Part shown: positions 1 to 64,000 of the stretch, one piece after another
Numbering within the stretch: the first letter of the stretch is position 1
Layout: the number at the start of each line of letters is the position of its first letter
Source: a virus
Length of the DNA stretch: 64,000 nucleotides
Virus record (IMG/VR): IMGVR_UViG_3300044539_000240
Strand: one strand, 5' to 3'
Notes under the pieces: model-generated
Database searches by the model: none
Seen by the model: the letters and a program-made list of their open reading frames with translations, nothing else
What the model was told of the DNA's origin: nothing
Made by a program: the position numbers and the translations under genes

Positions 1-49
1 ATCCTTTAGATTTTCAGTCTAACGTACAGACCACTTATACCAGAGAGCC
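1..49 (-). tRNA. tRNA-Phe (anticodon GAA), 5' portion only; 3' part lies beyond the window start
   Basis: Reverse complement gives GGCTCTC acceptor 5' strand and anticodon stem TTAGA/TCTAA with loop CTGAAAA (U33, GAA, A37). T-arm is outside the window. Confidence 0.45.
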
Positions 50-193
50 AAGTAATGATAATGTTGAAGTGCCGTCTCGCTCCAATACTTAACTGCCTTC
101 CCAAGTTTTACGGTGCACCGGCAGATGGCTTAAATTTCCTTGACCCAAGAAAGGTGTCGACTCCTTTTCTCTTGGAGAAACTCATTATCATTG

Positions 194-274
194 TGGGCAG
201 TAGTGGACTCGAACCACTCCCGAAAGGACCAGATTTACAGTCTGGCTGCCGTATCCGAACGACTTTTACTACCC
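194..274 (-). tRNA. tRNA-Tyr (anticodon GTA), bacterial type with long variable arm
   Basis: Acceptor GGGTAGT/ACTGCCC; anticodon stem CCAGA/TCTGG with loop CTGTAAA; variable arm TCCTTTCGGGA; T-arm AGTGG-TTCGAGT-CCACT; discriminator A. No encoded CCA. Confidence 0.7.
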
Positions 275-330
275 AATTTTTTGTATTGCTCAAATTTAAG
301 ACATTTTACTGCTCAAATTTTAGATTTTTG

Positions 331-401
331 TACCTCGAGAGGGAATTGAACCCCCACCATTTGTATGTAAGACAAATACGCTCCCGTTACGCCATCGAGG
401 C
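331..401 (-). tRNA. tRNA-Val (anticodon TAC)
   Basis: Acceptor GCCTCGA/TCGAGGT; D-stem GCGT/GCGT with wobbles; anticodon stem TTTGT/ACAAA, loop CTTACAT; T-arm GGGGG-TTCAATT-CCCTC; discriminator A. Confidence 0.75.
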
Positions 402-578
402 AAAATGTATGTTTCTGAACTTCCCACTTATAAACATACAAACTAAGTGCATCCGTACCGAGAAATGGTATCGAGCCATTCTAGAAATAGATATGAGCCA
501 TCTCCGGTCACCTGACCCCTCGGCATTTTGGTGGACATAGATTCATCATCTATTCTTGGGTTTCCACCGAACCCGTTG

Positions 579-650
579 AGGTGATAGTAGGAATCGAACC
601 CACCTAGCTGAGTTTGCAATCCAGCGCCTAAACCACTCGACCATATCACC
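579..650 (-). tRNA. tRNA-Cys (anticodon GCA) candidate; D-stem and anticodon stem imperfect
   Basis: Perfect acceptor GGTGATA/TATCACC; T-arm GTGGG-TTCGATT-CCTAC; anticodon loop TTGCAAA closed by a 4 bp stem plus an A-C mismatch; D-arm irregular. Confidence 0.5.
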
Positions 651-657
651 ATTTTTG

Positions 658-729
658 TTACCCCTGAGAGAATCGAACTCCCCCCGCATGGACCAAAACC
701 ATGTGTACTAACCGATATACGAAGGGGCA
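658..729 (-). tRNA. tRNA-Gln (anticodon TTG)
   Basis: Acceptor TGCCCCT/AGGGGTA; D-stem GTAT/GTAC; anticodon stem CATGG/CCATG, loop TTTTGGT; T-arm GGGAG-TTCGATT-CTCTC. Confidence 0.75.
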
Positions 730-735
730 AAATTG

Positions 736-819
736 AGGAAGACATGGGAATCGAACCCACAACGGTGTTACCCGCTACTTGTTTTCAAGACAAGCTCCTC
801 GTCCATTCGGCCGCCTTCC
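736..819 (-). tRNA. tRNA-Ser (anticodon TGA), type II with long variable arm; D-arm irregular
   Basis: Acceptor GGAAGGC/GTCTTCC; anticodon stem CTTGT/ACAAG, loop CTTGAAA; variable arm AGCGG..CCGTT hairpin; T-arm GTGGG-TTCGATT-CCCAT. Confidence 0.55.
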
Positions 820-905
820 ATTTTGTTTACCAATATTTCAAATAACATATCCTTTATTTTGACGGGACAAAGGTAATCCTTTTTTTCTTACTTCCTAATT
901 TTTAA

Positions 906-941
906 CCAAAAAAAAATCCTGAACTTTTTGAGTTCAGGATT
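906..941 (-). terminator. Intrinsic terminator between gene 1175..1885 and the tRNA array
   Basis: Perfect 11 bp stem aatcctgaact/agttcaggatt (915-925/931-941) with 5 nt loop. On the minus strand it is followed by a run of 9 U (plus A-run 908-916). Confidence 0.7.
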
Positions 942-1174
942 CTTATTATATGTTATGATTATTTTTTATTCAAAAATAATATCACTTAATAAATCAACTG
1001 AACTTGTATGCGAGATACGCGGATACGAACAATTACTAAATTGTTGTTTCCAAATTGAGACGTTCATATGTTTATTAGTGTTTTTCATTTTTCTTTTTTT
1101 TGTGGTATTTTTACCTGTGTTCTTAATAACTATTACAAACTTACGAAAAGTTTATCAAAAGTCAAATATTTTTT

Positions 1175-1885
1175 TTAAAAATCTATTTCAAATAAAGTAT
1201 CCTTTTCATTTTCCTCTATATTCTCAGTGTGATATAAAGTGATAGTACCATCAGTAAAGTTAAATATAAAATATCCTTCACCACCTTCATTATTTTCCCA
1301 ACCACTATAATTACTTGATAGTTGATTATAACAGAAATCTTCCATAGAACCTGGTAATTGTTGATTAATCTCATCAAAACCTCCATCCAAAGAACCATCA
1401 TCACCACCACCACTATAACGAGCGGTTAAAATCCCATCACTTGGAATTTCAGCTCCGTTAGATTCTAATTGGTCCATCCATTCAACCATCAATTCTTTTT
1501 CATCTTCAAATTCAAGTTCACCTTCACCACCCGCAGCGTAATAACCATAAATGTTACTTACCGTTATTGATTTACCTGCAGCGTCAATATCAATTAAAAA
1601 ATCATGATAATTTAAACCATCAATATCAGGAAATGAATAACGACCTGACTCATCGATATAGTTAAAAATCTTTTGTAAAATTTCTATAAAACCTGATGGT
1701 ATTTCCAAACTACTATTCCAATCAAAATGGGTCACATCTTCCCACTCAATATCAGATATTTCAGTTTTACCATCCCATTCATTAGCTTCGATTCTAATCT
1801 CTACTTGTTTTTCTCCCATGGATTGGATATATCGGGCAACCCTCTCCAAATATTTTTTCTCTTCCGGTGTTAATATTTCATTCAT
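1175..1885 (-). CDS. hypothetical acidic protein (236 aa)
   Basis: Long ORF with uniform composition, terminator hairpin immediately downstream. No recognisable domain. Confidence 0.6.
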   Translation of the reverse strand: MNEILTPEEKKYLERVARYIQSMGEKQVEIRIEANEWDGKTEISDIEWEDVTHFDWNSSLEIPSGFIEILQKIFNYIDESGRYSFPDIDGLNYHDFLIDIDAAGKSITVSNIYGYYAAGGEGELEFEDEKELMVEWMDQLESNGAEIPSDGILTARYSGGGDDGSLDGGFDEINQQLPGSMEDFCYNQLSSNYSGWENNEGGEGYFIFNFTDGTITLYHTENIEENEKDTLFEIDF

Positions 1886-1896
1886 ACTAATAAATA

Positions 1897-2244
1897 TCAG
1901 TCTTCTATTTTAAGTGTCTTTAACATCCATAATGGACGATTTTTTTCCCTAATATTATCAACCCATTCTTTTGCGGTTGGAATGTAATTATTACAATCCT
2001 CCCTAACGTGTTGTTCTCCAATATATCGGGTATAAACTATTTTACCATCACTATTTACGAATTCCGTACCGAATCTTTTTTCCATTTCAAAGATTCCTTC
2101 TGAGTGATGTCTCCACATTCTATGTAATGAATCCCCATACCATGATTTGGTTTCATCTAACCATTCATGTAAGTGGATATAATCTTCTGGCTTACCTCCG
2201 TATTTTTTTACGGAGGATTTTGCATGTAAATTAGGGTGTGCCAT
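1897..2244 (-). CDS. hypothetical protein (115 aa), His/Trp-rich
   Basis: ORF whose start overlaps the stop of the upstream GH73 gene (translational coupling). Confidence 0.55.
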   Translation of the reverse strand: MAHPNLHAKSSVKKYGGKPEDYIHLHEWLDETKSWYGDSLHRMWRHHSEGIFEMEKRFGTEFVNSDGKIVYTRYIGEQHVREDCNNYIPTAKEWVDNIREKNRPLWMLKTLKIED

Positions 2245-2705
2245 TAATTTAAAATTTCTTGATGTTCACTAATCACTCTCTTCAATGAGGTGATATATCT
2301 TTTGTCTGAGGCATAAACTCTACCTAATAGAGCGAAGTACTGACTTCTTGTTAAATTACCTTTGTTTTTTAAGGTAAATTCTTGCCATAATAGGTAATCC
2401 TCAATACTACTGTCCCAATCGTTGTACAGTGCGTATTCCTTTTTCCCCTTATTGATAGCTGTTGTTTCCCGTTTCTTTGGAGCTCTCATACCAAACAAAT
2501 TATTTTGATTGATAAAAAGAGGGGATTTAAAGTGTCCTGACTCTAACACCGCTTGGGCGAAAACTATGTCAGGAAATTTGATGTTCTTTTGGTTTATCTG
2601 TTCGTATAATAACACATGGGTTAATGATACGGACTCTGTCTCTTTTCTTGTTGTAAATGACATTAGCACCAACAACAAAGCGAATAAAATTGTTTTTAAT
2701 TTCAT
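2244..2705 (-). CDS. secreted peptidoglycan hydrolase, GH73-type N-acetylglucosaminidase (FlgJ/glucosaminidase domain)
   Basis: N-terminal signal peptide MKLKTILFALLLVLMSF; catalytic-Glu motif FAQAVLESGHF (cf. AQAxLESGWG) followed by NNLFGM and YASD (cf. YATD). Confidence 0.65.
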   Translation of the reverse strand: MKLKTILFALLLVLMSFTTRKETESVSLTHVLLYEQINQKNIKFPDIVFAQAVLESGHFKSPLFINQNNLFGMRAPKKRETTAINKGKKEYALYNDWDSSIEDYLLWQEFTLKNKGNLTRSQYFALLGRVYASDKRYITSLKRVISEHQEILN

Positions 2706-2885
2706 ACTCTCTTTTTTACAGTTTATGAGTCCGGAATACTCCTCGCTCGTGACTTTAACAAGTGGATTTTGAAAAAGCCAATACGATAATTTAATACCAT
2801 CGTATTGTTTGGTTACACTTAAATTTACGATAAAATTACCATAAATTCAAGACACCTCTATTCTATAAGTACCTCAAAAAACGTC

Positions 2886-3140
2886 TTAAAACCTATTTGC
2901 AATGTTTTTGATAATCATTTCCTCCTCGTTAGATAAGAATAATCGGGACTTCATTAACTTACCAATTGTCTTCGCCCACTCCTCATCTAATAGGTTGTGG
3001 TGAATAGGAGATGTGACTGGTTCTCCGTCTAAATGTCCCTCCTCAAGAAGGATATCAACTAATTCTTTAATTTCTCGACTCGAGCAATTTTCAATAAATT
3101 CTCCCGGTCCGATGTCAACATATGTACTAAAATCTGGCAT
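2886..3140 (-). CDS. hypothetical protein (84 aa)
   Basis: ORF diverging from the 3395 gene across a 250 nt AT-rich intergenic region. Confidence 0.45.
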   Translation of the reverse strand: MPDFSTYVDIGPGEFIENCSSREIKELVDILLEEGHLDGEPVTSPIHHNLLDEEWAKTIGKLMKSRLFLSNEEEMIIKNIANRF

Positions 3141-3394
3141 AATAATTTAATTTAATTTTGACAAAAATATAAAATAAAATTGACACTCCAAACTTTTTTG
3201 AAGATATTTATTAGTATGATTATGACCAATTAATAATTGGGGCTTTTGGAAATCATACAGATGTGAGAATGATGGTGTTGTAAGGCTCGGAAAAACCTTA
3301 AACCATAAACAATCAAATAACAAATTAATATTAAAGGGGTTCTTACCCCTTTTTTTATTGAAAAAATTTACTAAATTTATAAAAAACTTATTAT

Positions 3395-3730
3395 ATGGAA
3401 AATTATACAAACCCTGAACCAGGGGACATGAAACAAGACGTTCAAGATTTATTGAACGCATCTTTAATCTTTGCAAGAGCATTAGGTTTAATCTTTCAAC
3501 AAGGAGAAGGAATTGTTGTTGATATAAAAGGAGATGTTATTTTAAAAGAGGACACAAAAAAAGTTATTGTATTTCAACATAACAATCAAATTCATATCTA
3601 TAAATGTGAAGAAGATTTGGAAGAAGGAACTGCGGTTAACATGAATAATGAAGAAAATCAAGAAAATGTTGACTCTTCAGATATTGAAGTAAGCGGAGCT
3701 GAAGTTGTAACACCAACTGACGAACAATAA
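3395..3730 (+). CDS. hypothetical acidic protein (111 aa)
   Basis: ORF directly upstream of the carbamoyltransferase pair on the same strand. Confidence 0.5.
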   Translation: MENYTNPEPGDMKQDVQDLLNASLIFARALGLIFQQGEGIVVDIKGDVILKEDTKKVIVFQHNNQIHIYKCEEDLEEGTAVNMNNEENQENVDSSDIEVSGAEVVTPTDEQ

Positions 3731-3749
3731 AAAACAAACAAAAACTTAA

Positions 3750-5414
3750 ATGAGAGTATTAGGATTTTCGGTAGGACACGATAAAGGTGCGGTTATCATA
3801 GAAAATGGAAAAGTTGTGGTGGGTATCACCCAAGAAAGATTATCTAGGATAAAACACGATGGTGCATATCAAGGGGGATTAATTCCTTTTGAATCCATAA
3901 ACTATTGTTTAAATTATTTGAGTATTACTCATAGGGATATAGACTTATTTGTTTATAGTACCACTGAAATAACCGATGATGTTGATTTTCAGTTTTTTAA
4001 CAAATATCATGATTTAAAGAGGGAAAAACTTAAATTTTTACCTCACCATTTGGCACACGCATACTCAACATTTTTTAGTTCAGGTTTTGAAGAATCTGCA
4101 ATAATCGTTGCGGACGCATCCGGAAGTATTTTAAGTTATAAAAACAAATTACACGAATGGTATGATGTTGATAGAACTGATTTAGACCCCGAAGAAGATT
4201 GGACCGAAGGAATTTCATTATTTCATTTTACAAAAAACGGATATAATGAAGTTTATAAAAAATGGATAAAATATCCTGTACCTATTGACACCAATGAAGG
4301 TGTTTCCGTTGGAACTGTTTATTCAACAGGTTCTTTACAATTAATTTATGAACCAAATGAACACACTTGGCCCGCAGGTAAATTAATGGGATTGGCGTCA
4401 TACGCTGATAAATCAATTGTGGATGAGGCACCTGAATACGCTCAAGAATTAGAGAATGATATATTCATACCAAATAATACAATTTACCCAAAAGTAACTT
4501 GGCAATCCGATTTTTTCTCAAGAGCGTGTGTTGCCGGAATTTACCAAAAAGAACAAGAAAGGTCTTCTTTAATTTTAGCTAAAATTGCAAAAAACTTAAC
4601 AAAATCTTCAAATGTTTGTGTTGCCGGTGGGTCATTCTTAAATTGTAATTCAAATGAGGTTATATTAAAATCAGGATTATACGAAAATTCTTATTTCTTG
4701 GCGCCAAGTGATGATAGTGGAATACCGTTAGGATGTGCTTGGTATGCGTATCAACAATTGATAGATATTACATCAGTTGAACCTATGTCACCTTATTTTG
4801 GTAAAACATATTCAAAACAAGAAATCATAACGGCAATTAATAACTACCCTGGATTAAATGTAGTTGAACACACTAAAGAAAGTGATTTAATTAAAGAAGT
4901 TACACATTGGTTAACCCAAAATAGAGTTATTGGATGGTTCCAAGGTGGTTCAGAAATTGGACCGAGAGCATTAGGTAATCGTTCAATATTGGCATCCCCA
5001 ATTCAAAAATGGATGTCAGGTCATATTAATGGAGATATCAAACATAGAGAATGGTATCGTCCGTTTGCCCCGGCAGTTTTATTTGAACATCAATCTGAAG
5101 TCTTTGAATCAGATGTTTATTCACCTCATATGTTGGTGACCACATCAGTTAAAGAAGAATGGAGAGAGAAAATACCTGCAGTTACTCACATTGATTATTC
5201 TGCTAGACATCAATCCGTAACCAAAGAAAATAACCCAAAATTTTATTCACTAATCAATTCGTTTTATGATGAAACCGGTGTTCCTGTTTTACTTAACACA
5301 AGTTTTAATGGTCCACACGAACCAATTGTTGAAACTCCTGAAGAAGCAATTAAAACATTTATTTCAAACAAACTTGACATATTAGTAATCGATAATTTTA
5401 TTATAAGTAGATAA
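3750..5414 (+). CDS. carbamoyltransferase, NodU/CmcH/TobZ family (copy 1)
   Basis: N-domain motifs GITQERLSRIKHDG and HHLAHAYSTFFSSGF..AIIVADASG (Kae1/HypF-like fold); C-domain GWFQGGSEIGPRALGNRSILASP (carbamoyltransferase C signature). Confidence 0.8.
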   Translation: MRVLGFSVGHDKGAVIIENGKVVVGITQERLSRIKHDGAYQGGLIPFESINYCLNYLSITHRDIDLFVYSTTEITDDVDFQFFNKYHDLKREKLKFLPHHLAHAYSTFFSSGFEESAIIVADASGSILSYKNKLHEWYDVDRTDLDPEEDWTEGISLFHFTKNGYNEVYKKWIKYPVPIDTNEGVSVGTVYSTGSLQLIYEPNEHTWPAGKLMGLASYADKSIVDEAPEYAQELENDIFIPNNTIYPKVTWQSDFFSRACVAGIYQKEQERSSLILAKIAKNLTKSSNVCVAGGSFLNCNSNEVILKSGLYENSYFLAPSDDSGIPLGCAWYAYQQLIDITSVEPMSPYFGKTYSKQEIITAINNYPGLNVVEHTKESDLIKEVTHWLTQNRVIGWFQGGSEIGPRALGNRSILASPIQKWMSGHINGDIKHREWYRPFAPAVLFEHQSEVFESDVYSPHMLVTTSVKEEWREKIPAVTHIDYSARHQSVTKENNPKFYSLINSFYDETGVPVLLNTSFNGPHEPIVETPEEAIKTFISNKLDILVIDNFIISR

Positions 5415-5417
5415 TTT

Positions 5418-7007
5418 ATGAGTTCAATTTATGGATTCTTTACCGGGTCGCATAGTCCATCTATTGCATTAATTAGAGACGGTAAAATAACATTTTGTAT
5501 CGAGGAAGAGAGATTAACCCGAATAAAATCCGGTGATAATTACGATATTAATTGTGAATTATCATGTATTGAGGCGGAAAAATATACAGGTCTAAAAATA
5601 ACAGATGCCGATTACCGAATCTTTGCAAATCCAACACCGGACGAATTTGCCCGTAAAATTACCAACAATAATTATGAAAAAGTTAGTCACCATACCGCAC
5701 ACGCATATGGGGCTTACTACACCAGTGGAATGAAAGGTAAATCAATTACCATCACATACGATGGTGGAGGTGAAAGTACCGTAATGAAAGTTTATCTATG
5801 TAATAATGGAAAAATGACTTTAATCCAAAGTCATCCATTGGCTTCATTTGGTAGTCTTTCTCACGTTTGGGGATTCAGTACATCCTCGATGAGAGGATAT
5901 GACGAACATGGTGAGGGAATATGGAAAATGTGTAAAGATGAAGGTAAATTAATGGGTATGGGTCCAAATGGTCATTACGATGAGACAATTTATAATATGT
6001 TGTCCACTGTAATTAATTATAAGGATTTTAGATTTTACCCATCCGGGTCATCAAGTAAAACCATGTTTTTAGGTGACATGATGAAATCCAATGGATATTT
6101 CGATACTCAAGAAAAAATGGAAATCTATTCATTTAATTTACAAAAACGAACAGAAGACCTATTCCTAAAATTTATTGACGACTTACATAATTTATATCCT
6201 GAATATAAGCAATTATGCTTATCCGGAGGACTATTTGCCAATGTAAAATTAAATCAAAAACTCAACGAATTAGAATGGATTGACGAAATTTATATTTACC
6301 CACCAATGGGTGATGAAGGTTTGTCATTAGGAGCCTGTATCTATAAAGCTGTCGAATTGGGTGAGATTACTGAACCAATTGAACTAACTAATGTTTATTT
6401 TGGGAAGTCATACAATAATGATGAAATACAGGAAATCTCAAAAGATTATAGTTTTAAGAGAGAACCATATAATCCGAAAGATATCGCAAATTATATCAAT
6501 CAAGGAGGAATCGTTGGATGGTTTCAAAATGGTTCCGAATTCGGTCCAAGGTCTTTAGGAGCTCGAAGTATTTTAGTTAGACCAACCGAAATCTCAACAC
6601 ACAAATTATTAAATAAAAGATTAAATCGATATGATACAATGCCATTTGCACCAATTATATTAGAAGAATCATTTGACAATATTTTTATACCATCAAAATC
6701 AAAATACACATCTGAGTTTATGACATTATGTTACAACACAAAAGATGAGTGGATTGATAAGATACCTGCAGTTATACAAAAGTCAGATAAAACTGCTCGA
6801 CCCCAAATAGTTAAAAGGTCTAAAACACCTAAATTTTGGGAAATATTAAATGAATATTATATGTTATCAGGAATACCATTATTATTGAATACATCATTTA
6901 ATTCACACAATCAACCAATCATTGAAAACCCGGAACAAGCATTTGAGTCATTAAAACTTGGGGTCATTGATAAATTAATAATAGAAGATTATGTTTATTT
7001 CCCTTAA
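5418..7007 (+). CDS. carbamoyltransferase, NodU/CmcH family (copy 2, divergent paralog of 3750..5414)
   Basis: Same motifs: EEERLTRIKSGD, HHTAHAYGAYYTSG, GWFQNGSEFGPRSLGARSILVRP, LLNTSFN. Starts 4 nt after copy 1. Confidence 0.8.
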   Translation: MSSIYGFFTGSHSPSIALIRDGKITFCIEEERLTRIKSGDNYDINCELSCIEAEKYTGLKITDADYRIFANPTPDEFARKITNNNYEKVSHHTAHAYGAYYTSGMKGKSITITYDGGGESTVMKVYLCNNGKMTLIQSHPLASFGSLSHVWGFSTSSMRGYDEHGEGIWKMCKDEGKLMGMGPNGHYDETIYNMLSTVINYKDFRFYPSGSSSKTMFLGDMMKSNGYFDTQEKMEIYSFNLQKRTEDLFLKFIDDLHNLYPEYKQLCLSGGLFANVKLNQKLNELEWIDEIYIYPPMGDEGLSLGACIYKAVELGEITEPIELTNVYFGKSYNNDEIQEISKDYSFKREPYNPKDIANYINQGGIVGWFQNGSEFGPRSLGARSILVRPTEISTHKLLNKRLNRYDTMPFAPIILEESFDNIFIPSKSKYTSEFMTLCYNTKDEWIDKIPAVIQKSDKTARPQIVKRSKTPKFWEILNEYYMLSGIPLLLNTSFNSHNQPIIENPEQAFESLKLGVIDKLIIEDYVYFP

Positions 7008-7620
7008 TGAAGAAAAAATAGTGATGAATTTTACACCATCACCTTATCTACGAATATCAGGTCCTGACGAACTCTATTATGTTGAATTGAGAGAGTATCC
7101 AAAAAATGATGACCAATCTCTTTATGTTGAAGGTCGTAGGATATCCGGTAATGGTGGTGAGTTTCATGTCCCAATTGAATTTTATTTTGATTTTGAAATT
7201 TCAGTTTCAAAATACATTCCTGAATATGGATTAAAAAAAATATTCACACATCGTTTTAATGATTATGGTAAACAAGTATTATTTAATTTAGATACTAACG
7301 ACCATAATGAATGTTTATTATGGGTATCTCGAATTGAGGAATATCAAAAAGTACACGGGTGTAAGATTTTTTTAAATACTAAATTTGACGACATTAATAC
7401 AAAGTATGCTTCATATTATCAGGTGGATGGGATTGATTATTATAAAACATATAATATCGGTAGATTCCCTAAAAATAGTCATGATTGGAGAACAATTGAC
7501 CCAAGACAAGAAGGGGTTATTTGGTACGGGAATTGGAAAACATTTTGGTCATATCAACATCCAAGATTATACTCCAACTTATCAAGCAAAGAAATTATTG
7601 ATGATATTTTGGCACTTTAA
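6991..7620 (+). CDS. hypothetical protein (about 200 aa). Start may be the Met at 7024.
   Basis: ORF on the same strand following the carbamoyltransferases. The overlapping alternative-frame ORF 7385..7708 is rejected. Confidence 0.5.
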   Translation: MFISLNEEKIVMNFTPSPYLRISGPDELYYVELREYPKNDDQSLYVEGRRISGNGGEFHVPIEFYFDFEISVSKYIPEYGLKKIFTHRFNDYGKQVLFNLDTNDHNECLLWVSRIEEYQKVHGCKIFLNTKFDDINTKYASYYQVDGIDYYKTYNIGRFPKNSHDWRTIDPRQEGVIWYGNWKTFWSYQHPRLYSNLSSKEIIDDILAL

Positions 7621-7655
7621 TTATTTTTGTATATCTTTGTTGAAAATTAAAACAT

Positions 7656-8402
7656 ATGATGAACGTAGGACAAGAATTTCAAAGTTATTACACAAAACAT
7701 TTAGGTAAACCATCTTTGGATTTACACAACTTCAACAACCACATTCAAAATTCAATGACTCCTTACATTTTGGAGGAAAGAGAAATGAGAGTAACCCAAA
7801 TGGATATTTTCTCTCGTTTAATGATGGATAGAATATTATGGGCTTCAGGTCCGGTTGACGACAGAATGGGTGATATCATCCAATCACAACTTATTTTCTT
7901 AGACAACTTAGATAAGAAAAAAGATATTAATTTATATCTACAAACTCCGGGTGGAAGTGTTTTAAGTGGATTAGGTATTAGAGACACGATGAACTTTATT
8001 AACGCGGATGTTGCGACCACTAATATTGGTATGTGTGCATCTATGGGTTCAGTATTATTATCTTCAGGGACAAAAGGTAAGAGGTCATCTTTAATTTTCT
8101 CAAAAGTAATGACTCACATGGTTTCTCACGGAACACAAGGTAATGTTCAAGACACAAGAATTAATCAACTTGAGGCCGAAAAATACAATTATTTGTTATT
8201 TAAAATATTGGCGGAGAATTGTGGTAAGACATTTGAAGAAATGTTAGAATCATCAAGAAATGATAAATGGTTCAATTCTGATGAAGCGTTACAATTTGGT
8301 CTAATTGATAAAATTGTTGGTGTGGAGAAAAATCAATCAATGTCAGATATGATGGTTGGATTTGACGATTATTATGAAAAAGAAATTCTTAAAAGAAAAT
8401 AA
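7656..8402 (+). CDS. ClpP-family serine protease (S14), possible prohead/maturation protease
   Basis: Aligns to ClpP: Ser in IGMCASMGSVLLSSG (cf. GQAASMGAFLL), His in KVMTHMVSHG (cf. RVMIHQP), Asp in WFNSDEALQFGLIDK (cf. SAPEAVEYGLVD). Triad complete. Confidence 0.8.
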   Translation: MMNVGQEFQSYYTKHLGKPSLDLHNFNNHIQNSMTPYILEEREMRVTQMDIFSRLMMDRILWASGPVDDRMGDIIQSQLIFLDNLDKKKDINLYLQTPGGSVLSGLGIRDTMNFINADVATTNIGMCASMGSVLLSSGTKGKRSSLIFSKVMTHMVSHGTQGNVQDTRINQLEAEKYNYLLFKILAENCGKTFEEMLESSRNDKWFNSDEALQFGLIDKIVGVEKNQSMSDMMVGFDDYYEKEILKRK

Positions 8403-8423
8403 GAATTGTTATTAAATGAAAAA

Positions 8424-8452
8424 AGAAGGTATTACTACCTTCTTTTTTTTTT
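8424..8452 (+). terminator. intrinsic terminator after the ClpP-like gene
   Basis: agaaggta-ttac-taccttct hairpin followed by T10. Confidence 0.65.
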
Positions 8453-8515
8453 AGATAAGATAAACACCCCCCTTGTTTTAAAAATCTAATTTATATAATA
8501 GAGTTTTTAATTCTA

Positions 8516-9169
8516 TTATGTTGCAACTTCAGGTTTTAATTTATCATAAACACTTGAAGCTTTTTTATTAAAATTGTTGTACACTCCACAGACAGTACTT
8601 TCTAATTTGTCTTGTAATTCAATCACAACTTTAGTATCTTGAATTGCACCTAATAATGTATTTCTTAATATTGTATATCCGGTACCTTGCATCCCTTGTT
8701 GTTCTTGTACCATCATCACTAATGCCTCAACTAACGCCTCAGAAACTAACGCAGTTAGTTCGTTACAACTTTTTAAGGCTTTTGCAAGTCTCCTTGGGTC
8801 TTTAAGTATAAAAGACATTAAAGCATTTTTAAAAAATCCTGACAATCCAAGTCCTCCTAAAATTGAATTAACAATTGGTTCAACCGCAGTTTGAACAATA
8901 CCACTTAAACTATTCCCGAACATCTTACCCAAGAAATCCATTAATTGCTCATTCAAAATATTGTTTTCGTCTAAAAATCTAATTTCCTCAATTAAATTTT
9001 TAGCAATTTTCATTTTCTTACCCTCAGGTAGAAATTCAAAATTATCTATAACTTCTTTAGATTCAACTATTGCAAAAATTCTACTTTTAACTAAATTTTC
9101 TTCAATTAAAATTTTTTCTTTTTGTTCTTTAGTCTCTTTAATTACCTTTTTTATTTTTTTCTCAATCAT
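8516..9169 (-). CDS. hypothetical protein, K/E-rich coiled-coil N-term and hydrophobic C-term (217 aa)
   Basis: ORF at the end of a minus-strand run of large genes. Confidence 0.5.
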   Translation of the reverse strand: MIEKKIKKVIKETKEQKEKILIEENLVKSRIFAIVESKEVIDNFEFLPEGKKMKIAKNLIEEIRFLDENNILNEQLMDFLGKMFGNSLSGIVQTAVEPIVNSILGGLGLSGFFKNALMSFILKDPRRLAKALKSCNELTALVSEALVEALVMMVQEQQGMQGTGYTILRNTLLGAIQDTKVVIELQDKLESTVCGVYNNFNKKASSVYDKLKPEVAT

Positions 9170-9176
9170 TACTTAA

Positions 9177-10220
9177 TTAATTTAATAACCATTTAGAATT
9201 ATCACCATATGGTAATGGACCACCTGAACCTCCACGTAGAGTTTCAACATAATTATCAATTTTACTTAGTGCACCACCCCATTTACCATCAAATTCATTC
9301 ACACATGCTTGAACTTTTTCTTTCATTGGTGCAAATGTGTTTGGTTCAACTCGTTTTTTAGTTCTCCAAGCCTCATAGTAAGCTCTAATTGTATCTCTAC
9401 AGTCACTTTTACTTGTTGGAGTTTGACTCGTAACCGCTTTACTAAATTGGTCGGCGATTTTATCTCCTGATGACCCTACGACTAAATTAGGTGAAAAATA
9501 CATGATTAAATCTTGAGAGAATATACCTTCACTAGCAGGACTGACAACTTTTGAAGTCCAAGTTTTAACTTGTTCAGAATCTAATTGATTTCTTAATTTA
9601 TACCCTAAATCAGTATATTTTTTAATAAGTTTTGTTTGTTCATCGTTTAGTCCACCAGCGATTCCACTACTTGCAACACTTCTATATAGTGTAACTCCGT
9701 TAACAACTTTTTTCTCAAACATTTTTGGGTTTTCTAAGTTTTCACGAGTTGTTTGAATTTCACTCGCCTCTTTCCATCCACCTTCTGTTTTAACTAAATT
9801 AGTATCTTTAGTGTTTGCATCTTGTTGAGCCTTTAATGCCGCTTGTTGTGTTTTTATTTGTTCGGCTTTTGAACATTTCCATTTTCCTTTTTCACCTGTT
9901 GCAGGTAATAGATAAGTCATATCTGGATAAAAAATAAGAACTTGGTTAGATTTTAGAGTAGTTGTTTGATAAGCGGGTTTTTTAGTCCCTTTTATGTATT
10001 TAATTACCCCATTTTTAAAACATCCTGCCGCCTCAGAATCCTTAAGAAATTTTCTATCAATTTCATCTTGATTCACAACAACTTCCTCTTTTTTAGGTTC
10101 CTCTTTTTTAGGTTCCTCTATTTTAGGTTCTTCTGTTTGTTCTAATAACCCTTTTTTTCTCAACTTAGAATGCATTTCTAAGATTTGTTTTACTTCGTTT
10201 GAGTCTACATTAAATTTCAT
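9177..10220 (-). CDS. hypothetical protein with EEPKKEEPK repeats. Start corrected to MKFNVDSNE.
   Basis: The longest ORF overlaps the upstream gene by 119 nt. The Met at 10220 lies 7 nt after that gene's stop. Tandem 15 nt repeats at 10081-10130 encode (EEPKx)3. Confidence 0.55.
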   Translation of the reverse strand: MKFNVDSNEVKQILEMHSKLRKKGLLEQTEEPKIEEPKKEEPKKEEVVVNQDEIDRKFLKDSEAAGCFKNGVIKYIKGTKKPAYQTTTLKSNQVLIFYPDMTYLLPATGEKGKWKCSKAEQIKTQQAALKAQQDANTKDTNLVKTEGGWKEASEIQTTRENLENPKMFEKKVVNGVTLYRSVASSGIAGGLNDEQTKLIKKYTDLGYKLRNQLDSEQVKTWTSKVVSPASEGIFSQDLIMYFSPNLVVGSSGDKIADQFSKAVTSQTPTSKSDCRDTIRAYYEAWRTKKRVEPNTFAPMKEKVQACVNEFDGKWGGALSKIDNYVETLRGGSGGPLPYGDNSKWLLN

Positions 10221-10227
10221 CTTGTAA

Positions 10228-11397
10228 TTATTTATCTTGAATATTATTTGATTCTTCTGAGTCACTCTCACCATCTTCAAGTCCATAATCATCCGTCTTA
10301 GCTGGTGGTAATTTTTCTTCAGTCGGTTTATTTGCCGTTCTAACACCAGGGTGTCTTGTATCTAAAATACCGGTTGCGGTTGGATTATTCTCTAATGAAA
10401 CCCAATCTTTAATTATTTTACCTTTATTTTTCCAACTTTTAGTAAACCATTGTCCATTAACTACTTTATACTGATATGGGTCTCCAGGAAACGTATAAGC
10501 TCCATCTTCTTTTGGTTGATATTCTCCACCTCCAGTATTTCCACCTCCGGTATTTCCACCTCCGGTATTTCCATCTTCTATAGGGGCTTCTTTAGGGGTA
10601 CCTTCAGGGTTTTCGGTAAGTGTACCTTCCGCTTTCATAGTTTGAACGATAGCATATACACCAGCACCACCAATCAACAATCCTACCCCCCATTTTAACC
10701 AACGAGTAAATGGCCATTTTGATGCCCCTTGAGTTAAAACTTGTTTGTTCGCATCTGCCAAGATTGCTTTAATTTGAGTTGATGTTGCCGGTTTACCTCC
10801 AACAGTTACTTGTTGAATCAATTTTTCTCTAGTAAATTGACCTAAATTTTTAGTACCTAATCTAGCTTTTTCAGCTTGAGCTAATTTTTGATATTGGGCC
10901 TTTTCAGCGGCTGTGAGTCCTTGAGTACTACCAGCAGAACGATTTGCAATTTTATTAGCAATTTCATCAGCGACATCATCAGGGTATCCTCCTTTTTTAA
11001 ACGCTTTTGCAATATCTGATTGACTTTTACCTCGATATAAATTGATAACATCATCACTATTTGTAATTGATTTAATCAATGACGATTTATCTGAGAAACT
11101 AATTGAAGGGTTTTTCAAAAATGTGTTTGTTAATAAAGTACCACTAGCATCATCCAAAGCTGTTGTTGAACCTTTCTTTAAGATGTTTTTTAAGTCATCC
11201 GCACTTGTTACTGCAATACCTGTTTTTGTTTTTAAAGTACCTTTCTTAAAAATATCATCTAAAGCCTTACCCCCTTTACTTATCAAATTCTTCCAAACTT
11301 GTGGTTGTTCTAATAGTGGTTCTAAGTTTTCGGTTAATGTTTTCTTAACATCATAACCCATTAGTAGTTTAATTCTACTTGTTTCGTTTATATTCAT
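10228..11397 (-). CDS. hypothetical protein with N-terminal KLLMGYDVKKTLTEN propeptide-like motif, GGNTGGG repeats and one TM segment (389 aa)
   Basis: Shares its N-terminal approximately 25 aa with 12655..13170. Tandem 15 nt repeat at about 10525-10573. Possible virion internal protein. Confidence 0.55.
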   Translation of the reverse strand: MNINETSRIKLLMGYDVKKTLTENLEPLLEQPQVWKNLISKGGKALDDIFKKGTLKTKTGIAVTSADDLKNILKKGSTTALDDASGTLLTNTFLKNPSISFSDKSSLIKSITNSDDVINLYRGKSQSDIAKAFKKGGYPDDVADEIANKIANRSAGSTQGLTAAEKAQYQKLAQAEKARLGTKNLGQFTREKLIQQVTVGGKPATSTQIKAILADANKQVLTQGASKWPFTRWLKWGVGLLIGGAGVYAIVQTMKAEGTLTENPEGTPKEAPIEDGNTGGGNTGGGNTGGGEYQPKEDGAYTFPGDPYQYKVVNGQWFTKSWKNKGKIIKDWVSLENNPTATGILDTRHPGVRTANKPTEEKLPPAKTDDYGLEDGESDSEESNNIQDK

Positions 11398-11417
11398 GAT
11401 TTTTATTTATAATGTTT

Positions 11418-12665
11418 TTATTGAGGAAATTGACTTGTATCATATTTTATATTCATTGAAGCCAACTGACTTCCCATATCTAAATCGTCATTTCCGAATG
11501 AACCCGCAAATGCCCTATTATCCGCACCAAATGCGGTATTTAACCCGGCAGTTAATCCGGCAGCAGTTGCAACTTTCCCCGTTCTACTCGACAATACCTT
11601 TCCAACCGGAGCTAATTTAGTTTTTAAAGATGTACCAGTATTGGTCACCTTTTGTTTTAGATTTTTCGCAGATTTACCTACAGTTTGTTTTAAATTTCCA
11701 GACGCTTTTGCAACATCATCAATAACACCGGTTAATTTAGTTTTTAATTGACTTGAAACTTTTTCTAAAGATTTAATTCCAAGTTTTTTCCCTAACCAAC
11801 TAACCCCTTGGAGCATATACGCCCCAATTTGTGAAAGACCTGATACTATTTTTGATAGTATAGATGAAAACCATTTTACTGTTGAAGACCCTGATGTTGC
11901 CATTTTTTTAATAATCCCACTTAACGGTAATTTAGTCCCTAAAATACCTAATTGTTTAAATATTCCAGCAACAATCTTAGCGCCTGGACCTGTCGTTACA
12001 ACCCCTATTAAATCGATAATAATATTAACCCAATCCCAACTTCCATTAATCCCCTGTAATATATCCCAAGCTAACATCGCACCCCATACAACTACTAAAA
12101 TAACATTTCCAACACCTGAGGTTGAAGTTGCTAAAAAAGCTTGTACCGCGGCACCGCCCCAACTAAATAAAGCCTTTCTTAGATTTTCAAAAAACCAACC
12201 AAGACCTTTATTCACTAACCAATCAGTTCCGGCATTGACCTTATCTTTTAATTTACTAAAAAATCCTTTATCTTCTGATTGTTCGTTTATTGTTAAAAAA
12301 TTAGACAATGATTCTATAATATAATCCCAAGATGATGAAATAATGTCATTATCTTTACCTTCAGTTATTAAATTATTAGAATATTTTTGTTCAAATTCTA
12401 ATATAAATAAATCTTTAGTTTTTCCATCAAATATTTCAGAAATACCATACACAGTTTCTCTGATAATTTTTTGAATACTTAAAAAATCAGTTATTTTATT
12501 ATTATATGATTTTTGTGAATTTTCTTTTAAAAAGTTTAACCAAAAATTAATGTCGGTATTTTTAATATTAAACGATTTGTCACTAGCAATATCATATAAT
12601 GTATTTTCATACATAATGTATTGTCCGTTATGGGATAACGATAATAAATTTAAATTAAATACCAT
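11418..12665 (-). CDS. hypothetical membrane-active protein with Gly/Ala-rich glycine-zipper helices (415 aa)
   Basis: The C-terminal half contains several G/A-rich hydrophobic segments (GAAVQAFLATSTSGVGNVILVVVWGAMLAW; AGLTAGLNTAFGADN). Confidence 0.5.
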   Translation of the reverse strand: MVFNLNLLSLSHNGQYIMYENTLYDIASDKSFNIKNTDINFWLNFLKENSQKSYNNKITDFLSIQKIIRETVYGISEIFDGKTKDLFILEFEQKYSNNLITEGKDNDIISSSWDYIIESLSNFLTINEQSEDKGFFSKLKDKVNAGTDWLVNKGLGWFFENLRKALFSWGGAAVQAFLATSTSGVGNVILVVVWGAMLAWDILQGINGSWDWVNIIIDLIGVVTTGPGAKIVAGIFKQLGILGTKLPLSGIIKKMATSGSSTVKWFSSILSKIVSGLSQIGAYMLQGVSWLGKKLGIKSLEKVSSQLKTKLTGVIDDVAKASGNLKQTVGKSAKNLKQKVTNTGTSLKTKLAPVGKVLSSRTGKVATAAGLTAGLNTAFGADNRAFAGSFGNDDLDMGSQLASMNIKYDTSQFPQ

Positions 12666-13170
12666 ATTTCATTTCTTCTTTTGATTTAACTTTACAAATT
12701 TCTTGTTTTGAATTAACCGGTACTGTACACCAAGATTTAAGTTGTGATGATATTTTACCGACAATTGTTTTCATTAAATTCCCTGAAAACCACTCACCAT
12801 CAATCGCATCATATAAATTCTCACCATTAACTTCAGGATAAGTCTTAATTATTGCCATACTATTAGATATGTTATTAAATACTTTATTAATAACATAATC
12901 TATATCTCCTTGTCGTCCAATCCCCTCAATAGCCTTTAAGAATGCTGCTGCATTTTTTTTAGGGTCTCCCGTTGGATTTCCGTAATTTATTGTCATTTTC
13001 TCAGGATATTTCATATATCCTTTTACAATACTCTTAAAATATTCGTCAGGACTTGCTGTCTGCTCAAAAATAACACTTTTATTTTCATTTAATGTTTTTG
13101 ATGAATCATAACCCATCATTAACTTAACTCTATTTAACGCCTCTTCAGGACTATATTGTGGTTGTACCAT
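12655..13170 (-). CDS. hypothetical protein with N-terminal RVKLMMGYDSSKTLNEN motif (171 aa)
   Basis: N-terminus is paralogous to 10228..11397. Overlaps the next gene by 11 nt. Confidence 0.55.
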   Translation of the reverse strand: MVQPQYSPEEALNRVKLMMGYDSSKTLNENKSVIFEQTASPDEYFKSIVKGYMKYPEKMTINYGNPTGDPKKNAAAFLKAIEGIGRQGDIDYVINKVFNNISNSMAIIKTYPEVNGENLYDAIDGEWFSGNLMKTIVGKISSQLKSWCTVPVNSKQEICKVKSKEEMKYGI

Positions 13171-13204
13171 ATCTCAAGTATTTTATTTTATAAATATATC
13201 ATTA

Positions 13205-13456
13205 TTACCAAATTTGATTAGCCGCTCCTCTATTTAATCCTGTTTGCCATTTTTCCCCCGCTTTTCCCAACATATTCGCTTTACCTCGTGTTAATGTATA
13301 AAAATCTGACCATTTAGGGACTGACCCTCCACCACCTCCTGAAGATGGTGCAGATGAGGCAGGTGCAGCGTCTTGCTCACCAATTTCATCTTTCGATTCA
13401 GTTGATGGAGTGTATTTTTTGAAGAAATCAATAAGTGCGTTAATATCTGTAACCAT
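13205..13456 (-). CDS. hypothetical Gly/Ser-rich protein (83 aa)
   Basis: ORF between the head-like block and the divergent lipoprotein gene. Confidence 0.45.
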   Translation of the reverse strand: MVTDINALIDFFKKYTPSTESKDEIGEQDAAPASSAPSSGGGGGSVPKWSDFYTLTRGKANMLGKAGEKWQTGLNRGAANQIW

Positions 13457-13490
13457 TTTTAATATTTTTTTTTGTTATTTAAATAAATAG

Positions 13491-14042
13491 TTGTACTTTA
13501 GCCGTATGAAAAAAATAATCTTAATATTATCGGTATGTTTCTTACTTTTTTCCTGTGAAGCGTATGTAACAGAAAAAAGTGATGTAACACTTAGTGGGAA
13601 ATATGTGGTTTCCAAATTAGACATTACTAACGTTGACCAAAATCAAACAAGAGATTCTTTATATCTTCTTGGGACAACGTATAACAACTCATCACTACCA
13701 AAACCATTTGATGTAATACCAATTAATCATTTTTACATTCATATGGATTATGCATCAATTAGAATGAAATTAGTAGGAGTTACTCAAGGTGGTCAAGACA
13801 TTTGGGGTTATGGTAATGCACCCAATGAAATTTTTTACAGAATCTTAAATAATAACTCTTATGACCTTGGATACCTACAATTTGATTACATCACGGACAA
13901 TGGTTCTTCTCGAAGAATTACATTTCACATTGAACATGACGGATATGAAAGTCTTCAGTTAAAGAGTGTTGGTGGTTGGTTTAATGGTAAGTACGGTGAA
14001 AAACAAGTTATGACAATGTTTTTAACAAGAGTGGGTCCTTAA
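13491..14042 (+). CDS. lipoprotein (183 aa)
   Basis: Signal peptide MKKIILILSVCFLLFSC with lipobox L-F-S-C. Confidence 0.55.
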   Translation: MYFSRMKKIILILSVCFLLFSCEAYVTEKSDVTLSGKYVVSKLDITNVDQNQTRDSLYLLGTTYNNSSLPKPFDVIPINHFYIHMDYASIRMKLVGVTQGGQDIWGYGNAPNEIFYRILNNNSYDLGYLQFDYITDNGSSRRITFHIEHDGYESLQLKSVGGWFNGKYGEKQVMTMFLTRVGP

Positions 14043-14362
14043 TAAAACTCACTCTTTGGTAATTGAGATGGGTTAATCAAATAATATTCATTTAAGAATA
14101 CGATTAACTCATCTTCATCCAATTCAATTGTTTCTTCTTCAAAAATACCTCCTTCATAATCCTCATCGTCCCCAAAAAAGTCAAATGACTCAGTAACAAG
14201 GTCAAATCCGTATTCCTCAACAATAGTATAATCAATTGTGTCGTTTCTTAACACATCTTCTTCATCTTCAATAGTTCTAAATGAAACCTCAATAATATTT
14301 GTGTCGCCATTTAGATAATATGATATAATTTCTTTAATTTCCATAATTAGTTTTATAAACAA
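14039..14362 (-). CDS. hypothetical highly acidic protein (107 aa)
   Basis: D/E-rich ORF convergent with 13491..14042. Confidence 0.45.
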   Translation of the reverse strand: MFIKLIMEIKEIISYYLNGDTNIIEVSFRTIEDEEDVLRNDTIDYTIVEEYGFDLVTESFDFFGDDEDYEGGIFEEETIELDEDELIVFLNEYYLINPSQLPKSEFY

Positions 14363-14458
14363 ATATTCTAAAACATATCAAAAGACAAAATTTTATCAAG
14401 AAATACAATGTTTTTATCAATATTTATTCTTATATTTTTATCATAAAAACATAATAAA

Positions 14459-15040
14459 ATGAGATTCAATTCATTAACTATCGACGACTTTTATGCCGAC
14501 CCAATGCAGGTTAGAGAATTTGCACTTAAACAAGAATTTAAAGTTAGAGGTAATTATCCGGGACAAAGAACCGTATCGTTTTTAAACGACCCAATTAAAA
14601 AGAAATTAAGAGATATATTATACCCATTTGCTGGTGAAATCACAGATTGGGGAGGAGAATACACAGGTTCTTTCCAATATACCACAGCTGCGGACAGGTC
14701 ATGGATTCATGCTGACTCAACAACTGATTGGGCAGCGGTTTGTTATTTAACACCTGACGCACCCGTAACTGCAGGGACAGGTATTTTTAGACATAAAGAA
14801 ACCGGATGGATGAATTTTGATTATAAAAGACAAAATGACCCTGAGTATATGAAACAATCTCCTCCGGGACATGATATGCAGGATTATACAAAATGGGAAA
14901 TGGTGGACCGAGTTGGTAATGTGTTTAATCGACTAATAATGTATAGAGCCGACAACTATCACGTATCTTTAGATTATTTTGGGAAAGACCTTAACGACGG
15001 AAGATTATTTCAAGTATTCTTTTTCAATACAGAACGTTAA
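14459..15040 (+). CDS. putative Fe(II)/2-oxoglutarate-dependent oxygenase (PhyH-like)
   Basis: H-x-D in SWIHADS and a distal His in ADNYHVSLDY; size and spacing typical of a facial-triad oxygenase. Assignment tentative. Confidence 0.35.
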   Translation: MRFNSLTIDDFYADPMQVREFALKQEFKVRGNYPGQRTVSFLNDPIKKKLRDILYPFAGEITDWGGEYTGSFQYTTAADRSWIHADSTTDWAAVCYLTPDAPVTAGTGIFRHKETGWMNFDYKRQNDPEYMKQSPPGHDMQDYTKWEMVDRVGNVFNRLIMYRADNYHVSLDYFGKDLNDGRLFQVFFFNTER

Positions 15041-15471
15041 CATTTATGGTTTAAGATTAAATCCGGATTAAGTTCTCCAATAATTTTTAAAACTCCATCA
15101 ATACAATAACAAAGCTCCAAAGTTGTTATTGTTTTTTCAAACTTTTTAAATCCAATAACAACAGGGTGAAAACAAGTATTTTTACTTTTAGGGGTAAAGT
15201 TAAAATTTGGGTTCCATAAATTACTATATGGAATCCCTAATTCATGTAAAAAATCTATTGAGTCTTCGGTATACGACTCAAAATATGGTACACCTATTTC
15301 TTTTAACAGTATATTCAGATGTAATTTACTGACTTTATTATTACCCTCTTCAATTGAACGAAGAGTTAAATCTCCATTGTTTTGATTTTTTTGTAAAAAA
15401 TGCCAAAGAAAGATATCGTTTTCTTTGGCAATCCTATAAAAATCTTTATAAGAAACTTTCACACTATCCAT
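15037..15471 (-). CDS. hypothetical protein (144 aa)
   Basis: ORF between the two oxygenase genes; its start overlaps the stop of the P4H gene (15471). Confidence 0.45.
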   Translation of the reverse strand: MDSVKVSYKDFYRIAKENDIFLWHFLQKNQNNGDLTLRSIEEGNNKVSKLHLNILLKEIGVPYFESYTEDSIDFLHELGIPYSNLWNPNFNFTPKSKNTCFHPVVIGFKKFEKTITTLELCYCIDGVLKIIGELNPDLILNHKC

Positions 15472-16070
15472 TATCTAAAATTTGCACCACATAACCAAGT
15501 CACTAATGACTTTCTTGTACCCGAAGTTAATGGGGTCACCCTATGTAATAAAAATGACGGGAAAAAACAAATTGTCCCTAACCCTTTAGGGACTTCAATA
15601 ATATTACCACCAGGATTCATTTGTAGAATACCTCCTTCATATTCTTCAGGTGATGATAATTGTAAAACACAAGATAATTTTCTATTTGAAATGCCTGGTC
15701 CTAAATCAACATGCCAATCATAGTGACCACCATCACCGTAGTACTTAGTAAATTGTAACAGGTCTTGATAATCCCAAATATCAAAATTCCACATTTCTTT
15801 ATTTGCAATTTTTGCATAATTAGCAATTTTCTCATATATCCATGAAGTTTCTTCTGTTTCATTAATCCAAGAAATATCACTTACTCGATATTCTGAAACA
15901 CCTACTTCATTATCATGACCAACAGTGGTTCCGGGTGTTATTGGTAAATTTTCACCAATTTCAATTATTTTAAGAATTTCTTCTTGTGTGAACGCGTTAG
16001 TAAAATAATAATAATTCATGTGATTAATATTAGTCCTATGTTCCGGTAAAAAATGATTTGTTAATGACAT
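15471..16070 (-). CDS. prolyl 4-hydroxylase-like 2OG-Fe(II) oxygenase (P4Hc)
   Basis: HYDWHVD (H-x-D) ... GGILQMNPGG ... FFPSFLLHRVTPLTSGTRKS (distal His and R-x-S 2OG site). Start moved to MSLTNHF (16070) to remove a 12 nt head-on overlap with 16128 and a poly-Ile/Leu artefact. Confidence 0.65.
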   Translation of the reverse strand: MSLTNHFLPEHRTNINHMNYYYFTNAFTQEEILKIIEIGENLPITPGTTVGHDNEVGVSEYRVSDISWINETEETSWIYEKIANYAKIANKEMWNFDIWDYQDLLQFTKYYGDGGHYDWHVDLGPGISNRKLSCVLQLSSPEEYEGGILQMNPGGNIIEVPKGLGTICFFPSFLLHRVTPLTSGTRKSLVTWLCGANFR

Positions 16071-16127
16071 TTGTGTTTTTTTTATTAAATTAATTATAAT
16101 TAATATTATTAATAATTTCAACACAAT

Positions 16128-17381
16128 ATGAGAAAACATAAAATAATTGATACCATTTTTTTTTACGATGAAATAGAAATGTTGTATTTTAGGTTATCAG
16201 AGTTAGATGAGTATGTCGATGAATTCGTTATTATGGAATGTGAAATGGATTTTAAAGGTAATCCTAAACCATTAAATTATCTTGAAAATATTGATTTATT
16301 TAAAAAATGGAAGGATAAAATCACCTATTTACCAACTCCAAGTATAACGTTTAATGAAATCAACACAATTTACGAATCAATATCATTCACAAAAAAATTC
16401 AATAAAACAAATGATAAGATTGTTGGTAAAGACGACATTAGATTTTTTCAAATAATTACACTTATTGGAATTTTATTAGAAAAACCGATAGGTCTTGATG
16501 ATTTAATTTTAATTTCAGATGTTGATGAAATCCCGGACTTATCAAAAGTATCATCATTTAAATCCCAACTTAAATTTGGTGTGATTGTTTTAAGACAAAC
16601 TAATTTTACGTGGACAACAAAATATTTTGATATAATACCTAATATGGGAACAATTGGATTTCAATTTAACCGATTAGTAACTAACCCTGAAATTGTTTAT
16701 AAAGCATATTTTAACAAATCATTACCTTCCAATTTGGACTTTGAGATTATTGATAATGGTTATCATTTATCTCATTTTTATGATTTAGAAAAAACAATAT
16801 CCAAATTAAAATTACTTCACGATGAAAATTGTGAATATGATTTAAGTGAGTTAGATAGTAAGGTAAGATATTCATATGAGAATTTAACATCAATCAAAAC
16901 CAATTCTAATGAAAAAATTTATAATTTAATTGATTATAATGGTGAATTACCTAAAAATATTGAACTATTAAAGAATCAAACTATTGGAAGGTTGTGGGAC
17001 AAAAAAAGTTTAATTGTACTTAATCATATTGGAGAATACAATGATTTTGAGATGGAGGAAATGTTTGACAATATTTGTGTAATTAATTTTACTGATAACA
17101 CACAACTACCATACGAAACCGAATTGTCCGAAAAAACAACTTATTATAACATATTAAAACCCTTTGAGGTTTATTATAAAACAGATGATGTTTTGGATTT
17201 AAAGACTTTTCAAAAAATATTTTGTATTAATGACGTAAAAAAAATTGTTCGAGAATTATTACCAATAGACCAAGATTTAATTGTTTTTTCTAATAGTGAA
17301 AATCCAACAAATAACGTCGTACACCCGTGGAAAGAAGTTAAAAATAATTTTATTTACGATTTAGTTAAAGATATTCTATAA
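16128..17381 (+). CDS. putative glycosyltransferase, GT17 (GnT-III-like) family N-terminal domain (417 aa)
   Basis: N-terminus IIDTIFFYDEIEMLYFRLSELDEYVDEFVIMECEMDFKGNPKPLNY closely resembles the conserved start of GT17 proteins (FNxELDLLExRL..VDxFVIxE..F.GxPKPL). Confidence 0.45.
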   Translation: MRKHKIIDTIFFYDEIEMLYFRLSELDEYVDEFVIMECEMDFKGNPKPLNYLENIDLFKKWKDKITYLPTPSITFNEINTIYESISFTKKFNKTNDKIVGKDDIRFFQIITLIGILLEKPIGLDDLILISDVDEIPDLSKVSSFKSQLKFGVIVLRQTNFTWTTKYFDIIPNMGTIGFQFNRLVTNPEIVYKAYFNKSLPSNLDFEIIDNGYHLSHFYDLEKTISKLKLLHDENCEYDLSELDSKVRYSYENLTSIKTNSNEKIYNLIDYNGELPKNIELLKNQTIGRLWDKKSLIVLNHIGEYNDFEMEEMFDNICVINFTDNTQLPYETELSEKTTYYNILKPFEVYYKTDDVLDLKTFQKIFCINDVKKIVRELLPIDQDLIVFSNSENPTNNVVHPWKEVKNNFIYDLVKDIL

Positions 17382-17386
17382 AAAAA

Positions 17387-17404
17387 CCCCTCATTATTGA
17401 GGGG
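17387..17404. terminator. bidirectional intrinsic terminator
   Basis: cccctca-ttat-tgagggg hairpin flanked by an A-run upstream and T-rich sequence downstream, between convergent genes. Confidence 0.65.
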
Positions 17405-17410
17405 TTAGTT

Positions 17411-18445
17411 TTAATTATATCTGCTCATTCTGTTAAACATCTCTGAGATTTTATTTTTTTGAGTTTTGAAATCTTCTTGAAGGTCGGTGTCAATTTCTTC
17501 CCACTCATCCTCAGAATCATCTCCGTCAAAATCTCCATTGTGAGTTGCAAATCCAAAATCATTTTCTTCTTCATCCTCATCCTCATTATAACTGAATCTT
17601 TGGTATGGTCCGGCACTACCAGGTCCATCACTATCAAAATCGTAAGCTGGGTCCATATCTCCGTAAATTCCTTGAGAACCTGAAACATCAACTTCCCCTA
17701 TTTCTCCTTCATTACTCAATTTGTCAATTGCATAATCAATTACGATTGGAGCTGCGATTCTTGCAACAGTTCCCCATCCTTGTTCTTTTATTTCATCATC
17801 CGCCCACGCAGATTCCATTCTCTCATATTCAACTTCTTCGTCATCATATTCATTAACCGGATAAACACCACCAGGCCCTTCTGATTCAAAATCATACGCT
17901 GGTTCAACAGAATCAGTATCCATATCATCGACATTTCCACCTTGTTCGCCAAGTTCGTCAGTCGATAATTCAATATCTTCAAAACCATCATCATCAATTA
18001 TATCATCTTCTTTATAAAGATTTTTATGCATTCCTTCAAATGTTCCGTAATCGTTTCCTCCACCTTCAACATAATCAAAATCTCCATGTGATAGGTTTAA
18101 ATCTCTTTCTTTATAGATATCGTCTAGATGTCCTGTTTCTTCTTCCATTTGTCCGTAACCACATTCCATGCATTCACCTTCGGTCATTTGACCTCCACAT
18201 TGTTCACACATAGATTTTTCTTCAACTTGTTCGTTGATTCCAAAGTTTGTATATTTCTTAACTTCACCTTTATTATTAACAACAAGTCCTTCTTTATCAC
18301 CTGCCGGGTCATATACGTATAATGGTTGGGTATTTGATACTTGAGGTTGCATTGTTTGGTAACCGTTGTATAAACTTCTGTGTTGGTCTAATATATCCGA
18401 CTTTTCCGCCGCTGACAATTGACCTATTCCATAATTTGTTCTCAT
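17411..18445 (-). CDS. highly acidic protein with a double CxxC zinc ribbon and repeated DPAYDF(D/E)S(D/E)GPG motifs (344 aa)
   Basis: CEQCGGQMTEGECMECGYGQ; repeats MDPAYDFDSDGPGSAGPY and VEPAYDFESEGPGGVYPV; long D/E tracts. Several embedded short ORFs on both strands are rejected. Confidence 0.6.
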   Translation of the reverse strand: MRTNYGIGQLSAAEKSDILDQHRSLYNGYQTMQPQVSNTQPLYVYDPAGDKEGLVVNNKGEVKKYTNFGINEQVEEKSMCEQCGGQMTEGECMECGYGQMEEETGHLDDIYKERDLNLSHGDFDYVEGGGNDYGTFEGMHKNLYKEDDIIDDDGFEDIELSTDELGEQGGNVDDMDTDSVEPAYDFESEGPGGVYPVNEYDDEEVEYERMESAWADDEIKEQGWGTVARIAAPIVIDYAIDKLSNEGEIGEVDVSGSQGIYGDMDPAYDFDSDGPGSAGPYQRFSYNEDEDEEENDFGFATHNGDFDGDDSEDEWEEIDTDLQEDFKTQKNKISEMFNRMSRYN

Positions 18446-18641
18446 AAATAAGTTTTATTATAAATACACACGATTTACCCTTTTTATGTTTGACATATCG
18501 AAAATACCTGATTATATTTAATTAAGACAAGTGAAAGGTTGATAATTCATTTGATAGTATCTTGGTAATTTACTCTTCGCCTAATATCAACCCCACTTGT
18601 TTTTTTTTTCTTCACTATTTTTTTATTCCAATTTAATTTAA

Positions 18642-18649
18642 TATCTTTG
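18642..18649 (+). promoter_or_regulatory. Bacteroidetes sigma-A -7 element TATCTTTG (TAnnTTTG), 4 nt before ATG (leaderless or near-leaderless mRNA)
   Basis: Exact match to TAnnTTTG directly upstream of 18654. Confidence 0.5.
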
Positions 18650-18653
18650 TCCT

Positions 18654-19316
18654 ATGATTAAGATAGAAAAAGACAGAAAAGTTTTTGTAACGTCTGATAC
18701 ACACTACGGACATAAAAACATTTGCCGTGGGGTGACAAATTGGAGATTACCGGATGGTAGTATTCCAATAGACCAAACAAGAGATTTCAAAACAATAGAA
18801 CAAATGAACGAATCTATTGTTAGTGGAATCAATAGTGTTGTTGGTGAAGATGATGTATTAATTCACTTGGGTGACTGGTCTTTTGGTGGGTTTGAAAACA
18901 TCCAAAAGTTTAGAGATAGAATTGTGTGTAAAGAGATTCACCTTATATTAGGTAATCACGACCACCACATTCAAAATAACCGAGGTGAGTGTCAGGAACT
19001 ATTTGCAAGCGTTACTCGTTCAACAACAATGACATACAAATTCAAAACATTTGAATTATTTCACTACCCTATTGCGTCTTGGGAAAACCTAAACAGAGGA
19101 GTTATTCACCTTCACGGGCACGTTCACTTACCAACAAACTTAAGATTTGGTAAAGGTAAAAAAATGGATGTTGGTATAGATGGTCACCCAACTTTTGGAG
19201 TATATGATATGGACGATATCATAAGAATTATGGATAAACGTGATATTGTGTCAGATATGTTATTTGACCACCACACGGATGAGGTTGAAACCGAAGATGG
19301 AAAAAAAAGAAAATAA
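18654..19316 (+). CDS. calcineurin-like metallophosphoesterase (220 aa)
   Basis: Motifs VTSDTHYGH, LGDWSFGG, LGNHDHH, HLHGHVH. Confidence 0.7.
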   Translation: MIKIEKDRKVFVTSDTHYGHKNICRGVTNWRLPDGSIPIDQTRDFKTIEQMNESIVSGINSVVGEDDVLIHLGDWSFGGFENIQKFRDRIVCKEIHLILGNHDHHIQNNRGECQELFASVTRSTTMTYKFKTFELFHYPIASWENLNRGVIHLHGHVHLPTNLRFGKGKKMDVGIDGHPTFGVYDMDDIIRIMDKRDIVSDMLFDHHTDEVETEDGKKRK

Positions 19317-19342
19317 AATTAGGATAGTAAATTTTAATTACT

Positions 19343-19350
19343 TACCTTTG
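19343..19350 (+). promoter_or_regulatory. Bacteroidetes -7 promoter element TACCTTTG
   Basis: TAnnTTTG 20 nt upstream of ATG 19371. Confidence 0.45.
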
Positions 19351-19370
19351 TCAAACAAAAATATAAAAAT

Positions 19371-19592
19371 ATGCAAACATTGATTTTTAACACAACAACA
19401 AAAAAAGTTCAGTTGTTGTCGGGTTCAAAAGGGGACTCAAAAGTATTAGAGGCATTTGATAATGTGTCTACCGTAAAATGTTCAGAACTTGGATATTACG
19501 AAATTATGCAGAAATCAGATGCTAGAGAGGCAACTGCAATTCCTGTGATGAGATTACCAATTTCAAATACCAATATGTTAATTGAAAAATAG
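19371..19592 (+). CDS. hypothetical protein (73 aa)
   Basis: ORF with a -7 promoter box upstream. Confidence 0.45.
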   Translation: MQTLIFNTTTKKVQLLSGSKGDSKVLEAFDNVSTVKCSELGYYEIMQKSDAREATAIPVMRLPISNTNMLIEK

Positions 19593-19875
19593 TATGAAGA
19601 AAATTGCGATTGTTATTGGGATTTTATTAGTAACGATTGGTTTAGTCGAAACAATTGATTTATCATTTTATCTGATGAATCGTCCGGACACATATCTATT
19701 CAATTTAGGTCTTGTATTGTTTGGATTACAATTATTAGGGTTTGCTGCTATAGGTGGTTTTATGTATGATTTAGTATCGAGATGGTCTAAAGATAAGGAA
19801 CCGGAAATAACAACCAAAGAACCTCAAAAACCAAAGAAGAAAAATAAAAATAACTTAAAACAAGAAAAAAAATGA
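19582..19875 (+). CDS. small membrane protein (2 TM) with Lys-rich tail; possible NfeD-like partner of the SPFH protein
   Basis: Two hydrophobic helices; stop overlaps start of 19872 (ATGA). Confidence 0.5.
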   Translation: MKNSMKKIAIVIGILLVTIGLVETIDLSFYLMNRPDTYLFNLGLVLFGLQLLGFAAIGGFMYDLVSRWSKDKEPEITTKEPQKPKKKNKNNLKQEKK

Positions 19876-20699
19876 GAAGAATTTTAGTAGCAGTAGGAAT
19901 TGTTGTATTACTTTTTACAATGGTAATGTCGTGTGAGAGAATCGATGCGGGTCACGTAGGTGTAAAAGTCGATATGTATGGAAGTGGTAAAGGGGTAAAC
20001 GATGTCACAGAATGTACGGGAGTAGTGTTTTATAACCCTATCACAACAAAAATTTATGAGTTCCCAACATTTATTCAACACAAAGAGTACAAAGATGAAA
20101 ATTCATTTGTCGTGAATAGTAAGGATGGTTCAGAATTTAGTGTTTCTCCAATTATGAACTATTCAGTTCAAAGAGAAAAAGTCCCTACAATATTCGCTAA
20201 ATACAGAAGAAGTTTGGAAGAAATTGAAGAAGGATTCTTAAAAACTGCTGTGTATGACGCATTCCGTTTAGCAACTAATAAGTATACCGCAGATGGATTA
20301 ATCGGAAATAGAGAAATTTTTGAGATTGAAGTTAGACGTTTGTTAGAAGCTCAATTACTTAAAGAAGGATTCGTAATCAATCAGTTCACATCTAATTTAG
20401 TTTATCCGGATTCATTCAAGAAAGCAATTAATGCTAAGAACAACGCGGTACAGTCGGCATTGATGGCGGAGAACAAAGTAAAACAGGCCGAGGCTGAGGC
20501 TAAAATTAAAGTGGCAACTGCTAATGGTAACGCAGAAGCATTATTGGCGAACGCAAGAGCCGAGGCGGAATCTAACAGATTAAGACAACAAACATTAACA
20601 CCAATGTTATTACAACAACAATGGATTGAGAAATGGAAAGGTAATGTTCCAACCACTCAGTTGGGAGCAAACACTCAAGTGTTGTACGGTCTAAAATAA
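19872..20699 (+). CDS. SPFH/band-7 (stomatin/prohibitin-like) membrane protein
   Basis: N-terminal TM helix then an SPFH-like domain and an Ala/Glu-rich coiled-coil tail (AEAEAKIKVATANGNAEALLANARAEAE). Confidence 0.55.
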   Translation: MRRILVAVGIVVLLFTMVMSCERIDAGHVGVKVDMYGSGKGVNDVTECTGVVFYNPITTKIYEFPTFIQHKEYKDENSFVVNSKDGSEFSVSPIMNYSVQREKVPTIFAKYRRSLEEIEEGFLKTAVYDAFRLATNKYTADGLIGNREIFEIEVRRLLEAQLLKEGFVINQFTSNLVYPDSFKKAINAKNNAVQSALMAENKVKQAEAEAKIKVATANGNAEALLANARAEAESNRLRQQTLTPMLLQQQWIEKWKGNVPTTQLGANTQVLYGLK

Positions 20700-20721
20700 T
20701 AAAAAAATAAAATATTTAAAA

Positions 20722-20749
20722 AATCCTCATTTATTGAGGATTTTTTTTT
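20722..20749 (+). terminator. intrinsic terminator after the SPFH gene
   Basis: aatcctca-tttat-tgaggatt hairpin plus T9. Confidence 0.7.
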
Positions 20750-20756
20750 ATCTTTG
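20749..20756 (+). promoter_or_regulatory. Bacteroidetes -7 promoter element TATCTTTG, 4 nt before ATG 20761
   Basis: TAnnTTTG overlapping the terminator T-run; implies a leaderless transcript for the RNA ligase gene. Confidence 0.45.
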
Positions 20757-20760
20757 CATT

Positions 20761-21840
20761 ATGAAAATTGATATAGAAATAATAAACAGATACGTTAGTG
20801 AAGGATTGATTGAGAAAAACTCTCACCCAACTCTTCCGATTGCAATTTACAATTACTCAAGAAAAGTTCAATATGAAGGTCTTTGGGATACTATGACCAG
20901 AAATTGTCGAGGTCTTGTGTTAGACAATGATGGTAATGTTCTTGCAAAACCATTTGGTAAATTTTTCAACATGGAAGAACACGACCCAAGTGAAATCCCA
21001 AATGAAACTTTTGAAGTGTTTGAAAAAATGGATGGTTCTTTAGGTATATTGTTTTGGTATCAGGGTAAATGGATTTTTGCAAGTAAAGGTTCATTCACTT
21101 CAGACCAAGCGATTAAAGGTCAAGAAATGTTATCAAAATATGATATACAACCAATCCCAAAAGGTTACACTACTTTGATGGAGATTATCTATCCTGAGAA
21201 TCGTATTGTTTGTGATTATGGCGACGAAGAAAGTTTGGTTGTACTTACAATGATTAGTAATGTTTCAGGAAAAGAATTCGACTACCCTTCTTTACTTCAA
21301 GTTTGTGAAGTTGTGGGAATGCCGGTGGTTAAACGATATGATGGGGTGGAAGATTATAAGACCCTTAAATCAATTATTAAGAACAATCAAGAAGGATTTG
21401 TTATTAGATTTAGAAATGGGTTTAGAATGAAGATAAAAGGGGAAGAATACGTTCGTCTCCACAGAATCTTAACCGGATTTTCTAATATAAACATTTGGGA
21501 AGTATTAAAAAATGGGGAAGACATAAACACATATTTGGATAAAGTCCCGGATGAATTTGACAAATGGGTTAAAAATGTGGTTAAAGATTTGAGATATGGG
21601 TATTTTCAAATTAGTGAAAGAGCTGGAAAAACGTTTGATTACTATATGTATGGTAAGTACAACGATAAAGAACCGGTTACAGACAGAAAAGTTTTTGCTG
21701 AATGGGTTATGACTCAAGAACAATATCTTCAACCAATATTATTTAAAATGTTTGATAAAAGGGATTATTCTTCATACATTTGGGAGAAAATAAGACCAAC
21801 ATACAGTAAACCATTTTGGCAAAAAGAAAGTGAGTCATGA
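20761..21840 (+). CDS. RNA ligase, T4 RnlA (Rnl1) family
   Basis: NCRGLVLDNDGNVLAKPFGKFFN (cf. T4 Rnl1 ECRGIMF..RPMEKFFN); nucleotidyltransferase motif I KMDGS (KxDG), motif IV EGFVIR, motif V KIKG. Start corrected to MKIDIEII. Confidence 0.75.
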   Translation: MKIDIEIINRYVSEGLIEKNSHPTLPIAIYNYSRKVQYEGLWDTMTRNCRGLVLDNDGNVLAKPFGKFFNMEEHDPSEIPNETFEVFEKMDGSLGILFWYQGKWIFASKGSFTSDQAIKGQEMLSKYDIQPIPKGYTTLMEIIYPENRIVCDYGDEESLVVLTMISNVSGKEFDYPSLLQVCEVVGMPVVKRYDGVEDYKTLKSIIKNNQEGFVIRFRNGFRMKIKGEEYVRLHRILTGFSNINIWEVLKNGEDINTYLDKVPDEFDKWVKNVVKDLRYGYFQISERAGKTFDYYMYGKYNDKEPVTDRKVFAEWVMTQEQYLQPILFKMFDKRDYSSYIWEKIRPTYSKPFWQKESES

Positions 21841-22046
21841 AACAAAAATTAGAAACGATTTACGAGACAAATATTGTCCATAATTCATTTTTGGATAAAG
21901 ATTCCATCATTCAAGCAATGGTGGAATCTTATAATTTAGGTAAACAGGAATTAATTAACTGGTTATCCGAAAAAGATTACTTATCGGATGATAAACAAAC
22001 TTTATTAAAAGAGTACAATAACCTCATTAACAACATAAAAAAATGA
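21837..22046 (+). CDS. hypothetical small protein (69 aa)
   Basis: First of four small genes with overlapping or adjacent stops and starts (ATGA junctions). Confidence 0.45.
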   Translation: MKQKLETIYETNIVHNSFLDKDSIIQAMVESYNLGKQELINWLSEKDYLSDDKQTLLKEYNNLINNIKK

Positions 22047-22225
22047 CAAACGAAGAATTCACTTTAGAAATACTAATGGAAGCCGAATCTTTAGGTATTC
22101 GTAAAGAAGTATTAGAATTATCTAATAAAATCAAACAGGAAAATGAATTTATGGATATTAACTCATCCATTGAAAAAGCATTTCAACACATGAAAGCCAA
22201 ATTACAAGAATATAATAATGTTTAA
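22043..22225 (+). CDS. hypothetical small protein (60 aa)
   Basis: Translationally coupled small ORF. Confidence 0.45.
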   Translation: MTNEEFTLEILMEAESLGIRKEVLELSNKIKQENEFMDINSSIEKAFQHMKAKLQEYNNV

Positions 22226-22228
22226 ATT

Positions 22229-22444
22229 ATGACAGAAGATGAATTAGAATATTGGCAATCAGTTCAATACAGAATGGATGCAGAAGGTTTTGACTACTGC
22301 TTTGTAAGTTATAGTGATTGGGATGAAATCAAAGATGAAGAATTCCATCGATTAAGATTGGGATTCTTACAACATATGAAAGAACTTCGTCAATACATTG
22401 ATAGTAAAGTTGAAGAAGGCGAAAACCTTGAATTAGAAAATTAA
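22229..22444 (+). CDS. hypothetical small acidic protein (71 aa)
   Basis: Translationally coupled small ORF. Confidence 0.45.
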   Translation: MTEDELEYWQSVQYRMDAEGFDYCFVSYSDWDEIKDEEFHRLRLGFLQHMKELRQYIDSKVEEGENLELEN

Positions 22445-22446
22445 TT

Positions 22447-22641
22447 ATGGGCGGATTATACGATTTAATGGACCAAGTAGTTGCGGTAAGTTTAGGAGTT
22501 CCAATGGAAACTTACATTAACATAATTGAAACCAAATGTACTGAAGAAGAGGCCACTTTCATCATCATGACCATTATAGATGAGGATGAAGATAATTTAG
22601 ATAAGGCGAAAGAAACATTTAACAAATATTTGAATGAGTAA
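22447..22641 (+). CDS. hypothetical small acidic protein (64 aa)
   Basis: Translationally coupled small ORF. Confidence 0.45.
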   Translation: MGGLYDLMDQVVAVSLGVPMETYINIIETKCTEEEATFIIMTIIDEDEDNLDKAKETFNKYLNE

Positions 22642-22777
22642 TACACAATCAACCGACGATGAATTGTGGGACTATTACAGCGGATTACCAAATCCAATGT
22701 GGTATCAACATATTGAAGAAATAGGTGAAGAAGAAAATACAAGTGATGGTAATGATACTGAAGTTACTACTGAATAA
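22634..22777 (+). CDS. possible small acidic protein (47 aa, MSNTQSTDDELWDYYSGLPNPMWYQ...)
   Basis: ATG overlapping the stop of the preceding gene; fills the gap before thyA. Below the size cutoff of the ORF track. Confidence 0.3.
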   Translation: MSNTQSTDDELWDYYSGLPNPMWYQHIEEIGEEENTSDGNDTEVTTE

Positions 22778-22801
22778 AATAAAACGAAAAAGAAAAAGTA
22801 T

Positions 22802-24004
22802 TTGGGATTTATGAATAACATAGACAAACAATATCAGGACTTACTACAAGACATTCTTGATAATGGTGTGGAGAAAAAAGACAGAACCGGGACGGGAACA
22901 ATCTCAGTATTCGGAAGACAAATCAGACATAAAATGTCAGAAGGATTCCCATTACTTACGACCAAAAAGATGCCGTGGAAATCAATCGTCACAGAACTTC
23001 TTTGGTTCCTTCAAGGGGATACAAACATCAAATGGTTGGTCGATAATGGATGTAACATTTGGAATGGTGATGCTTATAAAAATTATCTACTATTAATGAT
23101 TGGTAATGAACCTGAAAAGATTTTATCAATGGATGATTTTATTGATAAGATAAAGAACGATGATAAGTTTGCCAAGAAGTGGGGTGATTTAGGTCCAATT
23201 TACGGTAAGCAATGGAGGAAATGGGCACCTGAATCGGGTGAGATTAATAAAGGTGGTGTAGACCAAATCGCAAACCTAATCAACGACCTTAAATCAAATC
23301 CAGACTCAAGACGATTAATGGTTAATGCTTGGAATGTTGGAGAATTAGACCAAATGGTTCTTCCACCTTGTCATTATGGATTTCAAGTTTATACAAGAGA
23401 GTTGAGTTTGGAAAGAAGATATAACATATGGTTTAATAACAATTATGAAACTGGTATGGAAAGGTTTTTTGACCCTAATAATTTACCTGATTTTGATAAT
23501 GATTATTATACACCAACACCGACAAGAGCAATATCTCTAATGTGGAATCAACGAAGTGTAGATACATTCTTAGGATTACCATTTAATATCGCATCTTATG
23601 GATTGTTATTAGAAATCATTGCAAAAGAAGTTAATATGGTTCCGGATGAATTGATTGGAAATCTTGGTGATGTTCACCTTTATTTAAATCATATTGAACA
23701 AGCAAAAGAACAACTTGGTAGAAAATTAACATTTGACGAAAGAACGGAAATGTTGAAAGACAAGATGGGTATTGATAAGTATAATAAAGAACTTTCAGAA
23801 CTTGTTCCGTTTGGTGGGGGTATGAGTGAATTTTACAAATATTATAAAATTCCATATGAAACAAGAGAACCTTATGATTTACCTACATTGAAATTCTCAC
23901 CTTGTCCAATAACCGGAATTGATATGGAATATCAATCAATTGCCCAATTTCAAATTGAGAACTATGAATCACATCCGGTAATTAAAGCTCCTTTGAGTAA
24001 TTAA
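22802..24004 (+). CDS. thyA: thymidylate synthase (ThyA family) with three insertions (400 aa)
   Basis: DRTGTGT, GFPLLTTKK, ELLWFLQGDTN, GPIYGKQWR, RRLMVNAWN, catalytic Cys in LPPCHYGFQV, DTFLGLPFNIASYGLL, HPVIKAP. Three insertions relative to the ~264 aa enzyme: about 30 aa after NIW, and about 30 and 50 aa in the C-terminal half. Confidence 0.85.
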   Translation: MGFMNNIDKQYQDLLQDILDNGVEKKDRTGTGTISVFGRQIRHKMSEGFPLLTTKKMPWKSIVTELLWFLQGDTNIKWLVDNGCNIWNGDAYKNYLLLMIGNEPEKILSMDDFIDKIKNDDKFAKKWGDLGPIYGKQWRKWAPESGEINKGGVDQIANLINDLKSNPDSRRLMVNAWNVGELDQMVLPPCHYGFQVYTRELSLERRYNIWFNNNYETGMERFFDPNNLPDFDNDYYTPTPTRAISLMWNQRSVDTFLGLPFNIASYGLLLEIIAKEVNMVPDELIGNLGDVHLYLNHIEQAKEQLGRKLTFDERTEMLKDKMGIDKYNKELSELVPFGGGMSEFYKYYKIPYETREPYDLPTLKFSPCPITGIDMEYQSIAQFQIENYESHPVIKAPLSN

Positions 24005-24606
24005 TAAAATTTCATGTATAATTCAACAATTTTTTGGGATAGTCTTTTAATAGTTCGATTGACATCATCTAAATCAATTTCTTTACCTTGTGATTCCATC
24101 CATTTTAAAGTACCTTGAATCATTATGTCTTTAGCCTCTTCAGAGCTGTCCAACATTTCTTGGAAATCTTCATTGTCTTCATTATTTTCACCATAATATC
24201 GGTCAATCCATTTTTTACCTGAGTACAATAACGGTCCTGCTTGAAACATATTCACAGGACCTGCTTTTTGAACTTTCTTAAGATATTCTTTTAGGAATCT
24301 ATAATTAAAGTTTTCAAAAATGTCAGGATTTTTTTTGAAGAAGTCATACTCTTTACTACCGGTTTGTTCCTCGATTCTTTTTTCAGAAATTTTCTTCCAA
24401 GCGTCAGTGGCACTAACTAAAGATAATTTACTACCATTTTCCCAATTAACACTAATAATGACATCATCCTCGTTTGGTTCAAATGGGTCTCTTTGAACTT
24501 TGGTTACAACACCTTTTGTCCCCGGTGGAACGGTTGTTTCGTGTTCCATATGGAAACACATTATATTATCACCAACTTTTAATGGCGGATTTAATTGTCC
24601 TTTCAT
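24001..24606 (-). CDS. hypothetical protein. Start corrected to MKGQLNPPLK.
   Basis: Longest ORF would overlap the divergent 24638 gene; the internal Met at 24606 is preceded by a TATTTATA box. Confidence 0.5.
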   Translation of the reverse strand: MKGQLNPPLKVGDNIMCFHMEHETTVPPGTKGVVTKVQRDPFEPNEDDVIISVNWENGSKLSLVSATDAWKKISEKRIEEQTGSKEYDFFKKNPDIFENFNYRFLKEYLKKVQKAGPVNMFQAGPLLYSGKKWIDRYYGENNEDNEDFQEMLDSSEEAKDIMIQGTLKWMESQGKEIDLDDVNRTIKRLSQKIVELYMKFY

Positions 24607-24637
24607 ACTTATAAATATAATCAATATATTTATTATT

Positions 24638-25258
24638 ATGGAATTTTTAATCACAGAGACACAACTAAAGTCAATTTTAACGGAACAGGACAAATCTAAG
24701 ATGACCGAATACATGAAAGAATTATATTCGTTCACTGAAAATATTGTTAATCGGGTTAAATCAATATATGGTTTAAACCTTAAAATGTTATTAACATGGG
24801 GTACTTCAGTTGGTGGATTAATGATGCCATTAGATAATTTTATTAAATCCGGAAACTTCGATTTAAACGAACAACAAGAATCTTTAATTCTTGTTGCCGT
24901 TGCCGCAACACTATTTTTTGAGAATAAAAGAGGGATGACTAAATTAATGGAAAAAATTAAAGAGGAAGGAATTCTACCTCAATTTGAACAAATTTTATCT
25001 AAAGGGCAAGAATTGAAATCAGCATTTATTGGATTTCTATCATCTGTCAACATTACAGTTGGGTCTTTAATTGAGATTGCCGCCTATAGTTTTTTAGTAC
25101 CAATTATTTTTGATATTTACTCACTTGGCGAATCATCAACAAATTTACGTCAAACAGCATTACAAATTACCGAAAGATTATTAGCGTCAGGTGTTATTGC
25201 GTTAAGTGGTCAAGCACTAACAGTAACAATTAGAAAAATACTTAAAAAATTTAGGTAA
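24638..25258 (+). CDS. N-terminal motif family member (MEFLITETQL...). Start corrected.
   Basis: The internal Met restores the family N-terminus (L-I-T-E-T-Q-L). Predicted hydrophobic segments suggest membrane association. Confidence 0.55.
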   Translation: MEFLITETQLKSILTEQDKSKMTEYMKELYSFTENIVNRVKSIYGLNLKMLLTWGTSVGGLMMPLDNFIKSGNFDLNEQQESLILVAVAATLFFENKRGMTKLMEKIKEEGILPQFEQILSKGQELKSAFIGFLSSVNITVGSLIEIAAYSFLVPIIFDIYSLGESSTNLRQTALQITERLLASGVIALSGQALTVTIRKILKKFR

Positions 25259-25259
25259 T

Positions 25260-26234
25260 TTATTTTTCAGAAAGAATTTTTTGGATAACTCTCTCTTGTT
25301 GTTCAGGATTTAAAGTGTGTTTGTGAGGATATTTTTTAAACCAATTTCTCACCAAAGTTTCCATATTATTTTTTTCCCTTCTTGCTCTTCTTTTGAATCC
25401 GGCTTTTTGCGCCCCCAATTCATATTTGTGGGTATAATATTTATATTTGTCTGATACTTCCTTTCTAGCTCTTCTACCTCCTTGATATTGTAATATATGT
25501 TCAATTTCATGTCTAACAACTTCATTCAATTCATTAACTAAATCATTTAATATTTCATTACCTGAATTAGGGTTCACTAAAATTTCAATATCAATTACAT
25601 CATCTTTATAATATAAATCACCCTCTACTTCAAAAGTTTCAACATCTTCATTTTCTTTAATTGACAAGTTTAAACTATATCCTTTACCTAATTCAGAATA
25701 ATCATAATAAGATTCCGTCTCTCTCAAATCATCAGGTAGCTGGTAATTTCCAACTTTTTTAGTTTTAAACACACTTAAGATATCATTAACAATTTGTCTA
25801 ACAATTCTATCATATTTTCCTTCCATAATTAAACTTTCGTTTATGTTATTATTAGTTTCATTAATTACTTTTGTACAAATCACCGGGTTTTCAATACCCC
25901 AATATAATAAAAACCTTTGTAATTGGTCACTTATTCGATTATTTAAAACATAAAAAGTTAAATCTTGATTATCAAGTTCAAGTTCTTTGTGACCTCTCAT
26001 TAATAAATCTGTAAGAGTATTCATCATCGGGCTAGAAGGTTGTATAAATGTTGTGTAAGTGATAAATGTCATTTTATCACCAGCACGATACATCTCTTTA
26101 ATACCTGTAAGTTCAACTTTAACAACCGCGTACATTTCTCGAGGGGCAACATCACCCAAAGGGTCGTCCACCTTAAACTCATGTTGAGATAAAAAGTTAT
26201 TAAGTCTCTCTATTGGTAAATTTAAATCTTCCAT
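25260..26234 (-). CDS. hypothetical protein with HExxH motif (VRHEIEHILQY) and basic C-terminal tail (324 aa)
   Basis: Possible zinc metallopeptidase, supported only by the short motif. Confidence 0.45.
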   Translation of the reverse strand: MEDLNLPIERLNNFLSQHEFKVDDPLGDVAPREMYAVVKVELTGIKEMYRAGDKMTFITYTTFIQPSSPMMNTLTDLLMRGHKELELDNQDLTFYVLNNRISDQLQRFLLYWGIENPVICTKVINETNNNINESLIMEGKYDRIVRQIVNDILSVFKTKKVGNYQLPDDLRETESYYDYSELGKGYSLNLSIKENEDVETFEVEGDLYYKDDVIDIEILVNPNSGNEILNDLVNELNEVVRHEIEHILQYQGGRRARKEVSDKYKYYTHKYELGAQKAGFKRRARREKNNMETLVRNWFKKYPHKHTLNPEQQERVIQKILSEK

Positions 26235-26246
26235 TATCGATAAATA

Positions 26247-26672
26247 CTATCGAAATGGAATTACAACACCGACTCCGTATCTAAAACCTTCCATGTAATT
26301 TACACCAACAGTGAAATCAAACCCTTTTTCAGTATTTGTAATAATTCTCAATGGGTAAATTTTAACCCATACATCCGGTTTAGTTTTAATTTCATCAATA
26401 TAAGTTTCAATAAATACACCCCCCATAACACTAACTTTGTGATTGGTTAAACTAATCCCAACACGATTCAAAATCGACATCGGTGTTGTGTAGATGTAAG
26501 GTTGTGGACGGGTCGTTGTGACATACCCACCAACATAATACCCAATTGGAGAGTAATTGCTGTTATAAGTTGCTACAATCGTGTTTTGGTCCGGTACATA
26601 CATTAAGTCCGCATCCTGAGAGAATCCCATAAATGGAATCAATAAAAATAAAAGTGAGGTTATTGTTTTCAT
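26247..26672 (-). CDS. small secreted protein, possibly an 8-strand outer-membrane beta-barrel (141 aa)
   Basis: Signal peptide MKTITSLLFLLIPFMGFSQ; alternating hydrophobic pattern; C-terminal ...VVIPFR. Confidence 0.45.
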   Translation of the reverse strand: MKTITSLLFLLIPFMGFSQDADLMYVPDQNTIVATYNSNYSPIGYYVGGYVTTTRPQPYIYTTPMSILNRVGISLTNHKVSVMGGVFIETYIDEIKTKPDVWVKIYPLRIITNTEKGFDFTVGVNYMEGFRYGVGVVIPFR

Positions 26673-26784
26673 AATGCAAATATACTACATTTAATCATAC
26701 TATAAAAATTAAAATGTTAAAATTTACATTTGTATTTGACCCATTTAATTAAAAAAATTATAATTTAATCAAACTAAATAACTT

Positions 26785-27972
26785 ATGTCAAAAATCTCAG
26801 AAATTAAAAACCAGTATCCTGAGTTAAACATATCGATAATCGATTTGTTTTCAAAAATGGATAGTACCAAAACAAACAAATACTTACCTTTAATGTGTAA
26901 ATTACTTTCATCAAGATTCCAAGTGAATAAATTATGGCACAAACGTGACGAAGAAAGTGAAATGAATCATATTAAAGAAAGATTGGACCTTATGGGTTTA
27001 AATTATAATGGTATGTCAAATAATGAAATTTACGCTCATTATTGTTTATCAGACCATTTTAGTAATGAAGATATGCAGCTTTTAGCCTCATTTCGAAAAT
27101 ATAATGAAAGAGGTTTAATACCAAATAATGATGTCACTTCTTACCAAAATTTTGAACAAATCATGTCGTCTGTTGGATTAGCCTCTCTAAAAGAAGATGA
27201 GAAAGAATTAAGGTCTCAAATCATTAGAGAACACGATGACGAAACTTGGTTAGCGTTAAGACCATTAACATTTGGAGCATCATCCAAATACGGAGCGGCA
27301 ACTAAATGGTGTACAACTTACCAAAATGATAAACAGTATTTTGAAAGATATTGGAAAAGAGGTATTTTAGTTTATTTTATTAATAAAATCACCGGATTAA
27401 AATTTGCCGTATTCAAAGCTCTTGATGGAGATAAAGAATTAAGTTTTTGGAATGCTGCGGACCAAAGAGTCGATTTCTTGGAATTAGATATAGATGATTA
27501 TATGTTCCCAATTATTAAACAAATTTTGAAATCGGAAGAAACCAATAGAGATTTGTCTTCAACTAAAATTAGAGCACAAGTTCGTAAAGAATGTGGTCGT
27601 CCAGTTGAGAAACAATTAGTTAGGCAAGACACGTACTACGAAGAAGAGGTAGAAAGACCAATGTATGAGGTGGAAACACCAATGATGGAAGAGGCAATTC
27701 CACAAATTAATTTTAACATGGAAGAAAGACGTGTTGAACCTCGAGTTGTTCAATTAAGACCTTTAGGTAGAGAAATTAGAGAAGAAATGAACAATATCAT
27801 GGAAGAAATTGGTGAAGATATTACTGAAGAAACTATATCACCTCTTAGAAGAAGAATTTCGAATCTTAGAGAATCAATGGGAATTAGATTACAAAACATT
27901 GAAATCGGAGGAGCTCATCAAGTTGGTGAAGAAATCGGTTATGAAGAAGATTGTACACAAAGTCCAGAATAA
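26785..27972 (+). CDS. hypothetical protein with C-terminal E/R-rich repeats (395 aa)
   Basis: Candidate -7 box TACATTTG at 26725-26732 upstream. Confidence 0.5.
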   Translation: MSKISEIKNQYPELNISIIDLFSKMDSTKTNKYLPLMCKLLSSRFQVNKLWHKRDEESEMNHIKERLDLMGLNYNGMSNNEIYAHYCLSDHFSNEDMQLLASFRKYNERGLIPNNDVTSYQNFEQIMSSVGLASLKEDEKELRSQIIREHDDETWLALRPLTFGASSKYGAATKWCTTYQNDKQYFERYWKRGILVYFINKITGLKFAVFKALDGDKELSFWNAADQRVDFLELDIDDYMFPIIKQILKSEETNRDLSSTKIRAQVRKECGRPVEKQLVRQDTYYEEEVERPMYEVETPMMEEAIPQINFNMEERRVEPRVVQLRPLGREIREEMNNIMEEIGEDITEETISPLRRRISNLRESMGIRLQNIEIGGAHQVGEEIGYEEDCTQSPE

Positions 27973-27978
27973 AAAAAA

Positions 27979-28005
27979 ATACCCCAATTACGGGGTATTT
28001 TTTTA
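27979..28005. terminator. bidirectional intrinsic terminator
   Basis: A9 then ataccccaatt/acggggtat hairpin then T7, between convergent genes. Confidence 0.7.
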
Positions 28006-28006
28006 T

Positions 28007-28279
28007 TTAAAATTCTTCTATTTCAACAACTAATTTACCATCACCTTTAATTACTCGGTGCCAAGAAAGTTTTGGAATAATAAGTTTATCGGCAATTGAC
28101 AACTTATTCGGCAATTCATCTTCCATTTGAAATTGCCACCCACCATCTTCAATTATGGTTACTCGTCTATCTTTCAAGTCCTGATGCCACTTTAATTCTT
28201 CATCTTCAACATCCGGATAAAAAGTTCTTACTAGTTTACCATTTTCAATTATTTGTTCAAATGGGAAATCCATTACCAA
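28007..28279 (-). CDS. hypothetical protein (90 aa)
   Basis: Its start overlaps the stop of 28273..28899. Confidence 0.45.
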   Translation of the reverse strand: MVMDFPFEQIIENGKLVRTFYPDVEDEELKWHQDLKDRRVTIIEDGGWQFQMEDELPNKLSIADKLIIPKLSWHRVIKGDGKLVVEIEEF

Positions 28280-28899
28280 GAGTTTGAAGAAGAAAGCCCT
28301 AATTGTTTTGCGTATCGTCCAACATTACAAGACCAATATCCTGCAGTTGTTCTATCTTTCTTTTGGTCACATTTATGACGTGCTCTGAATGATTTGGCAG
28401 CCCCTTTATTTTTATTTTTGATTTTTAAGTTAGGGTCTCCGAAAGTCACCTTTTTAACCCCACCTCCTGGTGTTTTAACATAAACGGCGAATTTCTTAGG
28501 ACCTCCGGGAGTTCTTTTAGGTTTATTTAATTGAACCTTTTTTCCTCTGTGCATTGCCTCTTGTAAAATATCTTCTTCAGTTTCAGTTTCATAGATGTAA
28601 GGAGCGTCCAAATAAACATACTCATTACCTATTTTAACTTTAATACCCAAATCAGACTCAACCATCATTTTATCTTCTTCATTTAGGTCTATTTTACCTT
28701 CATTCCATAGTTTTCTAACTTCGTTAACCAAATCAAAATATTTTTGAGAGTACGCTCTAAAAACATTATCAGTTAACGACATACCTTCATTAATATGGTA
28801 AGATAGTGATTCTGATACTTCAACGTCTTCTTTTAATATTAAAGTCTTATCTAAGTGGGACTCTAATGTCTCTTTAATTATTTGTCTTAAATTATTCAT
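28273..28899 (-). CDS. N-terminal motif family member (MNNLRQIIKETLESHL), basic Cys-containing C-terminus
   Basis: I-I-K-E-T-L matches the family [ILV]-x-E motif. TATATTCTATTT upstream. Confidence 0.5.
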   Translation of the reverse strand: MNNLRQIIKETLESHLDKTLILKEDVEVSESLSYHINEGMSLTDNVFRAYSQKYFDLVNEVRKLWNEGKIDLNEEDKMMVESDLGIKVKIGNEYVYLDAPYIYETETEEDILQEAMHRGKKVQLNKPKRTPGGPKKFAVYVKTPGGGVKKVTFGDPNLKIKNKNKGAAKSFRARHKCDQKKDRTTAGYWSCNVGRYAKQLGLSSSNSW

Positions 28900-28927
28900 A
28901 TATTCTATTTTATAATAAATACTTCAA

Positions 28928-29386
28928 TTATTGTTGTTTTAAACCACGATAATAGTTAATCATATTTTCACAATGTTTAATCAACCAATTTTCAACTAAA
29001 GGTATTTTTTTAAGGAAATCCAATTCATATTGATAACATAAAATTTCTTCATCCCTCTCATCTAAAAATATGTTATTATTCCTATAATATAAATGTTTTG
29101 ATTCATGAATTATTATGGCAGATAAATTATTGATATTACCTGATTGAATGTCTTGTTTAGATATCAATATAACATCATTACCTTCAGTGGTTGAGAACTT
29201 ATTATTCCAAAACCCTATTCGTTTACATTGTTTAATCACTATGTCGTACTTGGGTGAATCCACTTTTTTAATCACTTCCAAACTTTTCTCCACATTTTTT
29301 TTCCACCCTTCTCCAACATCATCAATGACTATTTGTGAAAACGATTGAGTGGTAAAAAACAACATTAATAATATGATAATTCTCAT
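28928..29386 (-). CDS. small secreted protein with HExxH motif (IIHESKHLYY); possible zinc metallopeptidase (152 aa)
   Basis: Signal peptide MRIIILLMLFFTTQSFSQ and HESKH motif. Confidence 0.4.
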   Translation of the reverse strand: MRIIILLMLFFTTQSFSQIVIDDVGEGWKKNVEKSLEVIKKVDSPKYDIVIKQCKRIGFWNNKFSTTEGNDVILISKQDIQSGNINNLSAIIIHESKHLYYRNNNIFLDERDEEILCYQYELDFLKKIPLVENWLIKHCENMINYYRGLKQQ

Positions 29387-29475
29387 GTTTTTTTTCTAAA
29401 TAAATAGTGGGTTTAGGGTGTCAAACTTTTATACGAATATTTATAGGTAATAAATTACCAAGATATTATTAAACT

Positions 29476-31359
29476 ATGAAAAAACTTTTTATGGTGCTGT
29501 CATTCCTTGTGATGACTTCACTGGGTTATTCCCAAATTTGTCCGACACCGACAACTACCGGAGTTTTTGTTACATTAGACGCAACTTATCAATTAGCACC
29601 GGCATCTGCTGGTAATACTGAAGTAGGTTTATGTTTTTTTAACAATACTACCGAATTGATTACGGCTGTTCAGTTTCGAGTGTTTTATGATACCTCAGCA
29701 TTCACATCAGTGTCTTCTGTCGTATCGTCAAATACATCGTTCCCCCAATATATTCAATTTCAGGATAGTCCTGCAAATGGATATGTTACGATTACTCTAA
29801 CTTATACAGGTAATGACTCGAATTTTGAATTATCAAATGGGTCATTTGTAAAATTAAATTTAGTACACTCAGCGAATTTTGCGAGTTTGTCGTCTGTTCA
29901 ACCCATGACATTTAGTGGTGTTCAAACATTCCCACAAACCGCAACAAAACAAAATGGTTCTGACTATACTTTAAATTTACAAAACTTTGGTGGAGCATTT
30001 TTACCTCAACTATTTTCGTTTAGTGGTACATTCACTAACGTAACAGGAACGGGGTCAAAACTAATTCCGGTTATTTTAGAGAAAAAATTAATGACATCTT
30101 CAACTTGGATTCAAGCGTCAACAACACAAACAAATAACGCTGGTGTTTTCACATTTACAGATGTACCACTAGACGTTACAAGTTATGACGTTCGTATTAG
30201 AGTAGATGGTGAATCACTATCAATAGCAAATATCATTTCAACATCTGACTCACAAAAAATCAACAGATTTGTTTTAGGTCAAGATACTCCGACAGGATTT
30301 GATTTTTATTCATCTGATGTTAATGGTGACAACAACATATCAATTTCTGATGTGTATGGTGTGTTTGGTAGAGTATCAGGAAGATTTAGTTCTTGGCCTA
30401 ACTCGGTTAAAGATGTTAAATTCTTCTCAGATTCAGAATACACTTCTATTAATGGTTCAACATCATCTTTACAATCTACAATTCCGGGTGTAACGAATCT
30501 TGTTTACAACATTTTACCGGGTACAACAACAGTTACTTTCTATGTGTTAGTTAAAGGAGATGCTAATGGTACAGGTTTTAATATGGCTCGTATGACACCA
30601 ATTGAAATTGTAAACCCGTTAAACGCACCATCAAATATTATTGATGTTACAACAACTTATGACAACCCAACATTACAAACCATCGAATTAAACTATCCAA
30701 GTTTAACGGTAAATGAAAATAGTAGAGTTGAGGTTCCTGTTCTTGTAAAAACAAATGGAATTCAATTAGGTTCTTTACAACTGGCATTAAATTACAATAG
30801 TAATCTATTAGATTTTACAGGTGTTAGAGCTGAGAATAAAGTTAGTGGATGGATAACTTATGTTAATACAAATGATAATATTGTTGAGTGGGGTGGCTAT
30901 GACCCAACAAAAAATACAAAATTATTAAATGACAACGAATTAGCTTTCACACTACAATTCACATCGAAAGAAATTCAAAGTCAATGGGGTGTAAGTCCTT
31001 TATATGTTACAAAAAAATTCTCAGGAAATTCAATCGCTCGAGATTTGAAAATAATACCTACAAATGGGATTATTCAAATCATGAGAGTTATGAAACCAAC
31101 CGATTTAGAATATATGGTGACATACCCTAATCCAACTGATAATGACATCACTGTCAAATTTACTGTAGAAAAAGAAGGTAATGTTTGGTTATCTTTATAT
31201 GATTTGGGTGGTAGAGAAATTCAAACAATCGTTAACACTGATTTACATTCAGGTGAACACAGATATAGTACAAATGTTGGTTACCTTCCTTCAGGAACTT
31301 ACATAGTTACTCTTAAAAAAGGTACGGAAATAGAATCTAATAAGATAATCCGTAAATAA
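29476..31359 (+). CDS. secreted protein with Por/T9SS C-terminal sorting domain (627 aa)
   Basis: Signal peptide; C-terminal approximately 80 aa YPNPTDNDITVKFTVEKEGNVWLSLYDLGGREIQTIVN...GTYIVTLKKGTEIESNKIIRK fits the type-A CTD pattern (TIGR04183-like); internal dockerin-like DVNGDNNISISD; TATTTATAGG box 37 nt upstream. Confidence 0.6.
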   Translation: MKKLFMVLSFLVMTSLGYSQICPTPTTTGVFVTLDATYQLAPASAGNTEVGLCFFNNTTELITAVQFRVFYDTSAFTSVSSVVSSNTSFPQYIQFQDSPANGYVTITLTYTGNDSNFELSNGSFVKLNLVHSANFASLSSVQPMTFSGVQTFPQTATKQNGSDYTLNLQNFGGAFLPQLFSFSGTFTNVTGTGSKLIPVILEKKLMTSSTWIQASTTQTNNAGVFTFTDVPLDVTSYDVRIRVDGESLSIANIISTSDSQKINRFVLGQDTPTGFDFYSSDVNGDNNISISDVYGVFGRVSGRFSSWPNSVKDVKFFSDSEYTSINGSTSSLQSTIPGVTNLVYNILPGTTTVTFYVLVKGDANGTGFNMARMTPIEIVNPLNAPSNIIDVTTTYDNPTLQTIELNYPSLTVNENSRVEVPVLVKTNGIQLGSLQLALNYNSNLLDFTGVRAENKVSGWITYVNTNDNIVEWGGYDPTKNTKLLNDNELAFTLQFTSKEIQSQWGVSPLYVTKKFSGNSIARDLKIIPTNGIIQIMRVMKPTDLEYMVTYPNPTDNDITVKFTVEKEGNVWLSLYDLGGREIQTIVNTDLHSGEHRYSTNVGYLPSGTYIVTLKKGTEIESNKIIRK

Positions 31360-31427
31360 TTTATGGTGTCACAATTTGTGACACCAAAGCCTATAAGAAG
31401 GAAATAAACAATTAAAATTAAATTAAA

Positions 31428-31769
31428 ATGTCAGAAGAAACACAAGAAACACAAAATGATGGTACTTGGTCAGGATTAAAGAAAACAATAATAGGTACTT
31501 TAACTACTGTTATTGGTGGTGGTGGTATATGGTTATCAACACAATTGTTTGGAGGTCATGGTGACGATAAAGAAGAAACAAAAACAGAACAAGTTGCACA
31601 ACCTGCAGCCGCACCTGTAGTTATCAATCTACAAAACAACAACACAAACCAACAAAAACAACAAAACAATGGTGGTGGTACTAACACAATTATCAGAGAA
31701 AAAGTTGTGGAAAAACCAGCAGCACAACCAGCACCTGCTAAACCAAAAACGGAAGAAGACCCTTGGTAA
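31428..31769 (+). CDS. membrane-anchored Pro/Ala/Gln-rich protein (113 aa)
   Basis: One TM helix IIGTLTTVIGGGGIWLSTQLFGG then low-complexity PAAAP/Q-N-rich region. Confidence 0.5.
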   Translation: MSEETQETQNDGTWSGLKKTIIGTLTTVIGGGGIWLSTQLFGGHGDDKEETKTEQVAQPAAAPVVINLQNNNTNQQKQQNNGGGTNTIIREKVVEKPAAQPAPAKPKTEEDPW

Positions 31770-31770
31770 T

Positions 31771-32487
31771 ATGAAAAAAATAGTATTACTATTACCTTTT
31801 TTACTTTTTTCGTGTATTGGATTATCCCAAACTATTGGAACCATAAAAACTGAGGACTATAAAGCAGATTTTGAAAAAAAACAATCTTTAGATGTTGTCA
31901 GTGATTATAATGGTGACATTGTAATACCAATCCAAATATTAAAAATTGGTATCAACGATGAGGTATATGAGATGTATCCTGAACTAAAAGATAAACGAGT
32001 AGGTCTTGGGGTTGCGAATATTGTATTAGAGTATTTAGAATCAACAGATAGATTTAAATTCACTGAGGATAAAGCGGAAATCAAAAACAAAATGATTGCC
32101 CAAGATAAGGCGTCTGATAAAGGAATTTCAAGTAATAAAATAGAAGTTAAAGGTAATGTAATTTTAGCTAACTATTTTGTTTACATAGAAGTTTACGATT
32201 TCAGTGTCTCAGAAGACGAAGTGATTAAAGGAAGTGAAGGTGCTAAAATAACTCAAACAACTCGTTTAGGTTTACAGATTAGATTTGTCGATGCCCAAAC
32301 CGGTGAAGTTATAACTGGTAGTGGGTTAGGTGAGTCTAACACAGTGAAAACATCATCGTTATTAGATGATGTTGATGAAATTAAATTTAACCAATCAACA
32401 ATTGGTATATCAACAAAAAAATCGTTAGAAACCGCATCTTCAAGAGTTGTTTCTAAATTAATTAAAAAAGGGGTTTTTAAAGAATAA
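31771..32487 (+). CDS. lipoprotein. Start corrected to MKKIVLLLPFLLFSC.
   Basis: Lipobox L-F-S-C. ATG lies 2 nt after the stop of the preceding gene. The longer ORF upstream overlaps that gene. Confidence 0.55.
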   Translation: MKKIVLLLPFLLFSCIGLSQTIGTIKTEDYKADFEKKQSLDVVSDYNGDIVIPIQILKIGINDEVYEMYPELKDKRVGLGVANIVLEYLESTDRFKFTEDKAEIKNKMIAQDKASDKGISSNKIEVKGNVILANYFVYIEVYDFSVSEDEVIKGSEGAKITQTTRLGLQIRFVDAQTGEVITGSGLGESNTVKTSSLLDDVDEIKFNQSTIGISTKKSLETASSRVVSKLIKKGVFKE

Positions 32488-33944
32488 TGAAGACGATATT
32501 CTCATTTTTATTTCTTATATTTACAACCATGGTATTAGGTCAAGGGTTTACATATTCGTATGCAGACCCTTGCACTTCCAAAACCAAGGAAATTTTTATT
32601 CCAAATCCATCACAAAGTGTGGTGTTATCATATAATGGGTCAGTACAAAGTTTTACATATGCTCAACTTCAATCAGGTGCAATGGAACAATGGATAAATG
32701 AGGTAAATTCTCAAAATCCTTCAGGTCCTTGTAGTGGTGTAGGTCTTCAACTGAACACATCGGTTAACGCAACAATTGCTGCCAATAACATACAAGTATT
32801 AACTACTGTATTAACCTCAATGTCTTCAATATCATCCGCAGGTATGTCAAATGTGGAAGGTATTATTCAAGCAGATGAAAAAGTATCATCTAATAATGAA
32901 AGACAGAAGGATAAAACCAAAATAGAAAATAATGCAACAATTAATATTAACGGAGGAAGTACAACAACTACTAACACAAATTCAGGAACTTCGCAAAGCG
33001 GGGGAAATCAAAACAATGGTTCAGGAGTTGGAAATGGAACTAATCCGCAAGGAGGAACGACTTCAAATCCAAATAACCCAACTACAACAGGAGGTCAGTC
33101 GTCTCAGTCACCTGTAACTTCCGGTAATAACACATCACCAAATACTAATAACTCCACAACACAAAATACTAATAACTCCTCGGGTGTAAGTAATATCACA
33201 GGAGGGATTAATTCTGTCAAATTAGACAATACTGAAAAATCAGATAAAGAAAAACTTGATGACGCACAATCCTCATCATCAACAACCTCTTCATCAACTA
33301 AAAGTAAAGTCGCTGCAGTTAAAAAAGGTAGTTTAATGATGACAGGAGATATTGTAGTAATAGGAAGCGCCGCAGGAACTGACCCTTCTCAAATAAGAGT
33401 AAATACGAGTATCATTTCATCAAACACAAAAAACACATTTGCAAAAGGAGCGTTGGTTAATTATACAAGTCAAGTTAACAACACGAATATCACATTATTT
33501 GCATCATATCGTTATAAAAAATTAACAACTATTATTGCAAATTCATCTATGATGAATTTTGATAAAGATTTTTTTAACACAACCTCTGTAATGGAGTCGT
33601 ACCAAATAAAAAAAATCACCACAACCGTGGGGGTTAACTACACAACAGGGAATTTAGGGGAATCTAAATTTCAAAGTATCTCTACATTAGGTGGAGCATT
33701 TGGTAGTTTTAATGTTAATAAAAAAATGGGTATGACAACAATGTTTGTTATTGTATATTCCCCTTTTGTATATTATTACGAGGGAATATGGTATCAATCA
33801 GGTCTATTAGCAGTTCCATTTGTTGCTGTCGATTATAAATTAACTAAAAAATTTAAACTAAACCTAAGTTTTAGTGGGGTACAACAAATAAACGACCAAC
33901 CACTAAACTACCAAGTATTACTTGGAGCTAAAGCATTTTTATAA
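32487..33944 (+). CDS. secreted protein with long S/T/N/G-rich low-complexity linker and C-terminal beta-rich domain (485 aa)
   Basis: Signal peptide MKTIFSFLFLIFTTMVLGQ. The C-terminal approximately 180 aa has alternating hydrophobic residues and ends ...LGAKAFL (outer-membrane-barrel-like). Confidence 0.5.
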   Translation: MKTIFSFLFLIFTTMVLGQGFTYSYADPCTSKTKEIFIPNPSQSVVLSYNGSVQSFTYAQLQSGAMEQWINEVNSQNPSGPCSGVGLQLNTSVNATIAANNIQVLTTVLTSMSSISSAGMSNVEGIIQADEKVSSNNERQKDKTKIENNATININGGSTTTTNTNSGTSQSGGNQNNGSGVGNGTNPQGGTTSNPNNPTTTGGQSSQSPVTSGNNTSPNTNNSTTQNTNNSSGVSNITGGINSVKLDNTEKSDKEKLDDAQSSSSTTSSSTKSKVAAVKKGSLMMTGDIVVIGSAAGTDPSQIRVNTSIISSNTKNTFAKGALVNYTSQVNNTNITLFASYRYKKLTTIIANSSMMNFDKDFFNTTSVMESYQIKKITTTVGVNYTTGNLGESKFQSISTLGGAFGSFNVNKKMGMTTMFVIVYSPFVYYYEGIWYQSGLLAVPFVAVDYKLTKKFKLNLSFSGVQQINDQPLNYQVLLGAKAFL

Positions 33945-33946
33945 CT

Positions 33947-34732
33947 ATGAAAAAATTATTAATACTAATACCTTTATTAATTTGTGGGAATTTATTCGGT
34001 CAACCCGCACCTCCTCCATCTAGTTCAACACCAAGTTCTACTGAACTATTTGGAAATTCCCAAAATAATATAATTGGAACTCAATCTAAATCATTTGGGG
34101 GTGGTTCTATAATTAAACCTAACCCTATGTTAACATCTGCCGATTTCGCATTAATTCAAAATCCAACATATGAAGATGGATGGAGACATGGTACAAGTTT
34201 AGGATGGAGTAAAATAAATGAAGGTAAAGGGTTTGGGGTTAATGCGGTTTTAACATTTGATTTAACACAACAATCCTATTCTTCTTACTATAAAAATAAA
34301 AACTTGTATTACCATTTTAATTTTGGTAAGATGGGTACTACGATTAATTTAGGGGGTAGTGTTACTAAAATGTTTTTAACTGATAAAATAAATTTTGGAG
34401 TTCAAATAGGTTCTACAGTGCTTGAAGACCATAAATACGTTTATTTTATATTAGTCCCTTATACGGTATTAATGGCAAATAAAGAAATTAAAATATCCAA
34501 CAAAATTAAATGGACTCCAGAAACATTTATAACAATATGTTCACCATATTACGATTTAGGTTTGGGAACATTAGGAACTTCAACAACATTCAATTCAGTG
34601 GTCGGAAATTCTTTATCGGTAAACATATCAAAATCGTTTAAAATGAATACTAATTGGAGAATGAACATAAACACAACACCGAAATTTGGTATTATGAATA
34701 ATATCTTAATAGGTGGAAATTTAGATTTTTAA
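33947..34732 (+). CDS. secreted putative outer-membrane beta-barrel protein (PorP/SprF-like?) (261 aa)
   Basis: Signal peptide MKKLLILIPLLICGNLFGQ; terminal Phe (…GGNLDF), typical of OMP barrels. The PorP/SprF assignment is speculative. Confidence 0.4.
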   Translation: MKKLLILIPLLICGNLFGQPAPPPSSSTPSSTELFGNSQNNIIGTQSKSFGGGSIIKPNPMLTSADFALIQNPTYEDGWRHGTSLGWSKINEGKGFGVNAVLTFDLTQQSYSSYYKNKNLYYHFNFGKMGTTINLGGSVTKMFLTDKINFGVQIGSTVLEDHKYVYFILVPYTVLMANKEIKISNKIKWTPETFITICSPYYDLGLGTLGTSTTFNSVVGNSLSVNISKSFKMNTNWRMNINTTPKFGIMNNILIGGNLDF

Positions 34733-34734
34733 AT

Positions 34735-35181
34735 ATGAAAAAATTATTAATTACATTATTGATGTTAGGTTCACTAACATCTTTCTCTCAAAATTGTTAT
34801 ACAGTTAAAGAAGTTAAAAACAATGGAGATATCGAAGGTGTTAACCCAAAAAGATTCACTTTAGGAGTTAAACAAATTACTGAAGAAATATTATCAGTTA
34901 ACAATACAATATGCGAAGACGGTAAACCTGTTTCAGTATTAATAGAAAGTATTGAAGCTCCGTCAACCGGTATATCATTAGGGCCATTTGAAAGAAAAAG
35001 AAAAAAAACAATAGTTACTTTAATTATCACTAAAGATGGTAAAGAATATAAAGGTGTTGGTGATTCAAATACTGATGTAAAATCAACATTTATAGAATTA
35101 CAGGATGAAAATCTCCCTTTTGAAAAATCGGCATTTTCTTCGGCATTAAAAAAAGCAATACAAAACGCATTAGAACTATAA
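34735..35181 (+). CDS. small secreted protein (148 aa)
   Basis: Signal peptide MKKLLITLLMLGSLTSFSQ. Confidence 0.5.
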   Translation: MKKLLITLLMLGSLTSFSQNCYTVKEVKNNGDIEGVNPKRFTLGVKQITEEILSVNNTICEDGKPVSVLIESIEAPSTGISLGPFERKRKKTIVTLIITKDGKEYKGVGDSNTDVKSTFIELQDENLPFEKSAFSSALKKAIQNALEL

Positions 35182-36156
35182 ATGACAAAGTTATTCTACA
35201 TATTACTTTTATTTTCAACAATCTCTTGGAGTCAAAATTTTACTTACTCGGGTTATATCTATAACTCGGTAGGTGGTGGTATTCAAAATATGGAAGTAAA
35301 GTTGTATAAAAGAACAACACCAACTTTAAATGGGTTTACCTCTCAAAATAATTATAACGGACATTCATATTATCGTTCAACCGGTTCTATGACTTGGACG
35401 GATGCAAGACAGGCGTGTTTAAACATGGGAGGTCATTTAGTTACTGTAACTTCACCCGCTGAGAATAACTTTATATTTAATCTATGGCCAAATGGTTGGA
35501 TTGGATTAACAGATGAAGTGTCAGAAGGTACTTGGAGATGGGTTACAAATGAACCCTTTTCTTGGTCTAATTGGAATGGTGGGGAACCAAATAACGCAGG
35601 TAATGAAGATTATATTCAATTTGTTGGTGGTGGTAAATGGAATGATTTACCTAATATTTCATTACCATATGTTTTGGAGTTTGAGTATATTGTAACATTT
35701 ACGGAATGGGCATACGTAAAAAGTGTTTACACAGATTCCAATGGGAGATACTCAATTAATGAAGCTTCAAACCCTTCAGTTGAATGGTATTTACAAATTA
35801 GTACCCCATCCACTCCACCTTCATTAGAAAATATTGACGCACAACAATCAAACACCAAATCAATATCAAGAACATTAACATCATTAGATTATTATAGATA
35901 TGATGTTAATAATGATGGTAGAATTAATATATCAGATTCATATTACATTTTTATGAAAAAATCAGGTAGATTTTCTTCTTGGACAAATTCAATTCCTGAC
36001 TCAAGAATTTTAATACCATCTCAATATTCAATACTAAATTCTTCAACTAATGATTTGAGAAATTCTTATCCCGGTGTTCAAAGTTTTACCATTAATTCCC
36101 CAATAAATGGTGGGTCCTCAAATTTTTATTTAATAAGAACGGGTAAAAAGGACTAA
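35182..36156 (+). CDS. secreted C-type lectin domain protein (EPN/WND, mannose-type) with dockerin-like C-terminal module
   Basis: WTDARQACLNMGGHLVTVTSPAENNFIF..WIGLTD..GTWRWV..WSNWNGGEPNN..EDYIQF..GKWNDL is a canonical CTLD with an EPN sugar/Ca site and WND. C-terminal DVNNDGRINISDSYYIF...SGRFSSWTNS module shared with 29476. Confidence 0.75.
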   Translation: MTKLFYILLLFSTISWSQNFTYSGYIYNSVGGGIQNMEVKLYKRTTPTLNGFTSQNNYNGHSYYRSTGSMTWTDARQACLNMGGHLVTVTSPAENNFIFNLWPNGWIGLTDEVSEGTWRWVTNEPFSWSNWNGGEPNNAGNEDYIQFVGGGKWNDLPNISLPYVLEFEYIVTFTEWAYVKSVYTDSNGRYSINEASNPSVEWYLQISTPSTPPSLENIDAQQSNTKSISRTLTSLDYYRYDVNNDGRINISDSYYIFMKKSGRFSSWTNSIPDSRILIPSQYSILNSSTNDLRNSYPGVQSFTINSPINGGSSNFYLIRTGKKD

Positions 36157-36193
36157 AGTTAAAGTATTTATAGTAATAAAAACGTAAATTACT

Positions 36194-37015
36194 ATGATAC
36201 TAAAAAATGGCTCAAAAGGCGAAGAAGTTAAAAAACTTCAATCAAAATTAGGAACAACACCCGATGGTGTTTTTGGACCTGGAACTGAGAAATTGGTTAA
36301 AGAATGGCAAACTAAAAATGGATTAACATCTGACGGGATTGTTGGTGATGGAACTTGGAAAAAGATGTTTCCGGGGGAAATCATTAAAGAAGATGTAGTT
36401 ATTCCATCGGGAGGACCATTCAAATTAGAAAAATTAAAAGGACACATTCCGGAATCAGTAATTGCTCAAATACCTGACACTGCAAAAAAATTCAACATCA
36501 CTAATCCATTAAGATTAGCTCATTTCTTGGCACAATGTGGTCATGAATCAGGTGGATTTAAAGCAGTTTCTGAAAATGTAAATTATTCTGCGGATGGTCT
36601 TAAAAAAATCTTCCCAAAATACTTTCCGGGCAACTTAGCAGAATCTTACGCAAGAAACCCTGAAAAAATTGCATCAAAAGTATATGGTGGAAGAATGGGT
36701 AATGGTGATGAATCAACAAAAGATGGGTTTAAATTCAGAGGTAGAGGTTATATTCAATTAACAGGAAAACAAAACTATACAAACTTCGCGAAATTTATCG
36801 GTGAAGATACTGTATCAAATCCTGATTTGGTTGCAACAAAATATCCATTAGCATCTGCGGCATTCTTCTTTGACTCAAACAAACTTTGGTCTATTTGTGA
36901 TAAAGGAGCTGACGACGCAACAGTAACGGCAGTAACTAAAAGAGTGAATGGTGGAACTATTGGTTTACCTGATAGAATTAAACATTTTAAAGAATATTAT
37001 AATTTATTAAAATAA
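36194..37015 (+). CDS. endolysin-like peptidoglycan hydrolase: PG_binding_1 domain plus GH19 (chitinase/lysozyme-like) catalytic domain
   Basis: N-term GSKGEEVKKLQSKLGTTPDGVFGPGTEKLVKEWQTKNGLTSDGIVGDGTWKKM; GH19 motifs LAHFLAQCGHESGG, FRGRGYIQLTGKQNY. GTATTTATAG box 30 nt upstream. Confidence 0.8.
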   Translation: MILKNGSKGEEVKKLQSKLGTTPDGVFGPGTEKLVKEWQTKNGLTSDGIVGDGTWKKMFPGEIIKEDVVIPSGGPFKLEKLKGHIPESVIAQIPDTAKKFNITNPLRLAHFLAQCGHESGGFKAVSENVNYSADGLKKIFPKYFPGNLAESYARNPEKIASKVYGGRMGNGDESTKDGFKFRGRGYIQLTGKQNYTNFAKFIGEDTVSNPDLVATKYPLASAAFFFDSNKLWSICDKGADDATVTAVTKRVNGGTIGLPDRIKHFKEYYNLLK

Positions 37016-37040
37016 TTTTTTGATATTTTATTTTTTTCAT

Positions 37041-37048
37041 TACCTTTG
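37041..37048 (+). promoter_or_regulatory. Bacteroidetes -7 promoter element TACCTTTG
   Basis: TAnnTTTG 18 nt upstream of ATG 37067. Confidence 0.45.
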
Positions 37049-37066
37049 TAAAAAAAAAATAAAACT

Positions 37067-37330
37067 ATGGCAATATCTACTAACTTAAAAGTGGCACTTA
37101 CCAACTATAAATGGACGGTAAAAGTTTTAGAATCTTCTCAAACAAGAGAACATTTAGACTGTGCAGAAAAATGTTTTAATCTTTGGGTTATTAATCATTT
37201 GGATACCGGAGTTAATAGTATTGAATCAAAATTCTTAAGAAGATTGAGAAATAATTTTTGGAGTAGTTTTCATCAAAAAAGAATTTCTATAACATTCAAA
37301 AAAAAGTTCGTTCACAATACGACTAACTGA
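37067..37330 (+). CDS. hypothetical protein (87 aa)
   Basis: ORF following a -7 box. Confidence 0.45.
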   Translation: MAISTNLKVALTNYKWTVKVLESSQTREHLDCAEKCFNLWVINHLDTGVNSIESKFLRRLRNNFWSSFHQKRISITFKKKFVHNTTN

Positions 37331-37444
37331 ACTTTTTTAGAATATTAGTGTATTTATTCATACACACCACTCCTTTGAGAGTGTTCTCATATATCTTTTT
37401 CCAAAAGACCCGTAAATTTATTTTGACGGGTCTTATTTTTTTAC

Positions 37445-37452
37445 TATCTTTG
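37445..37452 (+). promoter_or_regulatory. Bacteroidetes -7 promoter element TATCTTTG
   Basis: TAnnTTTG 16 nt upstream of ATG 37469; TTTG (possible -33) about 30 nt further upstream. Confidence 0.5.
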
Positions 37453-37468
37453 TAAAAAATATTAAAAA

Positions 37469-38104
37469 ATGGAACCAGAAAAAGACATATTTGAACAATG
37501 GGCGGAAAAACGTGAAAAACAACCATGGATTGTAAGAAAATTACGGTTTATTCCATTATGGTGGGACCACGAAGGGAAATATTTACATCTTGAATTCAAA
37601 AGAGGTGTAAAAAACCTAATTTATTGGTTCCCAATCATATGGAAAGACCGAAATTGGGATAGTCATTACATTTTTGAGATAATGAAACACAAATTATCGT
37701 CTCAATCCGACTATATTGGTCGTAGAGATTTACATACTCGAGCTCAGTTAGACGCAAAAAGAATGAAATTGTGTGTTAAACTAATGAAATTGGTTCAAGA
37801 TGAGTTTTATTCGTCAGAATACTCAGATTATCATAAAACAAAACATTGGTTTGAGCCAATTCCGGGTGACGAAAGATTATCATCTTGGGAATCAAGAACA
37901 TTGGAAGAGAATTTTGATGATTATTTCAAAAAATACCCATTAATTTACAAAAGAGTGTTAAATGGTGAAGGTCCTATTGATAGAGAAGGACGTGAGGATG
38001 ATAAACAATTAATTGCTATGAATATCGGATACATCAATCACGATAGAGTTAGAAAATTGTTGTTTAAAATAATGGAAGAAAACATCGAAGGATGGTGGGA
38101 TTAA
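37469..38104 (+). CDS. hypothetical protein (211 aa)
   Basis: ORF following a -7 box. Confidence 0.5.
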   Translation: MEPEKDIFEQWAEKREKQPWIVRKLRFIPLWWDHEGKYLHLEFKRGVKNLIYWFPIIWKDRNWDSHYIFEIMKHKLSSQSDYIGRRDLHTRAQLDAKRMKLCVKLMKLVQDEFYSSEYSDYHKTKHWFEPIPGDERLSSWESRTLEENFDDYFKKYPLIYKRVLNGEGPIDREGREDDKQLIAMNIGYINHDRVRKLLFKIMEENIEGWWD

Positions 38105-38235
38105 TCTGACCACCATATTTATCAGTAAATTGTAAATATGGAATCAGAATCTTACATTGGTTTAGTTATTATGGGGTCATTAATTGCAACCATGGTTATA
38201 GCCTTAATTGTAGACGAAATTAAAAAGAAATAGTT

Positions 38236-38430
38236 ATGTGGAAAGTTTATTTATTGATGTTTATTGTTGTTCTTGTTATATCCATTTTATGGGTTAACGC
38301 AATTACAAATATGCAAAAAAATCACCCTGATTATAAAGGAGAAGATTGGTTAGATTGGAATGAAGATGACAAATTAGATATTAATCTTTGGGATAAAGAT
38401 GAAGATAGGAAAGATTATGATGAAGATTAA
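38236..38430 (+). CDS. small membrane protein with acidic tail (64 aa). A 31-aa TM mini-ORF at 38138..38233 precedes it.
   Basis: Hydrophobic helix LLMFIVVLVISILWVNAI. Confidence 0.4.
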   Translation: MWKVYLLMFIVVLVISILWVNAITNMQKNHPDYKGEDWLDWNEDDKLDINLWDKDEDRKDYDED

Positions 38431-38442
38431 AAATCTTTTTAT

Positions 38443-38450
38443 TATCTTTG
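38443..38450 (+). promoter_or_regulatory. Bacteroidetes -7 promoter element TATCTTTG
   Basis: Context ttattatctttgtaaaaaatta is nearly identical to the 37445 box; 16 nt upstream of ATG 38467. Confidence 0.5.
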
Positions 38451-38466
38451 TAAAAAATTAGAACTA

Positions 38467-39171
38467 ATGAGAGTAACACTTATTTCAGACACACACAACA
38501 AACACAAACAAATTACCGGTGATTTACCGGGTGGTGATTTATTGGTACATAGTGGTGATATATCATCTATGGGTTACGAACACGAAATTAGAGAGTTCTG
38601 TAAATGGTTTAACAACATTGAAGGTTATACTCACAAGGTATTCATCGCAGGGAACCACGATTGGGGTTTCCAAGACAATGTTGAGAAGGTAAAAGAGATT
38701 TTAGATTTCTACACCGGAATTACATACCTTCAAGATAGTGAATTGGTAATCAAAGTTGGTGATGAAAGAGAAGTAAAAATCTACGGTAGTCCTTGGCAAC
38801 CTTGGTTTCACGATTGGGCTTTCAATTTACAAAAAAATGGTATTGCTTTGTCAGGTAAATGGGAAGGAATTCCTGATGATACTGATATCTTACTTACTCA
38901 CGGACCTGCGTTTGGTATATTAGACACTGTTGAAGGTAGAAGACACAATAATTTAGGTTGTGAACTATTGGCAGAAAGATTAGAAAGATTGAATGTTAAA
39001 CTTCACAATGTTGGTCATATCCACACAGGATATGGTTATGTTATGAAAAATAATACTCATCATTTTAATTCTGCAGTATTAGATGAAAGATATAATTACG
39101 CACAAAGACCAATGACTATTGATTGGAATCCGGACACAAACGAAGTAAATTTTATTGAAGATGGAAAATAA
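38467..39171 (+). CDS. calcineurin-like metallophosphoesterase (second copy, 234 aa)
   Basis: LISDTHNKH, HSGDISSMGY, AGNHDW, THGPAFG, GHIHTGYG. Confidence 0.7.
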   Translation: MRVTLISDTHNKHKQITGDLPGGDLLVHSGDISSMGYEHEIREFCKWFNNIEGYTHKVFIAGNHDWGFQDNVEKVKEILDFYTGITYLQDSELVIKVGDEREVKIYGSPWQPWFHDWAFNLQKNGIALSGKWEGIPDDTDILLTHGPAFGILDTVEGRRHNNLGCELLAERLERLNVKLHNVGHIHTGYGYVMKNNTHHFNSAVLDERYNYAQRPMTIDWNPDTNEVNFIEDGK

Positions 39172-39454
39172 AAAAGATTTATTAATTTGTAGTTGTCATT
39201 CAACTGAACATCAATTAGTCATTCTTTATGAAGAAGATGAATTAGATAATGGGTTAGCACACCCTATGTGTTATTTTCACATTCATTTAAACAAACGACC
39301 TTTTTGGGAACGAGTTGCTTATGGTTTGAGATATATCTTTGGGAGGCAATGTAAATACGGAGCTTTTGATGAATTTATCTTTAACCCGGAAGATTCGGAC
39401 AAATTACAAGAATTAGTTGATTATTTAAAAAGAGAACATAAAGGTGGTGAATAA
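39155..39454 (+). CDS. hypothetical protein (99 aa)
   Basis: Overlaps the preceding gene by 17 nt. Confidence 0.45.
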   Translation: MKMENKKDLLICSCHSTEHQLVILYEEDELDNGLAHPMCYFHIHLNKRPFWERVAYGLRYIFGRQCKYGAFDEFIFNPEDSDKLQELVDYLKREHKGGE

Positions 39455-39478
39455 CCACCTTTTGTTGTATTTATTAGT

Positions 39479-40114
39479 ATGGCAGACCAAAGTACTTTTT
39501 CAAGATTCCCAAAAAAACAATTAGTTTTTATTGCGAATAAACTTATCGAAGACGGATTTGAATGGGATGATATTACTCATAATTATGAGGACATATACGA
39601 CTCTAATGAAGATATACTTAAACAAGTATCCACGTATTTTAACGAATCAGTGGTCGAAGAAGATGTTCAGTTTTTTATTAAATTTTTAGAAATTAATAGT
39701 GGTTTACTTTCTCGAATATCTAATGGAGATAAGTCAATTATAGAACAACTTATAATTCCACAACCCAAAGATTATTTGGTTAAATACACTTCTCAAGGTA
39801 GTTGTACATATATCGAATATTATGAAACTCTTTTCTCATGTTATGATAAAGATTGGGTGAGAGATTCTTTATATTTACAAAGAAACAACGATGATTGGGA
39901 TATTTATTCCGGTGTTTTAAAAGATACCGAATATGATAATTTTGAAATGAATGATTGGGAAATTGATATAGTTAAAGACGCACCAAATAATCTACGAGAA
40001 TCTCGTAATCCAAGAAAATTATTAGAAAACACTGAAAAACTCATACCTAAATTAGACAAAGACACTCTTGTTAGTCTAAAATTCCTTATAGACAAACAAT
40101 TAAGAAACCTTTGA
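39479..40114 (+). CDS. hypothetical protein (211 aa)
   Basis: ORF; no recognisable domain. Confidence 0.5.
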   Translation: MADQSTFSRFPKKQLVFIANKLIEDGFEWDDITHNYEDIYDSNEDILKQVSTYFNESVVEEDVQFFIKFLEINSGLLSRISNGDKSIIEQLIIPQPKDYLVKYTSQGSCTYIEYYETLFSCYDKDWVRDSLYLQRNNDDWDIYSGVLKDTEYDNFEMNDWEIDIVKDAPNNLRESRNPRKLLENTEKLIPKLDKDTLVSLKFLIDKQLRNL

Positions 40115-40327
40115 TTTCCTTGTAGTTCTTTTTTTATCTTCTTTAGCTAATTCGCCTAAAGTTTTTTTCTTCGATGGGTCAGACCATTCATACCCCTTTT
40201 TATACCGAATTTCGACCTCTACGGGTCCAAAAGTTGTTACAGATGAGTCATACTTCCAAATGGTAGTTGTTTGTTCATCCTCGTAAACTACTTGTCTTTT
40301 TGTGTTTTTAGTAACTTCTATTGCCAT
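40100..40327 (-). CDS. hypothetical basic protein (75 aa)
   Basis: ORF convergent with 39479..40114. Confidence 0.4.
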   Translation of the reverse strand: MAIEVTKNTKRQVVYEDEQTTTIWKYDSSVTTFGPVEVEIRYKKGYEWSDPSKKKTLGELAKEDKKRTTRKSKVS

Positions 40328-40345
40328 AGGTGCAAAGATATAAAA

Positions 40346-41326
40346 TTATATTAAATCTTTCAATCTGTCACCATATAAATTTATAACTCTTTTTAAGAAA
40401 GCGTCAGGATTTTTTCTAATATACTCCAAAACATCATAACGAATATTTTTTGAATATTTTCCAAATAATTCAGCAATTTTATCAACTTTTTGACCTCTTT
40501 CTTTGTTATACCTAAAGTTATTTATTTTATTTACATCTATAATCGGAAAAGTAATAGTTTTTCTATTTCCTGATAGAGCATCATTATGAGATAATGATAT
40601 CGAAGAACTAACTTTACCTGAATTTGCTTTTCTCAACAACATATCCATAACTTCTTCGTTATTTTTTACAGTGTATTCAATAACATTTCCCGTTTTAGGT
40701 AATACTCCAAATATCCAATTTACATTATTAAAAGAAACTTGCATCATTTGATTTTTATAAAAATCATATTCAGGTCCTTTTTTCATTAAATCATATGGTT
40801 TTTTAATACCTTCAACTGATAATGTATCATCTTCTGAAATACCTTGTAACGCAACTTTTAAACCTTTATTTAATGACCCTAGTGAATATCTTTCCCCGGG
40901 AATTGTGAGTTTAACAGAATAAGGAACCCCTTCAATCATAATGTCAGCCATAGTACCTTCTCGATTACCTTCAGTTGTTGGTATTGCAACTCCACCGGTA
41001 AATAACCCAGCCATCAAACCTTCAAAGAAGAACCCACGACCATCAGTTTCCTCTTGTAAACTAATAAAATATTGATAAAATCGAATTCTATCAACCATTT
41101 TTTTAACATCTAAATTTAAATTAACGTCAGTCCCGTCAGTAGAAAAATCATAAGTACCAATACCCTCAGAATTTAATATTTTTGGTATAACCTTAGCCGC
41201 TTGTGTTTTACTTTTTGGAATTGGGGAAATTGTCGGCATAACAACCTCTAAAGATTTTGCAACATCTACAATATTTTGTTCCTTTAAGTATAAATTAAAT
41301 TGAGATTCGGTAATTTTAATTTTCAT
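40346..41326 (-). CDS. N-terminal motif family member (MKIKITESQFNLYL), 326 aa
   Basis: K-I-T-E-S-Q; TATTTATAAAT immediately 5' of ATG on the coding strand. Confidence 0.6.
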   Translation of the reverse strand: MKIKITESQFNLYLKEQNIVDVAKSLEVVMPTISPIPKSKTQAAKVIPKILNSEGIGTYDFSTDGTDVNLNLDVKKMVDRIRFYQYFISLQEETDGRGFFFEGLMAGLFTGGVAIPTTEGNREGTMADIMIEGVPYSVKLTIPGERYSLGSLNKGLKVALQGISEDDTLSVEGIKKPYDLMKKGPEYDFYKNQMMQVSFNNVNWIFGVLPKTGNVIEYTVKNNEEVMDMLLRKANSGKVSSSISLSHNDALSGNRKTITFPIIDVNKINNFRYNKERGQKVDKIAELFGKYSKNIRYDVLEYIRKNPDAFLKRVINLYGDRLKDLI

Positions 41327-41346
41327 ATTTATAAATACCTCAATAA

Positions 41347-41374
41347 ATAAAAAACCCCTCGATTAGGAGGGGTT
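41347..41374 (-). terminator. intrinsic terminator downstream of 41382..41657
   Basis: cccctc-gattag-gagggg hairpin; on the minus strand it is followed by a U-run (plus A8). Confidence 0.65.
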
Positions 41375-41381
41375 AGTTAAT

Positions 41382-41657
41382 TTACTCTTCAGTTTCTTCA
41401 CCTTTACCTTTGTTAATCCATTTGTCTACCGAACCGATACCAAATGAACCTAAAACTAACCACATAAAGGCGTTGAAGATAAACTCGTTTATTACTAGGT
41501 CTTGACCTAAATAACCTGTGACAATATCCGCAATTGCGAATACAGTCATCATGATGAAGGCTAAAAAGCCAACAACACTTTTCTCATTAATTGAGTTACT
41601 ATCATTGAATAACTCGCTAAAAAATTTTTTCATAGTATTTGGTAATTTACTTAACAA
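41382..41657 (-). CDS. small membrane protein, 2 TM (91 aa)
   Basis: Two hydrophobic helices (VVGFLAFIMMTVFAIADIV; FIFNAFMWLVLGSFGIGSV). Confidence 0.5.
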   Translation of the reverse strand: MLSKLPNTMKKFFSELFNDSNSINEKSVVGFLAFIMMTVFAIADIVTGYLGQDLVINEFIFNAFMWLVLGSFGIGSVDKWINKGKGEETEE

Positions 41658-41884
41658 TAAATATCAAAAAAACACTATTTATCTAAAAAACTTATAACAT
41701 GGCAAAAGTTAATACAGGTTCAAACTCATCAGTTAAATTAGAGACTTCAAAAGTTAGTCGTCCGGGTGTTCATTCAAAAACTAAGACATCTAAGTTAAAA
41801 CAATCTAAAAACTACAAGAAGTCATACAAAGGACAAGGTAAATAGTTTGTTTTCAAATCAAAAAAATTAACTATATTTCTTATT

Positions 41885-42172
41885 ATGTTAGATAAGAAAC
41901 GAAGATTCTTTCGCCTAATCGAAAGTTACATTAACGATTTCCGTGGAGACGCGGTTAGAGAATTCTATGGGGATAAGGCACGAATTATCGTTCACTCGAT
42001 GAAAACCGGAGTAACAGATAATTCTATTATGTTGGAGGTTGTTATCTATTTAGGTGATATCATCAATGAAGATGTGATGAATGATACACTTGCTCATGTT
42101 TTAATTCAAGATTCCATTGTGTATTTTTTCCCGGATTCTAAAATTAGTACCTATGTTAGATTTGACGTTTAA
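41885..42172 (+). CDS. hypothetical protein (95 aa)
   Basis: A 48-aa Lys-rich mini-ORF (41699..41845, MAKVNTGSNSSVK...) lies upstream. Confidence 0.4.
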   Translation: MLDKKRRFFRLIESYINDFRGDAVREFYGDKARIIVHSMKTGVTDNSIMLEVVIYLGDIINEDVMNDTLAHVLIQDSIVYFFPDSKISTYVRFDV

Positions 42173-42480
42173 GCTATTCTAGATTTTTTTAAAGAGTCAT
42201 GAAGTTCATTATTCTCTTTTTGTAAGAACTCAACTTTTATTGCTAATTGAGCAACGGATTCGGTTAATTTTAAGATAGTTTCTCTCATAATATCCTTCTC
42301 TTTACTACTTTCTTGTAATAAAACTTCTAATTTCCCAATTCTATCTCTACAATCATGTCTGATAAAATCTTCATCTTTTTCTTTTCTTAACGCTCTTTTT
42401 TCGTAAAATCTCCAAGCACTTGCGGAACCTAATACTGTCAATGCGGTAATTAAGACGGTCCAAACTGATTCGTTTTGCAT
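42169..42480 (-). CDS. hypothetical protein with N-terminal TM helix and coiled coil (103 aa)
   Basis: ORF convergent with 41885..42172. Confidence 0.45.
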   Translation of the reverse strand: MQNESVWTVLITALTVLGSASAWRFYEKRALRKEKDEDFIRHDCRDRIGKLEVLLQESSKEKDIMRETILKLTESVAQLAIKVEFLQKENNELHDSLKKSRIA

Positions 42481-42635
42481 ATTCTAAACTATTTCTAAAT
42501 AAATATACCATTGTTAATAAAAAAATGGTACTTTGGTCGAGAAGCGAATAATTATTATTCTTAAAAGAATAATAATATAACAATAAAATATAATAAAAAA
42601 CTAAAAAAAAAAATAAGCACTAGTACTAGAACTAG

Positions 42636-42887
42636 TTAGGCGAAATCTACACAACATTCAAAACCTAACACACCCTCCAAAGTTTCTTGGACATTTGTTG
42701 GTCTATAAGATTCTCTCGGTAATGGTGATTTAATTTGGACAAACAATGCAAATGAATCCGGAACCCATTTACTTAAATTTTTATCATACTTAAACGTGGG
42801 TGTCATATCAAAATCACATATTGTAACCCCGCTATATGAAATCCCTAAAACCGTTTCACATAATCGTTTTACTCTATCTTTGTCCAT
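42636..42887 (-). CDS. hypothetical protein (about 84 aa, MDKDRVKRLCETVLG...)
   Basis: Track ORF begins at a GTG inside the upstream gene. The first ATG (42887) overlaps the upstream stop by 19 nt (coupled genes, not a frameshift). Confidence 0.45.
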   Translation of the reverse strand: MDKDRVKRLCETVLGISYSGVTICDFDMTPTFKYDKNLSKWVPDSFALFVQIKSPLPRESYRPTNVQETLEGVLGFECCVDFA

Positions 42888-43252
42888 GTCATATCTGAAT
42901 TTAAAATGACAGAATAAACGTGTTTCTGTCTCCACGTATTGGGTTCAATGAGAGATAAGAACTTATTACCTTTAACATCTTCATAGAGGTGGTAAATTTG
43001 ACCAATAATGGGTTCAAAACGATAAGATGACTCATAGACCTCTTGGTTAAGAATAAATGAATTATAAAGGTTCTCTGCGTCTCTCATGAGTTCTTTATAT
43101 TTTGTGTCATAAATTTTGTTCACCCGGTCGGTCCCGTTTTTCTTAAATGATGTTAAGTCGGGGACATCTATCTTTGGTGCACCAACATGAGATGGGTACG
43201 AAAGTAAATTCGCCTTTAACTCTACCTTGTCGATGTGTGATTGTGTTGACAT
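42869..43252 (-). CDS. hypothetical protein (127 aa)
   Basis: ORF upstream of and overlapping 42636..42887. Confidence 0.45.
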   Translation of the reverse strand: MSTQSHIDKVELKANLLSYPSHVGAPKIDVPDLTSFKKNGTDRVNKIYDTKYKELMRDAENLYNSFILNQEVYESSYRFEPIIGQIYHLYEDVKGNKFLSLIEPNTWRQKHVYSVILNSDMTWTKIE

Positions 43253-43312
43253 AAAAAAAAAGTGTCCCTAATTGGAACACTAATTATAAATTATATTTTT
43301 TGAAAGTTCAAC

Positions 43313-43813
43313 TTATTGACCTTTAATCATTGAGATTCCATGTTTTAAGAATTCTTTAGCTCTTGCAGATACATGATTCATCATATAAACCTTTTCGATG
43401 TCTTTAACTAACTCTTCACCATGTTCATTCTCCTTGTAAAGTTCAATGATTTTATCCATGGCTTTATTACACTCTTTCTTTGTTTCATCAAAATAGTTGT
43501 AAGGTTTGAAACCCTTTAAATGATTCATAATTTCAGACGCTAAATGTTCTCCACCATCCGAAACTTTTGGGTGTAATCTAAGAGTTTTCAATAACTCAAG
43601 TTTATCAACTAATCCGTTAACACCATTTCTTCTAATTGTAACACCATCAATATAATCTTCTGACTCATCGTCACCCATTATATCATCCAATGTTTTAACA
43701 TTTCCACCGTGGCAGAATTTTCTATCTTCTTTTTCTTCAGATTGTTCAATCATATAAAGTTTTTTGATTGAGTCAATTTCTGATTCCGTAATTGTAAATC
43801 TTTTAGTTCCCAT
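43313..43813 (-). CDS. N-terminal motif family member (MGTKRFTITESEIDSI), 166 aa
   Basis: T-I-T-E-S-E; GATATATTTATAGAC immediately upstream of ATG. Confidence 0.55.
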   Translation of the reverse strand: MGTKRFTITESEIDSIKKLYMIEQSEEKEDRKFCHGGNVKTLDDIMGDDESEDYIDGVTIRRNGVNGLVDKLELLKTLRLHPKVSDGGEHLASEIMNHLKGFKPYNYFDETKKECNKAMDKIIELYKENEHGEELVKDIEKVYMMNHVSARAKEFLKHGISMIKGQ

Positions 43814-43833
43814 GTCTATAAATATATCAATAA

Positions 43834-44559
43834 TTATATTATTTCATGAAGAAACCTCATTTTTTCTTCGTTAGTTAGTTCTTCTGTTGTAAAAGAGAAT
43901 GGGTCATACCCTAAAGTTAGGAAAAATTGTTTATGATATTCATAAACTTTTTTAGCGGTTTCCATAGTATAAAGTGAATTAAATTTATATGGTCGAGAAC
44001 TAATATAGTTATTTTTGGATAAAAAATTATCAATATACCCTGAAGATAATAGGGCACTATCTTTAATAAAATCAATTTTACTAATATCTTCTATAATGTT
44101 TTCCATTCTAATAAAATCAGATGGAATAGTTACATCAAAATTATATTTTGAAATGTAACTGTCAAGAATTACTTTATCCCTTTTAGACTCAATCCCAAAT
44201 TTTGGTTTTATTTCTTTATAAGAAAATAATTCATTTATGAAAATTGTAAAATTATCAACCATTAAGTTATGTTTATCTTTAAAATAAACCAATGATTTAC
44301 CTGAACCAACAAAATACAAAAAAACACCTAACATTCTATCATAAGGGTTCCGAATACTACAAATCACTTTATAATCAGAATATTCATTTGTTGGTAATGT
44401 TAACACATGAGATTGGTATTGAGCACTTTTAGGTAAATCTTTGTTACCCAACACTCCTGTGTAGTCAAAATCAAAATGTCTAAAAATATGGGCAGTTGCT
44501 TTAGTCCCACACCTTTCAGGTGCCCACCAAATTGTTTTATGTTTGTGAGAAATGTTCAT
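43834..44559 (-). CDS. putative PAPS-dependent sulfotransferase-like protein (241 aa)
   Basis: 5'-PSB-like WWAPERCGTKA and 3'-PB-like IRNPYDRMLGVFLYF (R-N-P-x-D-R). Assignment tentative. Confidence 0.4.
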   Translation of the reverse strand: MNISHKHKTIWWAPERCGTKATAHIFRHFDFDYTGVLGNKDLPKSAQYQSHVLTLPTNEYSDYKVICSIRNPYDRMLGVFLYFVGSGKSLVYFKDKHNLMVDNFTIFINELFSYKEIKPKFGIESKRDKVILDSYISKYNFDVTIPSDFIRMENIIEDISKIDFIKDSALLSSGYIDNFLSKNNYISSRPYKFNSLYTMETAKKVYEYHKQFFLTLGYDPFSFTTEELTNEEKMRFLHEII

Positions 44560-44576
44560 ATTAAGTATTTATTGGT

Positions 44577-45218
44577 ATGAAAAACATTATTTTAACTTTA
44601 GGATTTATTCTGATGTCTTCACTATTATTTAGCCAAGATACTATTAGAATTAAACACACTAATTATACAACCGTATTTAGTAAAACTAAACATTACCCGG
44701 TCTTAGTTGAATGGTGGACAACAAAGTCTATGGTGACTTGTAAAACACCTCTCAAACGAAAAGATAACTTTAAACCGGACCCTCAATTACCAAAAGAAAC
44801 AGATTTATTAAAAGATTATATTGGTAGTGGTACCGACCGAGGTCATATGATGCCAGCAGCAGATAATCTTTGTCAAACACCACAAGTTCAAGATGAGTGT
44901 TTCTACTTTTCAAATATGTCGGCACAATATCATTCGTTAAATGCTGGTGATTGGAAATCATTAGAAACATTAACTCGTAAGTTAGCTACCGAACAAGATA
45001 GTATTAAAGTTTGGTGTGGGAATGTTGGTGAGATTAAGAGAATTGGTAGAGTATCGGTTCCTAAACAATGTTGGAAAGTTGTTTACATAAAAAAAAGTAA
45101 CACATACTACTCATATCTTTTTGATAACACTACAAATAAACCAGATGGTATTGAAAATAATTTAGTTAAAATTGAAGTCATTGAGAAGTTAACCGGATTT
45201 AAATTTAATGTAAAATAA
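44577..45218 (+). CDS. secreted DNA/RNA non-specific endonuclease (Serratia NucA/NUC1 family)
   Basis: Signal peptide MKNIILTLGFILMSSLLFSQ; active-site motif TDRGHMMPAADN (DRGH with catalytic His) and downstream Asn/Glu residues. Confidence 0.7.
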   Translation: MKNIILTLGFILMSSLLFSQDTIRIKHTNYTTVFSKTKHYPVLVEWWTTKSMVTCKTPLKRKDNFKPDPQLPKETDLLKDYIGSGTDRGHMMPAADNLCQTPQVQDECFYFSNMSAQYHSLNAGDWKSLETLTRKLATEQDSIKVWCGNVGEIKRIGRVSVPKQCWKVVYIKKSNTYYSYLFDNTTNKPDGIENNLVKIEVIEKLTGFKFNVK

Positions 45219-45221
45219 AAT

Positions 45222-45248
45222 AACCCCTCTTCGGAGGGGTTATTTATT
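45222..45248. terminator. bidirectional intrinsic terminator
   Basis: aacccctc-ttcg-gaggggtt hairpin with tetraloop, T-rich 3' flank, between convergent genes. Confidence 0.7.
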
Positions 45249-45438
45249 AATATAATTTTTGTGAATCGTTAAAGAGTCTTTTCATTTTAGCTTCGATTAA
45301 ATTGATTTTTTGTTGGTCAACATCTGAAACCTCAAAATTTTCAGCTTTAATTTGTCTTACTTCTTCTTGCATTCTTTGATATCTCATTATCATATCATTA
45401 TACAATCTTGCTTTTTCGTCTTGGGTTAAATTCGCCAT
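45247..45438 (-). CDS. hypothetical coiled-coil protein (63 aa)
   Basis: Small ORF after the terminator. Confidence 0.4.
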   Translation of the reverse strand: MANLTQDEKARLYNDMIMRYQRMQEEVRQIKAENFEVSDVDQQKINLIEAKMKRLFNDSQKLY

Positions 45439-45483
45439 ATTTTTGTCTTTTTATTAAATGTATTATTTTTTTTTAGATTGTAA

Positions 45484-45681
45484 CTACTCTTTTGTTTCTT
45501 TTTTATGTTTTTTCCATTCCAACCAAAAAGCCATCAGTACCAAAATATTCATTCCGAATGATGCAATTATTTCATGGATATCCTCATAGACATTCACAGT
45601 TAAATGAACATGACCAACAACCCAAAATGGAACCGCTAAATTGGAACCCATCCAAACTATTGCAAATTTTAAAAAATCCAT
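45484..45681 (-). CDS. small membrane protein, 2 TM (65 aa)
   Basis: Hydrophobic helices. The opposite-strand ORF 45492..45686 is rejected. Confidence 0.45.
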   Translation of the reverse strand: MDFLKFAIVWMGSNLAVPFWVVGHVHLTVNVYEDIHEIIASFGMNILVLMAFWLEWKKHKKETKE

Positions 45682-45682
45682 A

Positions 45683-46024
45683 TTAAAAATCGTTAGTTTT
45701 AATCATATCCATATTAGCATCGTATACACTAAATCTTATTGATGTTTTATCATTATCAATACCAAGATAAGGTAATAATCTCCTAATATGGTGGTCAACC
45801 ATCCAATGTTCATCAAAATTAAATTTATCCCATAAATCATCTTCTTCTTTTGGTTCATTCAAATAAATGTTCAAATAAATGTTAAGGTGTAAAGTATCTT
45901 CAAGAACATCAAAAGGGTTATCACTATTGTGGACTTCAATTTCACCAACAATAGGGTAGATGCTTTTAATAACATCACTATTAACTAATTTTTCAAGTCC
46001 TTTAATTTGAAAATCGTTTATCAT
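45683..46024 (-). CDS. hypothetical protein (113 aa)
   Basis: ATGA overlap with both neighbours; internal 12 nt direct repeat (NIYLNIYLN). Confidence 0.5.
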   Translation of the reverse strand: MINDFQIKGLEKLVNSDVIKSIYPIVGEIEVHNSDNPFDVLEDTLHLNIYLNIYLNEPKEEDDLWDKFNFDEHWMVDHHIRRLLPYLGIDNDKTSIRFSVYDANMDMIKTNDF

Positions 46025-46386
46025 AAGTAATAATCTATTGTGTTAACGGGAATTTTAAACGTTTCAACAAACCACTCTTTAAACCCTTCTTTCCAATTAT
46101 CGTTAAAATAACCTTCTAATGAGTTAAGAAGTCCTTGGTCTTCAACATACAACATTGGACTTAATGGTTTTCGGTAATCTGAAGCTCCGGTCCAATAGTC
46201 TTCACCATATAACCTGAACAATGTTTCATCATCCATATAATCACCTAAATAAAATTCAATTGCGTCTTGTTCCTGACCCCAATCATCAGTTAAATGAGTC
46301 CAATTAATATTCTCAACATCCAAAGTGTTGTTTAGGTAATTTTTAACCGTTTGATTTAATTTACTTTCCGTTATTATGTATTTCAT
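46021..46386 (-). CDS. N-terminal motif family member (MKYIITESKLNQTVKNYLNNTLDVENINWTHL), paralog of 58537..58908
   Basis: Roughly 30 identical N-terminal residues shared with 58537..58908. Confidence 0.6.
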   Translation of the reverse strand: MKYIITESKLNQTVKNYLNNTLDVENINWTHLTDDWGQEQDAIEFYLGDYMDDETLFRLYGEDYWTGASDYRKPLSPMLYVEDQGLLNSLEGYFNDNWKEGFKEWFVETFKIPVNTIDYYL

Positions 46387-46387
46387 T

Positions 46388-46657
46388 TTAAACTTCTAAA
46401 TATTGCCAAGTCACACCTAACCAATAGTCACGACCTTCTCTTAATCCGGTATATCCGGTAACAGACTCAATTAACTTATCCATTTCATTTCCGTTGTTGT
46501 AATTACTGGCATCATAAACCAATTCAAAATAAGGGTAATCACCATCATAAGTTGACCTCATTTCTTTTATGATATTAAGAACTGGTTGTGGGTGAACAGT
46601 ACTATGAGCAAAAAAAGCGTCTAATAATTTTTCAACTTTTTTACTATCCTTTTTCAT
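46388..46657 (-). CDS. hypothetical protein (89 aa)
   Basis: One nt after the stop of 46659 (TAA-N-ATG junction). Confidence 0.5.
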   Translation of the reverse strand: MKKDSKKVEKLLDAFFAHSTVHPQPVLNIIKEMRSTYDGDYPYFELVYDASNYNNGNEMDKLIESVTGYTGLREGRDYWLGVTWQYLEV

Positions 46658-46658
46658 G

Positions 46659-47267
46659 TTATGCGATATATGGTGGTTTTGGACTACTTCCTTTTAAATA
46701 ACCATCTGCAACTTTGGCCAATAAATCACCTGTACCCCAAGTTTTAAGTCCTTTCATTCTAGATAATTCAAATAGACCTACATCATTTTTAAGTCCATCA
46801 ATAATATCATTATATCTTCCATTTTTTAATGTCTTACAAGTAGATTGAATACCATCTCCCTGTGTTTGGTAATTTTTTACACCAACACTATTATAATTTG
46901 TTGCACCAGCCATTTTTTGTGTAGTGTTAAATGGATTATTAGTGGCCTTACCACCTTCCGCTTGTCTCCAAGCATACATAAATGACATATTATCTTTAGT
47001 AGGTTTTGCACCAACACATGATAAAACTTCTTTATAGAAATCATCATCTGTTGTTGTTATTGATTTTATATCACTTTCTTTATCACCTAACATTGACGGA
47101 TTGTCCTTAATTTTATCAGTTGAATCTGTAGAAGTGGATGATTTAGGATTCAATATTTTACCTACATAATCTTTAATGATGTCAGCAGCACCTTTACCTG
47201 TTACTTGTTTTGAAATCATATCAATTAAATCTTGTTCAGTTAACCTAACTTTATATTTTTTTCCCAT
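46659..47267 (-). CDS. N-terminal motif family member (MGKKYKVRLTEQDLIDMI), 202 aa
   Basis: R-L-T-E-Q; CTATTTATAGAT immediately upstream. Confidence 0.55.
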   Translation of the reverse strand: MGKKYKVRLTEQDLIDMISKQVTGKGAADIIKDYVGKILNPKSSTSTDSTDKIKDNPSMLGDKESDIKSITTTDDDFYKEVLSCVGAKPTKDNMSFMYAWRQAEGGKATNNPFNTTQKMAGATNYNSVGVKNYQTQGDGIQSTCKTLKNGRYNDIIDGLKNDVGLFELSRMKGLKTWGTGDLLAKVADGYLKGSSPKPPYIA

Positions 47268-47300
47268 ATCTATAAATAGTTTTATTATATAAATATAACA

Positions 47301-47324
47301 AAACCCCCATACGGGGGTTTTTTT
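47301..47324. terminator. intrinsic terminator (ccccc-atac-ggggg plus T7)
   Basis: Hairpin directly after the cyclophilin stop codon. Confidence 0.6.
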
Positions 47325-47757
47325 AATTTAATATGGTAATTGAGTTGATTTTATCACCTTGTTGAATTGAATCAACAATTTCTAAACCTTCAGTTACTCT
47401 CCCAAAACAAGTATGGTTACCATCTAAATGTTGAGTACCTTGTCTACTATGACAAATGAAGAATTGTGAACCACCTGTATTTCTTCCGGCATGTGCCATA
47501 GATAATACTCCTCTATCGTGGAATTGGTTTGATGAAGTAACCTCACAAGGGATGTTATATCCCGGACCACCGGTACCTGTACCATTAGGACATCCACCTT
47601 GGATTACGAAATTAGGAATAACTCTATGGAAATTTAATCCATCATAGAATTTTTTACCAATTAAATCTTTGAAGTTGTTTACTGTGATTGGAGTTTCATT
47701 GTCGTATAGTTCGGCAATCATATCTCCTTTGTCTGTAGAAATTTTTACTTTAGTCAT
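47323..47757 (-). CDS. cyclophilin-type peptidyl-prolyl cis-trans isomerase
   Basis: FHRVIPNFVIQGGCPNGTGTGGPGY, GVLSMAHAGRNTGGSQFFI, HLDGNHTCFGRV: canonical cyclophilin signatures. Confidence 0.85.
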   Translation of the reverse strand: MTKVKISTDKGDMIAELYDNETPITVNNFKDLIGKKFYDGLNFHRVIPNFVIQGGCPNGTGTGGPGYNIPCEVTSSNQFHDRGVLSMAHAGRNTGGSQFFICHSRQGTQHLDGNHTCFGRVTEGLEIVDSIQQGDKINSITILN

Positions 47758-47801
47758 ATTTTATCTTTTTAGAAATATATGAAAAGTATTTTATTTTGTC
47801 A

Positions 47802-47859
47802 ATTAAGAATCAATGTCTGAGTTCTCAATTATTAAGAATCAATGTCTGAGTTCTCAATC
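47802..47859. repeat. perfect tandem duplication of a 29 nt unit (attaagaatcaatgtctgagttctcaat[tc]) that includes the last 9 codons and stop of gene 47832..48098
   Basis: Copy 1 is 47802-47830 and copy 2 is 47831-47859, identical except for the final nucleotide. Confidence 0.8.
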
Positions 47860-48098
47860 ATTATAACTTCAACATCTAAACCAACATAATTTTTTATTTT
47901 ATCACGAATTAATAATTGGTATTTTGTTTTTGATTTACTCATTAAATAATTTTTCAATTTAATTAAAACATATATGGAACCGTTATCCGTCATTTCAACA
48001 CCAACTTTTATTGACAATGGAACCTTAATATCCTCAACGATTTCTTTAATTGTGGATTTTATCCTTTCTTTTTGTTTTTCACTAATAATAACATCCAT
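47832..48098 (-). CDS. hypothetical protein (88 aa)
   Basis: One nt after the stop of 48100 (TAA-N-ATG junction); its 3' end is tandemly duplicated. Confidence 0.5.
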   Translation of the reverse strand: MDVIISEKQKERIKSTIKEIVEDIKVPLSIKVGVEMTDNGSIYVLIKLKNYLMSKSKTKYQLLIRDKIKNYVGLDVEVIMIENSDIDS

Positions 48099-48099
48099 A

Positions 48100-49131
48100 C
48101 TATTCAGGATTTAACGAATATAACCTAATGAAATTTCTTCTTAACTTTTCACCCATCTTATTTATTGTTGGTTGGAAATATTTCATTAAATCCAAGATAT
48201 TTTCGGTGTTCATTATTTTTTTATCCAAAGGATTGTTATATCCCGTCTTTTTACTAAATTCATAGTAAGCAATAAAATACGTGTGAAGTGTTTTTAAAAG
48301 GGTATTTTGTTCTTCTTGAGGTAAATCTTCAATAAGTTCCAAAATATATTCATAATAATCGCTAGCATCAAAGTTAATCATCCCCTGACAATATTGCCAA
48401 TATTTGGTAGTTTTGAATTGTTCAAATGGCATTCTCAATCTTTTACTATACGCTTCTTGAGACATCGCTCTTACTTCATAAGGTTCAGACATATACAATA
48501 AAGATAAAAATTGTTTCCAAACAGAAAGAACTTCTTCGTTTAGTCCGGTGTCAAACATCTCAAAAGGTTTTTTCATAAATGATAAAGTGGTATCCAAACC
48601 TTTTTCACCTTTTAATGCTCTGTTGTAATATTCATACATATGATTGAGTTCATGTAATACAGAATCCCTAAAATCATACATCATCTCATCAATATCTTCA
48701 AAATCTTTATTGATTATAAATTGAAACTCAAAACCTGCAACCAATGACATATGAATCTCATCCGAAAAACTTTTTGGTAAATATTTGCTAGGTTCTTTTA
48801 TATAAGAACCATTATCAATCATATCTGCATAAGCTAAAACTTGGAATCCTTCAGGGATTGGATTCTCATCCAATCTTTCAAAAGAAAATTTGATTATAAT
48901 TTCTTCAATTGGTAGTTCAATAAAATCTTCCAAATTAGATTTATAAATTGGGAAAATATCTTTTAGAGATAATTTAAGTGTTTCCTCTATTTTTTTATCT
49001 GAATTAAATAAACTCTTAACTTTTCCACTAACAAAGTCGTAAATTAGATTTGTAAATGGGATAGACGCACGGGAAACCCCTAAGTCTTCGGTTAGTAATT
49101 TGTATTGTGATTCTGTAATGATATATTTCAT
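48100..49131 (-). CDS. N-terminal motif family member (MKYIITESQYKLLTE) with HExxH motif (VLHELNHMYEYY); possible metallopeptidase effector, 343 aa
   Basis: Family N-terminus; HELNH; GTATTTATAAAAT upstream. Confidence 0.55.
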   Translation of the reverse strand: MKYIITESQYKLLTEDLGVSRASIPFTNLIYDFVSGKVKSLFNSDKKIEETLKLSLKDIFPIYKSNLEDFIELPIEEIIIKFSFERLDENPIPEGFQVLAYADMIDNGSYIKEPSKYLPKSFSDEIHMSLVAGFEFQFIINKDFEDIDEMMYDFRDSVLHELNHMYEYYNRALKGEKGLDTTLSFMKKPFEMFDTGLNEEVLSVWKQFLSLLYMSEPYEVRAMSQEAYSKRLRMPFEQFKTTKYWQYCQGMINFDASDYYEYILELIEDLPQEEQNTLLKTLHTYFIAYYEFSKKTGYNNPLDKKIMNTENILDLMKYFQPTINKMGEKLRRNFIRLYSLNPE

Positions 49132-49203
49132 ATTTTATAAATACCTAAATAACCATATTTGACTTATTAATCATTATTTAATATTATTCTAAAAAAAAAA
49201 ACT

Positions 49204-49413
49204 ATGATATACTTAAATGTAATTTTAACCGTCCTTTGTCTTATTTTAATTTCTTTTCTTATATTAGCCATTTATTTAGTGAAGGAGTATAAAAATAAAT
49301 TTAAACAATTCCCATCTCAAATGAATCCAACTTGGGGTAATATTCCAAACTCTCCTGAAGATTTAAATGAAATGACCACTAAATTAATGAAAGAATTATT
49401 TAAAGGTAAATAA
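49204..49413 (+). CDS. small membrane protein (69 aa)
   Basis: N-terminal TM helix ILTVLCLILISFLILAIYL. Stop lies 4 nt before the kinase gene. Confidence 0.45.
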   Translation: MIYLNVILTVLCLILISFLILAIYLVKEYKNKFKQFPSQMNPTWGNIPNSPEDLNEMTTKLMKELFKGK

Positions 49414-49417
49414 CATT

Positions 49418-49867
49418 ATGAGAAACATAAATAATCACTTATCGGAGGCCATAACGGATATTGAAACAACTAAAGGGACAACTAAAGAATTATTTCTATT
49501 AAGAGGATTACCGGGAAGTGGTAAGTCAACATTGGCAAAATCAATAAGTGGTATTCATTTTGAAGCGGATATGTATTTTATGAAAGATAATAAATATCAG
49601 TTTGATATTACTAGATTAAAAGATGCACATCAATGGTGTCAAGAAGGTGTTGAAAAAGGTATGACAGTTTTAAACCAGTCTCGTATTGTAGTGTCAAACA
49701 CATTTACACAGGAGTGGGAAATGAAACCATATTTTGACTTAGCTGAAAAATACGGATATAGAGTTTATTCTTTAATCGTTGAAAATAGACACGATGGTGT
49801 TAATGAACATGGGGTTCCGGAAGATAAATTGAAAATAATGAAGAATCGTTTTGAGGTAAAACTTTAA
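49418..49867 (+). CDS. P-loop kinase, polynucleotide-kinase (PNK/AAA_33)-like, kinase domain only (149 aa)
   Basis: Walker A LLRGLPGSGKSTLAKSI near the N-terminus and a downstream Asp (FEADMYF), as in T4 PNK and 5-hmdU DNA kinase-like proteins. Confidence 0.5.
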   Translation: MRNINNHLSEAITDIETTKGTTKELFLLRGLPGSGKSTLAKSISGIHFEADMYFMKDNKYQFDITRLKDAHQWCQEGVEKGMTVLNQSRIVVSNTFTQEWEMKPYFDLAEKYGYRVYSLIVENRHDGVNEHGVPEDKLKIMKNRFEVKL

Positions 49868-49871
49868 TTCA

Positions 49872-50189
49872 TTACATTATTGCAATCCCTACTTGAGAAC
49901 TAAAACCAAAATATGGAAGATATTGTTCTAAGTCTTTTTCAATATCTTTCTTTTTTGGAACATCTTTCCATTTTATCATAACATTAGAATCAAACGGATG
50001 ACCAACTTCAATAAAAATGTTATATTTCCCTGAAGGATATAAAGTATCCCTAACTCCGGTAATTGTTTGGATATCATCTAATTTAAACCAAATATCATCA
50101 GAATATCTATGAGCAATTTCAAGACCTTTTTCAGATTCTAAAAATTTCTCAAACATTTTGAGTGACTGATTTACTTCTTCTCTTGTCAT
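49872..50189 (-). CDS. hypothetical protein (105 aa)
   Basis: CATCGTATTTATAACAT upstream of ATG. Confidence 0.5.
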   Translation of the reverse strand: MTREEVNQSLKMFEKFLESEKGLEIAHRYSDDIWFKLDDIQTITGVRDTLYPSGKYNIFIEVGHPFDSNVMIKWKDVPKKKDIEKDLEQYLPYFGFSSQVGIAIM

Positions 50190-50216
50190 ATGTTATAAAT
50201 ACGATGATAAATAAAA

Positions 50217-50249
50217 AACCCACCTATTGGTGGGTTCTATTATTTTTTT
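50217..50249. terminator. intrinsic terminator (aacccacc-tatt-ggtgggtt plus T-run)
   Basis: Hairpin between 49872..50189 and a 53-aa mini-ORF at about 50245..50406 on the minus strand. Confidence 0.6.
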
Positions 50250-50450
50250 GGATAATACTTTTTACCTTCAAAAAAGATAAATTTTGTCCCGACTGTGTTG
50301 ATTAACGCTTTGGACGCTTCCCAAGTTTCTTCGGGGCCTTCAAAAGGTTTTAAGATAATTTCATTTTCTTCTACTTGGATTGTTCCTATTGTATCACTCA
50401 TATTTAATTATAATCATTTTATGAAAATAAGGAATAATGAATTGAGCATT

Positions 50451-50828
50451 TTATATTTTATCAAATGTTAATTCAATGTCACCACCTTGCTCAAACTCAT
50501 CCCAAGATAAAAGGGTTTCCCCACCATTAGAAGTTTGGCTCCAACTTTTTCCATTTGCAACTGCCGTCATAGAAATTGTTTGGTCATCACTTGCCATCCA
50601 TCCTCTATCAACATAAACACCTGCCTCAGGTCCAAAACTAACTCCGCCTTGCATATACCATTGATTTGGTACTTTCCAAAATCTAATTGATGTTGAATTG
50701 TTTGGTTCAGTTGTATTCCAACTGAATTCACCACCATTAGGTTGTATTACCTCTTGAGGTGAATAATTATTTACCGTAGTTATTGTATAATCGGTATTAT
50801 TCTTAATTGTTACATTTACGTTCCACAT
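50451..50828 (-). CDS. hypothetical protein. Start corrected to MWNVNVTIKNN.
   Basis: The corrected start gives a TAA-N-ATG junction with 50830..51018. Confidence 0.45.
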   Translation of the reverse strand: MWNVNVTIKNNTDYTITTVNNYSPQEVIQPNGGEFSWNTTEPNNSTSIRFWKVPNQWYMQGGVSFGPEAGVYVDRGWMASDDQTISMTAVANGKSWSQTSNGGETLLSWDEFEQGGDIELTFDKI

Positions 50829-50829
50829 A

Positions 50830-51018
50830 TTAATCACATTTACAAATGCCGTCACCACCTTTTTTAGGGTTACAAACACATTCTTTTTTTTCTTTTTGAG
50901 GCCCGGTTAAAAGTGTATATCCCTTAAACGTTTCCATTATTGCTTTAATTTCTTCCACATTACCACCTTCACTAAAAATGGTTATTGTTTTGTCTTGACT
51001 GTTGATTTTATATTCCAT
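50830..51018 (-). CDS. small protein with Cys-rich C-terminus (CVCNPKKGGDGICKCD), 62 aa
   Basis: One nt after the stop of 51020. Confidence 0.45.
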   Translation of the reverse strand: MEYKINSQDKTITIFSEGGNVEEIKAIMETFKGYTLLTGPQKEKKECVCNPKKGGDGICKCD

Positions 51019-51019
51019 G

Positions 51020-51880
51020 TTAATTACCTACTCTTAATATGTCCGTATTGTATCCTAAATTACCTAATAATTCACGAACATCTTTAGTAAAATCACTCGA
51101 GTATCTCCATCCGTTACTTTTATAAGTTAATGTGATATACCCTCCAGCACTACCACCTGATAATACAAATTTTACTGAGTGTAATACATGGGAATTAGGG
51201 AGTGCTCTAATTTTCTTTTTTATTTCTTTATTTAATGTATTTTTAATCCATTCATCAACACCATCATATTCAAATGAACCTCTTATATTTAAATCCAATC
51301 TTCCATGAGCTGGACTACCAAGTTCTATACCGGTAAAATTAGTTAATCCATCAATAAATTCTTGTGATAAATTTGATGCGTTATAACTTTCTTCAGATTT
51401 GTCACGAATTGCTTTATCCCAATCAACTTTAAAATAACCACGTACAATATAAGGAGACTCTTCAGTTAAATTAAGAGTTATCCATTCAGGTAGTTTTAAC
51501 CTTTCAATAAAAAAAGTAATCGACTTTTTATATTTTTCAAGAAAAAGCCCTTTGTTTCTAAGATTTGGCATTTGGTGAATGCCTTTTTCAGCCAATGACC
51601 TCCCAAGAATACTCATATTACGATAAGAACTATAATATCTAGGGGTAAAATCTTCAAGAGCATAATCTTTAGCAAATTCTTCAATATGAGTTTTAATCAA
51701 TAAAGAAAGCGGATATTGACCTATTTCATCTCCATGTGTTTTTTTAACCCACGGCCTAAAATAACTAAGAAAAACCTCAATAAAGTCTTCATCCTCGTAT
51801 TCACTTGCATTAAAATTTTCCAAAACGGTTTTTACAATTCTATTAAGGTCAGATTCGGTAAGTGTGTGTATTCTTTTCAT
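51020..51880 (-). CDS. N-terminal motif family member (MKRIHTLTESDLNRIVKTVL), 286 aa
   Basis: T-L-T-E-S-D; AAATCTATTTATAGGTA upstream. Confidence 0.55.
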   Translation of the reverse strand: MKRIHTLTESDLNRIVKTVLENFNASEYEDEDFIEVFLSYFRPWVKKTHGDEIGQYPLSLLIKTHIEEFAKDYALEDFTPRYYSSYRNMSILGRSLAEKGIHQMPNLRNKGLFLEKYKKSITFFIERLKLPEWITLNLTEESPYIVRGYFKVDWDKAIRDKSEESYNASNLSQEFIDGLTNFTGIELGSPAHGRLDLNIRGSFEYDGVDEWIKNTLNKEIKKKIRALPNSHVLHSVKFVLSGGSAGGYITLTYKSNGWRYSSDFTKDVRELLGNLGYNTDILRVGN

Positions 51881-51925
51881 TACCTATAAATAGATTTATA
51901 ATTAAAAAACCCTTGTAGTTAAGAA

Positions 51926-52129
51926 TTATTTTTTGGTTTGATTAAATCTTGGTTTTTCTGATTTCTTTTCTTTCGGTAATTCTATTTCACAACAAGGATT
52001 ACTATTCCCCTGAAATGAATTGATTTCTCTAATTAATGCGTCACTTAGAAGATTACCCCAAACATTATTGTAATGGGATAGTAAGTCACTATATGCGTTT
52101 TCCGTTTCCATGTCTCTAAATGTTATCAA
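51926..52129 (-). CDS. hypothetical protein (67 aa)
   Basis: Overlaps the upstream gene by 14 nt. Confidence 0.4.
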   Translation of the reverse strand: MITFRDMETENAYSDLLSHYNNVWGNLLSDALIREINSFQGNSNPCCEIELPKEKKSEKPRFNQTKK

Positions 52130-52559
52130 TTAAAACAAATCCAACAAGACCTTCAATGTATTTTATAACTTCATCTTCTGAACAAGAAATAAGAGGTTTA
52201 AAATCGATTGTGTTCTCATCCTCACTCGAGAATGTAATGAATTGTAAATCATCTAACACCTTTCTACAATTGATTTCAACTCGGTCTTTCTCCATGGTCG
52301 GGTCCAAGATGACATCAATTCCATTTGACAATTTTTTTCTAAAATCATCGTATTGGTCAGGGTGTAATAATATCTCAAGTTCCGGATGCATTATTATTGT
52401 ATCCGCACCAACTCGTCTTGATGATTGATGTATCTTATTTGACACCATCATTATTTTGTTGATAAGTGTTTTATTCCACTCTCGTTGAGCGTGTGGGGTT
52501 GGTTCTTCAACACCCATCCAACCTCTTAAGTCCCATTCTTCTATGTGTGAGTTTTCCAT
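52116..52559 (-). CDS. hypothetical protein. Start corrected to MENSHIEEWDL.
   Basis: The first 18 codons of the longest ORF are a translation of the terminator hairpin at 52600-52625. Confidence 0.5.
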   Translation of the reverse strand: MENSHIEEWDLRGWMGVEEPTPHAQREWNKTLINKIMMVSNKIHQSSRRVGADTIIMHPELEILLHPDQYDDFRKKLSNGIDVILDPTMEKDRVEINCRKVLDDLQFITFSSEDENTIDFKPLISCSEDEVIKYIEGLVGFVLIDNI

Positions 52560-52599
52560 GAATATTATTTTGGGTAAAGATATGAAATATTTTCTAAAT

Positions 52600-52625
52600 A
52601 AAAAACCCTTCAAGGTGAAGGGTTG
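52600..52625 (-). terminator. intrinsic terminator downstream of 52632..53003
   Basis: cccttca-agg-tgaaggg hairpin; U-run on the minus strand (plus A7). Confidence 0.65.
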
Positions 52626-52631
52626 TGTATT

Positions 52632-53003
52632 TTAACGTTTTGTCGGAATTCTTCGAATTGAAACCGGGACATCGAACATATTGACAATCTCGTCCCAAGT
52701 ATTATCAACCAATCCATCATATTCATCTCTATTAAGAGGTCTTTCAGTATTAACCCAAATTGTGATGGCATATTCATCTCTATCAGTTAACCTATAAACC
52801 TTTGCATCATGTATCAATTCATTTTGTGGTGTTAATACATTATCCAAATATTTTTGGATTAGTTTCAATTTTCTTTCTTCAGGAGAATATTTGGATTCGG
52901 TTTCAATAATATTTGGGGTTTTGTTAATCTTATGATGTAACTCCCAATTAATAATTGATTCCCGTAATACTTTCTTTATGATTTTGTTAAGTTCCATATA
53001 CAA
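52632..53003 (-). CDS. hypothetical protein (123 aa)
   Basis: ORF followed by a terminator. Confidence 0.5.
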   Translation of the reverse strand: MYMELNKIIKKVLRESIINWELHHKINKTPNIIETESKYSPEERKLKLIQKYLDNVLTPQNELIHDAKVYRLTDRDEYAITIWVNTERPLNRDEYDGLVDNTWDEIVNMFDVPVSIRRIPTKR

Positions 53004-53009
53004 TAAATA

Positions 53010-53273
53010 CTACACAACGTGCTTCACATCATATTTATTACTCATCTTAAACCATTTCGATATTAAATTAAAATAATTGTTCTCGATATATTTGGTTCCA
53101 AATCGTTTTGATAAATAAAGTTTAACATTGTCGGAACTATAAATTGTTTCACTTTTAATATCATATAGAAAATAATTATTAGTCCAAGTTTGTTCTGCCT
53201 TGTCATAAGTCATATAAGGATAACCAAATTTTTCCTCAATGAGTTTTACAATCTCTTTTTCAATTTTTGTCAT
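53010..53273 (-). CDS. hypothetical protein (87 aa)
   Basis: ORF abutting 53274..53741. Confidence 0.45.
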   Translation of the reverse strand: MTKIEKEIVKLIEEKFGYPYMTYDKAEQTWTNNYFLYDIKSETIYSSDNVKLYLSKRFGTKYIENNYFNLISKWFKMSNKYDVKHVV

Positions 53274-53741
53274 CTAATCTAAATGTTCTAATATTGTCTC
53301 CGAACGTTCACTTCCAAAATATATCTCCAGTCCAAACCCCGTACTAATTTCATACATAGTTTTTAGTAAGGGGATTAATTTCTTACGAATATGGTTTTTA
53401 ACTTTATCTTCAATATCCTCACTATAAAGTTCTGCCCTATGGGTGGGAGATACAATTAATTTTATTTGAGGATTATCAAGTATTCTTCTCCCATCCGTAT
53501 ATTTCGATTCATTAACTTTTAAGAATGATACATCAATAACAAATGGAAACATCCTCTTAACAAATTTATTTAAAGGTGTTATATCCAATTCAAATTCATT
53601 ACGGACATAACTTCTTTCCAATCCAACAGTAGATAAAACCGGACTAATATTACAAGGGTTGTTAGTAATCCAACCTCCCAACTGTTGTTGTTCCATCAAT
53701 TCTTGATATCTATCTATGATACTACTCTGTCTTGCCGCCAT
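53274..53741 (-). CDS. hypothetical protein (155 aa)
   Basis: Two short Lys-rich mini-ORFs (53754..53867 and 53976..54092, minus) lie upstream. Confidence 0.5.
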   Translation of the reverse strand: MAARQSSIIDRYQELMEQQQLGGWITNNPCNISPVLSTVGLERSYVRNEFELDITPLNKFVKRMFPFVIDVSFLKVNESKYTDGRRILDNPQIKLIVSPTHRAELYSEDIEDKVKNHIRKKLIPLLKTMYEISTGFGLEIYFGSERSETILEHLD

Positions 53742-54136
53742 ATCTTATTTCTTTTTTTTCTTTTTACTTTTTTTAACAGGTCTTTCCGGTCTTGTTGACA
53801 TTAGATGTCTTGGAGGTGTTGGCAATAATCTTCCTCCCCGAGAACTATCACTCATCATTAACATATACCAAATAAACCAACCAAACATAATTCTCTAAAA
53901 TTTACTTCACAAATATATGAAACTTATTTCTTATAAACAAAAAAAAACCCCGCCAATTGACGAGGTCGATATTTTAAAGTTCTTTTTTCAAACGACTAAG
54001 AATTTCGTTGTTCTTATCCATTCGTTTTAAATCTTTTAGAGTGTTTGCTCTGTTCTTTTTTGGTTTCCCGGGTTTTTTCGATTTTGACATGTTAAGTATT
54101 TCACAATAAATACTCACTACGAAATAATTAATTTTT

Positions 54137-54391
54137 TTATCTTGGGTCGTAATAAAAAGTCTGTTCTATCATACCCCTGTTATCCAAAATGTATTTTGAT
54201 AATTCTTTGACTCTTGATTTAAGTTGAATATCTTCTTTAAGTTCAGGTAAGTCACCGTACTCTAAACCAATTCCAACCCGATATAGAATAGCATAACCCA
54301 TATCAGTTGATGAAATACGAATATCTTTAATTTTGGGATATTCATCCTTCAACATTGTAAGTAATAATTTTTTTAAAGAGGTTTCAACCAT
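54137..54391 (-). CDS. hypothetical protein (84 aa)
   Basis: ORF downstream of 54400..54696. Confidence 0.45.
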   Translation of the reverse strand: MVETSLKKLLLTMLKDEYPKIKDIRISSTDMGYAILYRVGIGLEYGDLPELKEDIQLKSRVKELSKYILDNRGMIEQTFYYDPR

Positions 54392-54399
54392 AATAATTT

Positions 54400-54696
54400 T
54401 TAATTGTAGAATCCTTCTCCAACCGGATATCCGTCAAATATATGCCAAACCGCACTATAATCGGTATTAACAGGGTCAATGTAATGATAGTATCCATTTC
54501 CAACCTCAATGGTTAATGCAGGGTCTGAATATACCACTTGACTTGTTTGTAAACATGGATAACAATTACCGACAATTTGATTACAAGAATCACATAATCC
54601 CAAATCCTCAGCGTATATTGTGAAAGTTGGTTCTAAAGTATTAAAAGCATCTTCTTCAGTACTGGCAGATGAAACCACAAAACTTATTGTTGACAT
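54400..54696 (-). CDS. hypothetical Cys-containing protein (98 aa)
   Basis: ORF; a 55-aa mini-ORF at about 54743..54907 (minus) lies upstream. Confidence 0.45.
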   Translation of the reverse strand: MSTISFVVSSASTEEDAFNTLEPTFTIYAEDLGLCDSCNQIVGNCYPCLQTSQVVYSDPALTIEVGNGYYHYIDPVNTDYSAVWHIFDGYPVGEGFYN

Positions 54697-54990
54697 AATA
54701 TTATATTTTAATAATAAATATCAAACATAAATCATTTCTTATTCTAAAATTTTCTTTCCTAAAATAAGTGGAGATGAGGTTTTATGATTAGCAACCGTGA
54801 AATGAGAATCATACTCTTTAATAATCATTGTCGAATCCGGAGTGAATGTTTGTTTGTAACGTGCCAATACATACTCTCTAACTTTGTTCTGAATTTCTTG
54901 TGTCATTTTATTTTTCTTTTAGGTTATAAATTATTCCACAAAGATATAAAAAGTTTTCATATAAAAAAACCTCAATCAATATTTATTAAT

Positions 54991-55383
54991 ATGGGAACAC
55001 ACAGAGTAAATTTTATAAAAAGTAATAAATTTTGGTTTGCGGATTTTACTGAAACCGAACTTACACCTAACATAAATGGAGTTAATCAAAGAAAACTATT
55101 ACCATTAACTCGTAATGGTTGGGATGAGTGGGTAGAAATAGTTTCCGAAAGTGATGATAATTTTTGGATGATTGTCTCCAATTCTGAACTTGTAGGGGGG
55201 ACCGAACTTAAATACCTTAATTTAACTACGGGAAACCCAAATCCAAACCAATGTGGGAATTGTTACGAATTCAAATCTTACAAAGGGGTTGAATATAATA
55301 TTAAATTTTTTATTTGTTCAAATGGGTTGGATTTTGTATTTGATGAAACTCCTTCTTCATGGTTTTTTAAAAGAGAATATTAA
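54991..55383 (+). CDS. hypothetical protein. Start corrected to MGTHRVNFIK (about 130 aa).
   Basis: The upstream part of the track ORF is low-complexity and overlaps a minus-strand mini-gene. Confidence 0.45.
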   Translation: MGTHRVNFIKSNKFWFADFTETELTPNINGVNQRKLLPLTRNGWDEWVEIVSESDDNFWMIVSNSELVGGTELKYLNLTTGNPNPNQCGNCYEFKSYKGVEYNIKFFICSNGLDFVFDETPSSWFFKREY

Positions 55384-55688
55384 GACTGAGTAAATTTTAC
55401 ATCGACACCATACTTCCATTCAAACCATTCAGAGATAAATTTATATGCCTCTTCATCGTTAGGGAAAAATAAATCCGAGAATCCACGACCAAACGAACTA
55501 TTAACATATAGTCTTCCATCAGTATGGTCATATTCCATCATAACCTCATCTTCAATATCATCTACTTCACCAGGATGATAGATAATAATAAACTCTTCGA
55601 AGTCAGATTCATACCCAATCCTATTTTCAATATATTCTTTTCTTAGGTCGTTTAATTTACTTTCTTTTATAATGTATTTCATATTCAA
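55380..55688 (-). CDS. N-terminal motif family member (MNMKYIIKESKLNDL), 102 aa
   Basis: I-I-K-E-S-K-L; GTATTTATTGAAT upstream. Confidence 0.55.
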   Translation of the reverse strand: MNMKYIIKESKLNDLRKEYIENRIGYESDFEEFIIIYHPGEVDDIEDEVMMEYDHTDGRLYVNSSFGRGFSDLFFPNDEEAYKFISEWFEWKYGVDVKFTQS

Positions 55689-55709
55689 TAAATACCACGG
55701 CTATTTTAA

Positions 55710-56576
55710 TTATATTTGTGATTCAGCAACTACCACAACATTTGATAATTCCCAACCTGCATTACATAATTTGTCATTATAACAATCTCCGGTAAACCAT
55801 GGGCTATTATAAGGACCTTTAGGTGAGTACCCTTCCCAATATGATGGGGTTATCCACCATCCAACTGACATACTTGATTTTAATGAAGACATATTAATAG
55901 TAGTTCCATCTGCACCACCATTATTTAACACATCGTATATTACAGTACTTTTTCCATTTTGGGAAACGGTGATTGTCATATTAGTATAATCGGAGTTAAA
56001 ATCAATCTCCATATCAAATGGAATAGTTACATCAATAATATCAACTAAACTATGAGTTCCGTTAGATGAGTTATTAGATAAATTATTTTGAGTGTAACAA
56101 TCATCATCCATTAATGCCTCAGTATATGAATATTCAAATCTTTGTTGATTGTTTAAATGAATCGTTTGTTGGAATATTCTATTTCCATTGGTTTCTAAAA
56201 AGTCAATCTCATTACAATACGGTGCACCATTATTACCGGCATCACAATAGTTAGTTCCTTTAGGTTGAGTTGAACTATTCACCATGTAAAACGATGCGTT
56301 TAACCAATTATTTTTTTGAACCTCAGTTGGTACTAAACCTGATAAATCAATTGTCGCGGTAATTTTAGAAATGTTTTTAAACCCATGAGTTGAAACAACT
56401 CTACCGGCATTAAAGGTAACAGTTGAATTTTCAATTATTGGAGTTGCGTTACACCAATCACTGGTCCAATCTTCTTCAAATGTAACATTGTAAGTTGTTA
56501 ATGATGATAATGACGATTTTTTATTACAACCGAATAGTTTTTTAATTTGTTCGTAAATTTTAAAAATTTTTTCCAT
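55710..56576 (-). CDS. putative GH16-like (concanavalin-fold) glycoside hydrolase, 288 aa
   Basis: NEIDFLETNGN matches the GH16 catalytic motif E-[IL]-D-x-x-E (beta-bulge laminarinase type); N/S/T-rich beta-rich sequence. Assignment tentative. Confidence 0.35.
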   Translation of the reverse strand: MEKIFKIYEQIKKLFGCNKKSSLSSLTTYNVTFEEDWTSDWCNATPIIENSTVTFNAGRVVSTHGFKNISKITATIDLSGLVPTEVQKNNWLNASFYMVNSSTQPKGTNYCDAGNNGAPYCNEIDFLETNGNRIFQQTIHLNNQQRFEYSYTEALMDDDCYTQNNLSNNSSNGTHSLVDIIDVTIPFDMEIDFNSDYTNMTITVSQNGKSTVIYDVLNNGGADGTTINMSSLKSSMSVGWWITPSYWEGYSPKGPYNSPWFTGDCYNDKLCNAGWELSNVVVVAESQI

Positions 56577-56611
56577 TTTTTTTTTAGTTTATAATAAGTA
56601 GTTTCTTTAAT

Positions 56612-56646
56612 AAAAAAACCCACCGATTAGGGTGGGTTTGTTTTTA
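56612..56646. terminator. intrinsic terminator (cccacc-gattag-ggtggg, A-run upstream, T-rich downstream)
   Basis: Between 55710..56576 and 56644..57453. Confidence 0.6.
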
Positions 56647-57453
56647 TTTTAACATTTCGTAAGCCCTAGCTAATCGTGTTAGTCCAATTCCCGCACCAAA
56701 TCTTGGGAAGAAATCATGAGATAAAAACTCTTCAAGTTCTTTTTCAACCCTTTCTTTACCAAATAGTTCAAACAACTTGGATGAATAACCTCCACCTTCA
56801 ATGGTATAAAACATTTCTCTCATCTTTTCAACATCACAACTTCTCTCAGCAGAACCAATTGTTTCTTGCCCAAACATAATAACATCAACTTTATTAAAAA
56901 TGTTATCTTCCCCGTGTTTCATATTCCAAAAGGGATTAGTTCTTATTGGAAAATTTTGAAGTGATACAATAGGTCCTTTTTCTTTCCACATTCTTGATTC
57001 GTGTTCATCTTCCAATATTCTAACACCACCATATTCCTCACACACATCTTCATAATTAACCTCAACCGGTGTTTCAAATCCAAGATGTTCAAGTAAGTCT
57101 TGTTCTAATTTCAACATTGTGTTCATGTCACCTTTAGATTCAAATTCAAACATTGGGAAAATTAATTCATGACGACCCGGGATAGGATTTTTCTCTTCTC
57201 TATATGAAGTTGAGATACAAAATACTCCGTCCCATTCAGGGTTTTTTAATAATTCATACTCCAACCACATCTGTCCGGTTTGTGGTAATGGCCATATTTC
57301 ACCACTATATTCGAATGTTTTTACCGAATGTGGATTTTCACATGCTGCCAAGATTGATAATCTACTTTGCGTAGGGACTTCCTTAAAGTTTCTTTCAAGG
57401 AAAAAAGTTCTCATTTTTTGTACCAGTTCGTGGTAAGTTTCTGTGTTTCTCAT
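56644..57453 (-). CDS. class II aminoacyl-tRNA-synthetase-like catalytic core without anticodon-binding domain (AsnA / EpmA / archaeal AS-AR-like), 269 aa
   Basis: Motif 2-like STSYREEKNPIPGRHELIFPMFEFE (cf. fRNE..RHnPEFTmlE) and motif 3-like GAGIGLTRLARA (cf. GGGIGxxRL). Confidence 0.6.
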   Translation of the reverse strand: MRNTETYHELVQKMRTFFLERNFKEVPTQSRLSILAACENPHSVKTFEYSGEIWPLPQTGQMWLEYELLKNPEWDGVFCISTSYREEKNPIPGRHELIFPMFEFESKGDMNTMLKLEQDLLEHLGFETPVEVNYEDVCEEYGGVRILEDEHESRMWKEKGPIVSLQNFPIRTNPFWNMKHGEDNIFNKVDVIMFGQETIGSAERSCDVEKMREMFYTIEGGGYSSKLFELFGKERVEKELEEFLSHDFFPRFGAGIGLTRLARAYEMLK

Positions 57454-57496
57454 TTTTTGTTTGATTTTTATTTATTTATTTATGTTCACATATCGG

Positions 57497-57528
57497 CAAA
57501 AAAAATCCCTTCAAATAATGAAGGGATT
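57497..57528 (-). terminator. intrinsic terminator (aatcccttca-aataa-tgaagggatt)
   Basis: 10 bp stem; U-run on the minus strand. Downstream of a 51-aa mini-ORF (about 57641..57793, MKHILNNLSEEEKNAIREQ...). Confidence 0.6.
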
Positions 57529-57904
57529 AAAGACAACCAATATCGGTTGTAATATTATTTGTATTTCTATTTTTTTTCTTTTTATACATCGATAATAAGT
57601 ATATGTAAGTTGTCTAAAAATACAATACTTTTTTTATTTTTTATTTTCTTCTTTTACTAATGGTTTTGAGTCACCAAGTTTAGAATTAATTAATTTTGAG
57701 AAATTCTCAGTCATAACTTTCATTCCTCCTGTGTGTTGTTCACGGATGGCATTTTTTTCTTCTTCAGATAAATTATTCAATATGTGTTTCATATGTTCGT
57801 TTTATTATAAATAGTTTGTTATGATGGAAAATAATTGTCAAACACCCTATTATAGTGGAAAATAAAGGACAATTAACCTTATTTTTTACTTTTTAATGGA
57901 AAAT

Positions 57905-58213
57905 TTAGTAAATTTTGTGAACTTTAATCCCATAATTCTCCAAAAACCACTCCTCCATTGTTGTTTTGGTTCTAACCCAACCTAAATCAAAAACATTTTC
58001 AAGGTGATTTACAATATGTTTTTTAAGTCCCGGTATTTCAATATACAAATTACCTGAATCCGTGGAATAATAAAAAATCACTTTATTATTTTCATTAACA
58101 AAATGTTTTAAATGAAGTCTTGGTTCATCAATTTCTTTTAATCCACCAAAAAAACCTCCAATATATTTGGAAATAAATTTATCTAATTGGTTTTCTGTTA
58201 TAACATATTTCAT
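57905..58213 (-). CDS. N-terminal motif family member (MKYVITENQLDKFI). Start corrected.
   Basis: The internal Met restores the family N-terminus and gives a TAA-N-ATG junction with the upstream gene. Confidence 0.55.
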   Translation of the reverse strand: MKYVITENQLDKFISKYIGGFFGGLKEIDEPRLHLKHFVNENNKVIFYYSTDSGNLYIEIPGLKKHIVNHLENVFDLGWVRTKTTMEEWFLENYGIKVHKIY

Positions 58214-58214
58214 A

Positions 58215-58535
58215 TTAAGCACATTTGTTCTTATGATATTTAACCAAGTAATCACCAAACTTGTCTACAAAATAATAGTAGAGAGAATCATTTTCTTCAG
58301 GTTTTAAAACGTAATCAAAGTCATTAACAAAGTAATCGTGATACATTTCAACCAAAGAATCACAGGCATTACTAACAAATTCACCAATATCATCATATTC
58401 ACATATGTCCATTTCATCAAGGATTCCCCACTCCAAATCATTCATCATGTTTTTAAATGGTAATCTTCTTCGTACTTCCGGTGATAACGATTCTGTTAAT
58501 AAAACGTATTGAGATTCAGTTATAACATATTTCAT
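58215..58535 (-). CDS. N-terminal motif family member (MKYVITESQYVLLTESL). Start corrected.
   Basis: N-terminus nearly identical to 48100..49131; TAA-N-ATG junction. Confidence 0.55.
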   Translation of the reverse strand: MKYVITESQYVLLTESLSPEVRRRLPFKNMMNDLEWGILDEMDICEYDDIGEFVSNACDSLVEMYHDYFVNDFDYVLKPEENDSLYYYFVDKFGDYLVKYHKNKCA

Positions 58536-58536
58536 C

Positions 58537-58908
58537 TTAGTTGATTGTTTTAACTGGCAAATCAAAATTCTTCATAAACCAATTTTTAAATGGTTCGTGC
58601 CACATATCACCAAAATAACCGTTTAATTTTATCTCATAATCATACTCAATACTGACCATAGGACAAATCTCTCTAGCAAGACTTTCCGGATTAAAGTAAT
58701 CACATTCGTGCCAATAAAAACAACCTTCATCTTCTCCTTCATAGTCCCCTATGTAAAACACAACCCGATTAACATCATCCCATTCTTCACCTGTCTCTAA
58801 ATCATAATCTAATGGATGTGTCCAATTAATATCATCTATATCAAAAAGACTATCCAAGTAATTGGTGATTGTTTCGTCCAGTTTACTTTCAGTTATTATG
58901 TATTTCAT
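58537..58908 (-). CDS. N-terminal motif family member (MKYIITESKLDETITNYLDSLFDIDDINWTHP), paralog of 46021..46386
   Basis: GTATTTATAATT upstream; first of a three-gene tandem array. Confidence 0.6.
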   Translation of the reverse strand: MKYIITESKLDETITNYLDSLFDIDDINWTHPLDYDLETGEEWDDVNRVVFYIGDYEGEDEGCFYWHECDYFNPESLAREICPMVSIEYDYEIKLNGYFGDMWHEPFKNWFMKNFDLPVKTIN

Positions 58909-58927
58909 AATTATAAATACTCAACAA

Positions 58928-58953
58928 TAAAAAAACCCACCTCAATGGGTGGG
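58928..58953 (-). terminator. intrinsic terminator (cccacc-tcaat-gggtggg; U-run on the minus strand)
   Basis: Downstream of 58962..59450. Confidence 0.6.
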
Positions 58954-58961
58954 ATAATTTA

Positions 58962-59450
58962 TTAACCTCGTCTTCCTGATGATGTTCCTCGTCCACCACT
59001 TTGTGGTCTAACTGAAGGTGTCTCAGGTCTATATTCTCTTTGTGGTCTAACTGAAGGAGTTTCGGTTCTTGTTGATGGTTGTCTAACAGATTCAGTTCTC
59101 ACTTGGGGACTTCCTCGATATCCATTACTTCTCGCAACTCTATGTCCACGGTTATAATACACCGGATGTGAATAATAATAGTTATGAATTCTTGGTCTCC
59201 AATATGGGTCATCAAAATAAAACCACCAAGTATTACCGTAGTACCAATTATTTCCCCAATAAAATCTCCAATTATCGTAATAATATGGGTCTAATTGGTT
59301 TGAAAATGTAGATAATGGGACTTGAACTTGCTGTCCCAATTCATTAACAGCCAAGATATGTGTTATTCTTGGTTGAGATGACACGTTTTGATAATTACCA
59401 CAGGATGATAATGTTAAAATCAAAAACAATAATAATATAAATTTTTTCAT
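58962..59450 (-). CDS. lipoprotein with Tyr/Trp/Asn-rich core and R/S/P-rich repetitive tail (162 aa)
   Basis: MKKFILLLFLILTLSSC lipobox; repeats TETPSVRPQ. Confidence 0.55.
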   Translation of the reverse strand: MKKFILLLFLILTLSSCGNYQNVSSQPRITHILAVNELGQQVQVPLSTFSNQLDPYYYDNWRFYWGNNWYYGNTWWFYFDDPYWRPRIHNYYYSHPVYYNRGHRVARSNGYRGSPQVRTESVRQPSTRTETPSVRPQREYRPETPSVRPQSGGRGTSSGRRG

Positions 59451-59495
59451 AATATATTTTTTTCAAAAATTATGCCAAAAAATAGTTACCTATCT

Positions 59496-60182
59496 TTATT
59501 TTATACCCTCAAAACCTCCACCCTTTGTGTCAATTTTTTCGATAATCTTATTTATTAAATTACCATTTTGTAATAAATGGCGACCAAGCTGAGGGATTGG
59601 AGAATCCACATATTCAATATTCACATTAGGATATTGTTGAATATATTGACTTTGTTTTACGTGTGTTGGTGTATTTTGGTCTACAATAGAATATATTTGA
59701 GTATTATAATTTATATTGGATAAATGATTCCTTAAATTAAGTTTAGAAATATTTTGGTCCAAAAAGCTTACTTTAGACTCTCTCCCATCTCCTTGTTCAA
59801 ATAAAGTATTTTGGTCCAAATAAGTTATTGTGTTTATCCCTATAACTTTATCAACATTTAACATTGTGCCTAAAAGGATGGCCACGTAAGCTCCCACACA
59901 ATTACCCATAAAAATAGTCGTATCATAATTCGTCATGTATTGTGATAACATATCTAATGTTTTCTCAGGTGTATTTCTATCGGAATCAATTCCTTGAAAA
60001 AAGAAAGAATCATTTGTGTCATCAACTTTTAATACATCATATCCCATTGATGCCAAAGAATTCAACATTACCTTAACGTCTTCAACCGGACTTGCAAATA
60101 TTTTATCAGCATGTGCTTGAAACGTTACAATTAAGGTACGATTATTATTAAAATTTTCGTATAAGACTTCTCTTGGTGGCAT
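59496..60182 (-). CDS. hypothetical protein, paralog of 60583..61224 (228 aa)
   Basis: Roughly 45 percent identity across its length to 60583..61224, including IFMGNCxGxxAILxGTMLNVDKVIG and THVKQS. Confidence 0.55.
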   Translation of the reverse strand: MPPREVLYENFNNNRTLIVTFQAHADKIFASPVEDVKVMLNSLASMGYDVLKVDDTNDSFFFQGIDSDRNTPEKTLDMLSQYMTNYDTTIFMGNCVGAYVAILLGTMLNVDKVIGINTITYLDQNTLFEQGDGRESKVSFLDQNISKLNLRNHLSNINYNTQIYSIVDQNTPTHVKQSQYIQQYPNVNIEYVDSPIPQLGRHLLQNGNLINKIIEKIDTKGGGFEGIK

Positions 60183-60215
60183 ATTATCATTTTTAAGTTA
60201 ATGATAAATATAAAG

Positions 60216-60566
60216 TTATTTTGATTTCACAATACTCGCTCCACCACAAATAATAATTTGTTGACCATCTTTAATCCTGTCAAAATAAACACATCCATCT
60301 TTCACCTCAAATTTATTGGTAGTATAAACAACACCGGATGATGTTGTTATTTCGTAAACACCCGTTGGCTCAATAGCAACTACGTAAGTACCTACTTTAA
60401 ATAAAATGAAAATTAATATAATACCGTATAATAATTTTTTGTTCTTAGAGAAAAAGGTTATCATACGACTAATCCATCCCACCATTTTAAACATAACTGA
60501 TGTTGCCATGTCACTAAACTTTTCCAAATCATTCATTTGGTCTTTATCTAATTTAAAATTTTTCAT
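60216..60566 (-). CDS. membrane protein (116 aa)
   Basis: TM helix LYGIILIFILFKVGTYVVAI; sits between the two paralogs. Confidence 0.5.
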   Translation of the reverse strand: MKNFKLDKDQMNDLEKFSDMATSVMFKMVGWISRMITFFSKNKKLLYGIILIFILFKVGTYVVAIEPTGVYEITTSSGVVYTTNKFEVKDGCVYFDRIKDGQQIIICGGASIVKSK

Positions 60567-60582
60567 ATTAATAACGTTTTAT

Positions 60583-61224
60583 TTAATTTTCAATAATCTC
60601 TTCAATTTTAGAGATTAATTTATTTTTTTCTTTAAGATAAGCGGCAACCATTGAACTATTACAATCAACAAACTCTATGTTCACATTAGGACAAGTTAAA
60701 ATATTATTACTTTGTTTTACGTGTGTATCAGTATTTTGAGAAACAATAGAATAAATTTTAGTGTCATAAATTTTATTATCCAAATATGGTTTTAGATTTA
60801 AATATTCTATTGATTGGTCCAAAGAAATAAGTCTGTCTTCTCTACCGTCCTCATTTAACAATAATGTTTTTTGGTCCAAATATGTTGCGGGATTAAATCC
60901 AATAACCTTATCAACATTTAACATAGTACCATACAGAATAGCCGCATGACCTCCACCACAATTTCCCATAAAAATAGTTTTGGTATATCCCGAAATATAT
61001 TCTGATAACTTACCCAAAACTTTTTCCATTGAATCATACGTCCCATCAATACCATTAAAAAAATAATATCCGGTTGTATCGTTAATTTTTAATGTATCGT
61101 AACTTAATTCAGACAAAGTTTTTTTAAACTCATCGACTGTGGTACCAAATACCGTTTTTTCATGAGCTTGAAAGGCAACAACTAAAGTATCACTACCTTT
61201 TATGTCCTCATAAATTGATTCCAT
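60583..61224 (-). CDS. hypothetical protein, paralog of 59496..60182 (213 aa)
   Basis: See 59496..60182. Confidence 0.55.
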   Translation of the reverse strand: MESIYEDIKGSDTLVVAFQAHEKTVFGTTVDEFKKTLSELSYDTLKINDTTGYYFFNGIDGTYDSMEKVLGKLSEYISGYTKTIFMGNCGGGHAAILYGTMLNVDKVIGFNPATYLDQKTLLLNEDGREDRLISLDQSIEYLNLKPYLDNKIYDTKIYSIVSQNTDTHVKQSNNILTCPNVNIEFVDCNSSMVAAYLKEKNKLISKIEEIIEN

Positions 61225-61228
61225 GTAT

Positions 61229-61819
61229 TTAACGAGGTTTGTAAATTGGTTTGATTTTTTCCAAGTCTGATATTAGATTATTTAAAGATGCTGTTTCAGT
61301 ATAAAATTTATTATACAAATCACCCATTTGTTTTTTGTAGTTTGGGTTTTTATTTAATACACCACCTTGTTTCGGTACAGGAATAGCAGATTTAATATTC
61401 TCCAATTCTTTTTTCAATATATGGGCATTAGAATAAATATTTTTTAAATCTACAACACCACCTTTAGCCGCGGATATATCTTTAGCCAATAATCTTGCAT
61501 AGGTGTTAGCAATTCCACTTCCACCTTGGCTTTTTAAATAGTGTTCCAAACTTTTTATATTAGAAGAATGGGTGTTAAATACATTTTTTAACTTATCACC
61601 AACTTTAACTTTTTTTGGGAATGATTGAATTAACATTTGGACCTTACTTGGTAATTGACCCATTAATGGTACACCCACCTTGGCGGCAGGTTTTGAACCA
61701 AATTTAAAAATCTTTTGTAAGATGTTTCTTAATATTTGTTCATTCATCTCAGGCTTATCAGTAACCCTTTTAATAACATTGGCCAATTCTGATTCGGTTA
61801 ACCTTATAATTTTCCCCAT
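61229..61819 (-). CDS. N-terminal motif family member (MGKIIRLTESELANVIKRV), 196 aa
   Basis: R-L-T-E-S-E-L; GTATTTATAATT 15 nt upstream. Confidence 0.55.
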   Translation of the reverse strand: MGKIIRLTESELANVIKRVTDKPEMNEQILRNILQKIFKFGSKPAAKVGVPLMGQLPSKVQMLIQSFPKKVKVGDKLKNVFNTHSSNIKSLEHYLKSQGGSGIANTYARLLAKDISAAKGGVVDLKNIYSNAHILKKELENIKSAIPVPKQGGVLNKNPNYKKQMGDLYNKFYTETASLNNLISDLEKIKPIYKPR

Positions 61820-61848
61820 AATTTAGTCATTTAATTATAAATACTTCA

Positions 61849-62940
61849 CTAACCAATATTTTCTTTCACACCAAATTTAATTGTTTCCTCAAGATAATTA
61901 TAAAACGCTTTTGTTCTATCTTCTTTACCGTGATAATAATTACCATAACCTATTAGTTCTCCACTTTGGTCAGGTAATGGTTGGGTTTCTTTAATACCGG
62001 TTTCAATAATAGTATCAACATTACCATCAGTAATGTTTTGTCTCAAAATAGTTTTCTTAATGCCATTTTGTATAGTGTCTTCAACCATTACCTGTGGCAT
62101 ATACTCGGTGTTGAGAGTTTCCTTAACTCCATTCTCAATAACATCATCAATCATTTTTGGGTAACTAGTTGAGTTATTTTCTTTCATCCATTCATCGGTT
62201 GACGCAATATCACCATTACCGGGTGTCTTTGTTTCTTTAATACCATTTTCAATAAGATATTCAACTACTTTAGTATAATCTTTATGAATGCGTCCGGTAA
62301 GTTTTATACCCTCTTCAAGTGTATCTTCAATAAAAAAAGAACGGTCGTTTTCTATACCTCGTATGTTTTTCACCCCATTTTCGATTATTTCTTCAACTTG
62401 CCAATCAGTATATTGTGTCATTGGGGAAATATCTCTCACCCCATTTTCAATTATATTTTTAACTGTGAGTTGTTTATGTCCTCGATTAAACATAGTTTCC
62501 TTCACCCCATTCTCAATAACATTTTCACAATCTACCTTCATTCTAACAAAAGAGAATGAGTTTTCTTTCACCGCCATTTCAATGATTCCTTCAACTTCAC
62601 CTTCCGTAATGTTTTGTTCCAAAATGGTGTCTTTAACCTTATTGATTATATTATCTTCCACCCATTGGGTAATGTAATGTTGATTCTCCACAACATCCAT
62701 TGAGGCATAAGCAAACATCCCTTTGAAAAAGTTATAGTTATACCACAGAGTTTTGCTCTCGGTTAATTCAATCACCCATTGTTTGGACTCCGTGAATATT
62801 AACCAAGTGGAGCCATTATGGGTATAAGTGTCCACACCTTTAACAGATTCATCAATTAATTTATTAACTATTTTTTTCATCAACTTTCTTTTTAAATAAT
62901 TCGAAAAACTTATCTTGGTTTGTTTTCTCAGGTGGGACAA
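61849..62940 (-). CDS. repeat protein with about 8 degenerate approximately 27-aa repeats (hxxxIENG[VI]KET). Start possibly at 62880.
   Basis: Repeats visible in both protein and DNA (ccattttcaata... recurring on the plus strand). Confidence 0.55.
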   Translation of the reverse strand: MSHLRKQTKISFSNYLKRKLMKKIVNKLIDESVKGVDTYTHNGSTWLIFTESKQWVIELTESKTLWYNYNFFKGMFAYASMDVVENQHYITQWVEDNIINKVKDTILEQNITEGEVEGIIEMAVKENSFSFVRMKVDCENVIENGVKETMFNRGHKQLTVKNIIENGVRDISPMTQYTDWQVEEIIENGVKNIRGIENDRSFFIEDTLEEGIKLTGRIHKDYTKVVEYLIENGIKETKTPGNGDIASTDEWMKENNSTSYPKMIDDVIENGVKETLNTEYMPQVMVEDTIQNGIKKTILRQNITDGNVDTIIETGIKETQPLPDQSGELIGYGNYYHGKEDRTKAFYNYLEETIKFGVKENIG

Positions 62941-63262
62941 TTAACGATTCAACTTTAAATGAAATGAAATCCATTTCACTACCATAGGTCATTTTGAAAT
63001 AATCATTAAACAATCCTTCATAATGGTCTTTACCACCTTTTGGTACATCGTTCTCATTAAAAAATAAATTAATTGCAACCAAAAAATTAAAAGTTGGTTC
63101 AAAATTAATTGGGTTATAAACACTTTTACTTTTATAACCAATGGTAACAACCTCCCTAATCTCGGGGCACAATTTTAAAACAACCGTATTGAAACTTTCA
63201 GGTATATCAATATCGCATACATACTCATATGTTGTTGTTTCGTGTTCATTCTCTTCTCCCAT
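62864..63262 (-). CDS. hypothetical protein (132 aa)
   Basis: ORF; weak hairpin terminator upstream at about 63317-63355. Confidence 0.45.
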   Translation of the reverse strand: MGEENEHETTTYEYVCDIDIPESFNTVVLKLCPEIREVVTIGYKSKSVYNPINFEPTFNFLVAINLFFNENDVPKGGKDHYEGLFNDYFKMTYGSEMDFISFKVESLIVPPEKTNQDKFFELFKKKVDEKNS

Positions 63263-63353
63263 AATATCTAATTTTTTACAAAGATAAGAAATTATTTTAT
63301 TAGAAAAAAGTGGGCATAAAAAACCCCACTACTAAGAGCGGGGTTATATTTTA

Positions 63354-64000
63354 TTAACGGATAATTTGAATTTTACCATCTTTAACATATTTCACATTAT
63401 AGATAGATTTGTTATTTTCATCCCTTCCCGGCCAAATAACTAAATCAACTGCTTTGTTTTTTGATTTATTATTAATAAAGTTCGTTACTTGACTTTCATT
63501 TGATTTTACTTGAATTGTGTTTACCGTTCCGTTTGGAAATTTGACAATTAAATCTATTGAAAATTTCATATCAATAAAATCTCCACTTCCACCTTGATAT
63601 AATATTTCCGCCGAATACGGAGGGGACATTAATTTATCTCTAACTTCATTTTCAAGTTGTTCACCAATTTCAGATTTTTCAATGGAGTTACCAATATACC
63701 CCAATAATTCTTTAGGAGATTTAGAATAATTTTCAATAAATTTTTTAAATAACAAACCTTGATTGTTTTTTAAAATATCTTTTATTTCATTTTTATTACC
63801 TTTATTGATTGTTTCTAAAATTTGTTTTGAAGCGACACCACCTTTTTCTAATGAATCAAATAAAAAATCTGTTAATAACACGGATAAATCAGTATAGTTT
63901 GTACATAATTTATTTACCGGGTGCCACTCCTTATTTTCATCATAAACTAATTCTTCATTTTTAAGATTGTTAACAAAATTATCATATGACCACTTATCAA
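63354..64000 (-). CDS. hypothetical protein, 5' partial (reading frame stays open to the window end)
   Basis: The track start is a GTG; the frame continues without a stop for 40 more codons to position 64000. Confidence 0.45.
   Translation of the reverse strand, partial: DKWSYDNFVNNLKNEELVYDENKEWHPVNKLCTNYTDLSVLLTDFLFDSLEKGGVASKQILETINKGNKNEIKDILKNNQGLLFKKFIENYSKSPKELLGYIGNSIEKSEIGEQLENEVRDKLMSPPYSAEILYQGGSGDFIDMKFSIDLIVKFPNGTVNTIQVKSNESQVTNFINNKSKNKAVDLVIWPGRDENNKSIYNVKYVKDGKIQIIR

Follow-up and report, generated by a model that had tools for sequence, protein, structure and literature searches.

Short terminal tags can be enough to fill a protein shell, as in encapsulins, whose cargo-loading peptides suffice to bring diverse cargo into a shell of the HK97 fold, and prohead proteases with a ClpP fold (S14/S49) exist in some phages. 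[quoted passage not shown] The genes for T-even internal proteins are diverse, with only a conserved CTS in common (PMC3012670, PMC9026906). Cleavage after the Glu of a phi-x-E motif is the specificity of the protease family that includes T4 gp21, phiKZ gp175 and SPN3US gp245 (PMC5694885, PMC10052503, PMC9026906). Here we compare with these systems a block of minus-strand genes (8516-13456) whose products have propeptide-like N-termini. The 64,000-nucleotide stretch of DNA that we analysed, called the window below, comes from an uncultured T4-like freshwater phage. Genes are named by their lower coordinate (Table 1).

An N-terminal leader shared by otherwise unrelated proteins

The products of 10228 and 12655 begin with MNINETSRIKLLMGYDVKKTLTENLEPLLEQ and MVQPQYSPEEALNRVKLMMGYDSSKTLNENKSVIFEQ, respectively, and have the start R-[IV]-K-L-[LM]-M-G-Y-D-x-x-K-T-L-x-E-N in common. 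The original prediction had noticed this segment, its T-L-x-E-N end and the dissimilarity of the rest of the two proteins. The segment is real: in a six-frame regular-expression scan of the 64 kb, K[LIVM][LIVM]MGY, K[TS]L.E[NQ] and the combined motif were found only at these two ORFs, and the conservation of a wider family, across which the cargo differs as well, agrees. It is a previously undescribed N-terminal leader of ~30-36 residues, which we call leader A. In an AF2 model of the 12655 product it forms a helix (8-18), an MGYDSSKT loop and a second helix (27-35), with a leader pLDDT of only ~60.

When IMG/VR was queried with a degenerate DNA pattern covering only M-G-Y-D-x-x-K-T-L-x-E, 43 loci were retrieved, and in 42 of the 43 the match lay at the N-terminus of an ORF. 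The upstream residues E-E-L-x-R-[IV]-K-[LN]-[LM], which were not part of the query, were conserved at these loci too; together with the N-terminal position, this indicates that the match is not due to chance. A profile search for leader A returned 675 representative protein clusters, all on uncultured phage contigs and nearly all matching from residue 1. Leader A had no match in Pfam, PHROGs, NCBIfam or the PDB, nor among GenBank phages, and 185,579 bacterial species genomes yielded one true match, on a contig of 2.8 kb that is likely to be phage DNA assigned to the wrong bin. Its invariant residues are encoded by varied synonymous codons (Gly by GGT, GGG or GGA; Thr by ACT, ACA or ACC; Leu by TTA, TTG, CTT or CTA), thus conservation acts at the level of the protein.

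Past its T-L-x-E-N end, leader A is followed six residues on by [IVL]-x-E-Q, the better conserved of the two candidate cleavage sites. Within 20 residues after the leader, 135 of 137 members have [IVL]-x-E, 94 of them exactly at +6. At these sites P3 is I, V or L and P1 is E, P2 varies freely (F, N, S, K, L and others), and Gln occupies P1' in 87 members (64%). In interior control windows phi-x-E has a frequency of 17% and phi-x-E-Q of 0.4%. The free P2 and Gln-rich P1' fit a protease site, and in many members a glycine-zipper or transmembrane (TM) segment begins right after the ...I-N-E. All six block proteins have a phi-x-E at the boundary of their N-terminal domain that is kept in diverged orthologues. 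In the window as a whole, phi-x-E-Q is enriched fourfold in the first 40 residues of ORFs (Fisher p = 7e-4) and phi-x-E-S is likewise enriched N-terminally. Roughly one ORF in three in the window has phi-x-E-[QS] close to its N-terminus, a share that seems too large for every one of them to encode a head protein.

A variable cassette of predicted membrane- or wall-interacting proteins

Table 1 Features of the cassette and its surroundings, in window coordinates. A slash marks the predicted cut in a candidate site.
Feature	Position	Strand	Remarks
Cellular-type ClpP	7656..8402	+	intact Ser-His-Asp triad
Bidirectional hairpin terminator	8419..8452	.	between convergent ClpP gene and 8516; read from sequence
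Cassette-flank protein, 217 aa	8516..9169	-	conserved; 249 homologues
Leader-B protein, 347 aa	9177..10220	-	MKFNVDSNEVKQILEMHSKLRKKGLLE27/Q, then EEPKK repeats; JGI gene call
Leader-A protein, 389 aa	10228..11397	-	no fold match found
Leader A of 10228 (aa 1-30)	11308..11397	-	candidate sites TLTE23/N, LLE30/Q
415-aa protein, neither leader A nor B	11418..12665	-	
Leader-A protein, 171 aa	12655..13170	-	leader (aa 1-36) and all-alpha annexin-repeat-like domain
Leader A of 12655 (aa 1-36)	13063..13170	-	candidate sites TLNE29/N, IFE36/Q
TATTTATA promoter-like box	13189..13196	-	18 nt upstream of 12655 start codon
Class-C leader protein, 83 aa	13205..13456	-	other cassette flank
Second leader-B-type protein	17411..18445	-	...SAAEKSDILDQH...; four phi-x-E-Q motifs

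The two leader-A proteins of the window carry different cargo. For 12655 (pLDDT 81), the top 50 Foldseek hits in the PDB were annexins or annexin-containing entries, among them alpha-giardin and annexin-fused PDZ crystallisation constructs; the best local alignments covered one repeat (76-81 columns, rmsd 3-4 A, 22-26% identity) with weak E-values of 0.1-1. In 10228 a helical domain (31-200) comes after the leader, then a TM or glycine-zipper segment (W228-M250) and, beyond a GNTGGG linker, a small beta domain (308-348). Its second site is kept as L-[LFSV]-E-[QNA]-P in 21 of 25 aligned sequences, and the other four have a variant leader without that site.

The remaining block proteins have other N-termini. 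Leader B stands on 9177, whose true start is 10220 (MKFNVDS...) according to the JGI gene calls, which corrects the earlier coordinates. The 8516 product has a charged 74-residue N-terminal part ending ILNE74/Q, a site kept as [LI]-x-E among diverged orthologues, and then a glycine-zipper hydrophobic core, and 11418 has a conserved L-x-[IL]-[NT]-E/[QSN] (INE128/Q) directly before a region of multiple glycine zippers. The class-C protein 13205 reads DINALIDFFKKY...EIGE27/Q, followed by an A/S/P/G linker and two (W.TGL)-x-RG-x-AN repeats; 11 of 12 diverged orthologues have [LIM]-[GD]-E and then Q or D, the twelfth (L004) being too diverged for the site to be placed. Outside the block, 17411, which bears its own TATTTATA box, belongs to the same leader system. 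The features first reported for the block were all recovered: the glycine-rich (GNTGGG) and EEPKK repeats, in 10228 and 9177, respectively; glycine-zipper or TM segments, in 8516, 10228 and 11418; and no enzyme domain from Pfam, PHROGs or NCBIfam.

Across the family, leader A with its L/I-x-E ends is borne by otherwise unrelated, non-enzymatic proteins that are predicted to interact with membrane or wall, through glycine-zipper or TM segments, Cys-rich peptidoglycan-binding domains or, in 12655, an annexin-like repeat. A Sec signal is absent from all these cargo types. The conserved 4-Cys peptidoglycan-binding domains lack signal peptides, which suggests that they act in the periplasm and could get there by ejection. 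Our best guess is that the leader-A proteins are internal or ejection proteins.

The cassette is swapped wholesale between strains, with flanks that are 94.7% identical. The TATTTATA box upstream of 12655 is the probable start of an operon running from 12655 to 8516; the internal genes 10228 and 9177 have leaders and no promoter box upstream. In relatives this box also stands before TerL genes, before 33 of 41 genes for gp21-like proteases and before 29 of 52 portal genes. At its other end the block meets a hairpin, AGAAGGTA-TTAC-TACCTTCT, with an A-run and a T-run at its sides, which a generic terminator scan did not flag. The ClpP gene and the block converge on this terminator, so the block is not downstream of ClpP as had been proposed.

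Head genes and the putative processing protease

The block had also been taken for a head-maturation module, which its surroundings contradict. Its neighbours encode carbamoyltransferases, 2OG oxygenases, a glycosyltransferase, an RNA ligase and ThyA; capsid, portal, scaffold and terminase genes were not recognisable in the 64 kb or in ~4-9 kb beyond each end, and homologues of gp20, gp21 and gp23 were found neither there nor at the leader-A loci examined. A connection to T4-type heads comes from a single relative and its TerL clade. At this locus (L174), homologues of 17411, 14039, 13205 and 11418 and two leader-A genes lie directly upstream of TerL and portal genes. Among loci with related TerL genes (60-77% identity), 68 encode gp20, 48 encode gp21 with the catalytic motifs ELNHP and SSRG, and 33 encode gp23. 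In six of these TerL loci, leader-B proteins are encoded 9-10 kb downstream of TerL, which is where the major capsid protein (MCP) gene ends in loci of the L178/L186 type.

We lean, by a modest degree, towards leader A being a propeptide for capsid targeting in the style of T4, which a protease of the gp21 family would remove. Through its helix, MGYD loop and helix, the new protein would attach to the core or scaffold of a T4-like prohead. Once the shell had assembled, a prohead protease of the gp21 family (S77) would cut behind Glu, at T-L-x-E/N, at the next [I/V/L]-x-E/Q or at both, freeing mature cargo within the capsid for ejection, along with the DNA, into the cell envelope. The block would then be a strain-variable cassette of such proteins, with at least three leader classes (A, B and C) and two longer propeptide-like N-termini. 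Packaging, cleavage, the identity of the protease and ejection are all inferred from sequence, which at that level does support the original view of a propeptide or targeting leader.

An unlikely alternative, though the best placed of the others, is that the leader is retained as a small N-terminal domain in the cytoplasm, and that the proteins are produced in the infected cell and not built into virions; they would be inner-membrane or wall-associated factors that serve superinfection exclusion, control lysis or remodel the envelope. The position of the block in the window, among auxiliary rather than head genes, speaks for this and against a CTS, and hypervariable cassettes are typical of exclusion or defence genes too. 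Many members combine the leader, a TM segment and a periplasm-type Cys-rich peptidoglycan-binding domain in a type-II membrane topology, a layout that would fit non-virion inner-membrane proteins, for example superinfection-exclusion or lysis regulators. Given the two helices modelled by AF2, E-N and E-Q may be conserved as part of the structure or of a binding interface of a folded domain. On the other hand, 83 of 120 members have no long uncharged stretch past the leader, and a free P2 with fixed P3, P1 and spacing resembles a protease site and not a packed helix. Moreover, four unrelated leader classes and two long N-terminal regions all show the phi-x-E boundary, and a homologous cassette abuts TerL and portal genes in L174.

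Less likely again is the suggestion that the neighbouring ClpP cuts the leaders from internal or ejection proteins. Its triad is indeed intact, with Ser (GMCASMG), His (MTHMV) and Asp (RNDKWF) aligning with the catalytic residues of solved ClpP structures, and PHROGs counts proteins of the ClpP fold among 'head maturation proteases' (phrog_94, 4e-33). It also adjoins an 8516-like cassette flank in the window and in several relatives (L011, L020/L027/L028, L030, L039/L041; ClpP identity 52-62%). However, it scores as a cellular ClpP (227 bits over the full length of NCBIfam PRK14514, compared with 61 bits under the Clp_rel_HeadMat model, which has a cut-off of 120) and retains the N-terminal axial region typical of ClpX/ClpA-dependent ClpP. 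Its gene is the end of a carbamoyltransferase operon, a transcription unit convergent with the block and separated from it by the terminator. ClpP was missing from cassette loci L037, L010, L040 and L174. In 111 loci centred on related TerL genes, the majority of them with T4-like head genes, it was likewise missing up to 10 kb from TerL, and the megaphages with the most similar ClpP lack leader A. We know of no ClpP with a P1 Glu specificity. Such a specificity is documented for the gp21 family (PMC5694885), and ClpP in jumbo phages is viewed as patchy and probably host-directed (Iyer et al., PMC7824862). This ClpP is therefore probably not the processing protease of the cassette.

We regard as very improbable that the leaders are N-terminal degrons or adaptor tags delivering proteins to the phage ClpP and host ClpX/A for timed degradation or processing. 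N-terminal ClpX recognition motifs do exist in E. coli, many window ORFs start with M-K and three hydrophobic residues, and a cellular-type ClpP is kept beside the cassette in one sub-lineage; yet an invariant leader of 30-36 residues exceeds known degrons by far, the vicinity contains no gene for an adaptor or unfoldase, many loci have the leader without a nearby ClpP, and Cys-rich periplasmic-type domains would be odd substrates for a cytoplasmic protease. Finally, cassette shuffling between strains, the TATTTATA box at many gene starts and the PeSL-mediated shuffling of T4-type phages (PMC2839356) might suggest that the shared 5' ends are PeSL-like recombination or regulatory DNA rather than functional peptides, a reading with scarcely any probability left because it is largely refuted by the codon analysis (conservation over 24-36 codons with amino-acid-level substitutions). 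The leaders on genes without a box also speak against it.

Comparison with known propeptide systems

The likeness of leader A to encapsulin tags is one of analogy only, as these are usually C-terminal, uncleaved and free of a phi-x-E site. With the ClpP-fold prohead proteases (Clp_rel_HeadMat, lambda gpC type) the window shares a phage-encoded Ser protease of that fold, which, unlike theirs, is full-length and cellular-type and lies outside a head module, neither fused nor adjacent to a scaffold or MCP gene.

The head and ejection propeptides of phiKZ, 201phi2-1 and SPN3US, cut by gp175/gp245 at S/A/G-x-E or A-x-E, come closer. They too have multiple cleavage sites, there are diverged paralogues with identical N-termini, and in the SPN3US ejection protein gp47 a TM segment directly follows the propeptide (PMC5694885), much as a glycine-zipper or TM segment does in many leader-A members. 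Their preferred P1' is Ser (PMC5694885, PMC10052503), which recalls the N-terminal phi-x-E-S of the window. In contrast, P3 is A, S or G in the phiKZ type and I, V or L here, as in T4, and our leaders are self-contained, strongly conserved modules that recur on hundreds of proteins.

Leader A is three times longer than the T4 CTS (~30-36 versus 10-20 residues), far more conserved and unlike MKTYQEFIAE in sequence. Its candidate sites are two in tandem, with a strong preference for Gln at P1', and this one phage has at least four leader classes. The cargo here would bind membrane or wall (annexin-like, TM, peptidoglycan-binding), whereas that of T4 is small, basic and DNA-associated. Nevertheless, both are short N-terminal propeptides, predicted in our case, on otherwise unrelated proteins, with an L/I-x-E end after whose Glu the T4 CTS is cut (PMC9026906) and leader A is predicted to be. 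In both, the cargo genes are diverse among relatives and lie outside the head cluster (PMC9026906, PMC3012670), and the head module in the TerL clade of the cassette-bearing relative, with its homologues of gp20, gp21 and gp23, is T4-like.

The leader-A family

The original prediction that two large minus-strand proteins of the window (ORFs 10228..11397 and 12655..13170) share an N-terminal segment was confirmed, and a six-frame scan found its motif at no third place in the window. We refer to this segment, the N-terminal ~30-36 residues common to both ORFs, as leader A. Of the 43 IMG/VR loci found with a degenerate DNA pattern covering M-G-Y-D-x-x-K-T-L-x-E, 42 have the match at the N-terminus of an ORF; E-E-L-x-R-[IV]-K-[LN]-[LM], upstream of and outside the search pattern, is also conserved in these loci. 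Several synonymous codons are used at invariant leader-A residues, which points to selection on the peptide. An exhaustive comparison of a leader-A profile with 1.84 billion representative proteins yielded 675 clusters at E <= 1e-3, 175 of them at E <= 1e-10. The matched proteins are 43-595 aa long, and among the 150 representatives listed almost every match begins at residue 1.

Leader A had no counterpart in Pfam, PHROGs, NCBIfam or PDB sequences. In the PDB search nothing was significant and HPr kinase was the only weak match, which probably explains recurrent MGYDATKTF matches in Lactobacillales genomes. Searching 50,697 GenBank phages by tblastn with ORF 10228 and two leader peptides gave no match, a related-locus search with 10228 as the sole query returned no relatives, and a 46-aa leader profile recovered short fragments only from a word-indexed protein database. 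Among 185,579 bacterial species genomes there were ~119 chance matches to the leader pattern and one true copy, which lies on a 2.8-kb contig and is probably mis-binned phage DNA. The leader family was not met in the literature searched, the motif itself not being among the queries.

Candidate cleavage sites and cargo

Leader A ends in L/I-x-E, as do the propeptides of T4-type substrates of the gp21 (S77) prohead protease family, making a cut after the Glu a candidate processing event. The T-L-x-E is invariant. Directly after the leader, [I/V/L]-x-E occurs in 135/137 members, at exactly +6 residues in 94, and T-L-x-E-N, at the end of the leader itself, is a second site of the same form. At the site after the leader, P2 varies freely (F, N, S, K, L and others) and P1' is Gln in 87 members; in interior control windows of the same proteins the frequency of phi-x-E (hydrophobic-any-Glu) was 17%, and that of phi-x-E-Q 0.4%. 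A subgroup of 10228 homologues has the T-L-x-E-type site only (ITLNE/G, the slash marking the putative cut). Many members pass straight from ...I-N-E into a glycine-zipper or TM segment. Across all window ORFs, phi-x-E-Q was 4-fold enriched in the first 40 residues (12 versus 13 elsewhere, p = 7e-4), and phi-x-E-S 2.8-fold.

Other types of leader were considered and rejected. A double-glycine (RiPP-type, C39) leader would require features that we do not see, as leader A lacks GG and neither a C39 peptidase gene nor an ABC transporter gene lies nearby; the proteins concerned are 150-600 aa long. Leader A is also charged and amphipathic and has no hydrophobic h-region, unlike a Sec, Tat or lipoprotein signal.

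The six proteins of the minus-strand block 8516-13456 had no match in Pfam, PHROG or NCBIfam. Beside the two leader-A proteins, the block encodes proteins with other N-terminal parts, which include leaders B and C and are each followed by a candidate site (see table). The equivalent site is conserved across diverged orthologues of 8516 and 11418, and in 13205 [LIM]-[GD]-E followed by Q or D is kept in 11 of 12 diverged orthologues. The 13205 protein and its orthologues in 12 loci consist of the leader, an Ala/Ser/Pro/Gly linker and two C-terminal W-x-T-G-L-T-R-G-x-A-N repeats; the mature part would be ~55 aa and matches no known domain. Another leader-B protein, 17411, contains several phi-x-E-Q motifs and, by analogy with T4 gp67 and gp68, could be cut into several pieces.

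The cargo behind leader A is diverse. An AF2 model of 12655 (pLDDT 81) shows a helix-loop-helix leader at lower confidence and, with confidence, an all-alpha domain; the 50 best PDB matches of the model in Foldseek were all annexins or entries that contain one. Locally, the best alignments cover about one annexin repeat (rmsd 3-4 A, 22-26% identity) with weak E-values of 0.1-1, and the Ca-binding GxGT motif is degenerate (GIGRQGD). The 12655 protein itself has no Pfam match; in relatives, Pfam Annexin (PF00191) is borderline, at 25.5 bits against a cut-off of 25, and 2/119 members matched. In 10228 a helical domain is followed by a TM segment, then a GNTGGG linker and lastly a small beta domain; the AF2 model of this protein (pLDDT 64) gave no fold match. 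Two 10228 homologues carry a 4-Cys domain resembling PG_binding_1 in place of the beta domain, and such a Cys-rich domain forms the C-terminal end of at least 41/119 family members. Signal peptides are absent from all of these proteins.

The block behaves as a variable cassette. A strain whose flanking genes are 94.7% nucleotide-identical carries a different cassette, encoding proteins of 83 aa, 368 aa (leader A), 315 aa (leader B) and 218 aa, and other strains differ in individual genes. In the strain with the 94.7% identical flanks (locus L171), the cassette has no blastn similarity to that of the window, and two genes replace four.

Coordinates of the features discussed, in the window unless a related IMG/VR locus (L-number) is named
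Feature	Position (strand)	Sequence or detail	Candidate site
Leader-A peptide stretch		KTLNENKSVIFEQTAS	
Leader-A ORF	10228..11397 (-)	...SRIKLLMGYDVKKTLTEN...; candidate sites before N24 and Q31	
Leader-A ORF	12655..13170 (-)	...NRVKLMMGYDSSKTLNEN...; candidate sites before N30 and Q37	
Leader-B ORF	9177, true start 10220 (-)	MKFNVDSNEVKQILEMHSKLRKKGLLE	E27/Q
Leader-C ORF	13205-13456 (-)	DINALIDFFKKY...EIGE	E27/Q
Block ORF	8516 (-)	charged 74-aa N-terminal part, then hydrophobic core	ILNE74/Q
Block ORF	11418 (-)	128-aa N-terminal part, then glycine-zipper region	INE128/Q
Leader-B ORF	17411-18445 (-)	four phi-x-E-Q motifs	aa 70, 79, 165, 219
Leader-B proteins near TerL	L236 20769, L240 17501, L245 18884, L247 14837, L255 20733, L283 20583	..E-E-K-x-R-I-L-x-L-H..	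phi-x-E-Q
Different cassette	L171 359-3375	compared with window 8516-13456	
Portal with insert	L174 11809-13326 (= L023 6284-7801)	HNH-endonuclease-like, aa 125-285	
TATTTATA boxes	13189-13196, 18459-18466, 41330-41337, 43817-43824, 47271-47278, 49136-49143, 51885-51892, 58912-58919, 61836-61843, 29438-29445, 36165-36172		
ORFs with MK..ES motif	46021-46386, 48100-49131, 55380-55682, 58215-58535, 58537-58908, 40346-41326, 51020-51880, 61229-61819, 43313-43813, 46659-47267 (-)		
tRNA cluster, left end	193-819 (-)	Tyr, Val, Cys, Gln, Ser	
Tandem carbamoyltransferases	3750-7007 (+)	554 and 529 aa	
ClpP	7656..8402 (+)		
T9SS-CTD protein	29476-31359 (+)	signal peptide, cohesin-like domain, Por_Secre_tail	

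Head genes, promoter-like boxes and host

The block had been proposed to be a head-maturation module, and its genomic context argues against this. No head genes were recognisable in the window or in the ~4-9 kb examined past each end, T4 gp20, gp21, gp22, gp23 and gp24 had no match in the window or the leader loci, and neither the window nor the flanks and leader loci examined yielded a gp21/S77 protease. Extending the window by exact-protein look-ups added only further small unknown genes.

T4-type head genes are found in the clade of a relative. In locus L174, homologues of 17411, 14039, 13205 and 11418 and two leader-A genes lie directly upstream of the terminase (TerL) and portal genes. 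The clade of this TerL (60-77% identity, 111 loci) has gp20-like portals in 68 loci, gp23-like capsid proteins in 33 and gp21-like proteases in 48, the latter with the catalytic motifs ELNHP and SSRG. Several window genes have 42-57% homologues beside these head modules. Leader-B proteins are encoded 9-10 kb downstream of TerL in six loci, a position corresponding to the end of the MCP gene in L178/L186-type loci; leader A is absent from the stretches examined of these six contigs. The L174 portal has an insert relative to the L178 portal, which could be an intein or homing element.

A TATTTATA box, whose reverse complement is the T4 late promoter TATAAATA, lies 18 nt upstream of 12655; 17411, several further genes with leaders and an endolysin-like gene are preceded by it as well. 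In relatives it stands before 33/41 gp21-like genes and 29/52 portal genes, compared with 1.6% of random 45-mers; in T4-like relatives it also precedes TerL genes, and 0/28 MCP genes. In the window the box occurs 3-30 nt upstream of 12 start codons, mostly of leader-bearing genes and also of the T9SS-CTD protein, so that the 5' UTR would be very short or absent. Another N-terminal motif, MK[YI][IV]I[TK]ES[QK]... or MKxIxxLTES[DE]Lxx[IV][IV]K.., opens at least 10 ORFs in 40346-61819 (-) and outnumbers leader A. Its strict form has 6 cases (N-terminal enrichment p = 5e-6), with one pair only being paralogous past the N-terminus, and the motif resembles the T4 gp24 propeptide MAKINELLRE/S.

The phage DNA has a low GC content (~31%) and encodes five tRNAs, endolysin-type genes, an RNA ligase, ThyA and two tandem carbamoyltransferases. 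No near relative was found among GenBank phages; JGI freshwater-type metagenome contigs, the longest 171 kb, match the window. The C-terminal sorting domain of the T9SS-CTD protein suggests a Bacteroidota host, whose type IX secretion system the product would use, and the T4-like freshwater phages bearing leader A probably infect Bacteroidota.

Proposed processing of the leaders and comparison with T4

Proteases of the gp21 family characteristically cut behind the Glu of [L/I]-x-E (T4) or [A/S/G]-x-E (phiKZ, SPN3US), and the highly diverse internal proteins of T-even phages have, in T4, only a short N-terminal capsid targeting sequence (CTS) in common, which is removed at such a site (PMC9026906, PMC3012670, PMC5694885, PMC10052503). 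We lean towards the view that leader A is a targeting propeptide resembling the CTS, that a gp21-family protease cuts it and that the cargo is ejected into the envelope. The strictly N-terminal position of the leader, the fixed P3 and P1 with free P2, the unrelated and strain-variable cargo and the T4-type head genes in the relative's clade all favour this reading, and it is from these features that we infer packaging, cleavage and ejection.

Leader A might instead be an uncleaved cytoplasmic N-domain of membrane proteins that are not part of the virion. The TM segments of the family are compatible with this; given the candidate sites that follow the leader, we consider it unlikely.

The adjacent ClpP had been proposed as the head-maturation protease that trims the leaders. 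It is clearly a Clp protease (Pfam CLP_protease, 1.2e-50; Ser-His-Asp triad aligned to 1y7o), and its score against NCBIfam PRK14514 (227 bits, model positions 2-217 of 221) is below the equivalog cut-off of 361. Against the ClpP-related head maturation model NF045542 it scored 60.8 bits, with a cut-off of 120. Judged by sequence, it is a cellular-type ClpP. The sub-cut-off NF045542 score, the lack of head genes nearby and the lack of ClpP within 10 kb of TerL in all 111 loci of the TerL clade speak against the proposed role, and annotating this ClpP as a head-maturation protease should be avoided. Its place beside the cassette is kept in one sub-lineage (L011, L020/27/28, L030, L039/41) and not seen in L037, L010, L040 and L174, and the closest GenBank ClpPs are those of 540-640-kb megaphages, which are without leader A. 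In jumbo phages ClpP is patchy and probably host-directed (Iyer et al., PMC7824862). The window gene ends the plus-strand carbamoyltransferase operon, and a hairpin terminator lies where it and the block converge; the two NodU/CmcH-type carbamoyltransferases are diverged (roughly 26-29% identity to each other's orthologues) and share their orientation with ClpP and an unknown gene of 209 aa, an arrangement kept in L020 and L028.

It is improbable that ClpP is the enzyme that processes the leaders. More doubtful still is a scheme in which leaders A, B and C are recognition modules that ClpP and a host unfoldase bind and trim or destroy, thereby activating membrane- or wall-active proteins at a set time; we know of no precedent for such ClpP-dependent, leader-gated activation with Glu-specific processing. 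That the leaders are simply a ClpXP degron seems very unlikely, given the same patchy adjacency, and a DNA-level recombination cassette, which would account for the shared 5' ends, is contradicted by the codon usage of leader A and hardly credible.

Phages place first-strike anti-defence and envelope-breaching functions in their ejected proteins, which are difficult to recognise by homology. If leader A is indeed a CTS-like propeptide, a simple sequence tag would pick out the proteins that are packaged and ejected by a large uncultured group of T4-like freshwater phages, and at least four leader classes would act as such tags. The leader-A tag already marks the 675 clusters, with unexpected cargo such as annexin-like membrane binders, glycine-zipper proteins and disulfide-type peptidoglycan-binding domains, and a strain-variable cassette that resembles an arms-race locus. 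The leaders would then extend the T4 CTS principle to longer, modular and highly conserved tags, which could serve as portable packaging tags.

The underlying principle is already known from T4 and phiKZ-like phages; new here are the leader-A family, its length and strong conservation, the presence of several leader classes in one phage, the membrane- and wall-binding cargo and the 675-cluster scale. Like the T4 CTS, leader A occupies the extreme N-terminus of the precursor. However, by inspection it has no similarity to the T4 CTS consensus MKTYQEFIAE past the phi-x-E ending, and thus leader A represents a new leader family rather than a homologue of the T4 CTS.

Follow-up and report, generated by a model that had tools for sequence, protein, structure and literature searches.

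The window, that is, the whole 64,000-nucleotide stretch of viral DNA analysed here, contains the following genes and sequence elements:

193-819, minus strand: five tRNA genes (Tyr-GTA, Val-TAC, Cys-GCA, Gln-TTG, and Ser-TGA) at the left edge of the window
18642-18649, plus strand: TATCTTTG box, 4 nt 5' of the MPE1 start codon
18654-19316, plus strand: MPE1, a stand-alone calcineurin-type metallophosphoesterase of 220 aa from the aq_1665 (PDB 1xm7) family
19371-19592, plus strand: o73, a 73-aa protein travelling with the module, with homologues in 17 of 43 representative loci
19872-20699, plus strand: SPFH/Band-7 lipoprotein between MPE1 and the ligase (Band_7 5.4e-21; phrog_200 1.3e-66)
20720-20749, plus strand: hairpin plus T-run, terminator-like, read from the sequence
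20749-20756, plus strand: TATCTTTG box, 4 nt 5' of the ligase ATG
20761-21840, plus strand: Rnl1-family ATP-dependent RNA ligase of 359 aa, starting with ATG, the predicted sealing enzyme
22802-24004: thymidylate-synthase-superfamily homologue in the conserved block of the window's lineage
38467-39171, plus strand: MPE2, an MPPED2-type (class III) metallophosphodiesterase of 234 aa
44577-45218, plus strand: Endonuclease_NS (DRGH) nuclease, predicted to be secreted (5.8e-37, signal-like N-terminus)
49418-49867, plus strand: stand-alone PNK-like P-loop kinase of 149 aa, a proposed 5'-OH polynucleotide kinase

The genes named in a first-pass annotation of this DNA are all present and belong to the superfamilies assigned to them, according to Pfam, PHROG, and structure matches. 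The clear Rnl1-type ligase that it recognized is identified concordantly by PF09511 (RNA_lig_T4_1; 5.9e-20, 72.5 bits, cut-off 28.3), phrog_562 (3.4e-68, covering residues 14-351 of 359), and the T4 Rnl1 structures 2c5u and 5tt6 (1e-15). The ligase also matches TIGR02308 with 86 bits over model positions 50-358 of 373, which is under the equivalog cut-off of 242, and its C-terminal extension aligns to the T4 Rnl1 family model. Residues R54, K75, K99 of the KxDG motif, K119, E159, E227/G228, and K240/K242 of T4 Rnl1 are aligned to R50, K67, K89, K109, E141, E211/G212, and K224/K226 of the ligase. Translation of the ligase probably begins at the ATG at 20761 rather than at the upstream TTG at 20734, because the hairpin with the T-run and the second TATCTTTG box directly precede the ATG.

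The kinase is PNK-like both by profile and by fold, as had been proposed from its sequence. It matches Pfam AAA_33 (3e-10) and phrog_2071 (5.2e-42), with weak matches to phrog_505, "polynucleotide kinase". The best PDB matches of the kinase family profile are CthPnk (4gp7, 1.2e-4) and T4 Pnk (1ly1, 5e-4), and the other top matches are a "Rhizopus azygosporus Kinase" (9d8a) and PSTK. A Foldseek search with the AF2 model of the kinase (pLDDT 78) returned T4 PNK (TM 0.62), CthPnk, Pnkp1, and mammalian PNKP, and the kinase domain of PFK-2 had a fold score equal to those of the polynucleotide kinases. The solved relatives nearest to the kinase, as predicted by profile and modelled fold together, are polynucleotide 5'-kinases plus the tRNA kinase PSTK. 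The similarity of the kinase to polynucleotide kinases is weak, with an E of about 1e-4. The protein retains all residues that are invariant across the 13-sequence family alignment A1. In contrast to T4 Pnk and CthPnk, in which R38 and R41 bind the acceptor nucleotide, the kinase has no arginine three residues past the catalytic aspartate, and in a hand alignment this place is occupied by the nearly invariant F54. A tblastn search of 50,697 phage records with the kinase matched 626, including PAK_P1-like, rV5-like, Thalassavirus, and similar phages, and in cultured phages the kinase gene adjoins an RNA ligase gene.

MPE1 matches Pfam Metallophos (5.9e-8) and phrog_547, "phosphoesterase" (1.9e-45). 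The metal-ligand motifs SDTH..H, GDxS, GNHD, and HGHxH are invariant in the MPE1 family alignment; the AF2 model of the protein is of poor quality. An analogy drawn previously to the phosphatase of bacterial Pnkp holds at the level of the superfamily but not of the family: the MPE1 family profile leads to aq_1665 (1xm7) at 3.4e-13, and neither CthPnkp nor lambda phosphatase was matched when it was compared with solved structures. We propose that MPE1 is the 3'-end healing enzyme, which would remove 2',3'-cyclic phosphates or 3'-phosphates.

Comparison of gene neighbourhoods with those of related phages shows that the apparent association of MPE1, the kinase, and the ligase is non-random. De-replication at 90% identity left 31 kinase-anchored lineages. 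Within 10 kb of the kinase, 24 of them encode MPE1, 19 encode the ligase, and 17 encode both; in about a fifth of these lineages the kinase is accompanied by MPE1, with no ligase in that range. Of 44 de-replicated ligase-anchored lineages, 37 have MPE1 and 35 have the kinase no more than 10 kb from the ligase; at 3 kb the counts are 29 and 32. Among related phages, such neighbourhoods partly reflect inheritance instead of independent selection. With one exception, the three genes share one strand in the de-replicated lineages, and they often abut directly. Their order varies (LIG-MPE1-KIN, MPE1-KIN-LIG, or LIG-KIN-MPE1), as do the intervening genes, while the proximity is kept, also in the distant cultured Vibrio phage Pontus and Pseudomonas phages Pyxpy02 and Amme-3. 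In 14 of 43 loci, cREC_REC domains (6e-19, 6e-22) are encoded within the trio or next to it; no cRec domain was found in the window. The closest cultured homologues of the ligase, with 36–38% identity, adjoin a fused T4-type Pnkp with AAA_33 and HAD_PNKP domains. Thus, the partner of this ligase subfamily can be a fused healing enzyme or the kinase together with MPE1. When the window was searched with a T4 Pnkp sequence, only the kinase matched, and no HAD phosphatase domain was detected.

The repair genes had been described as dispersed, which is correct for the kinase and MPE2 but not for MPE1 and the ligase, which are 1.4 kb apart in a single gene block on the plus strand. In the nearest lineages whose trio is clustered, the order is MPE1-(x)-KIN-o73-SPFH-LIG-o81, and that of the window is MPE1-o73-membrane ORF-SPFH-LIG-o81. 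From these two orders, the kinase alone has been displaced in this lineage, to about 28 kb from the module. In related lineages o73, which has no Pfam or PHROG match, is usually encoded between the kinase and the ligase, typically as KIN-o73-(SPFH)-LIG. The SPFH/Band-7 gene, found between the kinase and the ligase in seven related loci, is a lineage-specific passenger that we do not argue to join the repair.

The thymidylate-synthase-superfamily gene in the same conserved block might indicate that the kinase is a 5-hydroxymethyluracil DNA kinase (5-HMUDK) or a dNMP kinase, serving DNA modification or nucleotide supply, since known 5-HMUDK genes are found together with that of a dUMP hydroxymethylase from this superfamily (PMC5889632). 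However, none of the best 100 of the 626 records matched by the kinase is annotated as 5-HMUDK or comes from a ViI-like or M6-like phage, the adjacency of kinase, ligase, and MPE1 also occurs in phages that have no neighbouring thyA, and there is no nucleotide-kinase family among the Pfam or NCBIfam matches. Such a function is extremely improbable.

The analysis shows the family assignments, the conservation of the catalytic residues of the ligase, and that of the gene neighbourhood. The predicted members of the module are an aq_1665-type metallophosphoesterase (MPE1), a small PNK-like kinase, and an Rnl1-family RNA ligase. The window belongs to a large phage with a Bacteroidota host. We estimate a probability of roughly 0.6 that its MPE1, kinase, and ligase genes are a rearranged version of a conserved phage module of three separate enzymes that heal and seal cut RNA. 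The trio, whose genes adjoin one another in many other phages, most likely functions in mending RNAs, for example tRNAs, cleaved by host defence nucleases. Its predicted role is that of a widespread, computationally anticipated variant of heal-and-seal RNA repair: according to surveys, phage ATP-grasp RNA ligases are partnered by polynucleotide kinases and phosphoesterases, which are occasionally calcineurin-like (PMC7824862). A literature search found no measured activity for any member of the kinase family or the aq_1665 family.

From sequence comparisons, we infer the substrates, the order of the steps, and the biological target of the trio as follows. [quoted passage not shown] In the approximately one third of related phages that carry cRec, this domain may first open the cyclic phosphate. 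MPE1 would take off the 3'-terminal phosphate, the kinase would add a phosphate to the 5'-OH, and the ligase would seal the healed ends by the usual lysyl-AMP pathway. By analogy, the trio may be the functional equivalent of T4 Pnkp and Rnl1; it differs in that the HAD phosphatase of T4 Pnkp is replaced by a metallophosphoesterase, and the kinase and phosphatase are separate proteins.

It is unlikely that the three genes owe their proximity solely to a common early or auxiliary block and act independently, with the ligase functioning in tail-fibre attachment or RNA processing, and the kinase and MPE1 acting on nucleotides or NAD/ADP-ribose metabolites. The label of phrog_562, which is of the T4 gp63 type, is tail-fibre attachment, a role reportedly played by gp63. 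The trio of Pontus, Pyxpy02, and Amme-3 has as neighbours genes for ribose-phosphate pyrophosphokinase, nicotinamide phosphoribosyltransferase, and other phosphatases, and the genes flanking MPE2 are found repeatedly near the trio, a sign of block-level synteny; the lineages with kinase and MPE1 but no nearby ligase point in the same direction. Nevertheless, the proximity of the three genes outlasts changes of gene order and flanks in very distant phages, the nearest solved relatives of the kinase are polynucleotide rather than nucleotide kinases, cRec domains join the cluster, and orthologues of the ligase are elsewhere paired with bona fide Pnkp.

The kinase and MPE1 might instead heal DNA ends, as a 5'-OH kinase and a 3'-phosphatase in nick repair or replication. 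Two proteins structurally close to the kinase, T4 Pnkp and mammalian PNKP, act on DNA as well; in Pyxpy02 and Amme-3 an ATP-dependent DNA ligase is encoded 2–3 kb upstream of the trio; and MPE1 has a very weak match to the model of the ligase-associated PdeM (19 bits, cut-off 150). We consider a DNA substrate very unlikely: the ligase that recurs with them is an RNA ligase of the Rnl1 type, no DNA ligase is among the recurrent neighbours in the 43 loci, and the association with cRec suggests cyclic phosphates, a kind of end that arises on RNA.

The split healing-and-sealing pathway suggested by the first-pass annotation is thus upheld by gene neighbourhoods for MPE1, the kinase, and the ligase, but not for MPE2, whose positional link is weak. 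Of 29 MPE2-anchored lineages, six have the kinase within 3 kb, four have MPE1 within 10 kb, and one has the ligase within 10 kb. MPE2 appears loosely linked to the trio and is at most a peripheral repair candidate. There is a substantial chance, somewhat short of even, that it functions outside RNA repair, as a class III phosphodiesterase for cyclic nucleotides that could, for example, reduce such signals in the host. The protein matches Pfam Metallophos (6.4e-11), is similar over its full length to the MPPED2 structure 3rl4 (1.1e-39, residues 2-219), and has the canonical GHIH motif, as does the 3rl4 chain, the 3rl3 chain having GGIH. MPPED-family enzymes hydrolyse cAMP and cGMP (PMC10547211), and phage calcineurin-like phosphodiesterases are predicted to counter nucleotide signals (PMC7824862). 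However, the six lineages with a nearby kinase still exceed the expectation from random placement in genomes of 150–300 kb, and MPE2 is directly 3' of the ligase in L066/L067 and L069/L070. Furthermore, the window lacks cRec, so that cyclic phosphate ends would have to be opened by some other enzyme unless MPE1 does so, and 2',3'-cyclic phosphodiesterase activity is documented for the dinuclear metallophosphoesterases CthPnkp and lambda phosphatase (PMC2190708).

The connections drawn previously to a tRNA array and to the secreted nuclease fared less well. The five tRNA genes, four of which were confirmed by Rfam, are outside the span 18654-49867, 18 kb from MPE1 and on the other strand, and their link to repair was overstated. 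In related phages, tRNA genes come within 10 kb of the trio in 17 of the 43 loci, a frequency that is no more than suggestive; in the window they do not. No link was detected for the DRGH nuclease, which is absent among the recurrent neighbours of the trio. Cleavage by the Endonuclease_NS family leaves 5'-phosphate and 3'-OH ends, and therefore no healing is needed.

The hairpin with the T-run upstream of the ligase resembles a terminator and may function as one. The TATCTTTG boxes are probably promoter elements, matching the Bacteroidota -7 consensus TAnnTTTG. A TAnnTTTG box is absent before the kinase and precedes MPE1, the ligase, and MPE2. The exact TATCTTTG octamer occurs 11 times in the window, compared to 5.1 expected, and at least seven of the copies are positioned just upstream of start codons.

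The window encodes two metallophosphoesterases, a small kinase and an RNA ligase, and all genes named in the first-pass annotation are present where it had placed them. The four enzymes are:

18654-19316 (+): MPE1, a metallophosphoesterase of the calcineurin superfamily (Pfam, 5.9e-8; phrog_547, 1.9e-45)
20761-21840 (+): the ligase, Rnl1-type (PF09511; PHROG of T4 gp63, 3.4e-68, over almost the full length; T4 Rnl1 structures, 1e-15)
38467-39171 (+): MPE2, the second metallophosphoesterase, a full-length homologue of mammalian MPPED2 (3rl4, 1.1e-39, residues 2-219)
49418-49867 (+): the kinase, an AAA_33 P-loop protein of 149 aa

MPE1, the kinase and the ligase (hereafter the trio) may constitute a widespread phage tRNA-repair system that is distinct from the Pnkp-Rnl1 pair of T4 and is accompanied in some lineages by a 73-aa protein and cRec. 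The probability that we attach to this reading is about 0.45, somewhat short of even odds. The window contains a scrambled copy of a widespread, computationally anticipated gene set with a predicted heal-and-seal function.

The 64 kb sequence has a G+C content of ~31% and densely packed genes with phage-type functions. In GenBank, near-identical DNA is limited to 147 nt of the thymidylate synthase of Flavobacterium phages. Near-identical metagenomic viral contigs were found, and related contigs reach 150-350 kb. The protein encoded at 29476-31359(+) carries a type IX secretion C-terminal sorting domain together with a cohesin-like domain, and the sorting domain points to a Bacteroidota host. 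Considered together, these features suggest that the source of the window is a large phage, the host of which is probably a member of Bacteroidota. The same gene belongs to a series at 29476-36156(+) encoding proteins with signal-peptide-like N-termini.

The assignment of the gene at 20761 to Rnl1-type RNA ligases was borne out by PF09511, phrog_562, and structures of T4 Rnl1. The protein scores above the cut-off of PF09511 (72.5 versus 28.3 bits) and below that of TIGR02308, the NCBIfam equivalog of T4 RnlA (86 versus 242 bits), and is therefore a member of the Rnl1 family but not an equivalog of T4 RnlA. In an alignment to 2c5u, the lysine nucleophile K89 (KMDGS) occupies the matching position, and R50, K67, K109, E141, E211/G212, and K224/K226 also match positions of T4 Rnl1. 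The essential residues of T4 Rnl1 according to the mutational literature include R54, K75, K119, E159, E227, G228, K240, and K242. The pairwise alignment to T4 Rnl1 ends at residue 243, and the C-terminus is covered by the profiles (positions 21-367 of 377 in phrog_562 and 50-358 of 373 in TIGR02308). The C-terminal domain of T4 Rnl1 is the source of its tRNA specificity. The nearest cultured homologues of the ligase, from Arthrobacter phage Seahorse and Streptomyces phage StarPlatinum (36-38% identity), each adjoin a fused T4-type Pnkp with AAA_33 and HAD_PNKP domains. The ligase subfamily thus pairs either with a fused Pnkp or with the kinase and MPE1, as equivalent function predicts.

The kinase had been described as PNK-like, and polynucleotide kinases are indeed among its nearest solved relatives by profile and by fold. 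Because a search of the PDB with the single sequence returned P-loop noise only, a family profile was needed. The best match of the profile was the kinase domain of Clostridium thermocellum Pnkp (CthPnk, 1.2e-4), followed by 9d8a ('Rhizopus azygosporus Kinase'), T4 Pnk (5e-4), and PSTK, a tRNA kinase; we interpret 9d8a as a kinase of the tRNA-ligase type. The closest folds identified by Foldseek for the AF2 model (pLDDT 78) include T4 PNK (TM 0.62, rmsd 3.3), CthPnk, Pnkp1, and mammalian PNKP, and the kinase domain of PFK-2 scores similarly to T4 PNK. The Walker A motif is GLPGSGKST, and the profile scores against PNKs are weak. D51 is invariant in the family and, when aligned by hand, D51 (EAD51MY) corresponds to the catalytic D35 of T4 (NRD35DY) and to the catalytic aspartate of CthPnk (D38); in the HMM alignment to CthPnk, there is a shift of one residue. 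This aspartate, D35 in T4 Pnk and D38 in CthPnk, is the general base, and an arginine three positions after it (T4 R38, CthPnk R41) binds the acceptor nucleotide. The kinase lacks the arginine and has there F54, which is nearly invariant in the family. The invariant basic residues R29, R124, and R144 might act in place of the missing arginine. All residues that are invariant across an alignment of 13 family sequences are retained in the window. The 149-aa protein has no second domain and no fused HAD (DxDxT) 3'-phosphatase. In GenBank, some members of the family are labelled 'polynucleotide kinase' or 'NEDD4-binding protein 2', and most are labelled 'ATPase' or 'hypothetical'. A pattern search of the genomes of 185,579 species identified just 23 loci, mostly in metagenome bins that look viral, from which the kinase subfamily appears to be essentially viral.

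The metal-motif residues of MPE1 (D15, H17, D74, N101, H102, H156, and H158) are invariant in its family. In the PDB, the family profile matched only the structural-genomics protein aq_1665 (1xm7, 3.4e-13), and no chain of CthPnkp or lambda phosphatase was found at E values up to 1. The proposed likeness of MPE1 to the phosphatase of bacterial Pnkp thus holds at the level of the superfamily only. The AF2 model of MPE1 has a mean pLDDT of 62, a quality too low for use, and Foldseek found no match to it in the PDB below an E value of 1e-3.

Of 50,697 phage records searched by tblastn with the kinase, 626 matched, and among the matches listed the kinase abuts an annotated RNA ligase gene in many cultured phages. 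In Vibrio phage Pontus, the ligase, kinase, and phosphoesterase genes follow one another in this order with nothing between them. In Pseudomonas phages Pyxpy02 and Amme-3, the ligase and kinase genes abut, and the phosphoesterase gene is two or three small genes upstream. The phosphoesterases of these three phages are homologous to MPE1 (30-31% identity, E 1e-18 to 4e-24) and not to MPE2. Thousands of phage contigs from metagenomes carry the trio, as do many cultured phages infecting Pseudomonas, E. coli, Klebsiella, or Vibrio.

The proximity of the genes was counted in viral metagenome contigs, of which at most 80 were taken per anchor for three anchors, with anchor proteins de-replicated at 90% identity. 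Within 10 kb of the kinase, 24 of 31 lineages have MPE1, 19 have the ligase, and 17 have both. Among 44 ligase-anchored lineages, MPE1 is a neighbour within 10 kb in 37 and the kinase in 35; within 3 kb of the ligase the numbers are 32 for the kinase and 29 for MPE1. All of these neighbours are on the strand of the ligase. Random placement in genomes of at least 100 kb would, by our own estimate, bring a gene within 3 kb in at most ~7% of cases. The order of the three genes and the genes that intervene vary between lineages; the proximity has thus outlasted rearrangement, as is usual for functionally coupled genes. Coincidental clustering of early genes explains these data less well than a shared role in RNA repair. 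The split healing-and-sealing pathway proposed in the first-pass annotation is partly supported: the case is strong for MPE1, the kinase, and the ligase, whereas MPE2 and the tRNA array are weakly linked to them and the nuclease shows no link.

The arrangement in the nearest lineages with a clustered trio is MPE1-(o112)-kinase-o73-(SPFH)-ligase-o81...thyA, where o73 is the 73-aa ORF, SPFH a Band-7 lipoprotein, o81 a family of 81-aa proteins, and thyA a thymidylate-synthase homologue. In the window, the order is MPE1-o73-membrane ORF-SPFH-ligase-o81-o81...thyA. All lineages with a ligase at least 74% identical to that of the window, and one with a ligase of 64% identity, have no kinase within 10 kb. 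It follows from these comparisons that only the kinase gene moved in the clade of the window, where it is now ~28 kb away.

[quoted passage not shown] A 5-HMUDK should be homologous to its counterparts in ViI, M6, SP10, and PhiW-14, and its gene should co-occur with genes for a dUMP hydroxymethylase and a transferase of the DNA-glycosylase fold. Genes for 5-HMUDKs also co-occur with those of thymidylate-synthase type (PMC5889632), as does that of the kinase. However, the 100 listed of the 626 records matching the kinase are PAK_P1-like, rV5-like, Thalassavirus, and similar phages, none of which is ViI-like or M6-like or has the kinase so annotated. Furthermore, the conserved partners of the kinase are the RNA ligase and MPE1, and the trio is intact in phages without a neighbouring thyA. 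The 5-HMUDK reading, and with it that of a dNMP kinase, was rejected on the distribution of the matches listed and on synteny. Repair of DNA ends by the kinase and MPE1 explains the data less well than repair of RNA.

The thyA homologue of the window (22802-24004(+)) is long, with 400 aa against a profile of 266 positions. In two related contigs, thyA is divided into two ORFs (6713-7387 and 7752-8351 in L173; 12701-13246 and 13998-14723 in L214) separated by ~0.4-0.75 kb, the pattern expected of an intron or a mobile insertion. An apparent second ligase downstream in related loci was a clustering artefact, and the gene is thyA.

Besides the kinase and ligase of the trio, PAK_P1-like phages carry a T4-type Pnkp and a second RNA ligase. 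In Pseudomonas phage vB_PaeM_PS3 (PMC10511388), Pnkp and a 381-aa RNA ligase are encoded together, and elsewhere the small kinase, annotated as hypothetical, abuts another RNA ligase of 306 aa, so that there are two apparently parallel repair sets per genome. The double sets hint that the trio is not simply redundant. If the tRNA-repair reading is correct, they would suggest that the target of the trio is RNA damage of another class, or another host nuclease.

The octamer TATCTTTG matches the -7 consensus of Bacteroidota promoters. A spacing of 4 nt separates it from the downstream start codons of both MPE1 and the ligase, and one of 16 nt from the MPE2 start. It occurs 11 times in the window, where 5.1 occurrences are expected. 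The octamers located 4-5 or 16 nt before starts are:

18642-18649, 20749-20756, 38443-38450: group including those of MPE1, the ligase, and MPE2
7632-7639, 37445-37452, 40333-40340 (-), 63279-63286 (-): further members of the group, including that of ClpP

Any TAnnTTTG within 60 nt upstream was found for 14 of 107 listed ORFs, and the ligase becomes the fifteenth when its ATG start is used; the kinase has no TAnnTTTG within 60 nt upstream. The full TTTG-N17-23-TAnnTTTG pattern is not clearly enriched in the window (12 found, 6.8 expected). A hairpin and a T-run, followed by the TATCTTTG box, lie directly 5' of ATG 20761, which favours this codon, the start chosen initially for the ligase, over an upstream TTG. 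The boxes suggest that MPE1, the ligase, and MPE2 are transcribed by the host polymerase. The spacing of 4 nt would imply nearly leaderless mRNAs, and the transcripts of the three genes possibly have very short leaders.

A protein with cREC_REC, a receiver domain for cyclic-phosphate processing (6e-19, 6e-22), is a recurrent neighbour of the trio, inside or beside it in 14 of 43 representative loci (L189-L195, L199, L212, L218, L220, L223, L224, L227, L230). We count this association as independent support for the predicted role in RNA repair, along with the Pnkp partners of the nearest cultured ligase homologues, the failure to detect a HAD phosphatase domain in the window, and the tRNA genes near the trio in related loci. 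No cRec was found in the window, even with an unfiltered family HMM. The 73-aa ORF o73 (19371-19592(+)), which has no family match, accompanies the module in 17 of 43 loci, usually right after the kinase. Members of the o81 family are located 3' of the ligase in 14 loci, and the window has two copies (21837-22046 and 22043-22225).

The tRNA array proposed to replace tRNAs depleted by the host is present as five genes at 193-819, and its link to the trio is weak. Of 43 related loci, 17 have tRNA genes no more than 10 kb from the trio, and in several a large array precedes it by a few kb on its strand (18 tRNAs in L027, 16 in L199). Several contigs have tRNA-like genes of unusual length (~92 nt) a few kb downstream of the ligase, to which ARAGORN assigned Pro-TGG or a four-base 'ccct' anticodon:

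L199: 13407-13498
L220: 14905-14996
L224: 17229-17320
L212: 14299-14390
L227: 10589-10682 and 11219-11310

A tRNA-Ser(TGA) gene is located ~5 kb downstream in L173-L175, L180, and L205. The window also encodes, at 56644-57453(-), a 269-aa protein consisting of a class II aminoacyl-tRNA-synthetase catalytic core (tRNA-synt_2, 7.4e-14; phrog_29758, 7e-94) without an anticodon-binding domain.

In phage T4, repair of tRNA by Pnkp and Rnl1 counters the anticodon nuclease PrrC. The trio has in common with this system the Rnl1 family of the sealing enzyme, with catalytic residues kept and the C-terminal region aligned, and a kinase of the same P-loop clade as the kinase domain of Pnkp. Both would also first heal the two RNA ends and then seal them, as predicted for the trio. 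In contrast to T4, the trio has a separate metallophosphoesterase instead of a HAD (DxDxT) domain. A T4 Pnkp query of approximate sequence matched nothing in the window except the kinase, so no HAD phosphatase domain was detected there. The trio kinase differs from that of T4 in being a stand-alone protein of 127-149 aa from its own subfamily, without the acceptor-binding arginine. The genes in the window are not all contiguous, and the ligase stays far below the T4 RnlA equivalog cut-off.

The bacterial Pnkp/Hen1 (CthPnkp) and Pnkp1-Rnl-Hen1 systems resemble the predicted chemistry of the trio in combining a 5'-kinase, a dinuclear metallophosphoesterase, and an ATP-dependent ligase. Whereas CthPnkp is one polypeptide, the trio consists of three and is carried by phages; its phosphoesterase is of the aq_1665 type and its ligase of the Rnl1 type, not that of the Pnkp C-terminus. 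No Hen1 methyltransferase was found among the 51 window ORFs scanned with Pfam.

Burroughs and Aravind are said to have surveyed RNA-repair gene sets by comparative genomics in 2016, a work cited by Iyer et al. 2021. According to the latter paper, ATP-grasp RNA ligases of large phages co-occur with polynucleotide kinases, phosphoesterases, cRec, and tRNA arrays, and the phosphoesterases are mostly HAD, occasionally calcineurin-like or HD (PMC7824862). The trio fits this description, and the general idea of a ligase, kinase, and phosphoesterase set is already published. The text consulted does not name the combination of an aq_1665-type phosphoesterase, small kinase, and Rnl1, or the 73-aa companion. 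Literature searches found no experimental work on the kinase family, aq_1665-type enzymes, or the trio.

Defence systems that cleave tRNA are turning up in many bacteria, and to our knowledge T4 Pnkp with Rnl1 is the sole well-studied repair answer of phages. Should the trio heal and seal RNA, phages probably use it very commonly as a counter-defence, and two uncharacterised enzyme families would gain functions, the first for the aq_1665 family and for a kinase subfamily with thousands of viral members. The kinase would be a polynucleotide kinase in which acceptor binding does not involve the canonical arginine. The window itself is a modest result, one further and slightly scrambled copy of the trio.

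MPE2, which had been proposed as part of the split pathway, is a metallophosphoesterase, and its positional link to the trio is weak. Among 29 MPE2-anchored lineages, six have the kinase within 3 kb, four have MPE1 within 10 kb, and one has the ligase. MPE2 resembles the class III enzymes MPPED1 and MPPED2 in its full-length homology and metal motifs, and differs from them in being encoded by a phage. It retains all metal-binding motifs including the canonical GHIH, as does the 3rl4 chain, whereas the 3rl3 chain has GGIH. In mammals, GGIH is the wild-type sequence. A role outside RNA repair is at least as likely for MPE2 as one within it, given its weak proximity to the trio, its GHIH motif, and the hydrolysis of cAMP and cGMP by MPPED-family enzymes (PMC10547211); two contig pairs in which MPE2 directly follows the ligase speak against it. 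The putative secreted DRGH nuclease is present as an Endonuclease_NS protein with a signal-like N-terminus (44577-45218), and it is not a recurrent neighbour of the trio. The products of this family have ends that require no healing.

At least 11 otherwise unrelated-looking ORFs of the window have an N-terminal motif in common (MKYIITESQ/K..., MKIKITESQ..., or ..RLTESEL..):

(-) strand: 48100-49131, 46021-46386, 58537-58908, 58215-58565, 57905-58258, 55380-55688
(-) strand, continued: 40346-41326, 51020-51880, 61229-61819, 46659-47267, 43313-43813

Six of these were scanned, with no match in Pfam or PHROG. The motif resembles a shared targeting or propeptide signal and recalls the capsid-targeting sequence of T4, which is cleaved after I/L-x-E. 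By this analogy, the proteins could be packaged or ejected.

The auxiliary genes form an unusual set, which might serve the modification of a nucleotide, sugar, or protein:

3750-5414 (+) and 5418-7007 (+): two tandem carbamoyltransferases
7656-8402 (+): ClpP protease
15471-16139 (-): 2OG-Fe(II) oxygenase
16128-17381 (+): family-17 glycosyltransferase

The gene at 17411-18445(-) encodes an extremely acidic protein of 344 aa with a CxxC...CxxC pair and repeated DPAYDF(E/D)S(E/D)GPG segments, for which no family match was found. The near-identical contig L164 has another gene in its place.

Follow-up and report, generated by a model that had tools for sequence, protein, structure and literature searches.

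The window analysed here, a 64,000-nucleotide stretch of viral DNA (IMG/VR record IMGVR_UViG_3300044539_000240), carries about 30 genes led by a TATTTAT box, all of them co-oriented with their box. The core of the box reads R-TATTTAT-W, the final base being A or T, occasionally C, and never usefully G. Twenty-four box-led genes lie inside 24590-61850, where an earlier note on this DNA had claimed at least 14, and five lie beyond (1885, 13170, 13456, 14459 and 18445). All 12 sites listed in that note were recovered, with gaps of 3-30 nt from box end to ATG. The box of a gene placed at 55688 was present, but the true ATG of this gene is at 55682, 4 nt after TATTTATT. The box said to be common to a divergent pair, at 44566-44573, fits the gene at 44577 (+) but is in reverse complement for the gene at 44559 (-). 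The box described upstream of a mini-gene at about 54906 (-) had to be abandoned: a host-type TATCTTTG and a one-mismatch aATTTATA are found there instead.

Table. TATTTAT boxes, associated terminators and variable segments of the window.
Feature	Position	Strand	Spacing and gene
aTATTTATT	1889..1896	-	3 nt to ATG 1885 (236 aa); predicted leaderless class
aTATTTATT	3205..3212	+	3 nt to 5-codon ORF (3216)
TATTTATA	13189..13196	-	18 nt to ATG 13170
TATTTATT	13482..13489	-	25 nt to ATG 13456
TATTTATT	14421..14428	+	30 nt to ATG 14459
gTATTTATA	18459..18466	-	13 nt to ATG 18445 (344 aa)
TATTTATA	24610..24617	-	3 nt to ATG 24606 (201 aa); back to back with 24627..24634
TATTTATT	24627..24634	+	3 nt to ATG 24638 (206 aa, MEFLITETQ...)
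gTATTTATC	26239..26246	-	4 nt to ATG 26234 (324 aa)
gTATTTATT	28914..28921	-	14 nt to ATG 28899
TATTTATT	29399..29406	-	12 nt to ATG 29386
aTATTTATA	29438..29445	+	30 nt to ATG 29476
gTATTTATA	36165..36172	+	21 nt to endolysin gene (36194)
gTATTTATT	39468..39475	+	3 nt to ATG 39479 (211 aa)
gTATTTATA	41330..41337	-	3 nt to ATG 41326 (326 aa, MKIKITESQ...)
Intrinsic terminator (hairpin + T-run)	41353..41374	-	15 nt upstream of box 41337
TATTTATT	41656..41663	-	22 nt to ATG 41633
TATTTATC	41676..41683	+	15 nt to ATG 41699 (48-aa basic protein)
TATTTATT	42498..42505	-	17 nt to ATG 42480
TATTTATA	43817..43824	-	3 nt to ATG 43813 (166 aa)
gTATTTATT	44566..44573	+	3 nt to ATG 44577 (secreted DNA/RNA endonuclease)
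Tandem boxes (47288-47295, 47271-47278)	47271..47295	-	proximal box 3 nt to ATG 47267
Terminator	47321-47300		directly precedes the tandem boxes
gTATTTATA	49136..49143	-	4 nt to ATG 49131 (343 aa, MKYIITESQ...)
gTATTTATA	50194..50201	-	4 nt to ATG 50189
Terminator	50238-50215		precedes box 50201
TATTTATA	51885..51892	-	4 nt to ATG 51880 (286 aa)
gTATTTATT	53002..53009	-	4 nt to ATG 52997 (121 aa)
TATTTATT	54713..54720	-	16 nt to ATG 54696
TATTTATT	54980..54987	+	3 nt to ATG 54991 (130 aa)
gTATTTATT / TATTTATT	55687..55694	-	4 nt to ATG 55682 (100 aa, MKYIIKESK...)
TATTTATA	57806..57813	-	13 nt to ATG 57792 (52 aa)
gTATTTATA	58912..58919	-	3 nt to ATG 58908 (123 aa)
Terminator	58953-58936		precedes box 58919
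TATTTATC	60203..60210	-	20 nt to ATG 60182
gTATTTATA	61836..61843	-	16 nt to ATG 61819 (196 aa)
Box+ORF unit	41344-40356		box 41337 is its 5' edge; missing in L007, L008, L016 and L017
Box+ORF unit	50210-49868		gene 50189; missing in L006
Box+ORF unit	54969-55364		gene 54991; missing in L005 and L006
Indel	43838-44551		between two boxes, includes neither

The box-led genes of the window are mostly small accessory genes. The 31-nt spacer between the divergent ATGs 24606 and 24638 holds one box per gene, and the distal box of the tandem pair lies 20 nt upstream of ATG 47267. The box preceding gene 29476 heads a run (29476-36156) encoding secreted lectin/cohesin/T9SS-tail proteins. Gene 41633 is a homologue of gp78 of Flavobacterium phage immuto, which adjoins chitinase and holin genes, and the immuto homologue of gene 41699 is likewise box-led.

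The genome has a base composition of 31% G+C, and the 19 copies of TATTTATA in the window are not above chance (14.9 +/- 3.8 expected from shuffles). A survey of the 45 nt upstream of the window ORFs, on the coding strand, returned TATTTAT as the top-enriched 7-mer, these 3% of positions containing 30 of its 60 copies (p = 2e-29). TATTTATH separated from an ATG by three nucleotides was seen 12 times against 0.83 expected, and by four nucleotides 6 times against 1.01, counts reached in none of 100 shuffles; combined, TATTTAT[A/T/C] at 3-4 nt from an ATG gave 18 against 1.8. When the first ATG of each ORF of 60 aa or more was taken as reference, 68% of the window's TATTTATA copies lay no more than 40 nt upstream, as compared with 11% for the reverse-complement orientation. 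Over the window, immuto and IMG/VR loci, an ORF start followed within 40 nt for 55-68% of boxes but for 11-15% of reverse complements. These results confirm that the TATTTAT(A/T) box is a genuine, non-random feature.

Conservation was followed in some 2 Mb of DNA from related phages, comprising immuto, the sole complete relative, and 160 IMG/VR loci. The window derives from a member of the immuto-related myovirus clade that uses this putative promoter box. Sheath orthologues, with protein identity down to about 51-60%, retained TATTTATA in 43 of 49 distinct upstream regions, and upstream of endolysin orthologues, where the flanks are unalignable, nearly all of the 39 distinct sequences still had the box. 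At 80 tail-sheath loci, every ORF-proximal box was co-oriented with its gene (201/201); boxes without a downstream ORF split 139/129 by orientation. The boxes of immuto, concentrated at 110-160 kb, lead the genes for large terminase, portal, sheath, tube, hub, tape-measure and tail-spike, and its early-type promoters (GTTGC-N17-19-TATATTTAGGTA) form a separate class at 60-76 kb. Cellulophaga phage phi14:2 (crAss-like, 30% GC) contains 74 boxes; two of these precede ORFs, and none does so at 5 nt or less. This negative result despite matching base composition indicates that use of the box is clade-specific. To judge from the sequences compared, the promoter class is most likely common to a large group of Flavobacterium-type phages.

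The distance from box to ATG was bimodal among 924 pooled sites. A sharp peak covered 3 nt (84 sites) and 4 nt (52 sites), and a broad one 11-18 nt, or 11-30 nt when drawn more widely; these frequencies over-count common ancestry since the pool includes many orthologues. A purine was found 3 nt beyond the box in both distance classes. At sites with a leader, the fourth base 3' of the box was A in 84-86% and G in 13%; at sites with leaderless spacing, T directly preceded the ATG in 92% of those with a 3-nt spacer and in 67% of those with a 4-nt spacer, in line with the pyrimidine(-1)/purine(+1) pattern common at start sites. The box has no -35/-33 partner; all that the upstream DNA shows is A/T-rich tracts, weak ones, at about one and two helical turns. 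The strict pattern of a shared N-terminal peptide tag was present in 36 of 133 distinct N-termini of leaderless-class genes, and a looser reading gave a higher share (about a quarter to half), so that the tight spacing could partly reflect the spread of one box+tag module.

The Bacteroidota -7 box occupies -12..-5, 4-5 nt before the transcription start (PMC6847099, PMC9723704), and TAHHTTTG boxes of the same loci also peaked at 4 nt (53 sites) and at 15-16 nt (36 sites) from the ATG. Both observations remove the objection, raised in the earlier note, that the TATTTAT box is too close to the ATG for a -10 element. As that note had also stated, the host-type TAnnTTTG boxes are distinct and lead a different gene set. 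We regard this set as probably early. Of the promoters predicted in the window, roughly half have leaderless spacing (box-type, 15 of 28; host-type, 4 of 11).

We consider it likely, on the sequence evidence, that R-TATTTAT-W is the -10/-7-like core of a -35-less and probably late phage promoter class giving rise to many leaderless mRNAs. A phage-specific promoter with leaderless or very short-leader transcripts had been among the earlier proposals, and is supported by the orientation of the box, its position at operon heads and after terminators, its conservation in divergent relatives, the fixed purine 3 nt downstream and the host -7-box geometry. We infer that transcription most likely starts at the purine 3-4 nt past the box, which would place the box at about -11..-4. 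Where the ATG occupies this position, the mRNA would be leaderless, as predicted for 18 window sites with an ATG start and mostly T at -1; the remaining sites would yield a short A-rich leader of about 7-27 nt. The class would drive structural and lysis genes, hence its probable late timing, and in the window also many small accessory genes, whose late expression is suggested by likeness to the endolysin gene and to immuto structural genes. The accessory genes behave as self-contained box+ORF units, inserted after terminators. In F. psychrophilum, 5.5% of the mRNAs mapped are leaderless (PMC9723704); the phage would use on a large scale an arrangement that is rare in its host phylum.

The promoter class proposed here resembles several known systems. 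T4 late promoters, TATAAATA, are recognised by gp55 together with gp33 and the gp45 clamp. Their one element is an 8-bp box of A and T at the -10 position, with A/T-rich DNA immediately downstream and no -35 element (PMC2988020). The present box agrees in this layout and likewise leads structural and lysis genes, in a myovirus whose gp20/gp23 head genes are T4-like. However, its coding strand carries the reverse complement, TATTTATA, the T4 orientation not being enriched, and the start would lie 3-4 nt past the box as compared with about 5 in T4, where the box begins at -13. Immuto also differs in its replication genes (PolA, DnaB, DnaG), with no annotated sliding clamp. The reverse-complement relation to the T4 element, pointed out previously, is a purely formal likeness, orientation being opposite. 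The Bacteroidota housekeeping promoter (-33 TTTG / -7 TAnnTTTG), served by sigma-A of the Bacteroides fragilis type, also has an 8-bp box that begins with TA and stands 3-5 nt before the start. Instead of a strong upstream box it has A/T-rich tracts at one and two turns (PMC6847099) and, in these phages, the same two-peak distance to start codons. By contrast, where the host box has its near-invariant T(-7) and G(-5), the phage box has A and A/T, and no -33 TTG accompanies the latter, whereas immuto early promoters have a clear GTTGC. TATTTATG was not enriched upstream of genes. A -10-type box fixed a few nucleotides before the AUG is known for leaderless genes of lambda (cI), actinobacteria, Deinococcus and archaea; the phage box similarly stands at a fixed, very short distance from the ATG that leaves no room for a ribosome-binding leader.

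The reader of the box would presumably be the host core RNA polymerase together with a putative specificity factor that the phage encodes or modifies. The complete immuto genome gave no gp55 homologue (best E = 0.12), there were no sigma-70, ECF or RinA-type Pfam matches among 101 window ORFs and 73 immuto hypothetical proteins, and no phage RNA polymerase was seen among 10 large unannotated immuto proteins scanned. In Thermus phage P23-45, the small non-sigma proteins gp39 and gp76 re-target the host polymerase to -35-less middle/late promoters (PMC3950348), a precedent for a sigma factor not being found. Those promoters have an extended -10 element and no -35; motif, host phylum and proteins all differ, and the likeness would be one of analogy, a phage switching host polymerase to -35-less middle/late promoters. 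The lack of a detectable sigma-like factor would also fit a box that binds a late phage regulator (activator, anti-terminator or repressor) while polymerase reads another element nearby, and the conserved GGTTT about 15 nt upstream of sheath boxes could be a second site. We find this unlikely, as nothing else is conserved between terminator and ATG in the 3-4 nt class, and as the box stands relative to the inferred start where a -7/-10 element would, paralleling the host-type boxes. A single asymmetric A/T 8-mer in strict orientation is, moreover, more like a -10 element read in single-stranded form than a dimeric site.

Bacteroidota mRNAs have A-rich unstructured leaders instead of Shine-Dalgarno sequences (PMC6847099). 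An A/T-only box always upstream of and near the start codon could accordingly be a translation-initiation enhancer within the 5' UTR, replacing Shine-Dalgarno, with the true promoters further upstream, as the earlier note had considered. Several observations make this very unlikely. Boxes stand anywhere from 3 to 30 nt before the ATG (3-4, 11-18, about 30), whereas the downstream purine is at a fixed distance, and a 3-nt spacer is too small for a ribosome-binding leader. Operon-head genes carry the box in 25 of 65 cases against 3 of 34 for tightly coupled internal genes (Fisher p = 0.002), which need translation initiation too. Terminators are more numerous than expected (25 against 8.2). They include some that end 10-25 nt before boxes 41337, 47295/47278, 50201 and 58919, so that any promoter further upstream would be cut off. 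Finally, phi14:2, from another Flavobacteriia host (Cellulophaga) and of equal base composition, lacks the association.

Single box+ORF units were present or absent among contigs 85-97% identical, the breakpoints falling 9-11 nt ahead of the box and, at the other end, on the stop codon, and many units are flanked by terminator hairpins. Small variable genes with their own promoter and stem-loop terminator are known as T4-type promoter-stem-loop cassettes and lambdoid 'morons'. The units resemble these in being promoter/terminator-bracketed and gained or lost as wholes among close relatives, but their promoter is the phage-specific box, not an early promoter of host type, and the unit is joined to a predicted leaderless start. 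The earlier suggestion of a conserved cassette boundary thus holds as a description; as an explanation, it is surpassed by the promoter reading, in which units are gained and lost as such because each brings its own promoter. That the box is chiefly a recombination boundary, its promoter activity being secondary, appears highly improbable: it also leads unshuffled syntenic core genes (sheath, portal, terminase), recombination alone does not require strict orientation and spacing to start codon or purine, and the indel at 43838-44551 contains neither of the boxes between which it lies. The boundary reading is in any case compatible with the promoter reading and not an alternative to it. A chance product of A/T-rich intergenic composition, which the unremarkable TATTTATA count and the low G+C might have suggested, has a negligible probability and is refuted by the enrichment statistics (composite and 7-mer), along with the orientation asymmetry, the conservation in relatives and the composition-matched phi14:2.

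A hairpin followed by a T-run was observed at about 3336-3360, downstream of box 3205..3212 and its 5-codon ORF; this unit possibly corresponds to a small RNA.

TATTTAT is the most enriched 7-mer on the coding strand in the 45 nt upstream of the window's ORFs, with 30 of its 60 copies lying in 3% of positions (p = 2e-29). The raw number of TATTTATA copies (19, against 14.9 +/- 3.8 in shuffles) is not unusual and, taken alone, would suggest a chance origin, but this is ruled out by the tests of position and orientation. In the window, 68% of the TATTTATA copies precede the first ATG of an ORF by at most 40 nt, compared with 11% for the reverse complement. With R-TATTTAT-W as working consensus, 29 protein genes of the window are preceded by the box, 24 inside the range considered by the earlier note, which had counted at least 14, and 5 outside it. 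Every box site listed in that note is present. Two of its assignments had to be changed, however: the box at 44566, thought to serve both genes of a divergent pair, is oriented for the gene at 44577 (+) only, and the mini-gene near 54906 (-) is preceded by a host-type TATCTTTG box instead. The sequence TATTTAT[A/C/T]-N3-ATG was observed 12 times in the window for 0.83 expected and TATTTAT[A/C/T]-N4-ATG 6 times for 1.01 expected, that is 18 sites with a 3-4 nt spacing versus 1.8 expected.

Applying the box rule corrects gene starts in the window, for instance at 24606, 24638, 52997, 54991 and 55682. The longest-ORF calls overlap in the region 24001-25258 (minus strand, 24001-24735; plus strand, 24500-25258); with the boxes taken into account, it contains two divergent genes that do not overlap and start at 24606 (-) and 24638 (+), each with its own box within the 31-nt spacer. 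The stretch 3205-3360 (+) comprises a box, followed after 3 nt by a 5-codon ORF (MIMTN) and no longer one, about 120 nt and then a hairpin with a T-run. This unit, for which no Rfam match was obtained, may correspond to a small non-coding RNA or to a leader peptide unit.

The distance between the box and the first ATG of an ORF was tallied at 924 non-redundant sites: values of 3 nt (84 sites) and 4 nt (52 sites) stand out sharply, a second, broad maximum spans 11-18 nt, and a small one lies around 30 nt. A gap of 3-4 nt was found for 136 of the 424 ORF-proximal boxes in the pooled data. Such a variable distance to the ATG argues against the box being a translation-initiation enhancer, an option raised by the earlier note, and so do several further observations. 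The box precedes 25 of 65 operon-head genes versus 3 of 34 tightly coupled genes (p = 0.002). Intrinsic terminators are enriched between 40 and 60 kb of the window (25 versus 8.2 expected), and the boxes at 41337, 47295/47278, 50201 and 58919 each lie 10-25 nt after one of them, so that transcription must restart there. Each gene of the divergent pair 24606/24638 has its own box. Finally, in the control Cellulophaga phage phi14:2 (crAss-like, Flavobacteriia host, 30% G+C), just 2 of 74 box copies precede ORFs, neither of them at 5 nt or less. Operon-head placement, terminators and conservation in related phages make it likely that the box is a promoter element.

In Flavobacterium phage immuto, a cultured relative with a complete genome and all genes on one strand, TATTTATA occurs 30 times on the gene strand versus 15 times on the other. 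The immuto copies cluster in the half of the genome that encodes structural proteins; they precede the genes for the large terminase, portal, tail sheath, tube, baseplate hub, tape measure and tail spike by 10-30 nt. Nearly all endolysin orthologues from 80 IMG/VR loci of related phage DNA carry TATTTAT[A/T] 13-40 nt from the ATG, in upstream regions that are otherwise unalignable. Among 80 tail-sheath orthologues, down to about 51-60% protein identity, TATTTATA is kept in 43 of the 49 distinct upstream regions. In the sheath loci, every one of the 201 boxes followed by an ORF start points in the direction of the genes; boxes without a downstream ORF are split 139/129. In most relatives (L092-L171) the sheath-gene box is preceded, at about 15 nt, by a conserved element GGTTT(a/c), which could be the site of a regulator specific for the sheath promoter; the frequency tables did not reveal GGTTT at box promoters in general.

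Conservation in the frequency tables is limited to the box, R at -1 and a run of purines downstream. No -35 or -33 element is conserved upstream of the box, A/T-rich tracts about 5-8 and 13-16 nt away being the only upstream feature. At sites with longer gaps (leadered class), A occupies the fourth, fifth and sixth bases after the box in 84%, 77% and 75% of cases; in the structural-gene set the frequencies at the fourth base are 86% A and 13% G. The same fourth position is taken by the A of the ATG in the short-spacer class, and T precedes this A in 92% of the sites with a 3-nt spacer and 67% of those with a 4-nt spacer. Transcription usually starts at a purine (+1) preceded by a pyrimidine (-1). 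The T before the ATG matches this preference, lending indirect support to a 5' end at the AUG, and the ATG is further supported as the true start because N-terminal residues are conserved from Met1 on in many short-spacer genes. According to the simplest reading, the box would be a -7/-10-type element with a start 3-4 nt downstream, so that mRNAs from the 3-4 nt class would be leaderless. A putative promoter element at a fixed short distance from the AUG, as expected for leaderless genes, was found both in the window and in the pooled spacing data. Of the earlier proposal, a promoter producing leaderless or very short-leader mRNAs, the promoter part is likely to hold; the leaderless status and the late timing, both predicted from the sequence, are somewhat less certain.

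Host-type TAHHTTTG boxes of the same phage loci also have two peaks, one of 53 sites at 4 nt and one of 36 sites at 15-16 nt; the parallel at 4 nt is further indirect support for a 5' end at the AUG. As TAnnTTTG boxes stand exactly 4-5 nt before the window ATGs at 18654 (+), 20761 (+), 26672 (-) and 40327 (-), the presumed early promoters of these phages seem to use leaderless starts too. About half of the predicted promoters of the window have leaderless spacing (15/28 box-type, 4/11 host-type), compared with a leaderless share of 5.5% among mapped mRNAs in the host genus (PMC9723704). Such heavy use would be unusual in a phylum that initiates translation without Shine-Dalgarno sequences and has few leaderless mRNAs.

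The distinction drawn earlier between the box and the host-type element was confirmed. The Bacteroidota sigma-A -7 consensus is TAnnTTTG, with near-invariant T-8, T-7, T-6 and G-5 (PMC6847099); TATTTAT[A/T] does not conform to it, and a G-ending variant of the box is not enriched upstream of genes in the window or in immuto. There is also no column at the boxes that would correspond to the sigma-A -33 element (TTTG/TTG), whereas immuto early promoters have GTTGC. The latter form a second promoter class, GTTGC-N17-19-TAT(A/C)TTTAGGTA, located before about 25 small genes at 60-76 kb. This array is highly regular, with about 25 near-identical copies of aGTTGC-N17-19-TAT(A/C)TTTAGGTAtcaataattaaaac (positions 10900-26200 of the immuto stretch L002, i.e. 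immuto 60.9-76.2 kb), each before a small gene and with the final G of the box replaced by A. The GTTGC class is a Bacteroidota -33/-7 promoter and presumably an early one. In mapped Flavobacterium promoters the host -7 box covers -12 to -5, the start being 4-5 nt away, and A/T-rich tracts at -18 and -28 stand out more than any -33 motif (PMC6847099, PMC9723704). The predicted start, at the ATG or conserved purine, is 3-4 nt past the box, which is compatible with this geometry, with a shift of about 1 nt.

The earlier note had also connected the box with the T4 late promoter. Both consist of a single A/T-only 8-bp box, in what would here be the -10 region, without a conserved -35, and, as at T4-type late promoters, virion and lysis genes, presumably late, are box-led (in immuto and among the endolysin and sheath orthologues). 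However, the orientation is opposite (PMC2988020): the T4 late promoter reads TATAAATA along transcription and the boxes described here read TATTTATA, 11-15% of the copies being upstream of ORFs in the TATAAATA orientation versus 55-68% for TATTTATA. Moreover, a five-protein gp55 profile detected no homologue (best E = 0.12) in six-frame ORFs of immuto, the window and 82 loci, a search covering the complete immuto genome and part of the window lineage. A gp55-type late promoter was rejected on these two grounds, and the link is retained as a functional likeness. The box thus resembles the T4 late promoter functionally and the Bacteroidota -7 box geometrically, and it fails the defining sequence features of both.

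Among the best 25 of 27 Pfam families and the best 25 of 49 PHROGs families matched by 101 window ORFs, sets from which weak matches could escape, there was no sigma factor or RNA polymerase. Pfam gave no sigma-family domain or RNA polymerase for 73 immuto hypothetical proteins, and PHROGs no sigma factor or RNA polymerase for 10 large immuto unknowns. T4-type late promoters are coupled to a gp45-type sliding clamp and the co-activator gp33. The annotation listing of immuto includes the replication proteins PolA, DnaB and DnaG and is devoid of a clamp or clamp loader. The negative searches and the lack of an annotated sliding clamp leave the T4 mechanism unsupported. Small non-sigma proteins of Thermus phage P23-45 that re-target the host polymerase offer a precedent (PMC3950348). 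Tentatively, a late specificity factor of an undescribed kind, neither gp55- nor sigma-70-related, might read the box in this clade and run a largely leaderless programme that includes a large, rapidly exchanging arsenal of small proteins with the N-terminal tag M-K-x-I-I-T-E-S. Since these searches detected no sigma-like factor, the clade is a good place to seek a new way of re-targeting Bacteroidota RNA polymerase.

Overall, the box is probably a clade-specific phage promoter devoid of a -35 element, and probably a late one. We found no prior description of it in the searchable literature on the motif, on immuto promoters or on late promoters of Flavobacterium or Cellulophaga phages. The rule for the clade is simple and testable (R-TATTTAT-W, then a purine 3-4 nt later) and sorts probable early from probable late genes using sequence alone. 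Box promoters may also serve as compact, portable promoters for Flavobacteriia genetics.

The suggestion that the box marks a cassette boundary was partly borne out. Three single box+ORF units (41344-40356, 50210-49868 and 54969-55364) are absent from contigs 85-97% identical to the window, the junctions being read directly, and two of them were inserted directly after a terminator. Autonomous units of promoter and ORF, with or without terminator, are therefore present or absent among close relatives in the manner of mobile cassettes, and the box is their 5' edge. Stable core genes use the same box, and its location at the edge of mobile units is expected if the promoter is compact and self-sufficient.

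In the window, many small proteins that are otherwise unrelated begin with the tag M-K-(Y/I/L)-I-I-T-E-S-(Q/K)-(L/Y). Its Ser is encoded by TCA or AGT, a variation which points to selection on the peptide and not on the DNA. No Pfam domain was found in 10 tagged box-led proteins. The tag is also present in IMG/VR relatives, and in two immuto proteins as ...LAGIITES.... Its (I/L)-x-E motif is similar to the T4 prohead-protease cleavage site and to the capsid-targeting sequence of T4 internal proteins. By analogy, M-K-x-I-I-T-E-S may be a capsid-targeting and protease-cleavage signal, and the tagged genes may encode packaged or injected proteins. A second N-terminal motif, R-(I/V)-K-(E/L)-(I/L/M)-M-G-(Y/L/V), occurs in other box-led proteins.

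Window proteins carrying either N-terminal motif (start of the tagged proteins, extent of the others)
N-terminal motif	Position	Strand	Relatives
Tag	24638	+	
Tag	41326	-	
Tag	43813	-	
Tag	46386	-	
Tag	47267	-	
Tag	49131	-	
Tag	51880	-	
Tag	55682	-	
Tag	58213	-	
Tag	58535	-	
Tag	58908	-	
Tag	61819	-	
Second motif	10228-11397	-	in L005-L086 (related phage loci)
Second motif	12655-13170	-	in L005-L086 (related phage loci)

The only cultured relatives of the window, whose phage DNA has 30-34% G+C, are 160-kb Flavobacterium myoviruses of the genus Immutovirus, to which nucleotide identity is about 70% across a few kb, with 18 ORFs at 30-74% protein identity. Megablast of window 40-64 kb revealed no near-identity to cultured phages, the similarity to immuto being distant only. 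IMG/VR contains hundreds of relatives closer than immuto, on contigs of up to 318 kb; the clade gave more than 500 endolysin and more than 600 sheath matches there and has one cultured member, immuto. Kinship with Immutovirus, a T9SS C-terminal sorting domain and the many host-type TAnnTTTG boxes indicate a Bacteroidota host.

Rfam and tRNA scans gave nothing at the boxes, their sole matches being five clustered tRNA genes (Tyr, Val, Cys, Gln, Ser) at 193-819 (-), across which the listed ORFs are spurious. At 3750-7007 (+), two carbamoyltransferase genes of the NodU/CmcH type stand in tandem; they are paralogues with 28% identity, and a gene for a ClpP-type protease (7656-8402) is their neighbour. 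A complete set of genes for 7-deazaguanine DNA modification is present in immuto (QueC/D/E/F, FolE and DpdA; L001, another immuto stretch, 18600-37000). The late box is free of G or C and host-type boxes end in G, a difference that might bear on promoter use when the DNA is modified.
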